Below, piece by piece: positions 1 through 64,000 of a DNA stretch of 64,000 nucleotides. Within the stretch, counting starts at the first letter, position 1. Every line of letters begins with the position of its first letter. Position numbers and translations under genes: made by a program. The notes under the pieces are model-generated. The model was not told the origin of the DNA. It was given only the letters and a program-made list of their open reading frames with translations, and made no database searches. Source of the stretch: a virus; IMG/VR virus record IMGVR_UViG_3300025018_000111, positions 1 to 64,000 of that record; one strand, given 5' to 3'.

Positions 1-1
1 T

Positions 2-136
2 CAATTCGGAGTTGACAAGTTTATAGAAAAAAATCTAGGAACTCCTAAAGAAAAATACAAGATTCGGGAAATTATCGAATTGACTGGAAATCAATATGGA
101 GGAGAAGCTTTCTCAAGATTCTTAAAAAAGAACTAG
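2..136 (+). CDS. 3' end (partial) of a fourth LRR-like repeat protein paralogue
   Basis: Frame 2 reads QFGVDKFIEKNLGTPKEKYKIREIIELTGNQYGGEAFSRFLKKN*, matching the C-termini of 920-1855, 3637-4692 and 8595-9530. Confidence 0.9.
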   Translation, partial: QFGVDKFIEKNLGTPKEKYKIREIIELTGNQYGGEAFSRFLKKN

Positions 137-247
137 GATAATATAGATATATTAGAAAAAAAATCCGTTCCAGAAATAACCTTTCATTTGAGGGGTTATT
201 TTTATTTCACCTTCTCATTTGACATTCTTTTTGAAACGTGACAATAT

Positions 248-676
248 TTGACCATGAACAACCAATCAGATAGAATTATGAAGTATATTATAGCAATTGA
301 GAGACAGATTGAATCAAACGATCTATTAAACATTTGGTTTTCTAATTTGGAAGAAAATCAAGATAAAAAAATAAAGCCAAATAATTTAATAATCACAATC
401 AATAATTTTTGGCAATATTTTCAGAGAATGGATATCAGAAGTTTTAAGGCTGATTTTATAGATTCTTATATCCGATTTGATAGGGAAGTTTCTAAGATTG
501 TCTATCGGTTAGAATATGGAGATATTGATTTAATTAAGGAAATAAATGATGATCGAATTTTAAATAAACTCATTGAAAATCAGATGACAAAATTCCTAAA
601 CGGAGAAGGAAAATATTTGACGATTGTGGCAAATTGGGGAGTTTCTAGTTTTCAAGAAAATAAAAAAATGAAATGA
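248..676 (+). CDS. hypothetical protein
   Basis: ORF behind promoter at 219; start may be a later ATG. Confidence 0.7.
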   Translation: MTMNNQSDRIMKYIIAIERQIESNDLLNIWFSNLEENQDKKIKPNNLIITINNFWQYFQRMDIRSFKADFIDSYIRFDREVSKIVYRLEYGDIDLIKEINDDRILNKLIENQMTKFLNGEGKYLTIVANWGVSSFQENKKMK

Positions 677-774
677 AAATCAAATCTGTACTTATCTTTA
701 TCTTTCAATTATTTTTAGCCAAACTAATGGAGATGATTAGCATAACAAGAAAGAATAAAATAGACTCAATATAG
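673..774 (+). CDS. 33-aa hydrophobic/basic peptide (paralogue of 11265-11366)
   Basis: MKIKSVLIFIFQLFLAKLMEMISITRKNKIDSI*; ATGA overlap with upstream gene; stop TAG inside the palindrome at 768. Confidence 0.7.
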   Translation: MKIKSVLIFIFQLFLAKLMEMISITRKNKIDSI

Positions 775-919
775 GTATATTAAAATAAATTATCATAAAC
801 TTTATGATTTAACCAGAAAGCGGCCTTTCCGAATGGGAGGCCGATTTTTTGTTTTAATTGATTGACAAAATATAAAATCCTGATAATATCAAACCGTGAA
901 CAAACAACCAAATAAAATT

Positions 920-1855
920 ATGAAAACAAGCGAAAAAATACTAAAATTCTGCGAAGATCACAAACTGACCGAAGATCAGTTCTTTGGGAGGGAAATGGTA
1001 AAATGGGGCCTTAACCTCAGCAATGTAACCGAAGTTCCAGAAGGATTTAATCCCATTGTTGGACGGGATCTTTATCTTGGTAATGTAACCGAAATCCCAG
1101 AAGGTTTCTGCCCTACCGTCGGATGGAGTCTTTTTCTCAATAATGCCACCAAAGTTCCAGAAGGTTTTAATCCTACTGTTGGGGGGTGTCTTTGGCTTAA
1201 TAGTCTACCCAAAATTCCAGAGGGATTCAACCCTACTGTCGGAAGGAGTCTTTTCCTCAATAGTCTAACCGAAATTCCAGAAGGATTCAATCCCACCGTT
1301 GGAGGGTCTCTTTATCTGAATAGTCTAACCGAAATTCCAAAAGGATTCGATCCCATTGTCGGAGGGAGCATTTTTTTCAAAAACAAGACAATTTCCGAAA
1401 CTAAAAAACCAGATCCCATCCTAACTTGGAAAGATGGAAAATATTGCCTGATTGACAGAATATTCGCAGAAGTCATCAATCGAAAAATTAAAGACAATAT
1501 TGAGATTTTTAAACTAAAAAAGATTTGCAGTGAGGAATATTTCTTCTCAGTAGTAAAAGGAAATCTGGCTGCTCATGGGAAAGGTTTGAAAGGGGCCTTG
1601 CTCGATCTCAGGTTTAAGGAAGAGAACCGAGACGTTTCTTCGTATGAATCTTTAACCTTAGATTCGGAATTATCATTCGAAGATATTGTCATCTGTTACA
1701 GAGTTATAACAGGAGCTTGCCAATTCGGAGTTGACAAGTTTATAGAAGAAAATTTGGAAAATCCTAAAGAAAAATACAAGATTCGGGAGATTGTCAAATT
1801 AACTGAGGATCAATACGGCGGAGAAGTTTTTTTAAAGTTTTTCCAAGAGAATTAA
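920..1855 (+). CDS. LRR-like 20-aa repeat protein (6 repeats) with conserved C-terminal YRVITGAC domain
   Basis: LxLxxxTxIPEGFxPxVGxx repeats with 60-bp period; GTG at 896 is an alternative start. Confidence 0.85.
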   Translation: MKTSEKILKFCEDHKLTEDQFFGREMVKWGLNLSNVTEVPEGFNPIVGRDLYLGNVTEIPEGFCPTVGWSLFLNNATKVPEGFNPTVGGCLWLNSLPKIPEGFNPTVGRSLFLNSLTEIPEGFNPTVGGSLYLNSLTEIPKGFDPIVGGSIFFKNKTISETKKPDPILTWKDGKYCLIDRIFAEVINRKIKDNIEIFKLKKICSEEYFFSVVKGNLAAHGKGLKGALLDLRFKEENRDVSSYESLTLDSELSFEDIVICYRVITGACQFGVDKFIEENLENPKEKYKIREIVKLTEDQYGGEVFLKFFQEN

Positions 1856-2022
1856 GATAATATACCTATATTAAAATAAATCGTCCTAAACTTTACGATT
1901 CAACCAGAAAGCGGCCTTTCCAAATGGGAGGCCGATTTTTTATATTGACATTCTTTTTCGAGTGTGTCATTGTAAAAGAGCAATAAACAAACCATTAAAT
2001 AAAATCAAAAAAAGTAAAAATT

Positions 2023-2241
2023 ATGAAAAAAGAAACTATTATATTGCCAAACGGAAATCTAGCTCGAATTGAATGGATCACAAGGGTAAGAGCGTTAGAA
2101 GGATTCAAAGGAGGGGAAAAGAACATCTCGGATCGTGTTGTGATTGAATTTAAACAGGGAGTGAACGAGGTTATCAATTATGATAATTTTGAAGATGCCG
2201 AAAATGATCGGGATTCTATTATTGAACAAATAATCGACTAG
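2023..2241 (+). CDS. hypothetical protein
   Basis: ORF behind promoter at 1945 with AAAATT-ATG start context. Confidence 0.75.
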   Translation: MKKETIILPNGNLARIEWITRVRALEGFKGGEKNISDRVVIEFKQGVNEVINYDNFEDAENDRDSIIEQIID

Positions 2242-2310
2242 TGGACGATTTACAAATTCAAAAGCATACGTTGGGACAAAATTGACTAAATAACCTTAAA
2301 AATAAAAAAA

Positions 2311-2748
2311 ATGAAAATATTTAATAGAACTACCAAAAAAATAGAGGAACTGTCATATATCGTCAATAGTCAAGATATGGCTTCAGAAATGATGTTGAGG
2401 TCAGACCAGATAAAATATAATCGAGATGAGGATCAATACGAAGCCAATGACGAAGAAATAAGGTGGTGGGAAAAATGGCTGGAAGAACAGTCATTGGCTG
2501 ATGATATGGAAGACGATGTGAAAACTCTAGTGAGAGATGAAAAATTCCAGAATTCAGAATGGATTTCCCACAGGATAGAAGAGTTGAAAATGGAGGCTGG
2601 GTGGTGCGACTTTGAGGATATCCCGAGAGAGACTCAGAAATTACTGAAGGAATTATACAAGGATATTCAGGAATGGTCAAATAAAATGGGATACAAACCG
2701 GTTGAGGGATACTGGAGGTTGGAGCCTGAGCCAGATAGCTTGACGTGA
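2311..2748 (+). CDS. acidic hypothetical protein
   Basis: 145-aa D/E-rich ORF, co-oriented. Confidence 0.75.
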   Translation: MKIFNRTTKKIEELSYIVNSQDMASEMMLRSDQIKYNRDEDQYEANDEEIRWWEKWLEEQSLADDMEDDVKTLVRDEKFQNSEWISHRIEELKMEAGWCDFEDIPRETQKLLKELYKDIQEWSNKMGYKPVEGYWRLEPEPDSLT

Positions 2749-2952
2749 GCTAGCCTGCCACGAACTAAGGGGAGTCCTTTCTGAAATTTTAGATTGATAA
2801 TTCCCGAGATAATATAGTTATATTGAAAAATAACTCTTTCGAGCCATTCCTTTTAAGGGGGGTGGTTTTTTTTGTTTTATTTCGTTTGACAAAAATTTTG
2901 ATCCATGTTAATCTAATATAGAACAGAAACCAAATAAATTCAAAAAAATAAT

Positions 2953-3471
2953 ATGTTTACTACCGAACAGAAGAAATTGATTATCGAATTACAAACAAGC
3001 AAAAAATATAAAGGAGGATTGATTGGAAACAATGATTCGGAGGAGAATTTGCATCGTTGTTGCTTGGGAGTTTATGCCCATTGTTGTGGATACAAGAAGA
3101 CTATAGAGAATCTTTTTCCAAAAATAAAATTTGAATTTTCAAGAGATATCGCTTTTTTTAAGGATTATAGTCAATGGAATCTTTATTCAGAAAATGGCAA
3201 ATTTTGCGATTTTTATATTTATTTAAGAGATGGGAGCGTAAAAATTTCTACTTTGGCTGCACTAAATGATTCAAATATCAAGGATTTCGACCACAAGTTT
3301 ATTTCAAAATTTCTCTTCACGATGCCTGAGAGAGTTTTTAGAAACTTTAACGAAGGTCATTTGAGTGAATTGGATTATGAATTTGGGGAATTCTTTTTGA
3401 AAGTCGAAAAATTGGCAGAAGAAAAGAATTATATTAGAATTACGGAGGGATGGAAAAAGGAATTGAGTTAA
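2953..3471 (+). CDS. hypothetical phage protein (CCLGV...LAALND motif)
   Basis: Own promoter at 2886; ends 2 nt before palindrome 3474. Confidence 0.75.
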   Translation: MFTTEQKKLIIELQTSKKYKGGLIGNNDSEENLHRCCLGVYAHCCGYKKTIENLFPKIKFEFSRDIAFFKDYSQWNLYSENGKFCDFYIYLRDGSVKISTLAALNDSNIKDFDHKFISKFLFTMPERVFRNFNEGHLSELDYEFGEFFLKVEKLAEEKNYIRITEGWKKELS

Positions 3472-3636
3472 GGAATATATCTATATTAAAGAATGACTCC
3501 TCGTTTCTCTTAAGCCGTCCATTAGAAAACATCTGAGATTCTTTATAGAGTCTTGGGTGTTTTTTTGTTCTATTTCATTTGACAAAATATAAAATCCTGA
3601 TAATATCAAACCGTGAACAAACAACCAAATAAAATT

Positions 3637-4692
3637 ATGAAAACAAACGAAGAAATACTAAAATTCTGCAGGGACCATAAACTGACCGAAGATCAGTTCT
3701 TCGGGAGGGAAATGATAAAAGGGGGCCTTAACCTTGAAAATTTAATCAAAATCCCAGAAGGTTTCTGCCCTACTGTTGGAGAAAATCTTTATCTTGACAA
3801 TGTAGTAGAAATTCCAGAAGGATTCACACCCATTGTTGGAATAAATCTTTATCTGAATAACTTGAACAAAATCCCAGAAGGATTCAGTCCTACCGTTGGA
3901 TGGAGTCTTTATCTTAATAATGTAACCAAAATTCCCGAAGGATTCAATCCAACCGTTGGAGGGAATCTTTACCTCAATAATGTAACTGAAATTCCAGAAA
4001 ATTTCAACCCCACTGTCGGATGGAGTCTTTTCCTCAATAATGTAACCGAAATTCCAGAAAATTTCAACCCTACTGTCGGCAGGGATCTTCATCTCAATAG
4101 TTTAACCAAAATTCCAGAGGGATTCAATCCTACCACCGGATGGAGTCTTTTCCTCAATAATGTAACGAAAGTTCCAGAAAGATTCGATCCCATTGTCGGA
4201 GGGATCATTTTTCTCAAGAACGAAATTATTCGCGAAAATAAAAAACCAGATCCTATCCTAACTTGGCAAAACGGAAAATATTGTTCGATTGACAGAATAT
4301 TCGCAGAAGTTGTTAGCCGAAAAATTAAAGACAATATTGAGATTCTCAAACTAAAAAAGATTTACAGTGAGGAATATTTCTTCGCAGTAGTCAAGGGAAA
4401 TCTCTCGGCTCACGGGAAAAATCTGAAGAGTTGTCTCCTTGATCTCAGGTTCAAAGAAGAGGAAAGAGACGTTTCTTCGTATGAATCTTTGACTTTAGAT
4501 TCGGAATTATCATTCGAAGATATGGTCATCTGTTACAGAGTCATAACGGGAGCATGCCAATTCGGAGTTGACAAGTTTATAGAAAAAAATCTAGGAACTC
4601 CTAAAGAAAAATATAAGATTCGGGAAGTCATTGAGTTGACTGGAGGTCAATATGGTGGAAATGTATTTTCAAAGTTTTTCCAAGAATCCTGA
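3637..4692 (+). CDS. LRR-like 20-aa repeat protein (8 repeats)
   Basis: Paralogue of 920-1855 with two extra repeats; promoter/leader identical to about 862-929. Confidence 0.85.
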   Translation: MKTNEEILKFCRDHKLTEDQFFGREMIKGGLNLENLIKIPEGFCPTVGENLYLDNVVEIPEGFTPIVGINLYLNNLNKIPEGFSPTVGWSLYLNNVTKIPEGFNPTVGGNLYLNNVTEIPENFNPTVGWSLFLNNVTEIPENFNPTVGRDLHLNSLTKIPEGFNPTTGWSLFLNNVTKVPERFDPIVGGIIFLKNEIIRENKKPDPILTWQNGKYCSIDRIFAEVVSRKIKDNIEILKLKKIYSEEYFFAVVKGNLSAHGKNLKSCLLDLRFKEEERDVSSYESLTLDSELSFEDMVICYRVITGACQFGVDKFIEKNLGTPKEKYKIREVIELTGGQYGGNVFSKFFQES

Positions 4693-4837
4693 AGAATATA
4701 GATATATTAAAAGAAATCTTCATAACCTTGAGAATTATCTTTAGAGCAGATTTCCGAAAGGGGATCTGTTTTTTTATTTGACATCGTTTTCAAGGTATGA
4801 TAAAATAATTATTAACAATCAATTACAAATAAATATT

Positions 4838-5330
4838 ATGAAACTAACTATACTTGGAGTGAACTACAACGTAATTTTTGTAAATCATAGATTTTATGGA
4901 TCTGATTTACAAGGATACATAAACAGATCGAACGAAATAAATATTGAGAAGCTGGAGAATTTATTGGACTCTATCAAGAATATTTCTTCAATGGCTGCAC
5001 TAGGATTGAGAGTTAATGTATCTCAACCGCTCGAAAATAACCCCTTCTTTAAAGGGAAAAGAGTTTTTTCGCCACCAGATATTAATATCACATTCGCAGA
5101 ACCAAATAAAGGAGAAAAGGTTTATATTTTGGACAGATTTACAGAAGACAATAATGAATTCTGCCGCATGACAAATAAAGATAAGGATTTTATCTCAGAA
5201 AAAGTCTTGGCGGATTTAAAAAATCAGAATTTAGATTTTGTTTCTATAATCCAAGAGTTAAAAATGGATATGCTGCTTTCAATTAGGGAATCTCTTCTTA
5301 ATTATCTTGAAAAAGAAGAAAGAAGGGTGG
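4838..5330 (+). pseudogene. Paralogue of 13345-13893 truncated by IS insertion
   Basis: Aligns with 13345-13893 up to SIRES...EKEE, then reads into the IS right end. Confidence 0.7.
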
Positions 5331-6642
5331 GTGAGCTACCCTGCCATGAATGGCAAGGCTTCTTCTTTCAACGACTGAGTATTCTCAATCTCCAGAAGCG
5401 TAGATTCGGGAAGCTCCTTCCCTATTGAACTTTTACTATCATTCTCGGCAAATGCCAAATTCTTGATATTAATTGCAGCATTCAAGTCTCTGTCATGGAC
5501 AAATCCGCAATTTTTACAAGTCCAAATTCTATCTCTCAATTTGAGATCATTATTGAGAGAAGAGCATTTATTGCATTTTTTAGAACTTGGTTCGTACTGG
5601 CCTATTAGTATCAAAGATTTTCCTTTATCGTCAAGTTTATATTTCAACAATGTTTGAAACAAATACCATCCACAATCCATTATATTTCTGGATAGATATT
5701 TATTTTTAATCATTTGTTGAATATTTAACTTTTCCATTGAAACTGAAGTATAAGTTTGGTTTTCACTTATACTGCAAGACAGTTTATGGAGAAAATCTAA
5801 TCTTGTGTTTGAAACTTTCTCATGTGTTCTCGCAACCTTAATTCGTTGCTTGTTTCGATTATTCGATCCTTTTTTCTTGCGAGAAAGTTTTCTTTGTTGT
5901 CTTCTTAATGATTTTAGTTTCCATTTTAAATGTTTTGGATTTTTGATTTTAGTCCCGTCAGAAAATGTTGCAAAATCTTTAATTCCCAAATCAATTCCGA
6001 GATTCGTATCAAATTCTGGCTTTATCTCTTTTTGTTTTTTGAGATTTGTTTCAACCAAGATGCTAACATAGTATTTGCCAGATTTGGTTTTTGAAATTGT
6101 ACAAGTTTTAATATTTCCAGAGAATTCTCTGTGGAAAACACATTTTATTCCATTTTTAAACTTTGGACAAAAGAATCTTCCATTTTCAAAATCTACCTTA
6201 CAATTTTGAGGAGACGAAAAAGATTGTTTATGATGCTTGGATTTGAAAGTGGGATATTTTGTTTTCTTTTTAAAGAAATTAGTAAAAGCAACATCCAGAT
6301 TTCTTAAAGAAGATTGAATAGACTGAGAATTGACTTCTTTCAACCAATTCAATTCTTTTTTCCATTCAGTTGCCATTTTAGAAATCTGAAACATATTAAC
6401 GGACTTTTTTGAATCTTTATATGATTCAGATCTAATGTCAAGCCCTCTGTTATAGATATATCTACAGACACCGAAATGCTTCGCTAAAAGCGTTTCTTGA
6501 TCTAGATTCGGATATAGTCTATATTTATATGCTTTCACTCTACTTATTAATACACTATTTTTTATAGAAAAGTATTGATTTCTTTAAATTTTCATCTGGA
6601 CTCTCTGTATCCCCAGACATTAATGTCGGGGTTTTAGAGAGT
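5331..6642 (-). mobile_element. IS200/IS605-family tnpB-only element (IS1341-like)
   Basis: Right-end hairpin GCCTTGCCATTCATGGCAGGGTAGCTCAC on the - strand ending at 5331; left-end hairpin CCCCAGACATTAATGTCGGGG near 6611-6631; no tnpA; left boundary approximate. Confidence 0.8.
5336..6538 (-). CDS. tnpB: RNA-guided endonuclease TnpB
   Basis: N-terminal KAYKYRLYP, RuvC-I GIDLG, RuvC-II E (SMEKLN), CxxC...CxxC finger, RuvC-III DRDLNAA. Confidence 0.95.
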   Translation of the reverse strand: MKAYKYRLYPNLDQETLLAKHFGVCRYIYNRGLDIRSESYKDSKKSVNMFQISKMATEWKKELNWLKEVNSQSIQSSLRNLDVAFTNFFKKKTKYPTFKSKHHKQSFSSPQNCKVDFENGRFFCPKFKNGIKCVFHREFSGNIKTCTISKTKSGKYYVSILVETNLKKQKEIKPEFDTNLGIDLGIKDFATFSDGTKIKNPKHLKWKLKSLRRQQRKLSRKKKGSNNRNKQRIKVARTHEKVSNTRLDFLHKLSCSISENQTYTSVSMEKLNIQQMIKNKYLSRNIMDCGWYLFQTLLKYKLDDKGKSLILIGQYEPSSKKCNKCSSLNNDLKLRDRIWTCKNCGFVHDRDLNAAINIKNLAFAENDSKSSIGKELPESTLLEIENTQSLKEEALPFMAG

Positions 6643-6669
6643 CATTTTTCTATAAACAAATACGACACA

Positions 6670-7101
6670 ATGACACTCGATGAAGAAAACAACTCTTTTG
6701 AAAGGATTTTAAAAGGGACTCATATTTCGGAAATTTTACAAATAGATGGAGTTTCGGAGTTGGTGAAAGAATATTTTAACAATGAAATATTAGAGAACTG
6801 GTTTAATGAATTGTCGGAATTTGATAAAATTAAGAAAGCAGTAGGAGTATTGAATAAAAATATACCAAATATTAACACAGAAGCATCTGGGGAAATATTG
6901 GAGGCAATTCGGGAAGTATTTGAGGATTTCAGAATAGAAATAACCGGATGGAATCTTTTGAGTTTAAGCGTGTCAAATAGAGATATATATGACATGTGCA
7001 AATATTGTTTTTACTGTTCTACTGATGGGGAATTCTCTGTAGCGTATAGTTACTTGTTGAAGAAATTTATTGTTTGCAGAGAGCCGTTTGCTGAATTGTA
7101 G
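6670..7101 (+). CDS. hypothetical phage protein
   Basis: 143-aa ORF ending just before palindrome 7106. Confidence 0.75.
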   Translation: MTLDEENNSFERILKGTHISEILQIDGVSELVKEYFNNEILENWFNELSEFDKIKKAVGVLNKNIPNINTEASGEILEAIREVFEDFRIEITGWNLLSLSVSNRDIYDMCKYCFYCSTDGEFSVAYSYLLKKFIVCREPFAEL

Positions 7102-7256
7102 TATTAATATACCTATATTAAAAGAAATCGTTATAGACTTTACGATTTAGCCATGAGGCGGCTTTTCCAAAAGGGAAAGTCGTTTTTTTTCTTTACTTTT
7201 TAGAGAGATTGTGTTAATATAAATGAGAGGGGAAAACAACGAATTAAAATAAAATT

Positions 7257-7502
7257 ATGCCACAGATCACAGTAAATAAACCACAAGACAGACAATTTAA
7301 AAGAGGGGATTTGTTCGAGAACAAAATGGGGCAAGTATTTATGCTTTGTCAAGTAAAAATTGGATTATATTCCTTAATTCATCTTGCAACCGGAAACAGA
7401 GTTTCAGAGCATTTTGGATTAGAGGGAGAATTGAAAGAATATTTAGAAGCTTTTGCGGTGAAAATACTCCCAGAAGGATCGGAGATTGAATTGAAAAATT
7501 GA
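7257..7502 (+). CDS. small hypothetical protein (paralogue of 9698-9943)
   Basis: Shared MPQ.TV, F.RG.LFEN, QVFMLC.VK.G.Y, LP.G...ELKN. Confidence 0.85.
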   Translation: MPQITVNKPQDRQFKRGDLFENKMGQVFMLCQVKIGLYSLIHLATGNRVSEHFGLEGELKEYLEAFAVKILPEGSEIELKN

Positions 7503-7658
7503 ATTAGCAATATACCTATATTAAAAGAAATTGTCATAGACTTTACGATTTGACCAGAAGCGGTTTTCCGAGAGGAAGACTGCTTTTTTTTGTTGACGAA
7601 TATTCTGGATTGTGATACCATGAAGATGGTAAAACTAACTATCAGCCATAAAAATAAT

Positions 7659-7934
7659 ATGAAAAAGACTTTTAAAATCTCAGAAGCAATAAAAATAATC
7701 TCAGAAGCAATTGTTCTCAAATATCTGGAATCAAAGGAATTTCACGATGATTCTGCAACTATCAGAGCCGAAGTTAACGATTTATTGGATCTTTATGAAA
7801 AAGACGGATTCAAGGTTAATCATGGGTACGATCAAGGAAGATGCGTCAGGATCGTCAAGAACAGAGTGAGGGAAAGAATCAAGGCCCTTGAGTTTTGCGA
7901 TGAAGTCAGAGGTGGATCAAGATGGGAACAATAG
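7659..7934 (+). CDS. hypothetical protein
   Basis: Promoter at 7593; ATG 7659 in frame with ORF 7590..7934. Confidence 0.7.
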   Translation: MKKTFKISEAIKIISEAIVLKYLESKEFHDDSATIRAEVNDLLDLYEKDGFKVNHGYDQGRCVRIVKNRVRERIKALEFCDEVRGGSRWEQ

Positions 7935-7991
7935 GGACTGCTACAAGGAATATAGGTATATTAGAAAAATAAATTTCAAATTTACAAAATT

Positions 7992-8315
7992 ATGGATTTA
8001 ATATTTTACAAATTATCGTCAGCAAAATTAGGATGTTGGTCACATTTAAATGGCTCTGGAGGTCTTCCAGCTTCGGAAATAGTATCAAAATTTAAAGAGA
8101 AATTCGGACTAAAAACAGAATTAAAAATAAACACCGAGGATGAATATTCCAAAACTTTTGAGTTTGGACCAAGCGATGATCAATCTCTTTTTAAAGTTTT
8201 CCGCTATACTGCTGAGGATCAAGATAGAATTGTGGAACTGGAAAGACAGATTGGAAAAGAAGTTTTTATCACAGAGTATATTGATTTTTGCTTGACAGGA
8301 GAAAAGCCAAACTAA
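7992..8315 (+). CDS. hypothetical protein (possible distant paralogue of 14388-14702)
   Basis: Similar length, M..I.Y start, D..RI...E...G....EYI end; both start shortly after a palindrome. Confidence 0.7.
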   Translation: MDLIFYKLSSAKLGCWSHLNGSGGLPASEIVSKFKEKFGLKTELKINTEDEYSKTFEFGPSDDQSLFKVFRYTAEDQDRIVELERQIGKEVFITEYIDFCLTGEKPN

Positions 8316-8594
8316 AGAAATTGTCTCAGAGCTTCACGATTTGACCATGAAGCTGGCTTTTCCGAATGGGAATCGGTTCAAGGAATATACCTATATTAAA
8401 GAATGACTCTCAGTTTCTCTTAAGCCGTCCAAATAAGGATGGTTTTTTTTATTGACATTATCTTTTTTTCATGTTAATATAATATCGGAAACAATAATTC
8501 AAAATCAATAAAAAATATAAATTGAGCTATCAAGAAAAGTTGAATCAATTGAAACTTTTAAAGAAATCAGAATAAAATTCTTTGTAATAGAATT

Positions 8595-9530
8595 ATGAAA
8601 ACAAGCGAAAAAATACTTGAATTTTGCAGGGACCACGAACTAACGGAAGATCAATTTTTCGGGAGAGAGATGGTGAATGGAGATCTTAATCTTGAAAGTT
8701 TGACCGAAGTTCCAGAAGGATTTAGTCCTAAAGTCGGAGGAAGTCTTTACCTCAGTAGTTTAACTGAAATCCCAGAAGGATTCAAGCCCATAATTGGGAA
8801 GAGCCTCTTTCTTAGAAGTGTAACCAAAATTCCCGAAGGATTTAATCCCATTGTTGGACGGGATCTTTATCTTGGTAATGTAACCGAAATCCCAGAAGGT
8901 TTCTGCCCCACTGTCGGATGGAGTCTTTATCTGAATAGTTTAACCAAAATTCCAGAGGGATTCAATCCTACCACCGGATGGAGTCTTTTCCTCAATAATG
9001 TAACGAAAGTTCCAGAAAGATTCAATCCCATTGTCGGAGGGAGTATTTATCTCAAGAACGAAATTATTCGCGAAAACAAAAAACCAGATCCTATCCTAAC
9101 TTGGCAAAACGGAAAATATTGTTCGATTGACGGAATATTTGGGGAAATCGTCAGTCGAAAAATTAAAGATAATATCGAGATTTTCAAACTAAAAAAGATT
9201 TGTCGTGAGCAATATTTCTTCGCAGTAGTGAAAGAGAATCTGGCTGCTCATGGGAAAAATCTAAAAAGTTGTCTCCTCGATCTCAGGTTTAAGGAAGCGG
9301 AAAGAGACGTTTCTTCGTATGAATCTTTGACTTTAGATTCGGAATTATCGTTTGAAGATATGGTCATCTGTTACAGGGTGATTACGGGAGCCTGTCAATT
9401 CGGAGTTGACAAGTTTATAGAAGGAAATTTGAAAAATCCTAAAGAAAAATACAAGATTCGGGAAATTATAGAATTGACTGAGAATCAATACGGTGGAAAT
9501 GTATTTTCAAAGTTTTTCCAAGAATCCTGA
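8595..9530 (+). CDS. LRR-like 20-aa repeat protein (6 repeats)
   Basis: Mosaic of blocks shared with both other full-length paralogues. Confidence 0.85.
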   Translation: MKTSEKILEFCRDHELTEDQFFGREMVNGDLNLESLTEVPEGFSPKVGGSLYLSSLTEIPEGFKPIIGKSLFLRSVTKIPEGFNPIVGRDLYLGNVTEIPEGFCPTVGWSLYLNSLTKIPEGFNPTTGWSLFLNNVTKVPERFNPIVGGSIYLKNEIIRENKKPDPILTWQNGKYCSIDGIFGEIVSRKIKDNIEIFKLKKICREQYFFAVVKENLAAHGKNLKSCLLDLRFKEAERDVSSYESLTLDSELSFEDMVICYRVITGACQFGVDKFIEGNLKNPKEKYKIREIIELTENQYGGNVFSKFFQES

Positions 9531-9697
9531 AGAATATAGATATATTAAAAGAAATCTTCATAACCTTGAGAATTATCTTTAGAGCAGATTTCCGAAAGGG
9601 GATCTGTTTTTTTATTTAACATTCTTTTCAATTTATGAGAAGATATAAGAGTAGAATATCAGTTGAAGGTGAATATGAAATCAAATCAAATAAAATT

Positions 9698-9943
9698 ATG
9701 CCACAAGTTACAGTAAGAAAGTCGGGAGATGAGGACTTCGAGAGAGGGGGTCTATTCGAGAACGAAAATTGTCAAGTGTTTATGCTTTGCGAAGTGAAGG
9801 CAGGAATTTATTGCTTTATTTGTCTCGAATCAGGAACTAGACTGTTAGCGGATTTTACAACAAAAGTAGAATTGATAAAATATATGGAAGATTATTGTAT
9901 CGAACCGCTTCCCAAAGGGTTTGCAGTTGAGTTGAAAAATTAA
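9698..9943 (+). CDS. small hypothetical protein (paralogue of 7257-7502)
   Basis: ATG at 9698 gives 81 aa, the same length as the paralogue. Confidence 0.85.
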   Translation: MPQVTVRKSGDEDFERGGLFENENCQVFMLCEVKAGIYCFICLESGTRLLADFTTKVELIKYMEDYCIEPLPKGFAVELKN

Positions 9944-10354
9944 ACAAACTGTCTATTTTTATACACACTGTATAAAAAGATACACAAGGGCAATTTTCCA
10001 AACAATTGGGATCTTGCTTCTTTTTTTGTGTTTGAAGATAAATAAAAAAGATTTAAATAAGAATATAATATTACAGAACAGTAGCACAAGTAAGGGAATT
10101 TGAAATTTTAGATTTAACGAGTTTTTAATACTCTTATGGTGTGGTGGTACTATTGTATAGGTGAAAACGAGCGAGAAGCGGTATTTTTCGCCAAACAGAG
10201 GCATTTTTAACCAGAGTGTGATTTCATCCAATATAGGTATATTAAACAAAATATTTCAACATGAGAAAAAAAACAGATTTTTTTTAATTGACAAAAGAGT
10301 AAAAATAGAATAGGATAAAAGAGGAACAGAACCCATAAAAAAAAATTACAACGT

Positions 10355-11257
10355 ATGAATAATCTTAACAAGATATTGAAATTATCAAATAAAAAATCTG
10401 AGCTTTTACATAATGAAGAATTCTTTTTTGTTGACCTAAAATCTAAGGCACGTTTAAGGGGTAAAAAAGATGGAAAAGAGTCAGGAATTTTTCTGAGTAA
10501 ATTCAAAGAAAATTCCTGTTTATGGGAGTCAGAATTCGATGGATTGGATAGGTTTTCAGAAGTGATGGTTTGTCCAGTGAGTACCTTAAAAAACATGGTG
10601 AATTTTTGCTCAAAAGACGAAACGAGATGGGTATTGGGGGGGATATTAATTCAAGATGAAAAGATGTGCGCCACAGATGGCAGTAGGATCTTAGTATCAA
10701 AAGAAGGTCCAGATAAAAGAGAATCCATATTGTTTCCTAGTGTTATCATGAAGGAAATATTGTCCCTAATAGATAAGAAAATTGAGGTTATTAATATCCT
10801 ATATCACAGGGGAGAAAGGAAGACTAAGTTCTATATTAAGCTAGGGAATATTGAAATAATTGGAGAATGTATTTCAGGGGAATATCCTAATTATAGACTC
10901 CTATTCGACAGTAAAATAGACAGAAAAGTTGATCTAAAAATCACTGGAAAATTGTTGGAAAAGTATAAAGAAATCAATAAAATATATGGGAAAAAGTTTA
11001 AGAAATACTTCCATATAAACGAAAATATTCAAGAAATTAAAGTTGATGATAATGAGGGTAAACTTGTTTTCTCAGAGAAATTTTCAGACTTGATTGAAGT
11101 TGAAGAAGGTTGTTCTGTTAACACAAAATTAGACTTGGAATTACTCAAAGACTTTCTAACCATAGACTTTTATCGTTCATCTTATGAGAAAGAATATCCT
11201 TCAATTAGGTTTGAATCTGAAAACTATAAAGCGATACTAATGGGGATGAGAGGGTAA
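10355..11257 (+). CDS. DNA polymerase III beta sliding-clamp-like protein (divergent)
   Basis: SKDETRWVLGGILI, ATDGSRI and GEYPNYRLL correspond to DnaN DETRYYLNG, ATDGHRL and GxFPDY motifs. Confidence 0.7.
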   Translation: MNNLNKILKLSNKKSELLHNEEFFFVDLKSKARLRGKKDGKESGIFLSKFKENSCLWESEFDGLDRFSEVMVCPVSTLKNMVNFCSKDETRWVLGGILIQDEKMCATDGSRILVSKEGPDKRESILFPSVIMKEILSLIDKKIEVINILYHRGERKTKFYIKLGNIEIIGECISGEYPNYRLLFDSKIDRKVDLKITGKLLEKYKEINKIYGKKFKKYFHINENIQEIKVDDNEGKLVFSEKFSDLIEVEEGCSVNTKLDLELLKDFLTIDFYRSSYEKEYPSIRFESENYKAILMGMRG

Positions 11258-11264
11258 GAGAATT

Positions 11265-11366
11265 ATGAAAGTAAAGTCTTTATTCATCTTTGTTTTTCAT
11301 TTATTTATCGGCAAAATCATAGAGATTATGAAGCTGATAAAGAAGGGAAAGATCGAGTCAATATAG
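11265..11366 (+). CDS. 33-aa hydrophobic/basic peptide (paralogue of 673-774)
   Basis: MKVKSLFIFVFHLFIGKIIEIMKLIKKGKIESI*; stop TAG inside palindrome 11360. Confidence 0.7.
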   Translation: MKVKSLFIFVFHLFIGKIIEIMKLIKKGKIESI

Positions 11367-11788
11367 TTATATTAAAAGAAATTCCCTTAAACTTCAAGAA
11401 GGGACACATAAGGATACTTTCCCAAACAATTGGGATTGTGTCCTTTTTTAGTATCCAAAAATGAATAGGAAAGATCCAAATAAGGATATAACGATACTAG
11501 CTTATAATAAGGCGGAGAGGCCTTAAAACGTCGGTTTTAACGCACTTCTGGCATCTTCTGGTGTGGTTGTACTGGCCAATAGACAAAAACGCCTTAGAGG
11601 TGCCTTTCTGTTCCAAATAGGATTATTCTCAAAAAGAATTGTGTCCTGACCAATATACCTATATTAAAATCACCCGAAGCTTTCAGATTTATCTGCGAGG
11701 TGGTTTTTTTTAAAAAGATTTGACAACGAAATAGAAATATGATAAGATAAAAGAGGGAAAGAAACCATATTAAACATAGAGAAATATT

Positions 11789-12328
11789 ATGATTACGATT
11801 AAAACTTTAGGAAGAGAATTTAAACTATTTGCAGATAAAGAAATCGACAGTCTTGCGACTTATGAGATTAAAGAGAATTGGATTACTTTTGATGGGAGTC
11901 TCGTCCAGTGGAAATTAGCGGAAACCCTCAATAAAATCAATGGATTTACCTTAAAAAATAGGTTAATATCTCTGAGAATAACAGAGAATGAAACGGAGCC
12001 AAATCCATTATTGACAAGGTTAAAAAGATCGTTTTTCACTCCTGAAATTTTACTTAGTTTTGATGAGAGTAGACAGGTCAAATATAAGTATATTGAGCAA
12101 AATTCTAGCCGGTACAAAAAGGGATTTTTAGAAATGACGGAGAAGGACAGGGAGAAATTTTTATCCATAGTCCATGAAGAAATAAAAGATACAGATTGGG
12201 AAGAAATAGAACAGAAAATCAAGGAATATTTGATGGAGAGATTGAAAGAAGTCCTGATGGAAACAAAAAGAGAGATGGAAACAAGGTTGAGTAATTTTGC
12301 CAAGGATTTAAAAGGGAGTATCGGATAG
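11789..12328 (+). CDS. hypothetical protein, distant member of the 4838/13345 family
   Basis: FFTPEILLSF vs VFSPPNINITF; FLEMTEKDREKF vs FLKMTNKDKDF; similar length. Confidence 0.75.
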   Translation: MITIKTLGREFKLFADKEIDSLATYEIKENWITFDGSLVQWKLAETLNKINGFTLKNRLISLRITENETEPNPLLTRLKRSFFTPEILLSFDESRQVKYKYIEQNSSRYKKGFLEMTEKDREKFLSIVHEEIKDTDWEEIEQKIKEYLMERLKEVLMETKREMETRLSNFAKDLKGSIG

Positions 12329-12490
12329 ATTTGACCGGAAATCAACATCAGGGGCGATTCTTTTTCAAAGAATTTCCCCCGAACCCTTAAGGAATATACC
12401 TATATTAAAAAAACTCTCTTTTCTTAAAATTGCTTAAAATATGAAAATTCCTCTGGGGAAAAGTTTGTTTTTAAGCGATTTTAAGAAAAA

Positions 12491-12676
12491 CTACTTGTTT
12501 TTATTGTAATATTTCTGGTTGTATTCTTTTTTCTTTCTCTTTTTCGCTTCTTCGGGACTATAAAACTTTTGAAAATCCTCATTTTCGAGTAGATTCGTCA
12601 AGGAATCTTTCAAATTTTTAATTTCTGACTCTGTTTCCCTTAGATTCTCGACTAATTTTTCAATTTCGTTTCTCAT
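12491..12676 (-). CDS. small coiled-coil protein with basic C-terminal tail
   Basis: Only credible non-IS antisense gene in the array; KKRKKKEYNQKYYNKNK tail; flanked by 32-bp direct repeats. Confidence 0.65.
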   Translation of the reverse strand: MRNEIEKLVENLRETESEIKNLKDSLTNLLENEDFQKFYSPEEAKKRKKKEYNQKYYNKNK

Positions 12677-13344
12677 ATTTTTCTTAATTTTTCTTAAAAC
12701 TCAAACTTTCCTCTGGGGAAAAGTTTGTTTTTAAGCGATATTCAGTAATAACATCTTTCCACACTATTATACACAATCAAGGAAGATTCTTTTTCAAATA
12801 ATTTCCACCGAACACACTGGGGAATATAGGTATATTAAATAACAACTGTTTCCTTTTTAAAAAGAATATCAGGATCTGAAGGAAGAGATTCTGGAAATGA
12901 ACGAGATTGACCCAAATAAAATATGATTCTAAGAGAACACGACGGTTTTATAGAAAGATTTATTCTCTGATTCTTTATTTTTATTTTCTGATTGTTTTAT
13001 TTTTAGTGTATTTATGAAAAAAAAGCAAAATTTTAAAACGATTTTCTGATCCTTGGAATCCTAGTTTTGCGCTCAATATTTCAAGGAATATACCTATATT
13101 AAAATCAGGGGAGACTCTTCTTTGAAGAGTTTCCCCCGAACCCCCTAGCTGGATGATTACCGATCCAATATACCTATATTAAAGAATTAGCCTCCTTCTC
13201 AGGAAAACCGCTTTTAGCGGACAAATCGTAAAACCTGCGACGATTTCAATCTTTTAATTGGGATTTCTTTTTTTTATTTTATTGTTGACAAATTCTGGAA
13301 GTATGATAAACTAATATTGGGAATCATTTAATAAAAACAAAAAT

Positions 13345-13893
13345 ATGAAACTAACAATATTCGGAGTAAATTATAATGTGATTCTTGTAAATCACTCGTT
13401 CCACGAAGCTGACTTACAAGGATACATAAACAGATCAAATCGGATTAGTATTGACAAACTTAATAATTTTCTAACATCTATTCGGAATATACCGTCAACT
13501 GCGACAATAGGGTTGAGAATTGTTTTGCCTAAAACAATCGACTATTCTCCTTTTTCCAAAGGGAAAAGAGTTTTTTCGCCTCCTAATATCAACATTACGT
13601 TTTTGGCCCCAAATCAAGGAGAAAAAGCCTATATTTTAGATAGGGTTTCAGAAGAAGAGGAAGTGTTCTTAAAAATGACAAATAAAGACAAGGATTTCAT
13701 CTCAGAAAAAGTCTTGGCTGATTTGAAAAGTCAAAATCTAGACTTCATTTCTATAATAGAAGTTCTCAAAATGGATATACTTTTCTCAATCAGAGAATCT
13801 ATTTCCAGCAATCTCAGAAAACAAGAAGAAGAAATAAATAACTATAAGGAAAGTATGGTTGAAGCAATAGAACTCTTACATAGTTCCTTTTAA
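13345..13893 (+). CDS. hypothetical protein (intact paralogue of 4838-5330)
   Basis: High similarity; own promoter at 13285. Confidence 0.85.
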   Translation: MKLTIFGVNYNVILVNHSFHEADLQGYINRSNRISIDKLNNFLTSIRNIPSTATIGLRIVLPKTIDYSPFSKGKRVFSPPNINITFLAPNQGEKAYILDRVSEEEEVFLKMTNKDKDFISEKVLADLKSQNLDFISIIEVLKMDILFSIRESISSNLRKQEEEINNYKESMVEAIELLHSSF

Positions 13894-14042
13894 GAGAAAT
13901 TAAAATCAATTGTCGTTGCTTAATTGATTTAACCGCTGAAGCGGCTTCCCGAAAGGGGAGCTGCTTTTTTTTGTTGACTACTTGAAACGGTTCTGATAAA
14001 ATAAAGGTGCGGGATAGTTTAACAATAACAAAATTAGCAAAT

Positions 14043-14231
14043 ATGATTCCAAATATTTTGACAATGACAGACACGGAACTGGAAAGATTGATCTTTAAAG
14101 GAAAAGATCCTTGGGAATTTGTGACAATTCCAGATTGGCTTAGTGTTCAACTCGTTCAAATGACTTGGGTAGAAAGATCCCTCAGAGATTGGGCTTGGCA
14201 GAATTTGTCAGAAAAATATGAGAATGACTGA
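14043..14231 (+). CDS. small hypothetical protein
   Basis: Promoter at 13974; ends before palindrome 14238. Confidence 0.65.
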   Translation: MIPNILTMTDTELERLIFKGKDPWEFVTIPDWLSVQLVQMTWVERSLRDWAWQNLSEKYEND

Positions 14232-14387
14232 GAATTCAATATACCTATATTAAAATCAGGGGAGATTCTTAGGAAAGAATTTCCCCCGAACCCCCTAGAA
14301 GGAATATAGGTATATTAAAATAAATTAACCCCAAAATAATTTTATTAAAGTGGCGAAATTCGCCAACTTTTAGCTAAAACGACTATT

Positions 14388-14702
14388 ATGGAAGAAATAT
14401 ATTATAGATTCGGCCAAGGTGATAATTGGAAATTCTGGAAATCAGTAGACCAATTTAAAACCGATTACGAAATAAATTCAACACTACAGATGGAGCTGGG
14501 GATGGTCCTGAATGATAATCGGAAAGTGATTATCGAAACGACAAATAAAGAGAAGGTAGATTACAAAGGAATTTATTCCACAAGGTTCAGTTGTGGGATT
14601 CTTGAAATTAGAAGGATTGATTCGGTTGATCGGTCTAGAATAAAAGCCGCCGAAGAAGATTCGGGATCTGTCGATATGGACGAATATATCAACAATTGGT
14701 AA
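14388..14702 (+). CDS. hypothetical protein
   Basis: ORF between palindrome 14303 and module A 14715. Confidence 0.7.
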   Translation: MEEIYYRFGQGDNWKFWKSVDQFKTDYEINSTLQMELGMVLNDNRKVIIETTNKEKVDYKGIYSTRFSCGILEIRRIDSVDRSRIKAAEEDSGSVDMDEYINNW

Positions 14703-14972
14703 ATTTAACCACTATCAGGGGAGACTCTTCTCCGAAGAGTTTCCCCCGAACCCCCTAGTCAAATCCAATATACCTATATTAAAATCAATTGTCGTTGCTT
14801 AACGAATTTCTCTTTCAGAGAACTCGCTTTTAGCGGACAAATCGTAAAGCTTTGCGACGATTTCAATATAGGTATATTAAAACACACTAAAGGGAATCTC
14901 AGAAATGAGGTTCCCTTTTTTATTTTTTTTTATTTTGTTGACAAATAAATAAAATCATGATAAAGTATTTTT

Positions 14973-15101
14973 GTGAACAAAATATCAGATAAAATATTTA
15001 TAAGTCTCTCCTTTGCCTTTATCGTCTTGGTTTTTCTCACCTTAACAGGGAGCGAAACAATCTTAAAACTTTGGGGATTCATTTTCGGCATATTTGAATA
15101 G
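14973..15101 (+). CDS. 42-aa membrane peptide, possibly leaderless
   Basis: GTG near the predicted TSS of promoter 14938; MNKISDKIFISLSFAFIVLVFLTLTGSETILKLWGFIFGIFE*. Confidence 0.5.
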   Translation: MNKISDKIFISLSFAFIVLVFLTLTGSETILKLWGFIFGIFE

Positions 15102-15163
15102 TGGTAAATTTCGCCACCATTTGACCAAATATACCTATATTAAAAAACAAATATTAAAACATT

Positions 15164-15328
15164 ATGAGATCAGTAAAAGTAACCTTGGAAGACGGTAGTA
15201 GTTTTGAAACAAATATCAACGGAACCGATGAACAAATCAAGGAATATTATATGGGGAAAACACTAAACTTTGGAATTGAGGATGATATTCTCAAAAAAGT
15301 GGTTGGAGTAGAAGTCTATTCTGATTAA
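15164..15328 (+). CDS. 54-aa hypothetical protein
   Basis: MRSVKVTLEDGSSFETNINGTDEQIKEYYMGKTLNFGIEDDILKKVVGVEVYSD*; fills the unit between palindrome 15128 and module A 15332. Confidence 0.75.
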   Translation: MRSVKVTLEDGSSFETNINGTDEQIKEYYMGKTLNFGIEDDILKKVVGVEVYSD

Positions 15329-15427
15329 AAATCAAGGGAGATTCTTAGAAAAGAATTTTCCCTGAACACCCTATGGGAATATAGGTATATTAAAAGAAAT
15401 CACAAACTTTAAGATTTGACCAGATTT

Positions 15428-15856
15428 ATGATCAAACTTCCTAAAATGCCAGAAATAAACATCGACAATATTTCAAGATATTTCGAGGACTTAAAAGTTT
15501 ATAGATATAAGATTATTGAGATAGCAAGAAATAATTCAAAGAAAGGATGTTTGTCAGTAAGAACCAGTGATGCTAAATACAAGTTATTATCTAAGGATAT
15601 TTTGTCAAATAATTGGCGATTGACATATTACGACAAAAATGGGTGGCCTATAAGCCATGAAACAAATTCAAACTGGGATGAACTAGCTTATGATATTTTG
15701 ATTGGAAGCGTAGAATTTACAAGTATTCCAATACCACAAGCTTCAATGGACAATAAGGAAACAATCATTCAAAGGGTGAGAAATGGAGTGAATATGGAAT
15801 TCGATATTGTTGAATTGATTGTATTTCATCGGACATTTCCCCGCCAATATTTATGA
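15428..15856 (+). CDS. hypothetical protein
   Basis: ORF fills the interval between palindromes 15378 and 15870. Confidence 0.7.
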   Translation: MIKLPKMPEINIDNISRYFEDLKVYRYKIIEIARNNSKKGCLSVRTSDAKYKLLSKDILSNNWRLTYYDKNGWPISHETNSNWDELAYDILIGSVEFTSIPIPQASMDNKETIIQRVRNGVNMEFDIVELIVFHRTFPRQYL

Positions 15857-16023
15857 TGGAGAGGAACCCAATATAGGTATATTAAAAAACACTAGGGGAA
15901 TCTCAGAAATGAGGTTCCCTTTTTCTTGTTTTGTTTCGTTTATTTTTATTGACTTTATTTCCCGATAGTGTTAAACTAAAGTTGCACAGTATAATAATCA
16001 GAACACTTAAAACAAGTATTAAT

Positions 16024-16437
16024 ATGAAACAAGTTATCATCGTTTTCACCCGTCACGAATTGTCACAAACTCAAATCAATGAAGCTTGGAAGATTGCAGC
16101 AGAAAAAAGATGTACAAGCTTGGCCGACGAAAAGGATTGCCAAGTTATCTATCTGAAGGATTTGGCGTCAATAAACATCGAAACTGACGAACAACTAGAA
16201 GACGTCGCAAACAAGATTAAAAATGAGGTATGGAAGAACATAAACACAGAGCCCTTCAAGAGAAGCGTGGTTCTTGGCTTGTTCGGAGTGTTTCCGGCAA
16301 TGTTGTTGGAAAGACTAGCGGAAGAAGAAATATTCCACTACACTGATTTATTTTCGGCTTGGAACGTAGCAAGAACACCTGAAGGAGGAAAGCCGACATT
16401 CGAGTTCAAGCGATGGTGTAGACTTCCTATAAAATGA
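16024..16437 (+). CDS. hypothetical protein, possibly Csx20/Csx16-like (ring-nuclease-like)
   Basis: VFTRHELSQTQ, GVFP, SAWNVAR and F.F.RW pattern; family assignment from remembered motifs only. Confidence 0.45.
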   Translation: MKQVIIVFTRHELSQTQINEAWKIAAEKRCTSLADEKDCQVIYLKDLASINIETDEQLEDVANKIKNEVWKNINTEPFKRSVVLGLFGVFPAMLLERLAEEEIFHYTDLFSAWNVARTPEGGKPTFEFKRWCRLPIK

Positions 16438-16869
16438 CTCTGCATTTTATTTGAGTAATTTTCGAGCCGTCCCTTTTTAGGACGGTTTTCAGGGGAGACT
16501 CTTCTTTGAAGAGTTTCCCCCGAACCCCCTAGCTGGATGATTCCCGATCCAATATAGTTATATTAAAGAACTAAACTCCTTCTCAGGAAAACCGCTTTTA
16601 GCGGACAAATCGTAAAGCTTTGCGACGATTTCAATATACCTATATTAAAGTAGAAACCTCCTTCTCAAAGAAGCCGCTTTTAGCGGACAAATCGTAAAGT
16701 TTACGACGATTTCAATATAGGTATATTAGAAAATGAATCTGTATTCTATTTGAGTAATTTCCAAGCCATCCTTTTCAGGATGGTTTTTTCTGTTTTGTTT
16801 TAATTGACTAGTTCATCTTGTTATGATATACTGACTTTGAGAAAACTAACATTTAAAAATAAATTCATT

Positions 16870-17157
16870 ATGAAATCAGACAACATCATCTTCATTAAAG
16901 GAAACAGAGAGTTTGAATATAGTTTCAAGGTTGAAGAGAAAAAGGTTTTACTGAAAAGGACTGTAAGGGACACAAATAATGGGGAAAATAAAGACTATTG
17001 GGAAATGGAGATTCCCTGTGACTTAAGATCAAGATCAGTTCATTCTTTCGTTCAGAGCCAAGCAAAACGCGCTTTGAATAATGTGATTCGGATTCTTTCT
17101 GACTCTCAGAAAGTCTTTGTGAATAACTGGTTAGATAAAATGATAGGATCTCTTTGA
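16870..17157 (+). CDS. hypothetical protein
   Basis: Promoter at 16804; ATG 16870 in frame. Confidence 0.7.
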   Translation: MKSDNIIFIKGNREFEYSFKVEEKKVLLKRTVRDTNNGENKDYWEMEIPCDLRSRSVHSFVQSQAKRALNNVIRILSDSQKVFVNNWLDKMIGSL

Positions 17158-17411
17158 GGTGTAGAAATTTATACAGTATGTAGCTTTTTATACATACTGT
17201 ATGAAAATCGACAGTCATAAAATTCTGAATAATAGGAAAGGAATATAGGTATATTAAAGAAAATCGTCGCGAACTTTATGATTGATTAGAAAATATAAAA
17301 GGAATCTCTTGATTGGGATTTCCCTTTTTCTTGTTTTTTATTTTATTTGACAAATCCTTGAAATTGTGCTAAATTATTGAGGCGTAGTAATTTTCAAATT
17401 TACAAAATTTT

Positions 17412-17729
17412 ATGACACAAGAAGTCTCAAAACTAGAATTGGCTCTAAAATATCTCAACGAGAACAAAGGAGAAAGAATAACACAGAGTAATTCTTTTCA
17501 CCCTTCTCACGTAGCTTGCAAAATGCTACAGGAAGCGAACGAAATATTCGAGTTAGATTATTATGGAGTCGAAGGTTGGAGCCTAGATTCTGGAAAAAAG
17601 GGAGTCAATTACCTAAACTCTGGAGATCCTTACGTTCCAACAATATTCGCGCTAGCCGATTTTGAGTCAATTGAATTTAAGATTGACGCAATGGAGAATG
17701 TCTTGGATTCGGATTGGGGCGTTTCCTAG
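17412..17729 (+). CDS. hypothetical phage protein (YGVEG...YLNSGDPY motif)
   Basis: Promoter at 17347; followed by module A. Confidence 0.75.
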   Translation: MTQEVSKLELALKYLNENKGERITQSNSFHPSHVACKMLQEANEIFELDYYGVEGWSLDSGKKGVNYLNSGDPYVPTIFALADFESIEFKIDAMENVLDSDWGVS

Positions 17730-18393
17730 AGTCAAGGAAGACTCTTCCTTGAAGAGTTTTCCCCGAACCCACTAGCTGGATGATTCCCGATCCAATATAG
17801 TTATATTAAAGAACTAAACTCCTTCTCAGGAAAACCGCTTTTAGCGGACAAATCGTAAAGCTTTGCGACGATTTCAATATACCTATATTAAAAAAGCAAA
17901 CTCCTTCTTAGAAAAGCCAGCCGTAAAGTTTACGACGATTTCAATATAGGTATATTAAAATAAAAGCGCCGTTTTTTGAGAATTTCCGAAATAAATATGT
18001 AGGTAAAATGGGATTTCAAAAGTCCAAAATATTAACAGGATTTGGCCAAATAAATACGCGGGAGAAAAGATGTGATCTTGGGATTTTTGACATAGACTGG
18101 GTGATCTTTTTGAGAACGAGTCTCATTATCATTAAAAGAAGGTCGTTTCCCTGTAACTCGTTGAATTGGAAGACTTGTGAAAATTATCTCTGGAATCTAG
18201 CTTGTTTTAATATAACTAGGTTGAACGAGCTTTTGTAACTCGTTGGAAATGAACGATTTACAACTAAAAGAAAATTATTTTCAACTTTTTATTGACAATA
18301 GTTGTGAATATTTTAAATTGGTGTCAGTAGATTTTAGGCGAATCTAAAATCGACCAACCAGTATCGTTATTACTGTTATATCAATAAAATCTC

Positions 18394-18681
18394 ATGAATC
18401 ACGGACGATCGAAAAACCCCAAGAAATTGACAGAGATTAGTGTACAAATTGGACGCAATCAAAGCGTTCAGCATTGTGCTGCTAATTTTATCCGAAAAAC
18501 ATTGCCATCATTGGCAGATAGAATCGTTGGTGAAAAACCAACGAGAGCGGAATTTTTATCCCTACTATGGGATGAAATAGAATCTCTAGTGTCAGACATA
18601 CACGAATACATTGAAATGGAAGAAAAAGGGAATGTCAAACCATTGGAGAAACCGAAAAACACACGCAAAACATTATTCTAA
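18394..18681 (+). CDS. hypothetical protein
   Basis: First gene behind promoter 18292. Confidence 0.7.
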   Translation: MNHGRSKNPKKLTEISVQIGRNQSVQHCAANFIRKTLPSLADRIVGEKPTRAEFLSLLWDEIESLVSDIHEYIEMEEKGNVKPLEKPKNTRKTLF

Positions 18682-18719
18682 TCTATTAGAAAATCACAAC
18701 CTAATATTATTGAAAAAAT

Positions 18720-19829
18720 ATGAAAAACATTATTAACAGAATCCAAGACGCTGAAACGAAGAAACTGATTTCGAAACAAAGCGAAAGAGTGAATAACGCT
18801 GTGAAATCTCTCATGATCTGGCATGAGTCTCAGTCTCGAAAATTCCCAGCTTTAATTGTAGGATCCAGTGGATCTTCAAAAAGTTTCATAACTTCATCTC
18901 TTTTCAAAGGGATTTTAGGAGAAAAGCAGGTTATTCACACAATTCCACCTTCTAAGGGTAGTTATTCAGACTTAATCGAATCCCAGATTTCCAGACCATT
19001 TGAAATGCTAATCATAGATGAAGCGCACAAATTTCATTTTGATGTCGAAACTATTCAACCCCATTCCATAGGTTTGACAATCGGTGAAACTTTTGTGCGC
19101 TATGATCAGTTAATTTTCATTTCTCATGCCGGTCTCGGAAAAAATACGAGCGAGGACGCTAGGCTGGAAACAATTGAGTTTGGAACGCCCGAACGGGATG
19201 AAATTATCTCGTTACTCGTTGAATATGAAGGTTTTTCAAGGGAAAAAGCGACTTGGGCTGCATGGCATAGCCCAAGGAATCTCCATGACGCAATCAAAAT
19301 TGCGAAATATTACCAGACTGATATGCAACCAACTATCAATCCTTGTGGGTTGCAAAACTCTGATCTCAAAACATTAGAGTATTACAGAGATTCGGAAAAG
19401 TCTTGCTCCAATTCCATCGGATCATGCGCAGCCAAATTATCATTAGACAACGACGCAATTAAAAATTCTGAAAGGCGGTTGAAAGCGGAAGGATTATTGA
19501 TTGTGGGTAAACAGTCAAAACGCAGCGCGACGGAAACAGGGCTGGATCTACTCTACACCATAGAGCAGAAATTAAAACCAGAACCAGAACCAGAACCAGA
19601 ACCCAAGCCAAAACCAAAACCAAAGGCAAAGCCGGAAGCAAAAGCAAAAGCTAAGGCAAAGCCAGAACCAACGCCAACGCCAAAACCAAAGGCAAAGGCA
19701 AAGGCAAAATCAGAACCAAAAGCCAAGCCGAAAGCCAAGGTGATTCCAACCAGTTCAGTTTCAACGAGTTACGAAACATTTCGGAATTCTATTGAAATTC
19801 CAGAAAATCCACTGGACAAACTGGACTGA
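18720..19829 (+). CDS. Divergent RuvB-like AAA+ ATPase with Pro/Lys/Ala-rich tail
   Basis: Walker A GSSGSSKS, Walker B LIIDEAH, SPRN sensor-2-like, GL..SD...L and RSATETG matching the RuvB C-terminal winged-helix pattern. Confidence 0.65.
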   Translation: MKNIINRIQDAETKKLISKQSERVNNAVKSLMIWHESQSRKFPALIVGSSGSSKSFITSSLFKGILGEKQVIHTIPPSKGSYSDLIESQISRPFEMLIIDEAHKFHFDVETIQPHSIGLTIGETFVRYDQLIFISHAGLGKNTSEDARLETIEFGTPERDEIISLLVEYEGFSREKATWAAWHSPRNLHDAIKIAKYYQTDMQPTINPCGLQNSDLKTLEYYRDSEKSCSNSIGSCAAKLSLDNDAIKNSERRLKAEGLLIVGKQSKRSATETGLDLLYTIEQKLKPEPEPEPEPKPKPKPKAKPEAKAKAKAKPEPTPTPKPKAKAKAKSEPKAKPKAKVIPTSSVSTSYETFRNSIEIPENPLDKLD

Positions 19830-19864
19830 TCTAGTCTAGTCCAGTCTAGTCTGGTTCCTCATGT

Positions 19865-19898
19865 CCCTAGTATCTCGTTTGATACTAGGGAATTTTTT
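19865..19898 (+). terminator. Rho-independent terminator
   Basis: CCCTAGTATC-loop-GATACTAGGG followed by a T-rich tract. Confidence 0.8.
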
Positions 19899-20749
19899 AT
19901 GTTCACATTTTCATTCAACTCTATTCAAATCGTTCCATATTCTCACTATAACACCGTTTTAATAAATATTCTCATTATTAGTTTGACAAGACCAAATAAA
20001 TATGAACGAAAATGTTTCTAATATCCTCGCTACAATATTCTAAATAATACCGATACAATGTTCTTTTCACGTTTCTTTCGTTTCGTTCAAATAATACAAG
20101 TGTCTTTTAATACAATTGTCTTTTCTGTTCATCTTCTCATTGATAAACGAATATTATTCAAATAAAGACAAATAAGTTGTAAATAAAGACATTTGTCTTT
20201 AGGCCCGTCGTTTTCATTTTTTCACCATACTCTTTTCTTTTTCTTCCTTTTATCGTATCAACAACAAGACAATCTTATCAGCGTTATTGATACAACCGTC
20301 ATAATACTAAGACAATGTTCGTGAGACTGAGTCTCAATCTCATTAGCTCGGTGTCGTCGCTGATCCAATACCCTGCGGAATAGTCGATATCATTGACATG
20401 GCCGAAAATCGCGCAGAATTGCCCCTAGGACGCCGTTTGACATGTCTCTGGTGTATTGGGATTAAAATGTAGCGAAACGAAGAAATTGATATAACTGGTT
20501 GATTATCAATTGGTTACAACTAAAATGAAATTATTTTAAAATTATTTTAAAAAACTGTTGACCTAATCCCAGAGTATGCTAGATTGATTGCAGGTTAGAG
20601 CGAGGATGGCGCGGGAATGGGGTTTCGCGCCATCTGGTTCTCTGGGGTCAGCTCTTTGACATTTTATATCGGATTTTATCCAGTGGAGTTGTGCGTCACA
20701 ACTCCACTGGAATCAACAATATTGACGCGATTTGTTAGGAGTTTTTTAG

Positions 20750-21343
20750 ATGAAGACCGAAGGAATTTTCCGAGTATCCTTATGGGATGCTTGGAATTCT
20801 GGTATGCCAGTTGGAGACTGGCATATCAGAAACGCTCATGGTCAAAAAATCTGCCATTCAATAGAATGGCAGGATCATGAGCAAAAAATTTCCGTTAAGG
20901 AGAGATTATCTCTCCTTAACGGAGATTCGTTCATTTCCGGTAGCTCTGCTACCGGAAAGACTGGCTTTGAAGGCAAAGTCCTTCAAAGAGCCGGAAACCA
21001 TTTATTGGTTTCCGGAAAAGCGTGGTTTGCGAGCCACGCTTGCGGAGTGGACAGTGACAGTGTATGGGTTGATACCCACACTTTCTCCATGTCATTCCGT
21101 CCAAACTGCCAATATGTTGGCAGTTTGGATGGAAAGAAATTTCTGCCACTCGTAAGAGCGGTGGCAGAAATGCGAGCGGAAGAACTGGCAACCCGAATTG
21201 ACGACTATAAAAAGTCGTCATGGTTGAAGCCAGAGGTTTTGGCCTTCATGGAGCGCAGACTGCGCTCCATGGAAAAAATCACTGAACTCCATACCTTTGG
21301 GAATGGAGTTCGGGGAAAAGGACTGGTCACGATACCAGTCTAA
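20750..21343 (+). CDS. hypothetical protein
   Basis: 197-aa ORF with promoter at 20558, structured leader and own terminator. Confidence 0.7.
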   Translation: MKTEGIFRVSLWDAWNSGMPVGDWHIRNAHGQKICHSIEWQDHEQKISVKERLSLLNGDSFISGSSATGKTGFEGKVLQRAGNHLLVSGKAWFASHACGVDSDSVWVDTHTFSMSFRPNCQYVGSLDGKKFLPLVRAVAEMRAEELATRIDDYKKSSWLKPEVLAFMERRLRSMEKITELHTFGNGVRGKGLVTIPV

Positions 21344-21363
21344 CATCAGCAAAATAGAACACA

Positions 21364-21396
21364 AAGAGCATGGCTTTCGGCCATGCTCTTCTTTTT
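21364..21396 (+). terminator. Rho-independent terminator
   Basis: AAGAGCATGGC-TTTCG-GCCATGCTCTT followed by CTTTTT. Confidence 0.85.
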
Positions 21397-21562
21397 ACCC
21401 TTTCTTCACTACAATTGTATCAATAACATTGCTACAAGTGTAGCAATACCAATACAATAAAAGCGCCGTTTTTCACGCATTTTGCAAATACGACAATTGT
21501 AGCGAGATCCACCATAGTTTCTGAAAAATAAGACAAATGTAGTGGACGGCTGGGCGGGGGTG

Positions 21563-21696
21563 GGTTATACCCAAACGTACTAAAGCTCAAAAATCTTTAA
21601 GTACTAAAGCACAAAAATCTTTAAGAATATTACTCAAATCTTTAAGAATATTAGTCAACGTACTAAGCTCAAAAACCTTTGAAGGTGGTTATACCC
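21563..21696. repeat. Iteron-like tandem repeats bracketed by GGTTATACCC
   Basis: AAATCTTTAAG x3, TACTAA(A)GC.CAAAAA x3, GGTTATACCC at 21563 and 21687. Confidence 0.8.
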
Positions 21697-21936
21697 TAAT
21701 GTTCTTTTTCCTTATATCTCTCTCTAGCGTACGATTCATCAAAGGATGAACGAGCGGGGGGCATGGGGGGATACGAACAAAGTGAGTACCCCCCCCATTT
21801 ATGAATGGAAAAACCTTTTTGACTATTTTTGATAATCAAAAAGGAAAAATATGGGAAAAATATTTTTGTGGAAAACTCTTTGAAGATAGAGGGATATGTA
21901 TTTCTTAATATAGGTATATTGAAATCGTCAGAATCA

Positions 21937-22704
21937 TCAGACTAGGGGGTTCGGGGGAAACTCTTCTAAGAAGAGTCTCCCCTGATCTCCCCTGATTAAG
22001 ACTTCCGTTGTTTTTCTCTGGATTCCATCTTTATCCCTAATGTCCTTTTTGCTTTGACATTCCCAAACCGTCTCAAAACCTTTGGGGATATTCGATGAAT
22101 ATTCGGAAACGAATATCTGACAAGATTTTTGTCGGGACATATTTTTGACCCATTCATAAAACAGGTCGTGGTCAAAAGATCCCGCTTCTTTCGGAGAATA
22201 TCGGGTTGAATTCCGGTAGGGAATATCGCAATAAACTACGGAATTTTCGGGAATCTCTACGTCGGAATAATCGAGGTTGAATAAAGTGATATTTTTCCCC
22301 CTTAATTTGTCTATCTTTTTTACAATAGAATTAGAACCATTTTTCGCATAATTTCTTCCAGTATTGTCTCGACAATATCCTCCCCACCATTTGCCCGAAA
22401 ACGAACAGGCAAACCCAACGAACCCAACAAGAGCCGGATCATAAAGATCTGGGTTTTGTTTAATTTGCCGATATTCTTCTTCGGAAACGAAAGAGGGGGG
22501 AGTCCATCCTTTCAAACATTTCTCCCACATTTTTATGAGATACCGATGCTTATCATTCAGAATTATATTTTTCGACTTTATATTTGTCGCGATGTTTAAA
22601 GATCCGCAGAATAAATCGACAAAAGTATCATTTTCTGACATTTTTGAATTCAAAAACTCCGACAACGGTTTACTTATTCTAAATTTTCCTCCAAGGTAGT
22701 GCAT
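21937..22704 (-). CDS. DNA adenine methyltransferase (Dam/D12 class)
   Basis: YLGGK, DLFCGS motif I, YCDIPY motif IV, FDHDLFYEW, FVSEY. Confidence 0.9.
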   Translation of the reverse strand: MHYLGGKFRISKPLSEFLNSKMSENDTFVDLFCGSLNIATNIKSKNIILNDKHRYLIKMWEKCLKGWTPPSFVSEEEYRQIKQNPDLYDPALVGFVGFACSFSGKWWGGYCRDNTGRNYAKNGSNSIVKKIDKLRGKNITLFNLDYSDVEIPENSVVYCDIPYRNSTRYSPKEAGSFDHDLFYEWVKNMSRQKSCQIFVSEYSSNIPKGFETVWECQSKKDIRDKDGIQRKTTEVLIRGDQGRLFLEEFPPNPLV

Positions 22705-22745
22705 AATATCTTATCTTTCTTTTAATATAGCTATATTCGTTCCCA

Positions 22746-23165
22746 TTAGGGGGTTCGGGGGAAACTCTTCAAAGAAGAGTCTCCCCTGATTTTAAATTTG
22801 TCAAACTCTTTTTTAGAGGAAAATAGGAATACGATTTGAGCAAGGTCGTTTCGGTCCGTCGCCAATGCCGATAGATTTCCTTCAGAATAGCTAACCGACA
22901 ACCCGCCGAAAAGATATTCATTGTTGAGCCAGTTTTTGTTTTTAAAATTCTTCGGATTGGATAAAAAATCCAAGACCTTGAAAAATTCCGAAGATCCTTT
23001 GATTCTGAATTCAATTAAGGACGATTCATTAGGATCTTGAATTGTCAAGCGGATCGAATCGTCAGTATTTAAAATTTTAAATATTTTGAAGGAAGAAAGT
23101 TTCATCTCTAACAACGACCTACAGATTCTTTGGAGAGATTCAGCGCTTATTTGAGAGTTACTCAT
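22746..23165 (-). CDS. hypothetical protein
   Basis: ATG at 23165; C-terminus encoded by module A. Confidence 0.65.
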   Translation of the reverse strand: MSNSQISAESLQRICRSLLEMKLSSFKIFKILNTDDSIRLTIQDPNESSLIEFRIKGSSEFFKVLDFLSNPKNFKNKNWLNNEYLFGGLSVSYSEGNLSALATDRNDLAQIVFLFSSKKEFDKFKIRGDSSLKSFPRTP

Positions 23166-23181
23166 ATTTTTCTTTTTAAAT

Positions 23182-23466
23182 TCATATCCACCACCAAATA
23201 TATTGCCCAAATTCAGCTTCTATCAATTCGCCATGAATATTAGGATCGTATCGGACTTTGTTTACCATCCCAAGTTCCGATGCAATTTCCATGATCTCCT
23301 CACGAACTTCTGGATTCATATTTGCAAATAGTTTCCAAACTTTTTCACCGAATTGAGCCATCTTTGCAATTTGTAGCTCATCGGGTGATATTCCGATAGG
23401 TTCGCAGTGGTTTTCGTTAGCAGACTGCTCTATTTTAGAATCCCTTTTTAAATTATCACTTAGCAT
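23182..23466 (-). CDS. hypothetical protein
   Basis: Co-oriented ORF. Confidence 0.65.
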   Translation of the reverse strand: MLSDNLKRDSKIEQSANENHCEPIGISPDELQIAKMAQFGEKVWKLFANMNPEVREEIMEIASELGMVNKVRYDPNIHGELIEAEFGQYIWWWI

Positions 23467-23499
23467 ATCGTGTCCTTTGTATTTTAGTTTAGTTGCACG

Positions 23500-23541
23500 T
23501 TTTCAAAAGAAAGTCCCGTCATTCATGTCGGGGTAACTGAT
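23500..23541 (+). mobile_element. Orphan IS200/IS605 right-end-like hairpin
   Basis: 38/42 identical to the reverse complement of 26341-26382 and similar to the tnpB right end. Confidence 0.7.
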
Positions 23542-23549
23542 GTCAAATT

Positions 23550-23885
23550 TTAAAACCCAAGCAATTTCAATGCTTCATTAAATTTTTCGATTTCCTCGTT
23601 TATTTTTATATGAGCTTCATTTTCGCAAAACTCAATACATTCTTCTAAAGTATCGAATTCGTTATGGGTACAGGTTTCAACATATTTTCCTTTTCTATAT
23701 TGAATTGGACTGCAAAATTGTCGAAGTATATCACTATTAAAAGAGTATTCAATAGTTTCTTCATAATTCCCATGTTCATTCATAGGATCTATGGTTATTT
23801 TTCTAGATTTCCAGTTAGGATTCTTCATAATTTTGTCAATACTCGCAATCGACTTTAAATTCATGGTTGCATTCAGGGCAGACAA
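23550..23885 (-). CDS. hypothetical protein
   Basis: Co-oriented ORF; true start probably later. Confidence 0.6.
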   Translation of the reverse strand: MSALNATMNLKSIASIDKIMKNPNWKSRKITIDPMNEHGNYEETIEYSFNSDILRQFCSPIQYRKGKYVETCTHNEFDTLEECIEFCENEAHIKINEEIEKFNEALKLLGF

Positions 23886-24039
23886 CTTCAGTGTCTATGC
23901 TGTTTTTAGTTCTGCTTTCTCCAGTTTTCATGCTTTGACCTTCCCAAAAGTCTGGATAATCCAAAAGATTAACCCATTCTTTACATTTAGGACATTCGCA
24001 GTTTAGCTCAATAATCCATGTGGCTGTTACTTTACTCAT
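23836..24039 (-). CDS. small zinc-ribbon protein
   Basis: CPKC...CPEC. Confidence 0.7.
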   Translation of the reverse strand: MSKVTATWIIELNCECPKCKEWVNLLDYPDFWEGQSMKTGESRTKNSIDTEVVCPECNHEFKVDCEY

Positions 24040-24054
24040 TCTTTTATCTCCTTA

Positions 24055-24507
24055 TCATCTTTTAAATCGTGGTAGTTGAAATGATTCTCCAATAATTATC
24101 CACCCATCGCTCCTGTTTGCGATTCCAATTCTTTCGTATTTTTCCCTACAATCTTTCGCATTATGGACCACCACCCCTTCTTTATCCAAAGGGCGACAAA
24201 AACAATCTAATTGAGCATTATGGATTTCTCCATCACCGATAGGAATAACATGATTTCTTTTGCCGACCTTCAAGGGTTTAGATGCGGATTCGTTGCCAGA
24301 CAAAATTTCAAATATCTTAACCAAAATTTCAGAATCAGGTCCGTCTCTATTAAATTCTTCTATTGATTTTTGGATCTTGTCAGAAAGAATAATAACAGCT
24401 CTAGCCATATTGACCTGCTCTTCGTGCTTCCACTTCCATTCGTGTTCTGAACAAGTGACAAACGCCGAGCTAATTAGTGCGTCTTTTATTATTTGGTTTT
24501 TGTTCAT
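24055..24507 (-). CDS. hypothetical protein
   Basis: Co-oriented ORF with His/Cys cluster. Confidence 0.65.
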   Translation of the reverse strand: MNKNQIIKDALISSAFVTCSEHEWKWKHEEQVNMARAVIILSDKIQKSIEEFNRDGPDSEILVKIFEILSGNESASKPLKVGKRNHVIPIGDGEIHNAQLDCFCRPLDKEGVVVHNAKDCREKYERIGIANRSDGWIIIGESFQLPRFKR

Positions 24508-24605
24508 AATCTTTTTTTAATAGTACTCCATTTCCTTGATCTTTCTTTCAACAGCTTCGGCCTCAAACGATAGGCTGCTTTCACGATCTATGAGCTTCAT
24601 AATGT

Positions 24606-24848
24606 TCATCGCAATAATTTTTGACCGTACATTATAAAGTCTAATGCTCTTTTTAGCGTCATTCCCTCTCTGTCAGCCTCTTTAAAACACTGGACAAAAA
24701 CAGCAGCCTTGTTGTGGTCGTTGATAAAATTGTCCATGCCTGCTTCGGTCGCCCATTCCACAAACTGGCCTATTTTTAAATTGGTATCAAAATCCAAAAT
24801 GTCTCGCCCGCAGCGTGTAAGTTTAGTCATTCGTATTTTATCTCCCAC
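24606..24848 (-). CDS. hypothetical protein
   Basis: Co-oriented and coupled to upstream ORF. Confidence 0.55.
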   Translation of the reverse strand: MGDKIRMTKLTRCGRDILDFDTNLKIGQFVEWATEAGMDNFINDHNKAAVFVQCFKEADREGMTLKRALDFIMYGQKLLR

Positions 24849-25027
24849 TGTGGATGCAGTAATCGCACTTGGTTATCACCTTCAAATTTAACCTTTAAAT
24901 AGCCATGAACAGCGCCTACTATTTTTCCTCTAATTTCGTTTTCTTTACCCGAGTTCATAACAATTTTAGATCCCATTTTTGCTGGGACTTTGTAAGCTTT
25001 CCTTATGTAATGTAGCGTTGATTTCAT
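24827..25027 (-). CDS. small hypothetical phage protein
   Basis: YIR..Y.VPAK.G...G.I.G...YL.V...LHP.W pattern. Confidence 0.7.
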   Translation of the reverse strand: MKSTLHYIRKAYKVPAKMGSKIVMNSGKENEIRGKIVGAVHGYLKVKFEGDNQVRLLHPQWEIKYE

Positions 25028-25089
25028 AATCGTTTTGGATCAATTTTTTCAATTTCAACCACCCAATGAGTTGCGTTTTAGTTTAGTTA

Positions 25090-25311
25090 TCATTTATCCT
25101 CCTCCTTCGTAGTTGTTACTGGTTCAAATTTATCACCTCTCCACACCAGCTTTCCTGTTTGTTGGTCGTAACACATGACGCCTCTGTCAATCAATTCCCT
25201 GCGCGTGTCAGATACAACTGATTCCAAAACATAGTTTTGGAAAACAAGAAGCGCTATAATAAGAGTCAGGCCACCTAAGCCGAATAAAATTAAAAAATTT
25301 TCTGTATTCAT
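25090..25311 (-). CDS. small membrane protein
   Basis: N-terminal hydrophobic helix. Confidence 0.65.
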   Translation of the reverse strand: MNTENFLILFGLGGLTLIIALLVFQNYVLESVVSDTRRELIDRGVMCYDQQTGKLVWRGDKFEPVTTTKEEDK

Positions 25312-25349
25312 CCTTCAACCTCCTGCAATCAGTTTTTAATCTTTGAGTC

Positions 25350-25715
25350 CTACAAATAGGAGCCGACGATAGTTTCGCCGCCTACACTCATATCAAACCC
25401 ACGTGAGTAGTAACCATTATGAGAGTTATACAGAGCGAGATATATTTCCGAGCCATCTTTTCCCAATCTAAAAATTGCAACTTCGCATTCCAAATGCCCT
25501 CCGCCCAAACTCAACTCTTTAAAATAGTTCGTGTCAAATTGATATCCTTCAGTTTCGATCCCTTCGGCATTTTCTTCCTCAACGATCTCGGTCGGTTCAT
25601 TCGAGCAAACGAACCAACCAAATGATTCACAGCATTGTTGACAGTTATCAAATCCGATAAGAACATTGTTATCGTCAACAAAGTTAATTTTACCGTCATT
25701 ATTGAATATTTTCAT
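25350..25715 (-). CDS. conserved hypothetical phage protein (QCCE...HNGYY)
   Basis: QQCCES and YNSHNGYYS motifs; probable start MKIF. Confidence 0.7.
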   Translation of the reverse strand: MKIFNNDGKINFVDDNNVLIGFDNCQQCCESFGWFVCSNEPTEIVEEENAEGIETEGYQFDTNYFKELSLGGGHLECEVAIFRLGKDGSEIYLALYNSHNGYYSRGFDMSVGGETIVGSYL

Positions 25716-25819
25716 AGTTTTATTTTTCGGAACTTTTAGAATTTGCCACACCTTTTAATTTATATTTCCAATAAGCGTCGCACACAAGCTTCATCGCTTC
25801 CTCAGTATTTTCACTCATT

Positions 25820-26293
25820 TTAAAATAAACTTTTTGCAGTATTCTCAAAGATACGAATTAGCTGAGAGGACATTTGAAACCTAACTCCATTATGTTCGAT
25901 TGATTTTCCAATATTCCCATCGTTATGTCGCTCACTCGCAGCTTTCCAATCGCATAACATTTCAATTAAATCCAACAAATCCATATCATCAATTCCATTT
26001 TTATGGAATTCAGGATGGTGCCTATTGTTCGCATAATGGTGGTCTAATGCAGCCTGCATTTCTTTCCTATATTTATTATATTCTTCACTACCGTATGTTG
26101 TCCCAGATAATTTCGGAGTATATTCGGTAAATAACTCTACCTCTGGAGTTTTTAGTTTTGTTTGGTCGTGGATTTCTCCCCGATTATTCAACTCAAGCAC
26201 TACTTTGTTCAATAAATTCCGAACTCTTTCAATATGTCGGAACGTGTCGTAGTTAGTAGCCTTTTCTTCGAGTGTCAATTCTTTTTCATTCAT
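25820..26293 (-). CDS. HD-like metal-binding protein (DUF5662-like)
   Basis: RHI, HDQTK, HHY..NRHHPE, EMLCDW. Confidence 0.7.
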   Translation of the reverse strand: MNEKELTLEEKATNYDTFRHIERVRNLLNKVVLELNNRGEIHDQTKLKTPEVELFTEYTPKLSGTTYGSEEYNKYRKEMQAALDHHYANNRHHPEFHKNGIDDMDLLDLIEMLCDWKAASERHNDGNIGKSIEHNGVRFQMSSQLIRIFENTAKSLF

Positions 26294-26340
26294 AATTTTT
26301 TATTTTCAGAAAACAATTTTTCTAACAACCTTTGTTTTTC

Positions 26341-26382
26341 GTGAGCTACCCCGACATGAATGACGGGGCTTTCTTTTGAAAA
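26341..26382 (-). mobile_element. Orphan IS200/IS605 right-end-like hairpin
   Basis: - strand reads AAAGCCCCGTCATTCATGTCGGGGTAGCTCAC, with the same terminal GTAGCTCAC as the tnpB element. Confidence 0.7.
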
Positions 26383-26494
26383 ATTTGTAAGAAAATCGTT
26401 TTCGACATCTTTGTTCGCCGCTTCCCCCGAACCAAAAGGAGCATCACCAACGGATCTCACGATTCTCTCGATCCCAGTTACAGAACAGCTATAT

Positions 26495-27196
26495 TCAGAT
26501 CCGTCTATTCTCGATACTAATATCTTCAAGGCTCTTTAAATACTCATACCCACCAATAATGAAATTAAAATATTTTTCATTGTCAACTGAATCCCCGTAC
26601 CACCCAATCGCATACGGATGATGACATTCACAAAGTTCAATTCCATCATTAGTTTCCATCATGTCGATAGTGCCGTACCAGTTTTTAGGAATCTTGCCAA
26701 CGATTTTTTCAAGAATATCGGGATCAAATTCTTTGTCTTCATCTGGCCCTTTATACCAAGAACAATTCCAAACTGTTCCATCTGAAACATATATTCTCCA
26801 TTCGTTCCCAACCTCCACGCTCTCTTGACAGAAGAACTCTTTTGATCCATTTAAAGATTCAGTCATGAATTCAATAGTCGTTGCATCAAACAATTTATAT
26901 TTGTCATTTGGCTTGAATACTGTACAACTTCCAGCCTCTGGCAAATCTTTAGAAATCCAAGTTTTCCTGATAACAAACTCTTTCATCCAAGCTGGATGAT
27001 AATCTGGTTTAAATGATTTTCCGATGGCGGATTCAACAAATTCTACAGATCCTACCGCAATCTCATCTTCAAATACATCATATCCACGGATACATGGACG
27101 AATTCTAATTGAATTTCTTAGAGACGCATCGATAATCGCAAGAGCTTCTCTCGAATAAAAGTCTGTTTGCTGAAGGGCTATTTTCATTTTTTCCAC
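26495..27196 (-). CDS. ATP-grasp family protein (DUF4343/R2K-like)
   Basis: FKP...KLF, EWRIYV, TID.......ELCECH...IGWY. Confidence 0.7.
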   Translation of the reverse strand: MEKMKIALQQTDFYSREALAIIDASLRNSIRIRPCIRGYDVFEDEIAVGSVEFVESAIGKSFKPDYHPAWMKEFVIRKTWISKDLPEAGSCTVFKPNDKYKLFDATTIEFMTESLNGSKEFFCQESVEVGNEWRIYVSDGTVWNCSWYKGPDEDKEFDPDILEKIVGKIPKNWYGTIDMMETNDGIELCECHHPYAIGWYGDSVDNEKYFNFIIGGYEYLKSLEDISIENRRI

Positions 27197-27402
27197 AATC
27201 TATTGTATTCCTCATCCTCCAATATTAAAGAATTTAAGGGATGATCGTCGCGCCATTCTCCGATATCTCGTTCTTCAATGTTTTTGACTTTCGGAGAGAT
27301 ACAGTGGTTAGAATATTTAGTATCTTCGATCTGATATCGAATTTCTTCCTCGCCAATTTGATCGAAATCAATTATCAATAATTCTACTTTATATGCTTTC
27401 AT
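27184..27402 (-). CDS. small hypothetical phage protein
   Basis: DIGEW.DDHPLN motif. Confidence 0.7.
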   Translation of the reverse strand: MKAYKVELLIIDFDQIGEEEIRYQIEDTKYSNHCISPKVKNIEERDIGEWRDDHPLNSLILEDEEYNRLWKK

Positions 27403-27623
27403 AAGTTAGTTATTATCCACTATTTCCTGATAATTGTCAACTAAATTTTTGACAATAATCTGAGAATCCTTTTTCCAACTTCTTCTCGGAATTTCCCATC
27501 CACAATAGTACATCCTTCGTCGCCGAGATGGTACAGGTTAGCTAGTTTCCGCGCAAGTTCTTTCTGTGCGTCGTTCAAATAGAATCGGACTGGAATCTGG
27601 AAGTCAACATATTCGTTCTGTGG

Positions 27624-27929
27624 TCATTTTTGTATCTGTTTAATTTGTAAATGTCCTGTTTTAATGTCAATTACGCACGTTAAGGTTCTTCTTTTTCCAC
27701 TATTCAATCTAAAAATAGCGTCCTTAAATTCAGGCGTTTCTTTATTAGGATATTTTGAAACAAATTTTCCAGTTTTCCTGTCTTTTCTATTTGGAATCTC
27801 GTCTCCGAGATAGTATAGACAAGTCTTTTTGGTAGCAAGATCTAATTGCTGCTGACTGAGAGGTATGTCAACTATAATGTCGAATTCTAAAAAATCATCC
27901 CGATCATCAATGCCTGAATTATTTTTCAT
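27624..27929 (-). CDS. hypothetical protein
   Basis: Co-oriented ORF followed by a decayed paralogous fragment. Confidence 0.65.
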   Translation of the reverse strand: MKNNSGIDDRDDFLEFDIIVDIPLSQQQLDLATKKTCLYYLGDEIPNRKDRKTGKFVSKYPNKETPEFKDAIFRLNSGKRRTLTCVIDIKTGHLQIKQIQK

Positions 27930-27957
27930 ATTTTCTTTAAAAAGTAACCTCCGTTAT

Positions 27958-28443
27958 TTATGAGCTTGTTTTATCCACTATTTCCTGATAATTGTCAACT
28001 AAATTTTTGACAATAATCTGAGAATCCTTTTTCCAACTTCTTCTCGGAATGTCCCATTGAACACCAATCCACACATATTTACTTGAAGGTTTGCTACAAA
28101 ACAACCAGTGTACAACTCTCGGATCTGTTTTAAAAATAGTTCCAACAGGAACTTGGAATCCTTCTGGATCGTTGCCATTTTTATTTTCAATAGAATATTT
28201 CGCATTTCCAAAAATATGATCGTCGGACGACAATGTTAGGTTCAAGAAATATTTATCTCCGAAGAAATCCGCATCGTTATGAGGAGGAACATTTTTGGCT
28301 CCAATCCAATGCGGCACAACAGTTGGGTGCATTTTTAATAATCCTTTGTCTAAGCATTCTACCTGTTTGACCACGTTGAATCTCATCCATCTTTGAATCC
28401 TTTTGCGAACAGTTGTCGGAACTTTCGGCAATAATTTAAGCAT
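27958..28443 (-). CDS. 2OG-Fe(II) oxygenase/cupin-like protein
   Basis: VPPHND (HxD), FLNLTL strand, GTIF...VVHW distal His; start at 28443 or 28470. Confidence 0.55.
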   Translation of the reverse strand: MLKLLPKVPTTVRKRIQRWMRFNVVKQVECLDKGLLKMHPTVVPHWIGAKNVPPHNDADFFGDKYFLNLTLSSDDHIFGNAKYSIENKNGNDPEGFQVPVGTIFKTDPRVVHWLFCSKPSSKYVWIGVQWDIPRRSWKKDSQIIVKNLVDNYQEIVDKTSS

Positions 28444-28459
28444 AGTTAGATTATTTCTC

Positions 28460-29210
28460 TTATTTTCCATCGAACACAATTGCTTCATCCGCATTATAGT
28501 CGGAGTTATTTTTATTACAAAATTCCAATCTTTCCAAACACATATCGTAGTATTCCCTTTTCTTTTCAATGCCAATAAATCGTCGATTGAGGTTTTTGGC
28601 GGCAAGTAGAGTAGATCCAGATCCAACAAAAGAGTCTAAAACCAAATCGTTTTCGTTTGACCATATCTTAACGATTCTTTCCATGAGCTGCAAGGGTTTT
28701 TGAGTGGGGTGCTTAACTCTTTCTTTACTCCAAGGAACGATCGGTGAAATATCTGACCACACATTCGATAATGCCCTATTCGGTTCTCCATTTTTAAGAC
28801 CTAAACCTCCGGTCTTTTTCTTAATGTTGGATGGGATTTTATTGTAGGTTGGATTCTTTCCGTTTATGAACCATAGAATATCTTCTCTAGTGGATATGAC
28901 GTTTTTTTTGCACCGCGACCTTTGATTCGATCATATATTATCCAATTTTTCAAGGAGAAATATTCCCTAACAATAGAGAGAGTTTCACAAACATTCGTCC
29001 AACCCTGAAAGATTATCAAATTTCCAGTTTCGGGCTTTAAGATTCTCAAATACTGAGATGAAATGAAATGCCAATCAAGTTGTTTTTCGTCCCATTCATT
29101 TTTTTCGAAATTGATCTCGTAGGGAGGATCAATAGATATAAGATCTACGGAATGATCTGGAATATTCTCCAATAAATTTAAACAATCTCCCAACAAAATT
29201 TTGTTTTTCA
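28460..29210 (-). CDS. N6A/N4C DNA methyltransferase split by a frameshift at an A8 run
   Basis: GDCL and IDPPY in the 5' ORF; HPTQKP and DSFVGSGS in the 3' ORF; one extra A at 28902-28909 joins them. Confidence 0.85.
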
Positions 29211-29312
29211 TAGCTTTCTTGCAAAAGGAACCACCTATGTATTTAATTTTCACCTTTAATTTTTAAAAAAAACATCATTATACAAACAATTAGTCCGACC
29301 ACTCTGAATATA

Positions 29313-29519
29313 TCAATCATTTTTATTTAAAATCTCAAAATCAAAATCGCAATCGCTAAAGCAATAATCAAATAGATGATTATCCTCTTCTATATTTAAT
29401 TCAGAAAGTAGGGGTAAATATATCTCATTTTGCTTTTTGGACAATTCCGATATTTTCTCTCTAGCCTCGTCTGTTATTTTTTTATTATCTATTTTCAATA
29501 TCCTATTCCCTCTTTCCAA
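29313..29519 (-). CDS. small hypothetical protein
   Basis: Coupled between two methyltransferase genes. Confidence 0.55.
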   Translation of the reverse strand: MERGNRILKIDNKKITDEAREKISELSKKQNEIYLPLLSELNIEEDNHLFDYCFSDCDFDFEILNKND

Positions 29520-30102
29520 TTATGTCAAATATATTTTCACCATCAATTTCGTTTCCTATAGTATCCCACCCATCATGTTTTTGTCTAGCAAAAAGTTCGA
29601 CTCTAGGACGATCCCCCAATAATCTTTCGATTCTTTTTCTGGCTTCATCTGGTTTTTGACTGTGTTCGGCCCTTTGAGATTGGATCAACGCTCTCACCGT
29701 TTTGTCTTGAACCCATCCCGCTATTTTCCCTTTAGTTGCCAAAAGACAGTTTTCAATCCCGCTCTTCAAGGTGTAAGCTCCAGTGAAACATACCGGATTT
29801 CCCTGTTTGTTGAACTTCTGCCATGAAAAAGCAACGGTCTTGTAAGTAAATCCCCAGTCCTCAATCACTTTTAGACATTTATCAAGATGATAGTCGGTTG
29901 TCCAGATAAAAAGAAAACAATTTTCCTCACAAATATTCTGAACATTGATTGATCGAATGTCTTTTGATGAAAGCATCGCATAAGGAGGCATTCTGTGTCC
30001 GTTCTGAGGAGTTGTTGTCGGATTTTTCTTGCAAGTCAAGTCATTATAGTAACTCCAAGGAGGATCTGCGTAGATAATTTCGTATTTTTTCAATTCTTGC
30101 AT
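29503..30102 (-). CDS. MT-A70 family adenine methyltransferase
   Basis: IYADPPW, LFIWTT, WGF.YKT, HSQKP, ELFAR, GW...GNE. Confidence 0.9.
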   Translation of the reverse strand: MQELKKYEIIYADPPWSYYNDLTCKKNPTTTPQNGHRMPPYAMLSSKDIRSINVQNICEENCFLFIWTTDYHLDKCLKVIEDWGFTYKTVAFSWQKFNKQGNPVCFTGAYTLKSGIENCLLATKGKIAGWVQDKTVRALIQSQRAEHSQKPDEARKRIERLLGDRPRVELFARQKHDGWDTIGNEIDGENIFDIIGKRE

Positions 30103-30206
30103 TGGTGTATTTTTTTATGTGCGTCAGGCTAAAACGATCATTTTTATCTCAATAATCCTTACCGTTATTTCGACAGGAAAATTTCTAGAAGGATTATTTT
30201 TAATTT

Positions 30207-30428
30207 CTATTCTAAATTTTTATCTTCAAAACATTTTGGGGAAATAGTCAACTCTGCATTTCTTAGTCTTAAGAGCTGTGATTCCATTAATCCTATTACT
30301 TTGTCGAGATTATCTAATGTGTCGTTGTTTTTCAAAAAAAGAGATGAGCTAACAATCAGAGATGTTCCGATTTCCCTAACCAAAGCTTGCATTTGACCGT
30401 TGACCGAGGGATCTTTGATTATTTCCAT
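30207..30428 (-). CDS. small hypothetical protein
   Basis: Co-oriented ORF. Confidence 0.55.
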   Translation of the reverse strand: MEIIKDPSVNGQMQALVREIGTSLIVSSSLFLKNNDTLDNLDKVIGLMESQLLRLRNAELTISPKCFEDKNLE

Positions 30429-30519
30429 CTCTTTATTGTAGGTTAATTCTAACTATTGTCAACAAAAAAAATGGAGAAAAAATTCCCCATTCTTTTTTAA
30501 ACCAAATCAAATCATTAAA

Positions 30520-31290
30520 TCAGAGTCTTCTCACAATGAATTTCACAAACTCTGACCTCACAATATCCTTCTCATCGAATTCCACATGGAAGATTTTATG
30601 TTCGTCCAGCTCTTCTTCCGTAGGAGCTTCTAAATCCTTTTCTTCATTAGAGTCCAAGAGATTCTTCACCATTCTTTCGAATCCCCCAGCCCCCGTTCTT
30701 TCCTTCAGATCGCTTTGTTCTGGATCGGCGCATATCACAACCTTGGTGAATTTTCCAACTCTTGTCAAGAAAGTTTTTAAATCTCGATAAGGAGTATTCT
30801 GGGCTTCGTCAAGAATCACGAACTTTGCGTTCCAGTTATGACCACGAATAAAGTTAATTGGCTGAACATCAAGTCGGTCCTCTGCGTTTAGCCTATCAAT
30901 GTCCGGTTTGCTCAATAATTCCTCGATCTTTTCATAAAACGGGACTCCATAGACAGAAAACTTCTGCTCAAGGTCTCCTTTTAAAAATCCAAGGGCATTA
31001 TCAGAATTTTCAACTGCGCTTCTAATATAGAGAATGTCCGAAACCTTTTTTTGATTAAGTGCGTTCAAAGCAAGCCAAACGGCAAGGCTGGTCTTGGAAG
31101 TACCGGCGACTCCACTTAAAATCAACAAATCAAAATCTAAATCGAGAACATATTTCTGCTTATCTGTCCAATCATATTGTTTTAATCTTATGGGATTTTT
31201 GAGTTTTGGTCTTTGGGGAACTCTGCTCGTTGAGATTGGAGTGTCCTCTTGGGGGTTTTGCTGTCTTTGTATTGTTTTATGTTTCGACAT
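30520..31290 (-). CDS. phoH: PhoH family ATPase
   Basis: GVAGTSKT, LGFLKG, RGH, ILDEAQN, LTRVG, QSD, DIVRS. Confidence 0.9.
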   Translation of the reverse strand: MSKHKTIQRQQNPQEDTPISTSRVPQRPKLKNPIRLKQYDWTDKQKYVLDLDFDLLILSGVAGTSKTSLAVWLALNALNQKKVSDILYIRSAVENSDNALGFLKGDLEQKFSVYGVPFYEKIEELLSKPDIDRLNAEDRLDVQPINFIRGHNWNAKFVILDEAQNTPYRDLKTFLTRVGKFTKVVICADPEQSDLKERTGAGGFERMVKNLLDSNEEKDLEAPTEEELDEHKIFHVEFDEKDIVRSEFVKFIVRRL

Positions 31291-31417
31291 AATTAGAACT
31301 TTTAAGCTACCATCTTAAAATACACAACTTTATTATCGAATATAATCGAATAATTTGTTAAAAAACTTTTGTAAAAAAAGTGTATTTCGTTATTATAGAA
31401 AGTGTAAAGGGATTTTT

Positions 31418-31711
31418 ATGAAAATTTATTACTGCCAAAAGTGCGGATCTAAAAATAATTACGAAATCGAGAAACCTAAAATGTGCAATTCTTGCAGCAA
31501 TAAAATATGGGAATCTCCTAAAAATGGAAATCCTCTAAAATCAACATCTTCTCGAATTGAGGATTATTCATGCGACTTCGATTTCCACTTTGAAGACGAA
31601 CCAAGATGTCAGGTTCAAAACAGCCCAGAATTCCCATCATTTGTTGTCGAAGGTTCGGATATTTCAATTCAAACGATAGGAGAGATAAAAGAAACGGCGC
31701 AATCCCAATAA
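31418..31711 (+). CDS. zinc-ribbon protein
   Basis: YCQKCG...CNSC. Confidence 0.7.
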   Translation: MKIYYCQKCGSKNNYEIEKPKMCNSCSNKIWESPKNGNPLKSTSSRIEDYSCDFDFHFEDEPRCQVQNSPEFPSFVVEGSDISIQTIGEIKETAQSQ

Positions 31712-31714
31712 ATC

Positions 31715-32428
31715 ATGGATAAAAAAACAAGGAAACATTATGAAGATAGCCTATCTATCATAGACGAGTGCTTGAATAAAAGCAGATCTAAATGGAGTCA
31801 AAATTCAGTAAAGTGGAAACAGTGGGATGATGTTAAGCAAGATATAAAAATCCACCTATTTATGAAGTGGTATCAATATAATGATAAAAAACCACTAAGA
31901 CCTTGGGTAAATGGTATTATCCGAAATCAAATATTCAACATAAAACGGAATATCTGGGGGAAACACGCAAAGCCTTGCTACAACTGTCCAGCTAATCTTC
32001 CTGATAATATGTGCAAGTTGTTCGGGGTTCAGTCTCAGGAATGTTTAAAATACAATGAGTGGATGGTAAAAAAAGAGGCTGCTTACAATCTGAACAATGC
32101 CTCTCAATTAGAAAGTGGCGAGGCTTACATAGATTATAGTTCGTTCATAATTAGAGAGAGTTCTGATTCCGACTTTTTCTCCATGAAAGCGGAACTAGAA
32201 GAGGAGTTGCTAAGAATCTTGAGCCCAAGAGAAAGAACATTCTATCAGCTATTTTTTGTACAAGAGAAAACTTACTCATTTATTGCAGAGAAATTGGGAG
32301 TCCAGATAGTTGAAGGTGACGAAACTCCTAAATCGTTAAAACTGATGGAAAAAAAGATCAAAGATGAGGCTGTAAAAATTATGGGGGAAAAAAGTTTCGT
32401 ATTCAACAATATCAACGGAAAATCGTGA
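31715..32428 (+). CDS. sigma-factor-like protein (candidate late sigma)
   Basis: Region-2-like DDVKQDI..HLF.KW...PWVNGII.NQ; region-4-like LSPRER......FV...TYSFIAEKLG. Confidence 0.65.
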   Translation: MDKKTRKHYEDSLSIIDECLNKSRSKWSQNSVKWKQWDDVKQDIKIHLFMKWYQYNDKKPLRPWVNGIIRNQIFNIKRNIWGKHAKPCYNCPANLPDNMCKLFGVQSQECLKYNEWMVKKEAAYNLNNASQLESGEAYIDYSSFIIRESSDSDFFSMKAELEEELLRILSPRERTFYQLFFVQEKTYSFIAEKLGVQIVEGDETPKSLKLMEKKIKDEAVKIMGEKSFVFNNINGKS

Positions 32429-33687
32429 AAAAATTAAACCTAAAACAAACAGAAGGAGATATTCTTAGAGATAAAAGAGTTAAAGAGAAGTCTGACCAAA
32501 AATTCAGAGAAAGTGAGAAGAAGAGATTGGAGAAACTGGAAAGAAAAAATATCCAGCACAATCTGGAGTCTCATGACGGAAAGCACATCTTAAATCAAGA
32601 ACAAGAAAAGAGGGCTTTAGAACTATGGAGGGAGAATAAGGATAATATTGATCTGAGAACTATTTGCGAGGACATATTTGGATCACCAGATATGAGATCC
32701 GCCTATGGTCGAGCTTTAAAGGATTTCTTCTATCAAAAGGCCATTCGCATAAAAAAGGGATCTCCTATTGTTAAAGAGAAAAGAGAATACGAACTATCAG
32801 AAGATCAGAAGAAATTCCTTGTCAATAACAAGGATATGTACGAGTCCAGATCTGAATTGTGCAAAAATTGTTTCGACGATCCGTATTTAAATCCATTGTC
32901 CAAAGAGGCTAGGGCCGCGTTTAAGTTTCTAGAAGATATCGGGGCTTTTAGTGGGTCTTCTAGTAGGATGGATAGTCTTATTGATAAAAGACATTCTGGC
33001 TCTAAAGACTACAAACCTCCTGTAACATCTCTTCAAGCCATAAAGCTCGTAAATTCGTGTTTAAAGGACGTTTTAGATTCTTCCAATATCTCCATAAGGG
33101 AAAAGAGGAATATGGAGTCCTTGGTGGCATACATGAACAAAAACAGATTCCTCAGACAGATCATGTCATACGAGGAACCTGAAGATAGAACCACGTTTGA
33201 AAATTCCTTCATTTCTTACGTTTATGACAAAGGAGATTTAACTCAAGAAGAGTTGGATCAATATATTATCTTATCAACTTCTGTCGTAGAAGGATTCCAG
33301 ATTCAAAAACTCAGGGGTAAGGCTCTAAAAGCTGCTGAAGATTTGCTAGATGAGGAAGATAACGAATCAAAAGTATTAGGAAAGGGATTGGTGGATCATG
33401 CTGCTCAACTTAACACCGAGTACAATCAATGTGTAAAAAGACAGGGGGATTTGTTTAAGAGTCTTACTGAAAAGAGGTCCGAGAGATTACAGCAATTAAA
33501 AGGAAGGGATTACAACTTTTTCAATCTGGTGGAAGCTTGGAGAGAGCAAGAGAATAGGGATAAAATCATTCGGCAAGCCGAACGCCTCAAGGATGAATCT
33601 AGGCAGAGAATTGAAGAGATTGATGATATGAGTGAGATAGATGCGATGATTCTTGGTATGAGCAAGGAGGAATTCTTATATGGATAG
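32425..33687 (+). CDS. conserved helical protein upstream of terminase
   Basis: 420 aa, coupled into the packaging operon. Confidence 0.7.
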   Translation: MKKLNLKQTEGDILRDKRVKEKSDQKFRESEKKRLEKLERKNIQHNLESHDGKHILNQEQEKRALELWRENKDNIDLRTICEDIFGSPDMRSAYGRALKDFFYQKAIRIKKGSPIVKEKREYELSEDQKKFLVNNKDMYESRSELCKNCFDDPYLNPLSKEARAAFKFLEDIGAFSGSSSRMDSLIDKRHSGSKDYKPPVTSLQAIKLVNSCLKDVLDSSNISIREKRNMESLVAYMNKNRFLRQIMSYEEPEDRTTFENSFISYVYDKGDLTQEELDQYIILSTSVVEGFQIQKLRGKALKAAEDLLDEEDNESKVLGKGLVDHAAQLNTEYNQCVKRQGDLFKSLTEKRSERLQQLKGRDYNFFNLVEAWREQENRDKIIRQAERLKDESRQRIEEIDDMSEIDAMILGMSKEEFLYG

Positions 33688-34612
33688 TCCTGTAGTTTGT
33701 AAAGAATGTGAGAAAGAGTTTCAAAATGAAAAAGGTCTTCATCTCCATTTAAAGTCTCATAAAATATCTATCCCAGATTATTATTTAAAATTTTTCCCAA
33801 GAAAAGATATTAAAACCGGAGAACCGATAAAATTCATAGATAAGGACCAATACTTTTCCTCAGATTTCAATTCTAGGAAAAATTTCAATATTTGGATAAA
33901 CGAATCCGAATTTGATGAAATTAAATCTTATTTAGAGATGAGGATTGAGAGACTATATTCTAAGAGAGAACCCAGATTTGAAATCTCCTCGTCTGAACTA
34001 GAAAGTTTAGGTGAAGTGGATATTCTTACTTATGATAAATATCTCGGAGGATATTATGACTATGTACAAAAATTGACGAAGACAAATAGGTTTTCTAACG
34101 ACATTAGATTCGATCCAGAACTCTTGGTCAACGAATCGATAATCATAGATAATAGAGAGCAAAATCCTTTCAATATCAAAAATTCAAAATTCGGAACACT
34201 AAAGTTTGGAGATTATTGTTTAGAGGATGAAAATCTTTCGGGAAGATTGAGGATAGAAAGAAAGTCTGCGTTCGATTTTATCCAAACTATGATCTCTGGA
34301 TTCGCAAGATTCCAAAAGGAGGTAAAACTCGCGGAGAAGAAAGATTATTATCTAGTGGTATTAGTTGAGGCTCCGGTTAAAAAATTACTCAGGCCAGAAT
34401 ACCATAAATTCTCGAAAGCCAACCCGCAATACTACTTTCATAATATGAGGAAACTCTGTCAGGAAAACAAAAATCTCCAATTTGTCTTTTGCTCAGGTAG
34501 AACCGAAAGCCAAGCTAGATGCAGAATTATATTAGAACAAGGAAAAGAATTACAGAAAACTGACATACATTACAATTTCAAAAAATATGATCTATTGCCC
34601 GCCGAACTATAA
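33680..34612 (+). CDS. C2H2 zinc finger plus ERCC4/XPF-type nuclease
   Basis: CKEC...HLKSH; IIIDNREQ, GDY, IERKS..DF. Confidence 0.8.
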   Translation: MDSPVVCKECEKEFQNEKGLHLHLKSHKISIPDYYLKFFPRKDIKTGEPIKFIDKDQYFSSDFNSRKNFNIWINESEFDEIKSYLEMRIERLYSKREPRFEISSSELESLGEVDILTYDKYLGGYYDYVQKLTKTNRFSNDIRFDPELLVNESIIIDNREQNPFNIKNSKFGTLKFGDYCLEDENLSGRLRIERKSAFDFIQTMISGFARFQKEVKLAEKKDYYLVVLVEAPVKKLLRPEYHKFSKANPQYYFHNMRKLCQENKNLQFVFCSGRTESQARCRIILEQGKELQKTDIHYNFKKYDLLPAEL

Positions 34613-36497
34613 AAAAGAATTTGAGGATATAAACAAAAAGCTAAAGTCTATAGAAGGGACTCTGGATATAAGAACTGCCGAGTCTACAATATTCTCATTT
34701 TTCCAGCATAATCTGAGATTCTTTTGTCAGCTAATGCTGAATATTGAGCTAGACCCTTATCAGGAAATGCTTCTCAAAGGAGCGTTAAATAGGAATTTTA
34801 GCTTACTTGTTATGACTCGTGGGGGCGGCAAAAGTTTTTTGATGGGGGTTTTTGTTATACTTCATAGCTTGTTAGAATCTAATAGCCAGATTATTATTTC
34901 TGGTCCGACATTCAGAACTAGCAAGTTTATTTTTGAATATGCTCAAAAGATCATAGAAGATCCTAAAAATGTTCTTCTTCGTCAATGTATGAAGGATACA
35001 AAGGGGAACAATGGTATATCTGGAGGAGGCGGAAGTGTTTTAAAAATGGATTTCATAAATGGAGCATCGGTAAGGGCTGTTCCTTTCTCGGACAAGATTC
35101 GTGGATTTCGAGCCAATGTTCTAATTTGCGACGAGTTTCTTTTAATGAGTGAAGAAATGGTTACAAGTGTTCTCAAGCCGTTCCTTGTCGCTAGATCAGA
35201 TATTAAAGAGTATCAAAAGATAAAAAGAAAAGAGGACATTCTTGTTAAGAAGGGTTTTATTTCTAATTCAGAAAGAACTCCTTTAACCAATAAGACTAAA
35301 ATGATTTCACTCAGTTCTGCATCTTTTACTTTTAATTATCTTTATCAGACATATTGTTCTTATAGAGATTTGATATATGGAATCATAAAAGAAGAGAAAG
35401 AGGAGAACGAAGAAGAAAGAATGCTGCAAGAATCTAGCAAGTATTTCCTAGCTCAAGTTTCTTACAAAGCAATCCCTGAACACATCTTAAATAGGTCCAT
35501 TATCAACGAAGCTAAGGAAACATATCCAAAGAGTTTGTTCGATCAAGAATATGGAGCTAAGTTCACCGACGGAAGTGACGGTTTTTTTAGCGCAAGAAAG
35601 ATGCAGGATGTTACTATTCCTAATGGAGACGAGCCTCATACTCGCATAATTGGGGCTTACGGGAAAGAGTATATTCTTGGTATTGACCCTAGCTTCTCAG
35701 ATTCTCCGTTGAACGATCATTTTGCTATGACTCTGATCGAATTTGATGAAGGAGATTATTCTAGGGGGACAGTTGTTCACTCGTATGCCGGTGTTGAAAC
35801 GACAATGCCTCAGCACATAAAATACCTTCATTATCTTTATACTCATTTTAATATTTCTTTCATTATTATTGATAATGCTGGGAAGCAGTTCATAGAATCC
35901 GCAAACGCTAGCGATTTGTTTGTCAAGGACGGAATAAACTTAAAATTCATTCGAGATTTTGATCCTACATTAACAGACAGAGAATATATTTCAGAACTAT
36001 CTCTACTGAACAGACAATATGATAAGAATAATCACACGATTTGTTATGCCCAATATTTCGGGAAAAATCATTTCATAAATAAGGCCAACCAATGCTTGCA
36101 AGAAGCGATTCATAATAAGAATATATGGTTCGCATCGAAGACAAGGGCTAATAACAGTTTTTACGACAAGGAAAGCAATAGATCTATTCCAAAAGATTTA
36201 ATATCATCCAATTCTAAATTACTTGGAGAGTCTGTTCTTGAGTTCATAGAATTACAGGATGACATGATCGATCTGACTAAAAAGGAATGTTCCCTGATTG
36301 AGGTGAAGATAAATCCTCAAGGTACAAGAACTTTCGATCTTCCATCTAATGTTAAATCAAGTAAAAGTAAAAATAGAGCAAGAAGAGATAATTATACTAC
36401 TCTTATGCTAGCTTGTTGGGCTAGAAAATTTCTTTATGACTCTAAGCAAAGTGGAAATCAGAAAAAATCAAATACGTTCGAGCCATTCTTTATATAA
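34587..36497 (+). CDS. terL: terminase large subunit
   Basis: TRGGGKS Walker A, IRGFRANVLICDE Walker B, QEYGAKF, LGIDPS nuclease, D.YTTLMLA. Confidence 0.9.
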   Translation: MIYCPPNYKKEFEDINKKLKSIEGTLDIRTAESTIFSFFQHNLRFFCQLMLNIELDPYQEMLLKGALNRNFSLLVMTRGGGKSFLMGVFVILHSLLESNSQIIISGPTFRTSKFIFEYAQKIIEDPKNVLLRQCMKDTKGNNGISGGGGSVLKMDFINGASVRAVPFSDKIRGFRANVLICDEFLLMSEEMVTSVLKPFLVARSDIKEYQKIKRKEDILVKKGFISNSERTPLTNKTKMISLSSASFTFNYLYQTYCSYRDLIYGIIKEEKEENEEERMLQESSKYFLAQVSYKAIPEHILNRSIINEAKETYPKSLFDQEYGAKFTDGSDGFFSARKMQDVTIPNGDEPHTRIIGAYGKEYILGIDPSFSDSPLNDHFAMTLIEFDEGDYSRGTVVHSYAGVETTMPQHIKYLHYLYTHFNISFIIIDNAGKQFIESANASDLFVKDGINLKFIRDFDPTLTDREYISELSLLNRQYDKNNHTICYAQYFGKNHFINKANQCLQEAIHNKNIWFASKTRANNSFYDKESNRSIPKDLISSNSKLLGESVLEFIELQDDMIDLTKKECSLIEVKINPQGTRTFDLPSNVKSSKSKNRARRDNYTTLMLACWARKFLYDSKQSGNQKKSNTFEPFFI

Positions 36498-36568
36498 ATA
36501 TTAAGATTTAAAATCAAAATTTAAGATGCTAACTTAAAAATTAACAGATAAAATGTGTATAGTATTAT

Positions 36569-38542
36569 ATGAGCAGAAGTAAAACTTCAATTCCAAAAGA
36601 TTTAGAGGATTTAGAGAAAAGGAGAGGTAGGGTCCAATCAATATCACCTCTTTCTACAGAATTGTTCTCCAAATCTTCCTATGAATCGGACGCTTCCTCT
36701 AGCTCCTCATTCACCGATACGAATTACAGACGAAATTCCAGCTCTACTATTCGTAGGACCGATGCCTATAGAAATATTGAAGACGGGATGATTCCTCAGA
36801 CCGGATCTTCGTATATGGGTGGAACTTCAAGCGACAGCCCTTATACTATTCACGACGCCATAGAATTATGCCAGAAAAGCTATTATAATATTCCTGTTTG
36901 TAAGAATATCATTGATTTGATGGCGGAATTCAGTTCTACAGATATTTACTTCAAGGGCGGAACTAAAAAATCCAAGACATTTTTTGAAGAGTATTTTAAG
37001 TCAATTAACATTCACAAACTCCAAGACGAATTCTTTTTGGAATATTATAGATCGGGCAATGTTTTTCTCTATATCCATGAAGGATATATTTCGGATGAAA
37101 ACATGAGGAGATTGAAAAAGAATTTTGGACTCATTTTATCTGCCCTCGGATCTAAAATCCCTGTTAAATTTGAAATTCTAGATCCATCGTGCGTCCAGTC
37201 CGATGGCAATATAAGTTTTGCTAACAACTATTACAAAAAAGCCATATCTGGGTACGAGTTATCTCGATTAAAAAATCCAAAAACGGATCAGGACAAAATG
37301 GTCTTAGATTCTATGCCGAAAGACGTGCGGGATCAGATTACGAGACAAAAAGACGATATTCAATCTAATAATCATACGGTTTTCATCGATTTATCTGAAG
37401 ACAAAATTATTGCCATTTTCAATAAAAAAATGCCATACGAACCTTTTGCTGTTCCAATGTGTTGGCCAGTATTAAGAGATATAAATGCGAAAGAGGAGTT
37501 AAAAAAGATTGACATGGCGATAGCAAGAACCTCTCAACAGATGGTATTGCTTCTCACAATGGGCACAGAACTCAAGGATGGGACTGTTACTACCAATATG
37601 GAGTACATGAACAAAATGAGAGATTTGTTCAAAAATCAAAGTGTGAACAAGGTTCTTGTATCTGATTATACTACTAGAGCAGAATTCATAACGCCAAGAA
37701 TCGAAGATTTATTAACAGGTGAAAAGTACAAGATATTGAATGAAGATATTGCCAACGGACTGAATTCTATCCTAGCGGGTGGTGAAAAATTCAGCAATCA
37801 GAGTATCAAAGTTAAAGTATTTCTTGAGAGGTTGAAGCAAGGGAGAGAGGTTTTCAAAAGGGAATTTCTTATTCCTCAAATTAAGAATATTAGTAATAAA
37901 CTCGGTTTCAGAAAGTATCCAGAGCCTTATTTCCAAGAGGTTGATTTTAAGGATGAAATACAAATGAACCGAGTTTATACTCGACTTATAGAACTAGGGG
38001 TATTAACGGCGGATGACGGAATCAAGGCTATTCAAACTGGAGAGCTTCCAACTCCAGAGGAAAATCTAGAATCTCAAAAACTATTCAAAGACCAGAAAGA
38101 TGAAGGATTGTTTGACCCTCTTATCGGAGGAAAGAACAAAAGTGAAGGAGGAAGACCTTCTGGAACTTCTAGTCCTAAAACATCCGCTCCGATGACCGCA
38201 AATGAGGATAAAATATCAATTTCTAGGTTGAAAGAGACATATAAGATAGCATCAGAGGTTTACAAATCAATCGCCGAAGAGATTAGAGAAACTAACAATC
38301 TGACAAGACTCGGAAAAAAACAAAAGCAGATAGTAAGAGAATTGACCGACAATCTTATCATAAACGAAGGATTAGATAGTTGGAGAACAAAAGTTTCTTC
38401 ATATTGTTCGGGAAATTTCTCAGCGAAAACGTCGGCGGAAAGATTGGAATTGCTACACGAAGCGATGAAAGATTATGACGTTGATTATGTGGATGCGGCA
38501 CTGATTCTTGAAGTTAAGAAAGATCTAATGAATCATGAGTAA
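36569..38542 (+). CDS. portal protein
   Basis: Directly after terL; IIDLMAEFS, EYYRSGNVF, GGRPSG tail. Confidence 0.75.
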   Translation: MSRSKTSIPKDLEDLEKRRGRVQSISPLSTELFSKSSYESDASSSSSFTDTNYRRNSSSTIRRTDAYRNIEDGMIPQTGSSYMGGTSSDSPYTIHDAIELCQKSYYNIPVCKNIIDLMAEFSSTDIYFKGGTKKSKTFFEEYFKSINIHKLQDEFFLEYYRSGNVFLYIHEGYISDENMRRLKKNFGLILSALGSKIPVKFEILDPSCVQSDGNISFANNYYKKAISGYELSRLKNPKTDQDKMVLDSMPKDVRDQITRQKDDIQSNNHTVFIDLSEDKIIAIFNKKMPYEPFAVPMCWPVLRDINAKEELKKIDMAIARTSQQMVLLLTMGTELKDGTVTTNMEYMNKMRDLFKNQSVNKVLVSDYTTRAEFITPRIEDLLTGEKYKILNEDIANGLNSILAGGEKFSNQSIKVKVFLERLKQGREVFKREFLIPQIKNISNKLGFRKYPEPYFQEVDFKDEIQMNRVYTRLIELGVLTADDGIKAIQTGELPTPEENLESQKLFKDQKDEGLFDPLIGGKNKSEGGRPSGTSSPKTSAPMTANEDKISISRLKETYKIASEVYKSIAEEIRETNNLTRLGKKQKQIVRELTDNLIINEGLDSWRTKVSSYCSGNFSAKTSAERLELLHEAMKDYDVDYVDAALILEVKKDLMNHE

Positions 38543-39884
38543 CAACCTCTATCCCAATAGACAGAGCATATTCGTTGGTCCGGCTCCTAGTAGCGGATAC
38601 AATTTCTCTCTTTATAGTGATGGAAGCGGGAATGAAAATGATTCTGGAGATTATTTGTATTCTAATCATAATCTCTTGCAACCCATAGAACACGCTAGTT
38701 CTTTCTCTTGGGGGATCAATGATACTCGAACCGAGATCAAGCAATTATCTACCAAAGGAGCGTATGACAGAGTTTTCATTCAAAAACCGGTTGGCACTCT
38801 GGAGTTTTCTTACTTCAACAATGGGTTGAAAAACGATTGCAGAATTGGACTAGAGGCGAATTATGAAAGATGGGATTATCCCAATTCTGGTGTATTGTTA
38901 TATGGAGAATCTGGGATTTCCCCAATATCGGGATTTGATACCAATCTGTCAGAATTAAGAAGTTTCGATCCATTTCTTCCCAATCAGTATCGAGATAAAA
39001 GAAACATATTCTTTGTCAACAATTCTTTGAACAGAGATATTCTAAAATATAATTATACAGGAGACGATCATTCAATAAGAAATCTTATAGATACTAATTA
39101 TGCGAATTACGATGTTATCGGATTCGGTAACTGTTATTTAAACACTTATTCTACCTCCTGTTCCGTTGGGAGTTTAGTTCAATCTAGCGCATCCTTTTTG
39201 TTTGAAAACGTAGTGGGGTATGATAAGGGATCGGGCTACAATGCCCCAAGTTTAGATCCTGAGACTTATTCGTCTAATGGGAAAAGGTTCGCGATACCTC
39301 CAGTTTACAATTATCCAAATATGCTTCCTGTTACTCCAGACGATATTCAATCTACTATCACTTTGAATGATATTGGTGTAAATTTTGAGGATTTAAGTGT
39401 TCAAAGCTACAACATAACGATGGAGTTGAATCGTTTAAATCTTGAATCCATTGGGTATGATTTACCTTTGGATAGAAAATTAAACTATCCAATTTATTGC
39501 GAATTATCAATGGATGCGATTGTCCATGATTTTGCTACGGGGGAATTGAAATCATTTGCTACGGATAATTCTGATTATGATCTGAACATCAGACTCTATA
39601 ACCCAACACCTAGTAACGAGATGGATATTTCAATTCGATACGATTTTAGGAAAGCAAAGTTGTTGAATTACAGATACAGTAATAGTTTTGGAAATTCAAT
39701 GAGTGTTAATTTTTCATTTTCCGTTGAAGTAGATCCGTCTGATCTAACAAAAGGTTTTTTCATTAGCGGACAATTCAATGAACACCAAGACGAAAGACAA
39801 GATTATCTATTGGATGAAAATATTGATTTTTTGGTAGATGAGAATGGAGATAAGTTGATTACAAATTACAAACCGATCTATTAG
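38535..39884 (+). CDS. tail-tube-like structural protein (paralogue of 52132 and 56000)
   Basis: Shared S.FVGP.PS.G and GFGNCY..YS...SVG blocks. Confidence 0.65.
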   Translation: MSNNLYPNRQSIFVGPAPSSGYNFSLYSDGSGNENDSGDYLYSNHNLLQPIEHASSFSWGINDTRTEIKQLSTKGAYDRVFIQKPVGTLEFSYFNNGLKNDCRIGLEANYERWDYPNSGVLLYGESGISPISGFDTNLSELRSFDPFLPNQYRDKRNIFFVNNSLNRDILKYNYTGDDHSIRNLIDTNYANYDVIGFGNCYLNTYSTSCSVGSLVQSSASFLFENVVGYDKGSGYNAPSLDPETYSSNGKRFAIPPVYNYPNMLPVTPDDIQSTITLNDIGVNFEDLSVQSYNITMELNRLNLESIGYDLPLDRKLNYPIYCELSMDAIVHDFATGELKSFATDNSDYDLNIRLYNPTPSNEMDISIRYDFRKAKLLNYRYSNSFGNSMSVNFSFSVEVDPSDLTKGFFISGQFNEHQDERQDYLLDENIDFLVDENGDKLITNYKPIY

Positions 39885-39896
39885 AATTTAAAAAAT

Positions 39897-41003
39897 ATGG
39901 CAAACAAAGTTTTAGGGCAATATACTCTATTATCGGATTTACCTTCCGATAGCTTATTTTACACTGTTGTAAGTGGCGTCACTTATAAGACTACTATAGG
40001 TGCAATCCAAAGCGGATTTAGTCCATCAACATTAATATCTCTCTCTGATACCCCCTCATCATATGCAACGACATCTTCCCGATCCGATCCTAGTAAGTAT
40101 TATTTTTTAAGCGTAAATTCTCCCAATACAGCAACAGAGTTTGCTCAAGTCAGATTCACAGATCTAAATGAAACGCCAAGTTCTCTTTTAGGAAGCTCTT
40201 CTGACAGTTATGGTCAAAAATTCTTCGGGGTATCTCAAGGGGCATCTACGATTACCGCAGAATATGCGAAATTCACTGGACTAAACGATGTCCCTCACTC
40301 TTATTCTGCCTCCTCTTTGTATTTAGTTAGGGTGAATGCAGGTGAAACGGCTCTGGAATTTGTGGACCCAAGTTCTATTATTCCTAATACTACGGGATTT
40401 TTGCAATTAAATGATACTCCAAGCTCTTACATAGGTCAAGCTGGAAATTATCTCAGAGTAGATTCTTCCGAAACGGGCGTGGAATTTACTTCGGTAGCCC
40501 CTTCATCCTCTAGCATCTGCGGAGAGACGATTCCTATAAAAATTCCAGCATCAAGTTCAGCCGTCGAACAAGATTCATTCCCAGAAACTTTGATAAGACT
40601 TCAGTCTAATGATGGAGACCACTTCGTCTATTCGTCATGGATGAAACCTACGGGATTTGACAGTGGGAAGGATATAACCATTGATATATGTTTCTTTGGA
40701 GTAGAACACTCCTCTACAGAACCTCGTTATTATTACAATTTGTTTTGTGTTACGGGAACCACTGGAACGAACCCCTCGTCGTTCGATAAATCACTCGACG
40801 CCCCACTCCTTACCGATTATGTAGATATGACCGATATAGCGACACAAAAGCTAGTGAGGAAAAGGCACACCTTTTCAGCATTACTAAGCGATGATGTCGC
40901 GGCATTATATTTTTGCCTACAGAGAACTAACGGAACAAGTGGCGCCGAAAATTTATCGGGAATATTTTTAAATAGAATTGGATTGACATATCACCAAAAT
41001 TAG
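39897..41003 (+). CDS. fibre-like virion protein with F..L.DTPSSY repeats
   Basis: Four LSDTPSSY/LNETPSS/LNDVPHSY/LNDTPSSY-type repeats. Confidence 0.6.
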   Translation: MANKVLGQYTLLSDLPSDSLFYTVVSGVTYKTTIGAIQSGFSPSTLISLSDTPSSYATTSSRSDPSKYYFLSVNSPNTATEFAQVRFTDLNETPSSLLGSSSDSYGQKFFGVSQGASTITAEYAKFTGLNDVPHSYSASSLYLVRVNAGETALEFVDPSSIIPNTTGFLQLNDTPSSYIGQAGNYLRVDSSETGVEFTSVAPSSSSICGETIPIKIPASSSAVEQDSFPETLIRLQSNDGDHFVYSSWMKPTGFDSGKDITIDICFFGVEHSSTEPRYYYNLFCVTGTTGTNPSSFDKSLDAPLLTDYVDMTDIATQKLVRKRHTFSALLSDDVAALYFCLQRTNGTSGAENLSGIFLNRIGLTYHQN

Positions 41004-41110
41004 TCAAAATAATAAAGATCGAGAAAAATCGAAGAATGGGAGAATTTGTTTGACAATTCTTCCATTTTTGATGTATAATATAGGCAGCCATTGAGGTTTT
41101 AAAGAAATAT

Positions 41111-43057
41111 ATGAGCATATTTGACGAACAAGTTAGTAGGAAACCGGATTTATATCCTTGGACAGAACAATTTTTAGAAGCAGCGCAAAGCAATTTATGG
41201 ACTCATAGGGAATTTACATTTCAATCCGATGTTCAGGATTTTAAAGTGAATATGACCAAGGATGAGCGGGATATGATCATAAGATCGTTATCTTGCATTG
41301 GTCAACTAGAAATCAGTGTTAAAAAATTCTGGGCTAAACTTGGGGACAATCTTCCTCACCCGTCTCTCTATGACCTTGGGTATATGTTTGCATATCAGGA
41401 ATGTTATTCAGCTGATACCGAAGTTTTAACCCCAAATGGATGGAGATATTTATCATCAATGAAGAAAGGGGACGAGGTCTATCAATTCAACCCAGAAACT
41501 TGTGGATTATCTGAGACTATAGTTAAAGACACTATTTCTAAAAAATATAATGGCAAAATGTATGAATTTGGAGAAAAAAGCAATAACTGTTTTGTGACTC
41601 CGAATCATGATATGGTAATTCAGAGGCAGAAATCCGATGGATGGAAGGTTAGTAAGGTTGCGGCCAAAGATTTGAAATTCCATTCAGCTATAAAAATACC
41701 GAAGACGACGTTTATCGAGAACAACAAGGATAACAGTCTTACAAATGAAGAAAGAATTTATATAGCCATTCAAGCGGATGGCACAATATCTTATAGATAT
41801 GGGAAGGATGGAGAAAAAATCTTGCGAGGAGTTTCTGAAAACTCTGAATATTCTTATGTAATAGATTTGTACGAAGATCGCAAAAAAAATAGAATGGATT
41901 ATTTGCTTGAAAATTCCAGTATAAAATATACCACCGGATATTCAAAGTGTGGAAAACGCAAGATATATTACCTACATATCAGTGGAGATGAAAATTATAA
42001 GGAATTTGATTGGATAGATTTGAAATCAAAATCAAAAAGATGGTGCAAAGAATTCGTAGAAGAGCTATGGAATTGGGATGGATCTCTTGAGAGAAAATCT
42101 TATTACAGTAAACATAAAAAAAATGCAGATTTTTGTCAGCATGTGGGAATACTGGCGGGATATCGTACAATTGTAAGTCCCTTTGCTGATAATAGGGGCA
42201 CGAGGGACAAAACAAAATTCGTAACATCTTTTTCAGAACTCGATCATAGATGGAGATATATTATTCAAATGAAAAAGAAGGAAATAGATTACAACTCTAC
42301 GGTTCATTGCATCACTGTTGAAAGTGGAGCCATCGTAACCAGAAGGAAGGGGAGGCCATTCATCGCTGGAAATTGCGTTCATGGGTCTGCTTACGAACGC
42401 CTTTTAGAGGTATTAGGTATTGAAGAGGCGTTTGATCGGGCTTTGGAAATGCCAATCCTGAAGGGAAGAGTAAATTATTTGAAAAAATATTTACACAAAT
42501 TCCATTCTGACAATAGAAAGCAGTTTGTTTACTCTATTATCCTTTTTACAATTTTCGTAGAGAATATTGCTCTGTTTTCTCAGTTTTATACTTGCATGTG
42601 GTTTAGAAAATACAAGAATTTCTTAAAAGATACTGAGAAGCAAACTAATTACACGTCGAATGAGGAGAATATTCATCACGAAGCGGGATGTAAAATAATA
42701 TCTGAAATTAGAAAAGAACTTCCTGAACTATTTGATTCTGAATTGGAGGATAGAATAATTGAAGAATCTAAGAACGCAGTTGAATATGAGATGAAAATTA
42801 TCGAATGGATTCTTGGAGATTTTCAGCATGAGTATTTAAACAAAGAGCTTCTTTGTAATTTTATCAAAAATCGCCTTAACAGATCTTTAATCATGATTGG
42901 CTATAAACCTGTTTTTGATATAGATGTAGAATTGTTAAAAAAAACAAATTGGTTTGACGAACAACTTAACGGAAACAATCAGCAAGACTTCTTTGATAAT
43001 CGAAGCATTGAATATGTTAAAAATGCACAATCATTTGACGAAGAATCATTATTTTAA
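41111..43057 (+). CDS. nrdB: ribonucleotide reductase class I beta subunit with intein
   Basis: R2 motifs (E..H, VENIALFSQF, EENIH, DFF); intein at 41402-42373. Confidence 0.9.
   Translation: MSIFDEQVSRKPDLYPWTEQFLEAAQSNLWTHREFTFQSDVQDFKVNMTKDERDMIIRSLSCIGQLEISVKKFWAKLGDNLPHPSLYDLGYMFAYQECYSADTEVLTPNGWRYLSSMKKGDEVYQFNPETCGLSETIVKDTISKKYNGKMYEFGEKSNNCFVTPNHDMVIQRQKSDGWKVSKVAAKDLKFHSAIKIPKTTFIENNKDNSLTNEERIYIAIQADGTISYRYGKDGEKILRGVSENSEYSYVIDLYEDRKKNRMDYLLENSSIKYTTGYSKCGKRKIYYLHISGDENYKEFDWIDLKSKSKRWCKEFVEELWNWDGSLERKSYYSKHKKNADFCQHVGILAGYRTIVSPFADNRGTRDKTKFVTSFSELDHRWRYIIQMKKKEIDYNSTVHCITVESGAIVTRRKGRPFIAGNCVHGSAYERLLEVLGIEEAFDRALEMPILKGRVNYLKKYLHKFHSDNRKQFVYSIILFTIFVENIALFSQFYTCMWFRKYKNFLKDTEKQTNYTSNEENIHHEAGCKIISEIRKELPELFDSELEDRIIEESKNAVEYEMKIIEWILGDFQHEYLNKELLCNFIKNRLNRSLIMIGYKPVFDIDVELLKKTNWFDEQLNGNNQQDFFDNRSIEYVKNAQSFDEESLF
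41402..42373 (+). mobile_element. 324-aa intein with LAGLIDADG-like homing endonuclease
   Basis: CYSADTEVLT start, VTPNH block B, IQADG and LWNWDGS blocks, IAGN/C end. Confidence 0.9.
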
Positions 43058-43064
43058 AAAAGAA

Positions 43065-45128
43065 ATGAAATACGATAATTTTTACTGGCTAAACGAAGAC
43101 TCTAGAACATTTTTATCTAGGGGTTATTTGAAAGAGGGGGAATTGGCGGAAGATCGTCTTCGTGAAATAAGCGAAGCGTCTGAATCTATTTTAAAAGAAA
43201 AAGGATTCGCGGATAAATTTTACGATTACGTATCTCGCGGTTTTTACTCATTATCAACTCCTGTTCTCTGTAATTTTGGAAAACCTAATAATACAGGAGT
43301 TTCTTGTTTTTCTAGCTATATTCCAGACTCTACGGATGAAATTCTGAGAAAAGTAGGAGAGGTCGGGATCATGTCCAAGTGGGGAGGTGGAACATCTGGA
43401 TATTTTGGAGATGTTAGACCGAGAGGATCTAAAATCGTGAGAGGAGGAGGGGAAACGGACGGTCCAGTAAGGTTTATGGAATTGTTTGACAAAGTTGCGG
43501 ATGTAGTTAGCCAATCAAGTAGCCGGAGAGGATCTTTTGCAGCATATCTCCCTGTTGAGCATCCTGATATTTTGGAATTTTTACAGATCAGAAGTGATGG
43601 TCATATTATTCAAAACATGAGTATCGGAGTAACTATTTCTGACGACTGGATGGAAAAGATGTTGAGTGGGGATAAGGATAAGAGAAAAATATGGGGACTT
43701 ATTATTCGGAAAAGGTTTGAGACTGGATATCCTTATATCGTATATACTGATACAACTAATAAAAACGCCCCACAGTGGTACAAAGATCAGGGGATGAAGA
43801 TCCTGAACTCAAACCTGTGCGTTGCTCCAGAAACTATGGTGACTACATCTGACGGTTCGTTTGAAATCCAAGAACTAAAGGATAGAGAAGTTAAAGTTTG
43901 GAACGGAGAAGAATGGTCGACGGTTATTATTAGAAAAACGGGATCTAATCAGAGGCTGATAAAATTAACCTTTCGAGATGAAAATGGAGCTGAAAATTCT
44001 ATTTGGACGACAGAGCATCATAAGTTTTATATTGAAGATGGGAGCGAAATAAGAGCAAAAGATTTAGTTGTTGGAGATAAATTAGAGAAATTCGATAACC
44101 ATAGCTCTATTAATAAGCAATATATTCTTTTAAATATATCGGATTTACAGAGGGTTGATGATACTTACTGCGCGACCGAACCGAAAAGGAATAGGATTCA
44201 ATTTAATGGAATTTTGACTGGGAACTGTTCTGAAATATTTCTCCCAACTAACGAAAAAGAATCTTTCGTTTGTGTCCTTTCTTGTTTGAACCTTCTTCAT
44301 TGGGATGAAATAAAAAAAACAGATGCTCCAGAAACTTTGCTTAAATTCCTATGGACGGTTAACGAAGAGTTCGTAAGAAAGACAGACGGGGTTCCTTTTA
44401 TGGAAGATGCGAATAGGTTTGCAAAAAGACATCGGGCTATCGGATTAGGAGTTTTAGGCTGGCACTCTCTTCTTCAGAGCAAAATGATCCCGTTTGAATC
44501 TATGGAAGCGAAGTTTTTGAATAATGAGATTTTCAAAGAGATCAGATTGAGAATGGATTCTACTAACAAGGAATTGGTCAAAACAATCGGAGAATCTGAA
44601 GTAACTAAGGGATATGGAGTTGCACTGTCAACGACTATGAGTTTGCCTCCTACAACGAGCAGTTCCTTTATATTAGGTCAAGTATCTCAAAGTATTGAAC
44701 CTTTGAATAGTAATTATTTCGTGAAAAGATTGGCAAAAGGGAATTTTACATATAAAAATCCAGAATTCTTAGAGTTACTAGAAAAGAAGGGGAAGAACAA
44801 TGAGGGGACTTGGAACTCGATATTAGTCAAAGGAGGATCTGTCCAGCATTTAGATTTTTTATCTGAACATGAAAAAAATGTCTTTAAAACTTTTGGAGAA
44901 ATATCTCAGAAGGAAATTATTATTCAGGCAGCACAGCGTCAACCGTACATAGACCAAGGACAAAGTTTGAATATAACAGTTGGTCCAAAGATTCCTGCCA
45001 AAGAGGTTAGTGATCTTATGATTGAGGCATGGAAGCTCGGTGTCAAATCCTTATATTATCAAAGAGGTGCAAATCCATCTCAAGAGTTAGCGAGAAGTTT
45101 AAACCAATGCGTTTCCTGCGAAGGGTAG
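43065..45128 (+). CDS. nrdA: ribonucleotide reductase class I alpha subunit with mini-intein
   Basis: SCF, GGGTS, RRGS, NLC/SEI, PTTSSS, KSLYY, C-terminal CVSCEG. Confidence 0.93.
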   Translation: MKYDNFYWLNEDSRTFLSRGYLKEGELAEDRLREISEASESILKEKGFADKFYDYVSRGFYSLSTPVLCNFGKPNNTGVSCFSSYIPDSTDEILRKVGEVGIMSKWGGGTSGYFGDVRPRGSKIVRGGGETDGPVRFMELFDKVADVVSQSSSRRGSFAAYLPVEHPDILEFLQIRSDGHIIQNMSIGVTISDDWMEKMLSGDKDKRKIWGLIIRKRFETGYPYIVYTDTTNKNAPQWYKDQGMKILNSNLCVAPETMVTTSDGSFEIQELKDREVKVWNGEEWSTVIIRKTGSNQRLIKLTFRDENGAENSIWTTEHHKFYIEDGSEIRAKDLVVGDKLEKFDNHSSINKQYILLNISDLQRVDDTYCATEPKRNRIQFNGILTGNCSEIFLPTNEKESFVCVLSCLNLLHWDEIKKTDAPETLLKFLWTVNEEFVRKTDGVPFMEDANRFAKRHRAIGLGVLGWHSLLQSKMIPFESMEAKFLNNEIFKEIRLRMDSTNKELVKTIGESEVTKGYGVALSTTMSLPPTTSSSFILGQVSQSIEPLNSNYFVKRLAKGNFTYKNPEFLELLEKKGKNNEGTWNSILVKGGSVQHLDFLSEHEKNVFKTFGEISQKEIIIQAAQRQPYIDQGQSLNITVGPKIPAKEVSDLMIEAWKLGVKSLYYQRGANPSQELARSLNQCVSCEG
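43818..44225 (+). mobile_element. 136-aa mini-intein
   Basis: CVAPET start, TTEHHKF, DTYC..EP, ILTGN/C end; no endonuclease. Confidence 0.9.
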
Positions 45129-45164
45129 TTGATAGAACTTTAATCTAAATCCGACTTCTTAAAT

Positions 45165-45195
45165 GAGGCACCTTTTGCGAGGTGTCTCTTTTTTT
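45165..45195 (+). terminator. Rho-independent terminator after nrdA
   Basis: GAGGCACCTT-loop-GAGGTGTCTC followed by a T tract. Confidence 0.8.
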
Positions 45196-45213
45196 AGTGT
45201 ATTTCATTTTAAC

Positions 45214-45585
45214 ATGAAAAGTTTAAAAAAAGTTGAGAATGATTTAGATACTTTATTGAATCATAAGATGATTTCAACATCGTCTTATGACGAAACAGGA
45301 AAAGAGGATAATGATGATTCTGAAGAAATAAAATATAGACTAGAAGATTTGAAGTACTCCTTAAAGTACGTTAATGAAGAAGTTCAATATCTCAGAAATT
45401 ATATTATGGAATTAAGAGACGAGTTGTCAAAACATGAATACGAAGGGCATCTTCCTAAAATCACCTCTCCATCTCAAATGAACAAGATTCTACAAATCCT
45501 AGAATTGGATGGAGATTATGAGGCCTCCAAAAAGAAGATTTATTCCCACTCTAGCTCCGCAGGAGTGGATTGCATGATTTTTTAA
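45214..45585 (+). CDS. hypothetical coiled-coil protein
   Basis: ATG 45214 after GTGTA motif. Confidence 0.7.
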   Translation: MKSLKKVENDLDTLLNHKMISTSSYDETGKEDNDDSEEIKYRLEDLKYSLKYVNEEVQYLRNYIMELRDELSKHEYEGHLPKITSPSQMNKILQILELDGDYEASKKKIYSHSSSAGVDCMIF

Positions 45586-45599
45586 AAAAAAACATTACG

Positions 45600-47102
45600 A
45601 TGAAATTAAAATTCAAATCTCAAGTAATAGCAAAATCGTTTGATAAGAAAGAAGATCTAATTAGTTCCGCATCCCTTTCTGAACTCAAGAGATACATTCC
45701 AGAAATCGACGAAGCTAAAAATCCAGACTTACTGCCAGTAAGTTTCAACGCTTTCGTAGCCAATAAAGGAAACAAGAATATGGACATTCTTGATTCTAAG
45801 GGAACTATGGAAGTTGTCGATAGTTTCATTTATAAACCGATCAATATTGAACACGATGGAGAAAAAACCATCGGGGTCATTACCGGATACGCATTCTCAG
45901 AATATGGGACTAATAAAGATATAACAAAAGAGGAAGCGTCTAAAATGACATCTCCCTACAATGTTACTCTCAGTGGACTTATTTGGAGAACCGTAAATGA
46001 AAGAATGGCCGAAGTAATTGAGGAAAGTTCTAAACCCGAATCAGATGACTATGGATTAGTCTCGGCATCTTGGGAGTTATCCTTTGAAGATTATAATGTG
46101 GTGGCAATGGAAAATGGTAAGGATGAAATCGAAGGGTCGACGATTCTTTCGGGTTCCGAAAAAGAAGAATACAAACCCTTCATGGTTCACCGAGGAGGAA
46201 AGGGTAAATCAAAAAAAGAAAGTTGGGCATTGTACAGACTTCCAAGTGAGGGATTGGTCGGTTTGGGAATTGGTTTTGTAGAAAACCCTGCTGCCGATGT
46301 TTCTGGAATTTGTACTAAGGAAACGAAAGAATCCAAGTCGAAAGCATCAAGTTCGGAAGAAATTATTAGCAAATTTAACGAAATGAATCAAAAAATAGAT
46401 AAAATTCAAGAAAATTTTACTAATATTCAAAAAAATGGTGTAATTATTAAAGAGAAAGCTATGATTAAACGAATTAAAGATATCAATGCTGATTCTATTA
46501 AAGCGTCTTTAGGTGAAGACAAGATCGATACTACTGTAGCTTCGGCTCTTTCTGATATCATCAAGACTGCTTGGAATAGCGAATCAGAAGAGTTTGAAAC
46601 AAAACTCCAAACGGAACAATTGGCTAAAGAGAAATCTGAAGCTGATAATCAAGAACTCAGGGAGCAACTTGAGATATCAACATCGAAATTGTCAACTATC
46701 GAAGCTGAACTTAATTCATTGAAAGAAAAAGAAATTAGTCGTGAAAAAGAAGAAAAGTTTCAATCACGCATGGAATTCTTTGATTCTAAATATGATGTTT
46801 CTGAGAAGCATCGTCCTTTGATTGCTAAGAAGTTGAATATGATTCAAACAGACGAGGATTTTGAAGATGTAAAGAACGAATTGGACGTGTTTCTTCCTTT
46901 GAAGAAAGATTCTGCCTCTTCCCAAGCATCGGACAAATCTAAAGGAGATGAAAATCAAGATGCTGACGAAAACTCAGTAGATGATTCTATCAGTCAAGCA
47001 TCCAAGGATACTCTATCCACAGTTCCTAATACAAATTCAAAAGACAATATCGATGATTTCAGTGACGCTTTTGAAATCGGGAAAAATGTAACTTTGAGAT
47101 AA
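45600..47102 (+). CDS. prohead protease with C-terminal scaffold domain
   Basis: NKNMD, KPINIEH, SASWEL, VENPAA, then acidic coiled coil; upstream of capsid genes. Confidence 0.75.
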   Translation: MKLKFKSQVIAKSFDKKEDLISSASLSELKRYIPEIDEAKNPDLLPVSFNAFVANKGNKNMDILDSKGTMEVVDSFIYKPINIEHDGEKTIGVITGYAFSEYGTNKDITKEEASKMTSPYNVTLSGLIWRTVNERMAEVIEESSKPESDDYGLVSASWELSFEDYNVVAMENGKDEIEGSTILSGSEKEEYKPFMVHRGGKGKSKKESWALYRLPSEGLVGLGIGFVENPAADVSGICTKETKESKSKASSSEEIISKFNEMNQKIDKIQENFTNIQKNGVIIKEKAMIKRIKDINADSIKASLGEDKIDTTVASALSDIIKTAWNSESEEFETKLQTEQLAKEKSEADNQELREQLEISTSKLSTIEAELNSLKEKEISREKEEKFQSRMEFFDSKYDVSEKHRPLIAKKLNMIQTDEDFEDVKNELDVFLPLKKDSASSQASDKSKGDENQDADENSVDDSISQASKDTLSTVPNTNSKDNIDDFSDAFEIGKNVTLR

Positions 47103-47144
47103 AACTTTAGTCAATTTAACAAACTGAAAATTAAATAGAAGAAA

Positions 47145-47678
47145 ATGCCTACTACAAAACCATTCGCCGCAATTGACCAAAACGATGTTGTCAATTTGTT
47201 CGGCTATAACGGAACAGCCAATCGTGGAACATTCGTAAAGATTGCAACCGGTTGGACAACCGAAGACGACAAGGTTGCCTTTTTAGGAAACCTTGGAGAC
47301 GACTTCACGAACGTAGTTTCTGAAGATTACGGAGTTACTGCGCGAGTAACCGCTGCTGGAACTGGAGATAGTGTAATCGGTATGCTTTACTACGATGTAA
47401 AGGAAACTGATGAAAACGGAATGCCGTTGAAATTCAGCCAACGCAAACAGTTCGCTATGAACGCAGTCCGAAGTGGACAAGCCGTACCAATTATCAAAAG
47501 AGGCATGGTCCTTTATAGCGGAATTAACGGAACTCCTACCGCTGGAGCTGCTGCCTATGTTAGTGGAGCTGGTGAAGTTACCACTGAAACTCATACTGGA
47601 GCGGTTCAAGTTGGAACATTTTATGGAGCTAAGAACACCGAGGGTTTTGCTTTGTTGAATGTTAATATTCAATATTAA
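47145..47678 (+). CDS. head decoration-like protein
   Basis: Gly/Ala/Thr-rich, biased codon usage, between scaffold and capsid. Confidence 0.65.
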   Translation: MPTTKPFAAIDQNDVVNLFGYNGTANRGTFVKIATGWTTEDDKVAFLGNLGDDFTNVVSEDYGVTARVTAAGTGDSVIGMLYYDVKETDENGMPLKFSQRKQFAMNAVRSGQAVPIIKRGMVLYSGINGTPTAGAAAYVSGAGEVTTETHTGAVQVGTFYGAKNTEGFALLNVNIQY

Positions 47679-47714
47679 TCGTCAGGTTTAACACATTTTA
47701 AAAAAGATATATAA

Positions 47715-48815
47715 ATGAAAATTAGATTAGAAGGAACAGATAAGCAACTCCAAATCATCCGAAATTTGGGGTCTCGCGATGAGCAAGTTTCCAAGGCTGC
47801 CGCTCGTTCACTGGCTGGATTTATTTCCAACGTAGCACAAGAGTATATTCGTCAGGCGAGTTTGGCGCAATTGCTCTTTGAAGATCTCCCTTATAGCGAT
47901 GAAGAGTATCCAACGATCCCATTGGATCTGTGGCACTCCGAAGGGGAAGATCAAATCGAAGTTTGGTCTCAAACTATGGCTGGTGGTCTTCCGTCCAGCG
48001 AAGTTCGTGGATTCCAAGAAATTCCAGTCATTACTTACAACCTGAGTTCCGCCGCTGATTGTCAAAAAAGCTATCTTCGACGTGGATTGCAAGGATTGAT
48101 GGTCGTTGCTAAAATGATCGAAAGAATGACCCAAACGGTTCTCGTCAAACAAGAAAAGAATGCTTGGGCAGTTGTGACCAAGACTTTGGCTGAAGCACGA
48201 ACAAATGGAGCCGATCATATCATCGCTTCTGAAGCCGAATCCGTTTTCGGAATGAGCGATATTAGCGCCCTTATCACCCTTGGTCAACGAGTGAATAGTT
48301 CGTTTGCCAATGGAACTCCAGCTAACGGGTCCACAGGTCCAACTCACATCTTTGCTTCCCCTGAGATTCAACAACAAATCCGAGGATTCGTTTTCAATCC
48401 AGCCAATAGCACAGGAAATCAAAGCACAGGACCAGTTGCTCTCCCAGAACAATTGAGACAAGGAATCTACAATGCAGCCGGAGCAGTTGACCTGTTCGGT
48501 ATCAAAGTCGTTACCATGAACGAATTGGGAACATCTCGCAAGTACAACACCTTGTTTGATGGATTCGCAGGATCTGCAACTATCGCTCACGGTTCCAGCA
48601 CATTCACCGACGCTGATGACGAAATCGTTATCGGATATGATGCGAATCGCGGTGGTGGTTATCGCCCGATCTTGACAGAAACGGGTGGTGGCAATCTGAT
48701 TGTCCGACCAGACAACCAATACTTCGAGAGAACGGATAAAGTTGGTTACTACACTTCTCAAGACGAAGGACGTGTGTGGGTTGATGGACGCTCCCTGTTT
48801 GGTATCGTTGTGTAA
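47715..48815 (+). CDS. major capsid protein
   Basis: 366 aa, position, strong codon bias, followed by terminator. Confidence 0.8.
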   Translation: MKIRLEGTDKQLQIIRNLGSRDEQVSKAAARSLAGFISNVAQEYIRQASLAQLLFEDLPYSDEEYPTIPLDLWHSEGEDQIEVWSQTMAGGLPSSEVRGFQEIPVITYNLSSAADCQKSYLRRGLQGLMVVAKMIERMTQTVLVKQEKNAWAVVTKTLAEARTNGADHIIASEAESVFGMSDISALITLGQRVNSSFANGTPANGSTGPTHIFASPEIQQQIRGFVFNPANSTGNQSTGPVALPEQLRQGIYNAAGAVDLFGIKVVTMNELGTSRKYNTLFDGFAGSATIAHGSSTFTDADDEIVIGYDANRGGGYRPILTETGGGNLIVRPDNQYFERTDKVGYYTSQDEGRVWVDGRSLFGIVV

Positions 48816-48855
48816 GTTGATTTTTCAACAATCCTAAAAGTTAATATCATCACAG

Positions 48856-48886
48856 AAGACGCTCTTAATTGGGCGTCTTTTTTTTT
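48856..48886 (+). terminator. Rho-independent terminator after capsid gene
   Basis: AAGACGCTC-loop-GGGCGTCTT followed by a T tract. Confidence 0.85.
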
Positions 48887-48938
48887 GTATTTTTATAAAA
48901 ATATCAGTATCATTTCGTGTATGTAACTTTGAATTCTT

Positions 48939-49292
48939 ATGAAAAAAACAAAGTTAAAAGCAAACGGAAAAGGTTCTTCGGACAGGGTTTTTACAACATT
49001 GGACCAAATTTGGGGAGAAAACACGAATGGAAAATATAAAACCTCAGATCCCGTTGAATACGAAAAAACATTGGATGGTATGAACAAGATGGAACTTTGG
49101 GAACATGCAGTGTCAGTTGGTGAATCCCCAGTAGATAATAAAGACCTTCTCAAAAAAAAATTAACAACTAAATTTCAACGTCACAACAGTCTTAACAAAC
49201 CGTTGAATGTAAATAAAGAGGATCTTGCTAAAAAGAATAATGTAAAGTCTTATAGTCCAGAGTTTCTTAAAATTTTGAAAGAAGGTAAATAA
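48939..49292 (+). CDS. hypothetical late protein
   Basis: ORF after GTGTA motif. Confidence 0.7.
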   Translation: MKKTKLKANGKGSSDRVFTTLDQIWGENTNGKYKTSDPVEYEKTLDGMNKMELWEHAVSVGESPVDNKDLLKKKLTTKFQRHNSLNKPLNVNKEDLAKKNNVKSYSPEFLKILKEGK

Positions 49293-49657
49293 TGCCAATT
49301 GAAGATTATGATATATCCTCTCCTTTGAGAAGCGGTGATTTCGCCGTCATTCAAGGATCGACTACTTCTGGATATTTTATTAGCTCGGTGGATGGAAATG
49401 TTTTGAATCTCAGCGGCTATTCTGCAAGAGGAAAGATTAAATTTAAGTTCTCAGACACAGGATCTCTTTTAGATTTGCAGGTAGCTGTAGATAGCGGGGA
49501 TTCAAGTTTGGGGAAGGTTGATTTGTTGATAGATCATGAGGAATCGGCAATTCTTCCTATTGGGATTTTCCCTTATGATATAGAGGTATATAATAATAGT
49601 TTCGTCCACAGAATATCGTCGGGCAAAGTAACAGTGGTTCCAGAGGTGACCGCCTAA
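49292..49657 (+). CDS. structural protein (BppU-N-like pattern)
   Basis: IQGST, NLSGYSARG, YDIEV, G.VTV.PEVT. Confidence 0.65.
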   Translation: MPIEDYDISSPLRSGDFAVIQGSTTSGYFISSVDGNVLNLSGYSARGKIKFKFSDTGSLLDLQVAVDSGDSSLGKVDLLIDHEESAILPIGIFPYDIEVYNNSFVHRISSGKVTVVPEVTA

Positions 49658-49676
49658 TATAGTGTATTTAACAGAG

Positions 49677-50180
49677 ATGACATTCTCCTTTTCTGACATA
49701 GCAGACGAAATTTTACAAGAACTAGGAAGTCCTTCCGATATTTCATTAAGCGTCATTGCTTATTGGCTTAGGAATAATGTCGGCAAACTGAATAACCTAT
49801 TGAACTGTGAATTTGAGGTTAGCGAAACAACTTTAGAACTTACTGCATCTTTGGATATCCAACAAAAGGATATATTTAAGAAGATGTATATGGTTTATTA
49901 TTATCAAAGAAAAATCTCATCCAATTCTACGGCAATGGGTTATGACAGTATTATTCAATTAGATAGAAACGGGAACAAGGTGAGATTCGCTAACGCGAAC
50001 GAGGTGTCCAAATTGTATCGAGATTTAAAAAGAGATGAAGAAAGCGGTTTGAAAAGTTTGATAAATGATTACAAAAGGAATCGAACCAAACCTATTCAAG
50101 TTTCTGGAGATGATGTATTTGAATACAACGGGACAATTTCAAACGATACTATAAGATCAATATACGGAGGTTCAGATTGA
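49677..50180 (+). CDS. putative head-tail adaptor
   Basis: Position and size only. Confidence 0.5.
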   Translation: MTFSFSDIADEILQELGSPSDISLSVIAYWLRNNVGKLNNLLNCEFEVSETTLELTASLDIQQKDIFKKMYMVYYYQRKISSNSTAMGYDSIIQLDRNGNKVRFANANEVSKLYRDLKRDEESGLKSLINDYKRNRTKPIQVSGDDVFEYNGTISNDTIRSIYGGSD

Positions 50181-50638
50181 GTGCTTTAGTATCCAGTTCA
50201 TTGAAAACTCGAATCCAAACTAAGATGGACGAATTGTTTGATACATTCGTTGATCCAGAACAAGGTGGTGAGGAAATTACTGTCAACAAACAACCTAAAA
50301 GGATCTCGTCTTTAATTTCATCTAAAAATTATGCTGGATATGGTCCGTCTTCAAACCTACAGAATTATACATTTCTGCCAGTTTCAGAAACATTTCCCGC
50401 TATTGTAACTTATCAGCAAGATCAAAAATTTGAAACCTTAGATGAAGTTGGATTGAAACTAGAAGACGGAGAATGTTTGATCGAGGTGAAATCAGACTGT
50501 AGAGACTATATTGAAAATGGAGTATTGACAGAGAATATCGTTATAGATTCTAGGACTTTCAATATTATTTCAGAGGCAGTAGAGGATAAGTTTTTTGGGT
50601 CTCTTAGATATATTTACAGGCTCAAGGAGGTTAAGTAA
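50177..50638 (+). CDS. putative head-closure protein
   Basis: Position and beta-rich C-terminus. Confidence 0.5.
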   Translation: MSALVSSSLKTRIQTKMDELFDTFVDPEQGGEEITVNKQPKRISSLISSKNYAGYGPSSNLQNYTFLPVSETFPAIVTYQQDQKFETLDEVGLKLEDGECLIEVKSDCRDYIENGVLTENIVIDSRTFNIISEAVEDKFFGSLRYIYRLKEVK

Positions 50639-51267
50639 TGAGCAAGGTGACCGTAGGATTAAATGCCGACATATTCAGGAAGAGTATGATGACAACTCTT
50701 CCTCAGTTGAGAGCCTTAGGAGCTGCGAATATCCAAAGAAAATTTGATGCAGGAGTAAATGATTCTATCAAAACATTAGATTCCCACTCTGTTACTCAAG
50801 AATTGATAGAATCAGCCTCAAATCCTCAAGGAGCAAACTCCAGACTCATAGAGGGGTCCAGCATCTATGCGAACCTTTTTAACGTATTGGGATTTAATCG
50901 CAGAGAAGATCCAGTGTCTAGCTTGAGGGAATTTTTAAGATTAGAGGCTTTCTATTTTGATAAAACCAAAGTCTCTGCTGCATCATTAGGAAACTCGAAG
51001 GTCATATTAGACTATTTTATTTCATTCTCAGATTTAAAAGATACGGACAATTATGAGCAATTCTTATTAGAATGGAATGGTAAGTCGTGGTTGAGATTGA
51101 TAGAGGAGGGAGTGAATAACGTAGAATTTTTCCTCCAAAAAGATAATTACGGGAGAAGCCAAGGAGGGATTCAACTTCCTCATAAGGTAAACGAAATGGC
51201 TAAATTCATTCCTGAGAAATATTACTCTCTAATGATTGAAGCGTTTTTGAGAAGGTTTAAGTTATGA
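50638..51267 (+). CDS. putative neck/tail-completion protein
   Basis: Position; W...IEEG...GRSQGGIQ. Confidence 0.5.
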   Translation: MSKVTVGLNADIFRKSMMTTLPQLRALGAANIQRKFDAGVNDSIKTLDSHSVTQELIESASNPQGANSRLIEGSSIYANLFNVLGFNRREDPVSSLREFLRLEAFYFDKTKVSAASLGNSKVILDYFISFSDLKDTDNYEQFLLEWNGKSWLRLIEEGVNNVEFFLQKDNYGRSQGGIQLPHKVNEMAKFIPEKYYSLMIEAFLRRFKL

Positions 51268-52130
51268 TGCAACCGCAATTCAGTAATAAATTAAACAGCA
51301 GTCTTTATCTTTTCATAGACCACGAGTTATTGAACAGTGGAGAAGCATATTCCACGATATCTTCTCTATTCTATGATCAAACAAGTTCTCAAGATAGAAA
51401 CTTTGGACTTTTCACTTATTCTTCTCCATACCAAGGATTTGTTTACGACTCAAGCATCACTGGAGCCTCTGTTCCAACAGGATTGTATGTAGGAGGCGTT
51501 TTCACGCCCATAGGGGGCGGAGGACTAGAGGCAATCAACTATGAACGTGGAGAGTGTTATTTCTCATCGGCTCCGGCGGGAGAAGTTAGCGGGGATTTCT
51601 CTACTAAAGATTTTAATCTTGAATTGACATCTCTTCCTGAAATGACCTTATTGTTTGAGACCAAATACGAAATAACCCCAAGAACAACTCAAACACTATC
51701 TTACAATGATCCAGATTCTAGGACGATGCCTATTATTTTCATTAAACCTAGAAAAAGCTATAATGAAGAAGTGGCTATGGGAGGATTTGAGGAAAGTATG
51801 GATGTTTATAGGCTTTTCGTTTTTACAGACAATCAATTCCATTTAGATGCAACTTGTTCGATTTTGAGAGACAGTGTAAGGAAGCATTTCGGTCACTTTG
51901 AATTATCAGAAATGCCTTTCAATAGCTTAGGAGGACTAAACGATAACTCTTTCAACTACGACTCAGTTGTTGCGACAAAAAATGGGCAGGATATAAGCAG
52001 AATTGAAAAAGTAGAGGTGATCCACAATTCTCAAGAATTGTTTAGGAGAAATTCGGATAAAATCAATTACCAAATTTTCACAGCGATAGTTGATCTAACT
52101 GTTTCATCGTTCAGACACCCACGTTTATAA
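51264..52130 (+). CDS. putative tail terminator-like protein
   Basis: Position before tail-tube-like genes. Confidence 0.5.
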   Translation: MMQPQFSNKLNSSLYLFIDHELLNSGEAYSTISSLFYDQTSSQDRNFGLFTYSSPYQGFVYDSSITGASVPTGLYVGGVFTPIGGGGLEAINYERGECYFSSAPAGEVSGDFSTKDFNLELTSLPEMTLLFETKYEITPRTTQTLSYNDPDSRTMPIIFIKPRKSYNEEVAMGGFEESMDVYRLFVFTDNQFHLDATCSILRDSVRKHFGHFELSEMPFNSLGGLNDNSFNYDSVVATKNGQDISRIEKVEVIHNSQELFRRNSDKINYQIFTAIVDLTVSSFRHPRL

Positions 52131-52131
52131 A

Positions 52132-53781
52132 ATGAGAAGGAGAATCCATTATCCAAATGATAGCGTTTACATTGGTCCAAGTCCTGCCAGTGGATATCAT
52201 TTTAGTGTTAATGGGACAGGTGTTTCTACAGAAGATTTAGCCACGGTCCAGTCTGAGCTAAACAATTCGTCCTTAGATAAATCTGATATTACTAATCTTG
52301 TATCGCAAGTCTTTGGAGTACAATCTTATTATTATCAGATCAGAGAGAATGTTATTCCGGTCGGTGGATATGGAACAATGGGTCCACTTGGATATTTAAA
52401 AGCGGCTCCATCTCAGATTGAGTTCGGATTTGATTATATAATAAACAGCTTCCAAAATGAATATAACTTCGGGTTCAAATGTTCTGGAGAGAACAATATC
52501 TTGTCAAGCCTGATAGATTATTCCGAAGATTCTCACAACTTTTTTATCAAAACAGTAAAAGAAGGATATGACTCTATAGATTATACCGATAATGAAGATA
52601 CATCTATCATATCTTTCAGTAATTGTCAGATAAACTCGTATTCATTTGCCTATAATGTTAATTCCCTTCCCGTTGCTAGAGCATCATTCGTTTCGGACAA
52701 TATACAAGTAAACATTGACTCCTTGACTGGGATACAATCCCCATATATCGATAAAACCACTAATCAAAAATCTGATTATTACTTTTCTATTCCAACGGGG
52801 AGAAGTTTTCCAGATGAAACTGGGAACGATAAAGTATCTGTTCTGAGGAATGGGGATGTATCTATAGATGTTTATGAAAAATTATACCAAGGAAGGAGAA
52901 TAGGTCTTTTAAATATAAACGACACCCCATCTTTTCTTGGTCAAAAAATCCAAAGTGCGACAATCCAATCTTTCGACTGTAATCTCAATATTTTCAGAGA
53001 CGAAACTCCTGCTTTAGGATCTAAGATACTCAAGAGCAGATCAATTGTTAGTCCATTATATGCCGAATTATCCGTTTCGGCAATATGTAATGATTACAAT
53101 ACAGGATCTTTCATAGATTCATTAGAGGAAAATCGTGTTTACAAAATAGACCTATCTGTTAAGAAGCCGTCCTGTTATCCAGAGTCTAGGGAAGATTTCG
53201 TAAGATACTATTTCAATGATTGTTATTTGCAGGAAAAGTCTTATTCTCTCGGTATCGGATCTAACAAAACCGTAGATTATAAATTCGTCGCTCCCATTTA
53301 CTCCGAAGATAATGATAATTACGGGATGAAGATTAGCGGGTATTATAATCCTACTAAACAAACACTATCTTCAACGGGAATTCAAGAAGAAATTCAAAAT
53401 ACTTCTTTTACAGGGTTGGCGTCAGACGATTTCGAGACTTATTCACTTGGATATTTTAGTACGGGAGATGTTTATTCCTCCTTGAATGACGGACAAGGGT
53501 TTTATAGAGGCTGGAATATTTACAAGCATTTGTCGGGAGAACAAGTTTGGTTTGATGCGTCTGAATACGACGTTCAAGAAATTGCCGCTGAAACAATCTC
53601 TATATCAAGAGGATATGATACAAGTTTAACATTTTTACCATCTCAATTTGGGATGCAAGGGAACGAGACTTTCTCTAGTTACTCTCCTTTCAGTGGATAC
53701 GGGGTGACTGGAAATCTTGTCGCAGGAACATTGTGGACAGGGACTTGGGGATTTTTAGATACTCCTAGCGGGAGTTATTGA
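52132..53781 (+). CDS. tail-tube-like paralogue with C-terminal extension
   Basis: SVYIGPSPASG, ISFSNCQINSYS, YSLGIGSNKTV shared with 56000. Confidence 0.65.
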   Translation: MRRRIHYPNDSVYIGPSPASGYHFSVNGTGVSTEDLATVQSELNNSSLDKSDITNLVSQVFGVQSYYYQIRENVIPVGGYGTMGPLGYLKAAPSQIEFGFDYIINSFQNEYNFGFKCSGENNILSSLIDYSEDSHNFFIKTVKEGYDSIDYTDNEDTSIISFSNCQINSYSFAYNVNSLPVARASFVSDNIQVNIDSLTGIQSPYIDKTTNQKSDYYFSIPTGRSFPDETGNDKVSVLRNGDVSIDVYEKLYQGRRIGLLNINDTPSFLGQKIQSATIQSFDCNLNIFRDETPALGSKILKSRSIVSPLYAELSVSAICNDYNTGSFIDSLEENRVYKIDLSVKKPSCYPESREDFVRYYFNDCYLQEKSYSLGIGSNKTVDYKFVAPIYSEDNDNYGMKISGYYNPTKQTLSSTGIQEEIQNTSFTGLASDDFETYSLGYFSTGDVYSSLNDGQGFYRGWNIYKHLSGEQVWFDASEYDVQEIAAETISISRGYDTSLTFLPSQFGMQGNETFSSYSPFSGYGVTGNLVAGTLWTGTWGFLDTPSGSY

Positions 53782-53783
53782 TC

Positions 53784-54485
53784 ATGAGCGTATCTATACA
53801 AGAAATAATAATCGGTTCAGAATCTGACTGGAGTTTATGTTTAGAGAACTCTTCCGCAGTCATAGGAATGCCCCTAGAAGATACGTCGTGGACTAAGATG
53901 AGGATAGGAATGTCTTTATCTATATATAGTCCATCTCATGCCACGATAAGTTCATCTCCAAAATTAGCGGTTGGTCTTGGAAACAACATGGAAATGAGTA
54001 TGTACGGAGCAGATACGGTTCAAAACTGGATAGGACTTGTTTGCACTCCAGTCTCATTCGTGTGGAACGCTACTTATAATCATTACGATGCTTCTTCGAC
54101 TAATGGTAATTTAAAAAAGGTGGTGAACTCTGTAGAATCTAGCGCAAGCAGTATATTAAACAACTGGGACATTGGATCTACTACCAATCCAGCAGATGCA
54201 AATGACATAAGGACGGGGATATTTATAGATATAGAAAAATCTGGAACTACATACACTTTCAGAGTTTTTACTAAAACGTCTTCAGTGAGCACCGATCTTT
54301 CTAATTCCGACTTTAATGACCTGATGGAATTTCCATATCAGTTATGCGTTAAATCTGGATATTCTTATTATACTGCCAGAAGTACTACTCTGGACGAAAG
54401 TGTATATCCATTAAATAGTTTGTCTATATATTGGAATAAACAGGAAACCTTAGCCATTCATAGATTGGCGTATTCGTTTTTGTAA
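53784..54485 (+). CDS. virion protein, paralogue 1 of 3
   Basis: W.K.RIG, GIFIDIEK, FRVF, LDE..Y.L..L...WNK. Confidence 0.7.
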   Translation: MSVSIQEIIIGSESDWSLCLENSSAVIGMPLEDTSWTKMRIGMSLSIYSPSHATISSSPKLAVGLGNNMEMSMYGADTVQNWIGLVCTPVSFVWNATYNHYDASSTNGNLKKVVNSVESSASSILNNWDIGSTTNPADANDIRTGIFIDIEKSGTTYTFRVFTKTSSVSTDLSNSDFNDLMEFPYQLCVKSGYSYYTARSTTLDESVYPLNSLSIYWNKQETLAIHRLAYSFL

Positions 54486-54489
54486 CATC

Positions 54490-55176
54490 ATGGAAATCGA
54501 ACAACGATCAATTGTATCCCCTAGTGTCTCTGACATTGTAATGAGCTTGGACAATGAGCAAGCTACTAGAGAGATGGATATTGATACGAATTGGAATACC
54601 ATCAGAATAGGAGCAAGAGTCCACATTTATTATAAGTTTGGATCTAATTTAAATATTCTTCATGATCCCAAATTTTTCATGGGAGTAAGTTCTAGTTCGG
54701 GAGTTTGGGATAATAGCGCACATTTTGTAGGATTATCTTATATTGCAGCAGATTTGCCATATGACTCTGGTTCAAATTCTTACAAAGACAAAACATCTGG
54801 AAGCGAAATGTATTTTAATGTTGTAGAATCTGGGCAGCAAGTATCTAGCGAAACAGCAGGTCAGGGATATTATTTTGGAGCCGGTCTAGAAAAAAGATTA
54901 GGATTGTTCCTTGAGATACAAAAAAATTTGCCATATGATTTTAGATTTTTTCGAGCATCATCTGGATCTGCTACTGATATTTCGGATTCAGAATTCAATT
55001 CAGTTATGGAGGCGGAATTTGAGTCGGCATCATTGTCTAATTATAGTTACGGGGATTCCAGATCCTACAATGTAAATGAAGCGACGCATGGAGATTTAGA
55101 TCATTTGTGCTTTGCTTGGAATAAAAGTTTTATGAGCGTTGAATTTTCCAAAATAGCATATTACAAAATAGATTGA
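54490..55176 (+). CDS. virion protein, paralogue 2 of 3
   Basis: WNTIRIG, GLFLEIQK, FRFF, NE...G.L....AWNK. Confidence 0.7.
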   Translation: MEIEQRSIVSPSVSDIVMSLDNEQATREMDIDTNWNTIRIGARVHIYYKFGSNLNILHDPKFFMGVSSSSGVWDNSAHFVGLSYIAADLPYDSGSNSYKDKTSGSEMYFNVVESGQQVSSETAGQGYYFGAGLEKRLGLFLEIQKNLPYDFRFFRASSGSATDISDSEFNSVMEAEFESASLSNYSYGDSRSYNVNEATHGDLDHLCFAWNKSFMSVEFSKIAYYKID

Positions 55177-55225
55177 TCATCGGTTGCCCGATATCAATGA
55201 CGAGGTTTCCTTTCACAAAAAAAAT

Positions 55226-55951
55226 ATGACAAAAGAGATCGTACAAAGAACCATACTGTCTGTGGATACTAAACTATTGTCTATAGCTTCTGGAGCCATT
55301 TCTATACCAATAGAGGGGGAGTGGAATAGTATAACGTTGGGGATATTGGGAGGATTATACTCTGATTCTCCTCAAAATTTAGCTTATGTTGGATCTTTAT
55401 TTAAAATGGGATTATTTGATTCTGAGGATAGTATAAATTCCGACAATTCGTTATCGTCCCATTTTGTAGGCATGGAATTAGAAGGAGCTATTGATTACGA
55501 TGCAACATACGATTATTACAAAAATTCAGCATCTGGTTCGCAAGAAATGAAAATGAGGATTCTCCAAAGCGGATCATCTGTTTACTATCAAGATTTTGGG
55601 TTGGGCAACTATTTTGGATCTATCCCAAACAAAAAATTAGCTCTTTTCTTGCAGATTAAAAAAGGTGCCAGCTTCTACAGTTTTAGATTCTTCAGATCCA
55701 ATCTTTCTTCAACTCCATCCACTAATTTTGAGGATTTTTTAATAAATATGCAGGCTAACTTCCCAGTTAGTATATCGGGCGGGATGTATGATACTCCTTT
55801 GAACGATTCTTATGGATACTCCTATGGAGATTCACTAGGAAGCGCAGTAGACGAAAGTACTTACGGAGCATTAAATACTTTCGGAGTTCTTTGGGCCAAA
55901 AGCGAGCCGAGACTAGAAATAGAAAAAATGTCTTACTGCATTATTGATTAA
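55226..55951 (+). CDS. virion protein, paralogue 3 of 3
   Basis: WNSITLG, ALFLQIKK, FRFF, DE..YG.L....LWAK. Confidence 0.7.
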   Translation: MTKEIVQRTILSVDTKLLSIASGAISIPIEGEWNSITLGILGGLYSDSPQNLAYVGSLFKMGLFDSEDSINSDNSLSSHFVGMELEGAIDYDATYDYYKNSASGSQEMKMRILQSGSSVYYQDFGLGNYFGSIPNKKLALFLQIKKGASFYSFRFFRSNLSSTPSTNFEDFLINMQANFPVSISGGMYDTPLNDSYGYSYGDSLGSAVDESTYGALNTFGVLWAKSEPRLEIEKMSYCIID

Positions 55952-55999
55952 TAGTGTATTAAATTAAGAGAAACCTAATAAAACCTTTCAGAACATATT

Positions 56000-57199
56000 A
56001 TGTCAGTAACAAGAAATAGACGATTTTTCCAAGGTGATAATTTATACGTCGGACCTACTCCTAGCACCGGCAATTTTTTCACCGATATTGATGGAAACAA
56101 AATCAACGATGCTACAGGTAATAACCTGATCGAACAACTTTACAGGGTCCAAAGCTACAGCTACGACTTTAACAGTCCTAAAGAAATGGTCGGCCAGTTC
56201 GGAGAATTGGAAGAAATCGACCAAGTGACACTGACCACGCCAACGGTCAATTTGAATTTCAATTATCTTCTAGCGAATTTTGAGAATGAAAGACGATTGG
56301 GATTCACAATAGATGGATCTACAACATGCGTCAAAAATATTCTTGATAAAACTCAAGACGACAAATGCTATTTCATCCGATCAGCTCCACAAGGAATTGA
56401 TGGAGTAGGTGATACCACGAGTGACAGTACAGTTTCCATCCTTGGATTTGGGAATGGATATATCACATCTTATTCCACAGAAGGAAGCGTTGGGTCTATG
56501 CCGACCGTGAGCGTTTCCGTTGAAGGATTGAACGCTGTTTTCTCAGAGATGGGAACTAGTGGATATTCCCCTTCTATCAACACTGATTCAGGATTGAGAT
56601 TGACTGATACGATCTTTAATCTCCCTACCGCAACAACAAACGCAACCGGAACTGGGGATACGAGAACTATCAGTGTATTGAGACCTCAAGATATTACGGT
56701 CACAATTACTCAGGCGGATTCTCCTTTGAATTCTCTCCCTACTGGAGCCAAATCTACTTATTCCACAATGGGGGCAAATCTGGCTACTGCTAGGGTTCAA
56801 AGCTACTCTCTTGGATTTGATTTGTCCAGAACGGCAATCGAAGGTCTCGGATCTCGTTATGCTTTCGATAGAGAAGTTACTTATCCATCCACAGTCACAT
56901 TTACAATTGATGCGTTGGCCGGAGATTTGAATACAGGATCTTGGAACGATCTTGTTGAATGCACAAAGGTTTATGATGTTCAGGTTGATTTGAAAGATCC
57001 TTCTTGCGATCCTTCTACTCGCGAAGTTGTTGCTCAATACAAATTGAAAAACACAAGAATGATCTCCTACTCTTCCTCTATGGGAATCGGAGACAACCAA
57101 ACTGTTAATATGCAATTCCAATCTAGCTTGGCAGGACATAAAACAAGCGGTTCTACTACTAGCAAGGGATTATACATGAGCGGGATTGTAGAGGCTTAA
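56000..57199 (+). CDS. major tail tube protein (putative)
   Basis: Ser/Thr-rich, capsid-like codon bias, own GTGTA motif, RVQS.SY and LG......R motifs. Confidence 0.65.
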   Translation: MSVTRNRRFFQGDNLYVGPTPSTGNFFTDIDGNKINDATGNNLIEQLYRVQSYSYDFNSPKEMVGQFGELEEIDQVTLTTPTVNLNFNYLLANFENERRLGFTIDGSTTCVKNILDKTQDDKCYFIRSAPQGIDGVGDTTSDSTVSILGFGNGYITSYSTEGSVGSMPTVSVSVEGLNAVFSEMGTSGYSPSINTDSGLRLTDTIFNLPTATTNATGTGDTRTISVLRPQDITVTITQADSPLNSLPTGAKSTYSTMGANLATARVQSYSLGFDLSRTAIEGLGSRYAFDREVTYPSTVTFTIDALAGDLNTGSWNDLVECTKVYDVQVDLKDPSCDPSTREVVAQYKLKNTRMISYSSSMGIGDNQTVNMQFQSSLAGHKTSGSTTSKGLYMSGIVEA

Positions 57200-57204
57200 T
57201 CATT

Positions 57205-57618
57205 ATGGCTACTCAAACAATATACGAGAATAATCCGAGTATTCCAATGATCCAAATGGTGACTTGGAATTCTCAGGAACAGAGATATGAAGTATTAGAT
57301 ACTAAAAACCTTGCCGTTGCAAGCGGGGGCGGGGTATCAGTAGATTCTTCAGACTTCTTTTCCGTAACAACTAGCTCTGCTGGAACCGGATGGGAAACTT
57401 TGACCGGAATAAGTTGTGACAGTGTATTGATTGATAATGACACTAGTTATCAAATCGAAATCCGCAAGAACACTGGTAATATGGTAGCAAAAACTATCGA
57501 ACCATCTTCGGTTTTCAGAGTTCAAGCCATCACCAATGCTAACGAGATTGACGTTAGAAGGGTTGACCAAAGCACGACTCAACTGTCGATGGTTTGGGAA
57601 TGGGAGAAGTATCAGTAA
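57205..57618 (+). CDS. hypothetical virion protein
   Basis: Co-oriented, beta-rich. Confidence 0.65.
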   Translation: MATQTIYENNPSIPMIQMVTWNSQEQRYEVLDTKNLAVASGGGVSVDSSDFFSVTTSSAGTGWETLTGISCDSVLIDNDTSYQIEIRKNTGNMVAKTIEPSSVFRVQAITNANEIDVRRVDQSTTQLSMVWEWEKYQ

Positions 57619-57640
57619 TTTAGGAATATAATAAAGGAAT

Positions 57641-60600
57641 ATGGCATACGATTTCTCGAAAGGTTTAAAAAGGTACGGAAAAATAGGTTCTGTAAATAGA
57701 GGCGACGGATTGAGTGGGATCAAAAGTGGTCCCAACTCTCCGTTCGTTCCTCGTAAAAATCCTCATCTGTTAGCGGAATATTTTGAGTCCGAATCGACAG
57801 GTGGAGACAGTTCCAGATTGTTGGATACGTCAAGATTCGGCACGCGCAGGACGGGGCAGGAGGGCAGGGGGTACCTTTATGACGGGGTAGATGATTACTC
57901 GGTTATGGATTCAGAGATTACTCTGAGTGGGGATTTCAGTATTTCATGGCATCAAAAAGCGACTTCGTTTGCTGCTCCGTTTCACGTTTTCTACAAAGCA
58001 AGTACGGATAGAATTTATTTTAATGGGTCTAACAGCTTTAGGTTTGTTGCAAATAATTTGCAGTCTATTATTACTATTTCTCCATCATTAGTCGCCGGAA
58101 CTGATTATCATTTAGTGTTAGTCAGATCGTCTGGGCAGGTTACGTTATACATCGACGGAGTCGCGCAGGCGGACGTTGAGACAAACGCAAATGATTTTGA
58201 CATGCTTCAAGTCAGTAGATCTGATACTGATAAATTAAACGCCAAGGTTTTCGATATCAGAATTTTCGATTTTGCTCTAACTCAAACCGAGATTGATTTT
58301 GTCAGGACGTTCGGCAGATCAGGCACTGACTCTGGATTACCAATCCATTGGTGGAAATGCGACGAGCAAGCAGGGGTCATTGGTTACGACTCCGTGGGTG
58401 GGAACAACCTGACTCATAACAGCATTACGACAGCGACGTTCCACTCCACACAAGACATTTACAGTTTTCAGAATCAGGTGGGTTACAATGAAGGAAGGAA
58501 TTTGGTTCAGAGTTCTTTAACGTTAGGTACAGGATGGGGTAAACTGAATATAACCATCACGTCAGGCATATCTGACCCAGAAGGTGGGACTAACGCGCAT
58601 AAAGTTGAAGCGACAAGCACCTCCTCAACCTCGTTCACCCAAGTAGTCCCATCGCTGGCGAAATTCAGCGGATATTATGTGTATAGCTGTTACATTAAAA
58701 AAGGATCAAGCGCGACAGATTTCGGATATTTAAATTTAAGAATTAATTCAGGCCCGAGAACTGGAAATATAGCAACAGGGGTTATCAACTTTGATACCGG
58801 CGTTTTAAATGTGACAGGGAACGCTAACGCTGGCGGTCAAGCAACTATCGTTGGGGATGGTTGGTATTTGGTCGAAATTTACGACGACACTATTGTAGCT
58901 GGCGATGCTGCAAGAATTTACATTGCTACTGGTGGAGGCTCATCTAACTCAGGGATATTTGCTTATTTTTACGCTCCTCAGCTAGAGGCGGGAACACAAA
59001 GAGGTTTAACGCAGCTAACTGGTGTTTATTATATCACCGAAGACACTATTCTACCCAGCGACGAATCCGACCCAACAAAAGACGTACTCGGAAACCCGTT
59101 GACCTACACAGGACGACGACCAAACGACGCGGCTTTGATTAACTCAAATTGCGTCACGATCAACGGCACTAACCAAATCGTCCTTGTACCTCATTCGTCG
59201 GATTTAGATATTTCTGACAATTTAACGGTTAGCGTTTGGGCGAAAAACAACGACTCAGCTCTCAGTGGGGCTGTTGAGTATTTATTGTCAAGGTATGCAA
59301 CAACGTCCAGCAAAAGGATTTGGGGGCTAGCCGTGATTAGTGCAGGAAACTATTTATCGGCGCAGATAGGCAACTCGGCCGGAACTAGTGCTACCACTCA
59401 AGTTTCTACCAACGCAGTGGTCCCTGATGCGTGGAATCACTATGCTTTTACGTTTTCTGGAGGCGTTGTTAAATTGTACAATAACGGCGCGCTGCTAAGC
59501 TCTGCTGGCGCGGGGCACATGGTAACGCTGTATGATACTGATGTAGATTTGAGTCTTGGAAGTAGTTTTAGCATTGAACCGGCAACTACAAACAGATGGG
59601 ACGGCCAAATCTTTGACGCTAGAATTTACGCAGGGGACTCAACAGTTTTAACCGATGCTCAAATCCTATCAATCTACGAAAATCCGACAGGAAATATAAA
59701 CTTTGACGGCCAGACATTAGCAGCTCATTACAAACTGGCTGAGGGGGCGGGAGTGACTTGCTACGACTCCAGCGGTAACGGAAATCACGGGACTATAACT
59801 AAAGCGGTTAATAACTGGGGAGTGACTCAGGATCTTGTTCATTCAAATTTGCTCAACGGGTTCAGTCTCTACGAACACGCCAGCTCTGATCCTATCCGAG
59901 TTCCGTTTGATTCCACAGGCAATCCGATTTCAATTACGCCGCCAACAGGCTACACATTGACAGGCCATTTCCCATCAGGCTCCTACCACAACAACGCAGA
60001 GGCTGAGATTGATTTTAACCCAGACTCAACGCCAGAGATGACGAATATTTACACCGAGTCAGTATTCAATGGAACGTCGTCCCATGCGTATGTCACTAAC
60101 AATTCTGTATTAAACTTCACGGATAATCTCTCCGTCTCTTGCTGGGCAAAACATGATTCTCAAGATATTTCTACTCAATCTGACACTCTAGTTTCTATGT
60201 ATGAAAATACCGGAAACCTACAAGTCTGGAGAATGGAAATAACAACTGACCAATTATTCAGATTCATGATTGGGAACAGTGCAGGATCTGGAATGACCAA
60301 CGAAACCGCAGATGTTGCACACCCAATTGATTCTTGGAATCATTATTTGGCAACATTCGATGAAGGAGTTGTAAAACTCTATATTAACGGGGAACTTCAA
60401 TCATCTACAACAAGTTCGGCTCACGCGGCTTCTTTGAATGGTCGGTCTGGCCCATTAGTATTAGGGGCATTTAATTGGTCCGCTGGAGGAGGAAGCCAGC
60501 AAGGATGGGATGGTTCTATTAGGAATATCAGGATCTATAAGGGTGACTCCTCACCGCTTTCATCCTCTCAAATTAGTCGAGACATGATGGAAACCGAGTC

Positions 60601-61477
60601 TCAGCCTAGATTTGACGATCAAACTGTTATTGCATCTTATGATCTGGTCAAAGACACCTTAGACAGAAGCGGAAATTCTTTAAATGCCACGAACAATGGT
60701 ATCACATTCACTCAAAAAACCCTCCCGTCCGCTTATTCTTTCGGCACTGATTTAGGATCGGATGGAATCATAAGTAAAACATCAAAGTTTGAAGGCAATG
60801 AATGGGGGGCTGTATTTGACGCAAATTCTTATATTAATATTGGCGATCGAAAAAAACTAAAGATCACTATAGAACCTTTCGAGATTGAAGCTACTATCAG
60901 ACTAACTGGAACTGGAGCTTACGACATATTCTCAAAATATCAAACCGCATCCAATAAGAGATGTTATAGGTTTTACGTGTCGAATGGAGAACTGTTTTTT
61001 ACAACAACCTCAAACGGATCTACGACTGCAACATTGATAGGGTCTGTGAGTGTGAATGATGGTGAGTGGCACAAAGTAAAAGCCGTGAGAGAAACTGCGT
61101 CTTCAACAACTGTAAAATTGTATATAGACTCGGTCGAGGATACCGGAACTGCTGGAGCAATTGATTCGTCAATTTTCGATTCTAATAGCTTCGCAAGTAT
61201 CGGGGCTTACAATTTGGACGCAACTCCTGCTGGAGAGTTCGATGGGAATATTCGGGATTTAAAAGTCACTGTGGGAGGAGTTGTTGTCGGACATTGGGAA
61301 TTAAGTAAAGATACGAGAGATTCTTCTCCAAATGATTATCACGGAGAGAATACGGGCGTTACTTTTTATTCTCCAATCTCAGAATATTCGATGAATATTT
61401 TTAGTCAAGATCCTTTCAGTAAGTATTCTCAATTCGGTAAAAAATATAACAAATCAAGGTTATACGAAAATTTCTAA
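57641..61477 (+). CDS. multi-LamG (concanavalin-A-like) tail/receptor-binding protein
   Basis: Repeated TVS.WAK, WNHY..TF..G.VKLY.NG, WDG.I...RIY, DSSGNGNHG motifs. Confidence 0.85.
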   Translation: MAYDFSKGLKRYGKIGSVNRGDGLSGIKSGPNSPFVPRKNPHLLAEYFESESTGGDSSRLLDTSRFGTRRTGQEGRGYLYDGVDDYSVMDSEITLSGDFSISWHQKATSFAAPFHVFYKASTDRIYFNGSNSFRFVANNLQSIITISPSLVAGTDYHLVLVRSSGQVTLYIDGVAQADVETNANDFDMLQVSRSDTDKLNAKVFDIRIFDFALTQTEIDFVRTFGRSGTDSGLPIHWWKCDEQAGVIGYDSVGGNNLTHNSITTATFHSTQDIYSFQNQVGYNEGRNLVQSSLTLGTGWGKLNITITSGISDPEGGTNAHKVEATSTSSTSFTQVVPSLAKFSGYYVYSCYIKKGSSATDFGYLNLRINSGPRTGNIATGVINFDTGVLNVTGNANAGGQATIVGDGWYLVEIYDDTIVAGDAARIYIATGGGSSNSGIFAYFYAPQLEAGTQRGLTQLTGVYYITEDTILPSDESDPTKDVLGNPLTYTGRRPNDAALINSNCVTINGTNQIVLVPHSSDLDISDNLTVSVWAKNNDSALSGAVEYLLSRYATTSSKRIWGLAVISAGNYLSAQIGNSAGTSATTQVSTNAVVPDAWNHYAFTFSGGVVKLYNNGALLSSAGAGHMVTLYDTDVDLSLGSSFSIEPATTNRWDGQIFDARIYAGDSTVLTDAQILSIYENPTGNINFDGQTLAAHYKLAEGAGVTCYDSSGNGNHGTITKAVNNWGVTQDLVHSNLLNGFSLYEHASSDPIRVPFDSTGNPISITPPTGYTLTGHFPSGSYHNNAEAEIDFNPDSTPEMTNIYTESVFNGTSSHAYVTNNSVLNFTDNLSVSCWAKHDSQDISTQSDTLVSMYENTGNLQVWRMEITTDQLFRFMIGNSAGSGMTNETADVAHPIDSWNHYLATFDEGVVKLYINGELQSSTTSSAHAASLNGRSGPLVLGAFNWSAGGGSQQGWDGSIRNIRIYKGDSSPLSSSQISRDMMETESQPRFDDQTVIASYDLVKDTLDRSGNSLNATNNGITFTQKTLPSAYSFGTDLGSDGIISKTSKFEGNEWGAVFDANSYINIGDRKKLKITIEPFEIEATIRLTGTGAYDIFSKYQTASNKRCYRFYVSNGELFFTTTSNGSTTATLIGSVSVNDGEWHKVKAVRETASSTTVKLYIDSVEDTGTAGAIDSSIFDSNSFASIGAYNLDATPAGEFDGNIRDLKVTVGGVVVGHWELSKDTRDSSPNDYHGENTGVTFYSPISEYSMNIFSQDPFSKYSQFGKKYNKSRLYENF

Positions 61478-61480
61478 AAT

Positions 61481-62080
61481 ATGAAAACAATTAAGGTAAC
61501 AGGTCCACACGTTTTATTTTCTAGATCAAGCCCATTTTATGATGACTTAGTAGAACTTTCTACAAGAGATTCCACGAACAGACTTCATCCAAGAGATAGG
61601 CATTTTACTCTGCCCAATGGATCGAAAGTAAAAGTTGAAGTCTATAACAAAGTCTATAAGCACGGAGACTTTTCCGTGGCATATTTAGACGGAGAATCAT
61701 CGTTCTCGATGAATGACATGACAGGATGGAGCAACAGTCACCCAATGGCGAATGTTTACGATGCGCCGGTATTTATCAGCTTGTCACAAGACGAATATAA
61801 TAATTCCTCGGTTCCGAGTGGAGTATATAATTATAATCAAGAACTTCTGGACGACGAATCAAATGTCACAGGTTATGAAACTAAAACTTGGGGACAATGG
61901 ATTTCAGGAATGCCGAATCGTTATCCACAAAATCTTCAAGATGATAAAATCGGATTCGCTCTCAGTACACAAACTGATTATCTCGACGGAAAGCAAATTT
62001 ATACAATCGCAAGCGCGGGATTCACGGTCTTGAAACAAGAAGATTATCAGAACGCTCAGATAATTTCAAATCAAATATAA
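61481..62080 (+). CDS. hypothetical protein
   Basis: Co-oriented ORF. Confidence 0.7.
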   Translation: MKTIKVTGPHVLFSRSSPFYDDLVELSTRDSTNRLHPRDRHFTLPNGSKVKVEVYNKVYKHGDFSVAYLDGESSFSMNDMTGWSNSHPMANVYDAPVFISLSQDEYNNSSVPSGVYNYNQELLDDESNVTGYETKTWGQWISGMPNRYPQNLQDDKIGFALSTQTDYLDGKQIYTIASAGFTVLKQEDYQNAQIISNQI

Positions 62081-62089
62081 TATAAAATT

Positions 62090-62308
62090 ATGGAAAAAGG
62101 AAACGGGTCAAAAGATTATGTCAAATTCCACATTTTGAGAAGCAATACTCTACTATACAAAAGTTTTTTAGAAATACTGGAGGATATTAGAGATTCCAAA
62201 TCTCCATTATCTGATAATGATTATCAAAGATATAGGAAAAGAATCTTAGACAAAGGAAATGATTGTGCAAGAGATTCAAATTCAGTGATAGAAGATTTTC
62301 TTAATTGA
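62090..62308 (+). CDS. small hypothetical protein
   Basis: YRKRILDKGND. Confidence 0.7.
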   Translation: MEKGNGSKDYVKFHILRSNTLLYKSFLEILEDIRDSKSPLSDNDYQRYRKRILDKGNDCARDSNSVIEDFLN

Positions 62309-62352
62309 TTTTTAAGAAAATGTGTATAATAATTTAAGGAAAAAGGCAAAAA

Positions 62353-63153
62353 ATGAAAAAACTATATTCGTTCACTCACGATCTTGTTAAAGAAGTAAAA
62401 GTCCCTGAAAAAAAGGGAGATCAGGAAATTCTTGTTAAAAAGGAAGAAAAAGTTCCACACAAATTTATTCTTCGTAAACCTTCTCGAACAATGATTGACG
62501 ATTCCGAATTCTTTCAAAAGAAAGAGTTTAACAAATGTGTCAAATCTGGAATCTTGACTTCGGCTCAAGTTACTCGCGATGTTAATAATGACGGAGGAAT
62601 CTTTTCCGAAAATCAAAAGAAAAAAATCGAAGAGGTAACTCAGACTATCAAGTCCCTCTCTGAAAGGAAAGAGGAATTGGATAAGAAAGAGAAAAAGACA
62701 AAGAAAGAAGAGGAGGAACTGAAAGAAATCCTAGAAAAGATGAACAAAAATATTGATGAGATTGAGAATATTCAGTCTTTGTCTTATCGTGTTTTCGATA
62801 ATACCGCAGAAATCTATACTCGAAACAAATTGATTAACTGGTGGTTGGTTCATCTGTTGTACGAAGAAGTGGATGGAAAAATGGTTCCTTTCTTCGGAGA
62901 TGGGAACGAGGATGACAAGTTTAAAAAATATGATGAACTCGAAGAAGAGGAAGAAGAATCTTTTTCCGAATTTTTTGAATCCATGATTAAGAGAGTCGTT
63001 TCTTTAGTTGTGTTCTGGTATATGAGCGAAGAAACCCCAGACCAAAAAACATTCGAGATCATTGATCCGGCGTTAGAAAAAAAGAAGGAAGACGGGAAGG
63101 CAAAGAACAAGAAAAAAGACGAGGAGAATGAACAAAAAAACAGCGAATCTTAA
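62353..63153 (+). CDS. putative tail assembly chaperone
   Basis: Acidic coiled-coil protein after tail genes; position only. Confidence 0.5.
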   Translation: MKKLYSFTHDLVKEVKVPEKKGDQEILVKKEEKVPHKFILRKPSRTMIDDSEFFQKKEFNKCVKSGILTSAQVTRDVNNDGGIFSENQKKKIEEVTQTIKSLSERKEELDKKEKKTKKEEEELKEILEKMNKNIDEIENIQSLSYRVFDNTAEIYTRNKLINWWLVHLLYEEVDGKMVPFFGDGNEDDKFKKYDELEEEEEESFSEFFESMIKRVVSLVVFWYMSEETPDQKTFEIIDPALEKKKEDGKAKNKKKDEENEQKNSES

Positions 63154-64000
63154 AAAGATTTTCTCTGAGATTTTGTTTGGATATTCCTCGTGTAACTACA
63201 AAGACCGAAAATTTAAAATAAGACATCTAACTCCAAAAGAAGATATGGAGTTAGATTTTTATTATCAGTGTGTAGAGGACGAGGCGGAGGAGAAAGGATA
63301 CCCAACAGAAGAGGAGAAAGTTGAGGAATTGATTTCGGTCGGCTCTTGGTCTAAAGAAAAAGACGAGGAAATTAAAAGGGATCAAGAACATCTAAAAGGA
63401 ATCATCAAAACTAAGGAAAAATTGTTCCAAAAAAGAATGATTGAGGAATTGGAAAAGAGTGAGGAAAAGGTCAAAAAGAAAATCCAAGATCTTCAGCTTG
63501 AAAGATATAATTTATTGTATCCTACAAGAGAGGACTATATTAACAAAAGAATAAACGACTATTATATTTTCTTATCATTAGTAGATTATGATGGGAGCCA
63601 GATTTTTGAGTCATTTTCAGAATTTGACGAAGAAGATGATGATGTAATTATCAATTATAGAGACCTGTTTTTAGACGTTTATAGAAGGATCAGCTATGAT
63701 AATATTAAGAAAATATCCGTATCTCAATTTTTTCTAGAACTTTTCATTTGTTGCGGTGACAATCCGATGACTTTTTACGGAGAAAGCGTGAAAAATCTCA
63801 CTAATTTCCAAGTCTTGTTATTCAACACGGGTAAAAAATACAAAGATTTGATCCAGAATAGCGATTCAGAAATTCCTCAAGAGTATTTTGAAGATCCCGA
63901 CAAGTTAATCGCCTTTGTTAATAAGTCCAAAAATGAACAAGAGGCAGAATCTAAAAACAAATTTGATAACAGAGGAATTATGGACGATGGATTAGACTCT
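63128..64000 (+). CDS. hypothetical protein, 3' truncated by window
   Basis: MNKKTANLKKIFSEILFGYSS...; appears open to the window end. Confidence 0.75.
   Translation, partial: MNKKTANLKKIFSEILFGYSSCNYKDRKFKIRHLTPKEDMELDFYYQCVEDEAEEKGYPTEEEKVEELISVGSWSKEKDEEIKRDQEHLKGIIKTKEKLFQKRMIEELEKSEEKVKKKIQDLQLERYNLLYPTREDYINKRINDYYIFLSLVDYDGSQIFESFSEFDEEDDDVIINYRDLFLDVYRRISYDNIKKISVSQFFLELFICCGDNPMTFYGESVKNLTNFQVLLFNTGKKYKDLIQNSDSEIPQEYFEDPDKLIAFVNKSKNEQEAESKNKFDNRGIMDDGLDS

Follow-up and report, generated by a model that had tools for sequence, protein, structure and literature searches.

A short palindrome, AATATA-NN-TATATT, occurs as 35 exact copies within positions 140-22737 of the window analysed here (64,000 nucleotides of viral DNA, positions 1 to 64,000 of record IMGVR_UViG_3300025018_000111, which is 113,940 bp long and 68% complete). 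We tentatively favour, at rather less than an even bet, a reading in which these copies form part of a 17-mer that is a putative double-stranded recognition site for a dimeric protein; the site would act on early transcription and double as microhomology for cassette exchange. Nothing found demonstrates dedicated shuffling machinery.

The first-pass annotation had counted 34 palindromes; chance predicts none, and 100 dinucleotide-preserving shuffles gave no match. Its remark that copies cease past 22.8 kb holds for the window (an exact-match scan of 22738-64000 found none). Across the whole record the early clustering stands, with two extra copies among 37 perfect ones, both within genes (81287 and 107140). 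One-mismatch copies number only two in the record, the chance level, so decayed copies are absent.

The 14-mer motif originally described is real but incomplete. AAA lies on the transcription-downstream side at 33 of 35 sites, and its polarity tracks the direction of transcription, both minus-strand sites included. The fuller motif is a polar 17 nt: S-AATATA-(G.)-TATATT-AAA (also given as S-AATATA-GN-TATATT-AAA), with perfect dyad symmetry in the 14-mer core. Twelve positions are invariant in all 35 copies. Homologous site flanks differ at 21% of positions, a divergence that predicts about 2.6 site changes per pair; the number observed among 595 pairs is 0. The centre is non-random (27 GG or CC, one GC, no CG), and at 34/35 sites one hexamer or the other has a G two bases upstream. 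In single-strand prediction, RNA included, an isolated site does not self-fold (0 to -0.4 kcal/mol).

As first described, the sites are essentially intergenic or at gene ends: 32 are intergenic, all within early spacers that total 7.7 kb, whereas none occurs in the remaining 8.9 kb of intergenic DNA, which is just as AT-rich. In 0-18 kb a site comes after about 24 of the 28 genes on the plus strand. The reported closeness to stop codons is also real, eleven sites overlapping a stop codon or lying within 6 nt of one. Nine start 2-6 nt past it, among them (plus strand here and below, unless noted; centres in parentheses) 140-153 (GA), 3 nt past the stop of a truncated LRR-like gene; 1859-1872 (CC), 3 nt past LRR-like gene 920-1855; 3474-3487 (TC), 2 nt past; 4695-4708 (GA), 2 nt past LRR-like gene 3637-4692; 7106-7119 (CC), 4 nt past; 7509-7522 (CC), 6 nt past; 9533-9546 (GA), 2 nt past LRR-like gene 8595-9530; and 14238-14251 (CC), 6 nt past. 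Two further sites, 768-781 (GG) and 11360-11373 (GT), each provide with their positions 5-7 the TAG that ends a 33-aa ORF (673-774 and 11265-11366, respectively).

A site lies 19-71 nt ahead of six genes that lack a TTGACA promoter: those starting at 7992, 14388, 15164, 15428 and 18008, and a Dam-like gene. The intercistronic site 7949-7962 (GG) precedes ATG 7992 by 29 nt, with no intervening terminator or promoter; 15128-15141 (CC), 15378-15391 (GG) and 17943-17956 (GG) lie 22, 36 and 51 nt before ATGs 15164, 15428 and 18008. On the minus strand, 22724-22737 (GC) carries the AAA flank 19 nt ahead of the ATG of the Dam-like gene, and 21907-21920 adjoins that minus-strand gene with its A/T-rich flank on the opposite side, again in step with transcription. 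The sole intra-ORF copy of the early region, 12081-12094 (AG; within ORF 11789-12328), lacks the AAA flank. Other sites are 2811-2824 (GT), 8384-8397 (CC), 10230-10243 (GG), 11652-11665 (CC), 14767-14780 (CC), 15870-15883 (GG) and 17242-17255 (GG).

The common unit consists of an ORF; sometimes a hairpin, A; the site; sometimes a second hairpin, B; an intrinsic terminator; a sigma70 extended -10 promoter; and the next ORF. Nearly every small early gene of this large, uncultured phage ends with the palindrome, followed by a terminator and a host-type promoter. The order of site, terminator and sigma70 promoter read on first pass recurs in about 13 units, with promoters of the form TTGACA / TGnTAnnnT. 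Terminators follow sites at 821-843, 1912-1934, 2841-2868, 3524-3565, 4743-4772, 7155-7186, 7556-7587, 8422-8445, 9581-9610, 13938-13967, 14889-14918, 15894-15921, 16763-16786 and 17301-17322 (all plus strand; 39 intrinsic terminators were found, against 12.4 +/- 3.7 expected). Early sigma70-type promoters lie at 862-889 (TTGACA, 16-17 nt, TGnTAnnnT), 219-248, 3579-3606, 4778-4806, 8452-8480, 10288-10316, 11720-11748, 13285-13312, 13974-14002, 14938-14966, 16804-16832, 17347-17375 and 18292-18319 (all plus strand). The array is coextensive with strong host-type promoters, 12 of 14 strict ones falling at 0.8-17.4 kb. Spacing from the site is variable in both length and helical phase, ranging over 44-104 bp to the -35 element and 4-36 nt to the terminator stem.

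The terminator/promoter modules fall into several mutually unrelated families. Module A, recognized by alignment, is a hairpin with a 13-bp stem and a CGAACCCCCTAG-like tail at 12347-12392 (+), with other plus-strand copies at 12776-12822, 13104-13166, 14255-14302, 14714-14766, 15331-15377, 16489-16550 and 17732-17793, and minus-strand copies at 21921-21986 and 22738-22790. The alignment of ten copies is 94.5% paired, with three compensatory pairs and a G.U invariant in 10/10; module A is a sense-strand RNA hairpin. It directly precedes sites 12393-12406 (CC) and 12823-12836 (GG), follows 13087-13100 (CC), and lies on one side of 13167-13180 (CC), which has inverted module B on the other. Module B, an AAATCGT..ACGATT hairpin followed by a terminator, runs forward at 1873-1941, 782-850, 7120-7196, 7523-7597, 4709-4775, 9547-9613, 15392-15424 (partial) and 17256-17325 (+). 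Inverted, and terminator-like on the minus strand, it occurs at 16565-16632, 13181-13250, 14815-14864, 16647-16713, 17808-17875 and 17890-17942 (-). Two triple arrays were found: 16551-16564 (GT), 16633-16646 (CC) and 16714-16727 (GG), spaced 82 and 81; and 17794-17807 (GT), 17876-17889 (CC) and 17943-17956, spaced 82 and 67. Site 16714 is the exact reverse complement of 16633 and pairs with it in folds; 14238 pairs with 14303-14316 (GG), enclosing module A, at -32.9 kcal/mol for the RNA. Predicted folds in which adjacent CC/GG sites pair have z-scores of -5.9 to -6.7, and four such pairs give predicted hairpins of 80-100 nt, the size of attC.

The claim that homology repeatedly breaks at the site survives scrutiny: a site is no more than 10 bp away for 56 of 204 clusters of HSP ends, compared with 16.2 +/- 4.3 under random intergenic placement. 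This enrichment is inflated, since alignments are seeded and lengthened by the shared 14-mer. Flanking modules assort independently to left and right; where site pairs have a homologous flank, 39 of 44 share one side only, and the pairs named by the first-pass annotation are present in the BLAST table. In one of them, 768/11360, the upstream similarity is that of two small ORFs that are paralogues. The earlier caveat concerned breaks at terminator/promoter junctions. Outside LRR cores, sites account for 56 of 140 junctions and promoters for 12, with the other 72 falling elsewhere, so that 60% are non-site junctions. Promoter-anchored pairs are equally mosaic (6/7 one-sided), the duplication 3459-4807 ~ 8369-9645 has its right edge inside a promoter by BLAST, and some junctions fall at the start of module A. 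Block 16489-16727 is flanked by two copies of one terminator module. Centres vary even within matching surroundings: 14865-14878 has GG where 16633 and 17876 have CC, with left flanks identical at 40/40 positions, and 13167 (CC) differs from 16551 (GT) inside a 94% identical block. Sites are the commonest points at which homology starts or stops, not the exclusive ones.

All cargo genes tested are ORFans. The early ORFs have no Pfam or PHROG matches, and no site-binding protein emerged; the one HTH-like candidate, ORF 18394-18681, yielded only a low-confidence model and has a weak RegB_T4 match (E 0.008, below cut-off). Tyrosine and serine recombinases and HUH nucleases, sought as the first pass had suggested, were not found in the approximately 85 ORFs scanned, nor were homing endonucleases, TnpA or RAYT. 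The earlier statement that no recombinase is visible needs one correction, since a mobile-element nuclease gene can be seen: TnpB (OrfB_IS605 plus Cas12f1-like TNB; 5336-6538, minus strand), lodged in gene 4839-5428 at its 3' end. This lone TnpB is a passenger within the array. The phage encodes a RecA-like recombinase, PD-(D/E)XK nucleases, an ERCC4 nuclease and UvrD, and has no apparent lysogeny genes. Its lineage is siphovirus-like, and TerL identity to cultured relatives does not exceed 25%.

How might the site work? Perfect dyad symmetry without self-folding suggests that a dimer recognizes the site as duplex DNA, most likely a phage- or host-encoded DNA-binding protein. From this, from the invariance of the site amid diverged flanks and from its placement we infer both protein binding and a transcriptional role. 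The site punctuates the 3' end of nearly every unit in what would be a host-RNA-polymerase-driven early ORFan region, and a protein on some 35 sites could act in cis on early transcription, either as a roadblock or insulator between units or as a region-wide silencer at the early-to-later switch, in the manner of stoperators or of dispersed operators of the KorB/P1-C1 type. The 17-mer is the only sequence common to all cassettes and would therefore be the commonest short-homology exchange point; exchange there by general recombination, with the RecA-like protein and PD-(D/E)XK nuclease of the phage, could yield the mosaic pattern. Junctions in promoters and at module A starts, and the position of block 16489-16727 between two copies of a terminator module, fit such general homology-driven exchange, as in PeSLs. 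Several observations sit awkwardly with this reading. The site precedes an intrinsic terminator, where a roadblock seems redundant; sites set so close to stop codons have the expected look of a cassette boundary; a simple symmetric dimer leaves the GG/CC bias unexplained; spacing to the -35 element and terminator stem varies; no binder emerged among the early ORFs; and no motif of this kind is present in distant relatives, whose TerL is 45% identical.

The first-pass annotation proposed a dedicated recombination or cleavage site, which we consider unlikely. A putative nuclease or recombinase would cut at or near the 2-bp centre, and repair, or exchange of strands from one site to another, would excise, insert, invert and homogenise self-contained cassettes in an integron-like or homing-like fashion. 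The concentration of junctions at sites, with mostly one-sided homology, agrees with this, as do the eleven attC-like abutments of stop codons, module B beside sites in both orientations, and the attC-sized hairpins of the four CC/GG pairs. However, 72 + 12 of 140 junctions lie elsewhere, promoters are mosaic as well, and alignment can assign no crossover to the site itself, whose two arms never differ from copy to copy. Centres switch independently of identical flanks, but template switching at any small palindrome would equally produce the flip. Enzyme-driven homogenisation would also yield invariance without decayed copies, and the enzyme could sit in the missing third of the record; none appears among the ORFs scanned. 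The 6-bp half-sites are far below the length of known serine-recombinase crossover sites, and an isolated, unfolded site makes an attC-like or IS608-like single-strand mechanism unlikely. We rate as distinctly improbable a tiny proliferating REP, MITE or small dispersed repeat, alone or with hairpins A and B, spread by host or phage activity and functionless for the phage. The 80-100 bp site-B-site and site-A-site composites are MITE-like, modules occur in both orientations, and TnpB shows that IS200/IS605-type DNA entered the region. Yet invariant sites within flanks 21% diverged, with no decayed copies, argue for selection over a recent burst; centres differ on a module's two sides, so there are no target-site duplications; and the restriction to early intergenic DNA, the lack of TnpA or RAYT and the lack of a hairpin in the site itself also weigh against it.

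Two further readings place the signal in transcription or its product. A -10-like element for host RNA polymerase, serving as a -35-less promoter or a sigma70-dependent pause at gene ends, seems improbable. TATATT, present on both strands, would drive short transcripts via hairpin B into the terminator, or aid termination. It matches the -10 consensus at 5/6 positions, a G occupies the extended -10 position for one hexamer at 34/35 sites, site-hairpin-terminator resembles a 50-70-nt transcription unit in either orientation, and in an unrelated contig (L013) the 17-mer overlaps the -10 of two promoters. But the T of the TG motif is missing, G orientation is uncorrelated with the orientation of module B or of the adjacent gene, and a promoter needs no full dyad symmetry. 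One firing directly into a terminator has no obvious use, and the six genes with a site in place of a TTGACA promoter are equally readable as operon members. Early genes of T7 are separated by RNase III sites, and an RNA-level signal, the least probable of these readings, would make the AU-rich 3' UTR 17-mer an endoribonuclease target, or have CC/GG copies form a 14-18-bp duplex processed in RNase III-like fashion. Module A, with its invariant G.U pair and compensatory changes, the pairing of CC/GG neighbours, the RegB_T4-like match and the transcription-polar AAA flank are consistent with this. Yet sites in mRNA are about half CC and half GG, so an RNA reader must ignore the centre; a lone site is unstructured as RNA, and about 25 have no nearby partner; and exact dyad symmetry is atypical of single-strand RNase targets.

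Among known systems, integron attC arrays also place one recombination-site-like element at each ORF's 3' end, often touching the stop codon, in arrays of unrelated small genes. Here, in contrast, there is no IntI-like recombinase, cassettes carry their own promoters and terminators, and a 14-bp duplex palindrome with no single-strand fold stands in place of a structured site of 57-141 nt. The stoperators of cluster A mycobacteriophages (L5 gp71) are likewise present in more than 20 copies of one short, highly conserved site, dispersed in short intergenic spaces near gene ends with polarity following transcription (PMC9283540). Stoperators, however, are asymmetric 13-mers, bound by a monomer of a known repressor, genome-wide in temperate phages; the present sites have a dyad core and only a putative binder, and are limited to the early region of a phage with no apparent lysogeny genes.

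The closest resemblance is to the PeSL cassettes of T4-type phages, which undergo general homology-driven exchange and, as here, combine a repeated intergenic terminator stem-loop with a strong sigma70-like early promoter (PMC2839356, PMC4122927). In both, the modules border small ORFans in a plastic region and join otherwise unrelated sequences, general recombination genes are present, and an integrase is absent. The earlier judgement that the array matches neither PeSLs nor integrons understated this likeness: a terminator and strong sigma70 promoter around ORFans is the PeSL layout. The differences are that the present phage belongs to an unrelated siphovirus-like lineage; that here the terminator is preceded, at the stop codon of the gene before it, by an invariant palindrome of 14/17 bp; that no other element is shared by all units; and that the terminator/promoter modules belong to several families. 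By analogy, then, the array appears to be a variant of PeSL regulatory cassettes plus an invariant palindrome.

The palindrome array described in the first-pass annotation is confirmed: the 14-mer AATATA-NN-TATATT occurs in 35 exact copies between positions 140 and 22737, nowhere else in the window, and not once in shuffled sequence. The whole record contains 37 copies, the two extra ones lying inside genes (at 81287 and 107140). Copies with one mismatch number only two in 114 kb, about the chance number; the array therefore has no decaying copies. Of the 35 copies, 29 are preceded by G or C and 33 are followed by AAA, making a polar 17-mer. At 21907 and 22724, beside minus-strand genes, the A/T-rich flank lies on the opposite side, so that site polarity tracks transcription. 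Symmetry ends at the 14-mer, whose core is a perfect dyad with 6-bp half-sites. GG and CC centres dominate (13 and 14 copies; the others are GT 4, GA 3, TC 1, AG 1, and GC 1), GC and CG being nearly absent; G adjoins one arm in 34 of 35 copies, and GG and CC copies are exact reverse complements of each other.

The 32 intergenic copies all lie within 7.7 kb of early intergenic DNA, versus none in 8.9 kb of equally AT-rich spacer elsewhere (68.5%). The constant relation of the site is to the end of the preceding gene. About 24 of the 28 plus-strand genes in 0–18 kb have a site before the next gene, and for nine sites the distance from stop codon to site start is 2–6 nt. Two further sites supply, at their positions 5–7, the TAG stop of paralogous 33-residue hydrophobic ORFs (673–774 and 11265–11366; 48% identity, 82% positives), which may encode small membrane peptides. 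The start codon of the first of these ORFs overlaps the upstream stop as ATGA. A general role for the site as stop-codon supplier was considered and dropped: it holds for the two small ORFs only.

Most units carry their own promoter and terminator. In about 13–14 cases the site is followed by an intrinsic terminator and then by a strong σ70-type extended −10 promoter. A strict promoter pattern (TTGACA, 16–17 nt, TGnTAnnnT) has 12 of its 14 matches in the record at 0.8–17.4 kb, and terminator-like sites number 39, versus 12.4 ± 3.7 expected. Spacing is loose: the site lies 44–104 bp from the −35 element, without phase, and 4–36 nt from the terminator stem. These variable distances argue against a classical operator. 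The idea that sites keep a helical phase with promoters or with one another was also dropped, as no such phase was seen.

Two recurrent hairpin modules lie beside the sites. Module A, present in ten copies (12347–12392 and nine more), lies between stop codon and site and consists of a hairpin followed by a CGAACCCCCTAG tail. Its 13-bp stem is 94.5% paired; three pairs show compensatory changes, and one G·U pair is invariant in 10 of 10 copies. Module A is therefore an element of the sense-strand RNA, probably a 3′-UTR RNA element. At the two minus-strand copies, the upstream ORFs (the Dam-like 21937–22704, and 22746–23165) run through the module and stop at its TAG. Module B directly adjoins the site in either orientation and has two hairpins, AAATCGT..ACGATTT and then one with a T run. 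The forward form leads into a real terminator; the inverted form makes 81–82-bp tandem units flanked by sites (16551–16727 and 17794–17956). The lone 14-mer has no predicted fold (−0.4 kcal/mol as DNA, 0 as RNA). Where pairing around a module is predicted, only four neighbouring CC/GG pairs form long hairpins; the predicted fold of the 14238/14303 pair reaches −32.9 kcal/mol (z = −5.9).

Pfam and PHROG scans of 27 early ORFs found ORFans, save for four LRR-like paralogues, a Dam-like methylase, TnpB, and a weak sliding-clamp match; no families besides the last three passed the cut-off. The LRR-like genes (920–1855, 3637–4692, 8595–9530, and 2–136) are built from repeats of about 20 residues (..IPEGFNPTVGGSLYLN..) with many out-of-register internal matches, and the one copy scanned, 920–1855, matched no Pfam family. 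The clamp-like gene (10355–11257; DNA_pol3_beta_2, E 1.6e-4) is a single cassette in the ORFan array with its own promoter. TnpB (5336–6538, minus strand; OrfB_IS605 plus Cas12f1-like TNB, without TnpA) is inserted in the 3′ end of gene 4839–5428, a paralogue of 13345–13893 (HSP 4795–5296 ~ 13301–13803). Its atlas neighbours are viral and cyanobacterial TnpBs.

One further gene, at the distal end of the array, encodes a basic 95-residue protein with an HTH-like stretch (LTEISVQIGRNQSVQHCAANFIRK; 18394–18681, own TTGACA promoter at 18292). Its sequence is 68–73% conserved among uncultured relatives, two of which, P0123 and P0124, have 68–69% identity and lie on contigs of 19.7 kb and 158 kb; none of its relatives was found in IMG/VR. 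It has a weak Pfam match to RegB_T4 (E 0.008), an AlphaFold model with mean pLDDT 67, and no match in a PDB fold search. From its sequence it is a candidate regulator, RNase or site binder, and serves as a lead rather than as evidence.

Self-BLAST of the first 24 kb yielded 97 distinct repeat pairs with 204 end clusters. The first-pass annotation held that homology repeatedly starts or stops at the site, and 56 of the 204 clusters do fall within 10 bp of one, versus 16.2 ± 4.3 under random intergenic site placement. Part of this enrichment follows from the alignments themselves: all sites are identical, so that any alignment with one homologous flank continues through the site to its far edge, and a crossover inside the site cannot be located. 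The one-sided homology reported there is real as well: 39 of 44 site pairs with a homologous 25-nt flank share one side only. Of the 140 junctions outside the LRR repeat cores, 84 lie away from sites (12 in promoters, 20 at ORF starts or stops, and 52 elsewhere). A 1.3-kb duplication (3459–4807 ~ 8369–9645) terminates within a promoter. The block A-site-B-site-B-site (16489–16727) is flanked on both sides by copies of one terminator module, and its left end does not coincide with a site. Pairs anchored on promoters show the same mosaicism, 6 of 7 being one-sided. In the promoter-early stem-loop cassettes (PeSLs) of T4-type phages, homologous exchange happens at conserved regulatory sequences, and the junction picture here is the one published for those elements (PMC2839356, PMC4122927).

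The site itself does not vary. Homologous flanks differ at 21% of positions, which predicts about 2.6 changes per pair over the 12 fixed positions; 595 site pairs contain none. Therefore either strong purifying selection or active homogenisation is at work. A perfect dyad that does not fold on itself suggests that a dimer reads the site as duplex DNA, and the polar flank, together with an array coextensive with host-type promoters, ties the site to the early transcription programme. We tentatively favour, as a possible account, a site core at which a protein docks to act on early transcription and which is also the commonest microhomology for cassette exchange. The docked protein would be an insulator, roadblock or region-wide silencer, and general recombination would exchange cassettes at the site microhomology. 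An RNA-level signal would be at home beside module A and would suit the polar flank; set against the zero predicted RNA fold and the perfect dyad, it is the least probable of the readings considered. We give little credence to a −10-like promoter or pause element. The lack of decaying copies counts against a selfish mini-repeat, which we regard as very improbable.

The first-pass annotation proposed a dedicated cleavage or recombination system, which would account for the shared single flanks and could supply homogenisation; the junctions away from sites speak against it, and we consider it unlikely. About 85 ORFs of the 114-kb, 68%-complete record were scanned, with no sign of a tyrosine or serine recombinase, an HUH transposase or a homing endonuclease. 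The scans did identify a RecA-like protein, an ERCC4/zinc-finger nuclease and two PD-(D/E)XK nucleases, along with a marginal match to DUF559. The ERCC4 protein (XPF/Mus81-type, with an N-terminal C2H2 zinc finger; 33680–34612; E 7e-5, just under cut-off) is encoded directly upstream of the large terminase. In its most elaborate form, which we think quite unlikely, the proposal would give a lytic phage its own integron-like system. The 14-bp palindrome, with its polar 2-bp centre, would be recognised by a putative nuclease or recombinase whose gene may lie in the missing third of the genome or be one of the ORFans. Acting there, the enzyme would cut out, insert, flip and homogenise cassettes of host-takeover genes, each self-contained with its promoter and ORF.

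The window covers the first 64 kb of an IMG/VR virus record of 113,940 bp (CheckV completeness 68%). Pfam and PHROG searches identified the large terminase (TerL; 34587–36497); replication and nucleotide genes (ribonucleotide reductase, DnaB helicase, primase, UvrD, ThyX, PhoH); a DnaE polymerase with Hint/intein segments; tail genes (a 2239-residue tape-measure protein and a GpJ-like tail tip protein); and three DNA methyltransferases. Judged by this gene content, the phage is large and siphovirus-like. A 237-residue protein (31715–32428) with a weak match to σ70 region 4 heads the plus-strand block leading into the packaging genes, and may act as a phage-encoded sigma factor on later genes. 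Rfam and tRNA searches gave no match above threshold. Weak hints suggest a possible cyanobacterial host (TnpB neighbours, split DnaE intein, PhoH) and stand outside the argument; a genome collection search with TnpB as host tracer matched nothing.

No cultured relative was found: the best TerL match in the phage collection, to Bacillus phages, is 25% identical, and a DNA search of the phage database had no match. A few uncultured relatives reach 79–94% TerL identity (P0001, on a 47-kb contig, is the 94% one), and about 45% is common to a big family of marine metagenomic phages. Five long records of that family (43–47%; one of 133 kb) contain neither the motif nor any over-represented palindrome, and the array is therefore specific to a narrow lineage. 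Searches for the motif array in IMG/VR, metagenome contigs and the genome collection found only chance or unrelated repeats. IMG/VR yielded chance pairs of sites in unrelated AT-rich contigs, and about a hundred single, uninformative matches to the module A core. The metagenome contigs yielded tandem sites in one unrelated contig (L013:5712–5806). There the 17-mer (AATATACCTATATTAAA) occurs twice, each copy overlapping the −10 of a duplicated TTGACA/TTTACA-N17-TATAAT promoter, an operator-like position; this may be chance. In the genome collection, 68 loci of unrelated MAGs hold tandem repeats, some of them spaced as in CRISPR arrays; none shows protein homology to the phage. A Spirochaetota MAG (L271:3184–3357) has nine iteron-like tandem 20-bp repeats, each with AATATAGTTATATT, and no protein homology to the phage.

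Large phages try out new genes in their early, host-takeover regions. To our knowledge, the regulation and reshuffling of these regions are poorly understood outside T4-type phages. The present array is an unusually clean case: a single invariant 17-mer at almost all gene ends, in a lineage without a cultured relative. If the site docks a regulator, that protein would be a global early-gene switch, and pulling it down on DNA would be a simple way to find it. Should it instead prove a genuine site of recombination, the array would amount to a cassette-exchange system with no known family of recombinases behind it.

Several known systems invite comparison. Integrons have an adjacent IntI tyrosine recombinase, 57–141-nt attC sites that are imperfect palindromes folding as single-stranded DNA, and promoterless cassettes served by a common promoter; here, by contrast, about 85 ORFs of the 68%-complete record lack any integrase domain, the lone 14-mer has no fold, and most units have their own promoter and terminator. 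Serine invertases and resolvases use inverted half-sites of about 12 bp with a 2-bp crossover, whereas the half-sites here are 6 bp and no resolvase domain was found. IS200/IS605, PATE and REP/RAYT elements present subterminal hairpins to a Y1 HUH transposase, whereas this site has no hairpin and the phage only TnpB, with neither TnpA nor RAYT in the ORFs scanned. Stoperators, too, are numerous, lie in short intergenic spaces and have an orientation that follows transcription. However, they are asymmetric and bound by a monomeric repressor with HTH and stoperator domains; the site here is a perfect dyad, and profile searches of the early ORFs detected no repressor-like protein. PeSLs are recognised by indels and replacements between sister phages that are bounded by cassettes, and by mini-circles. 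Like them, the present array has repeats containing a strong σ70-consensus early promoter, a stem-loop terminator immediately upstream of that promoter, and ORFans in a hyperplastic region. The most fitting class for the array is that of PeSL-type early regulatory cassettes; what distinguishes it from PeSLs is that each gene end bears an invariant, polar 17-mer built on a palindromic core.
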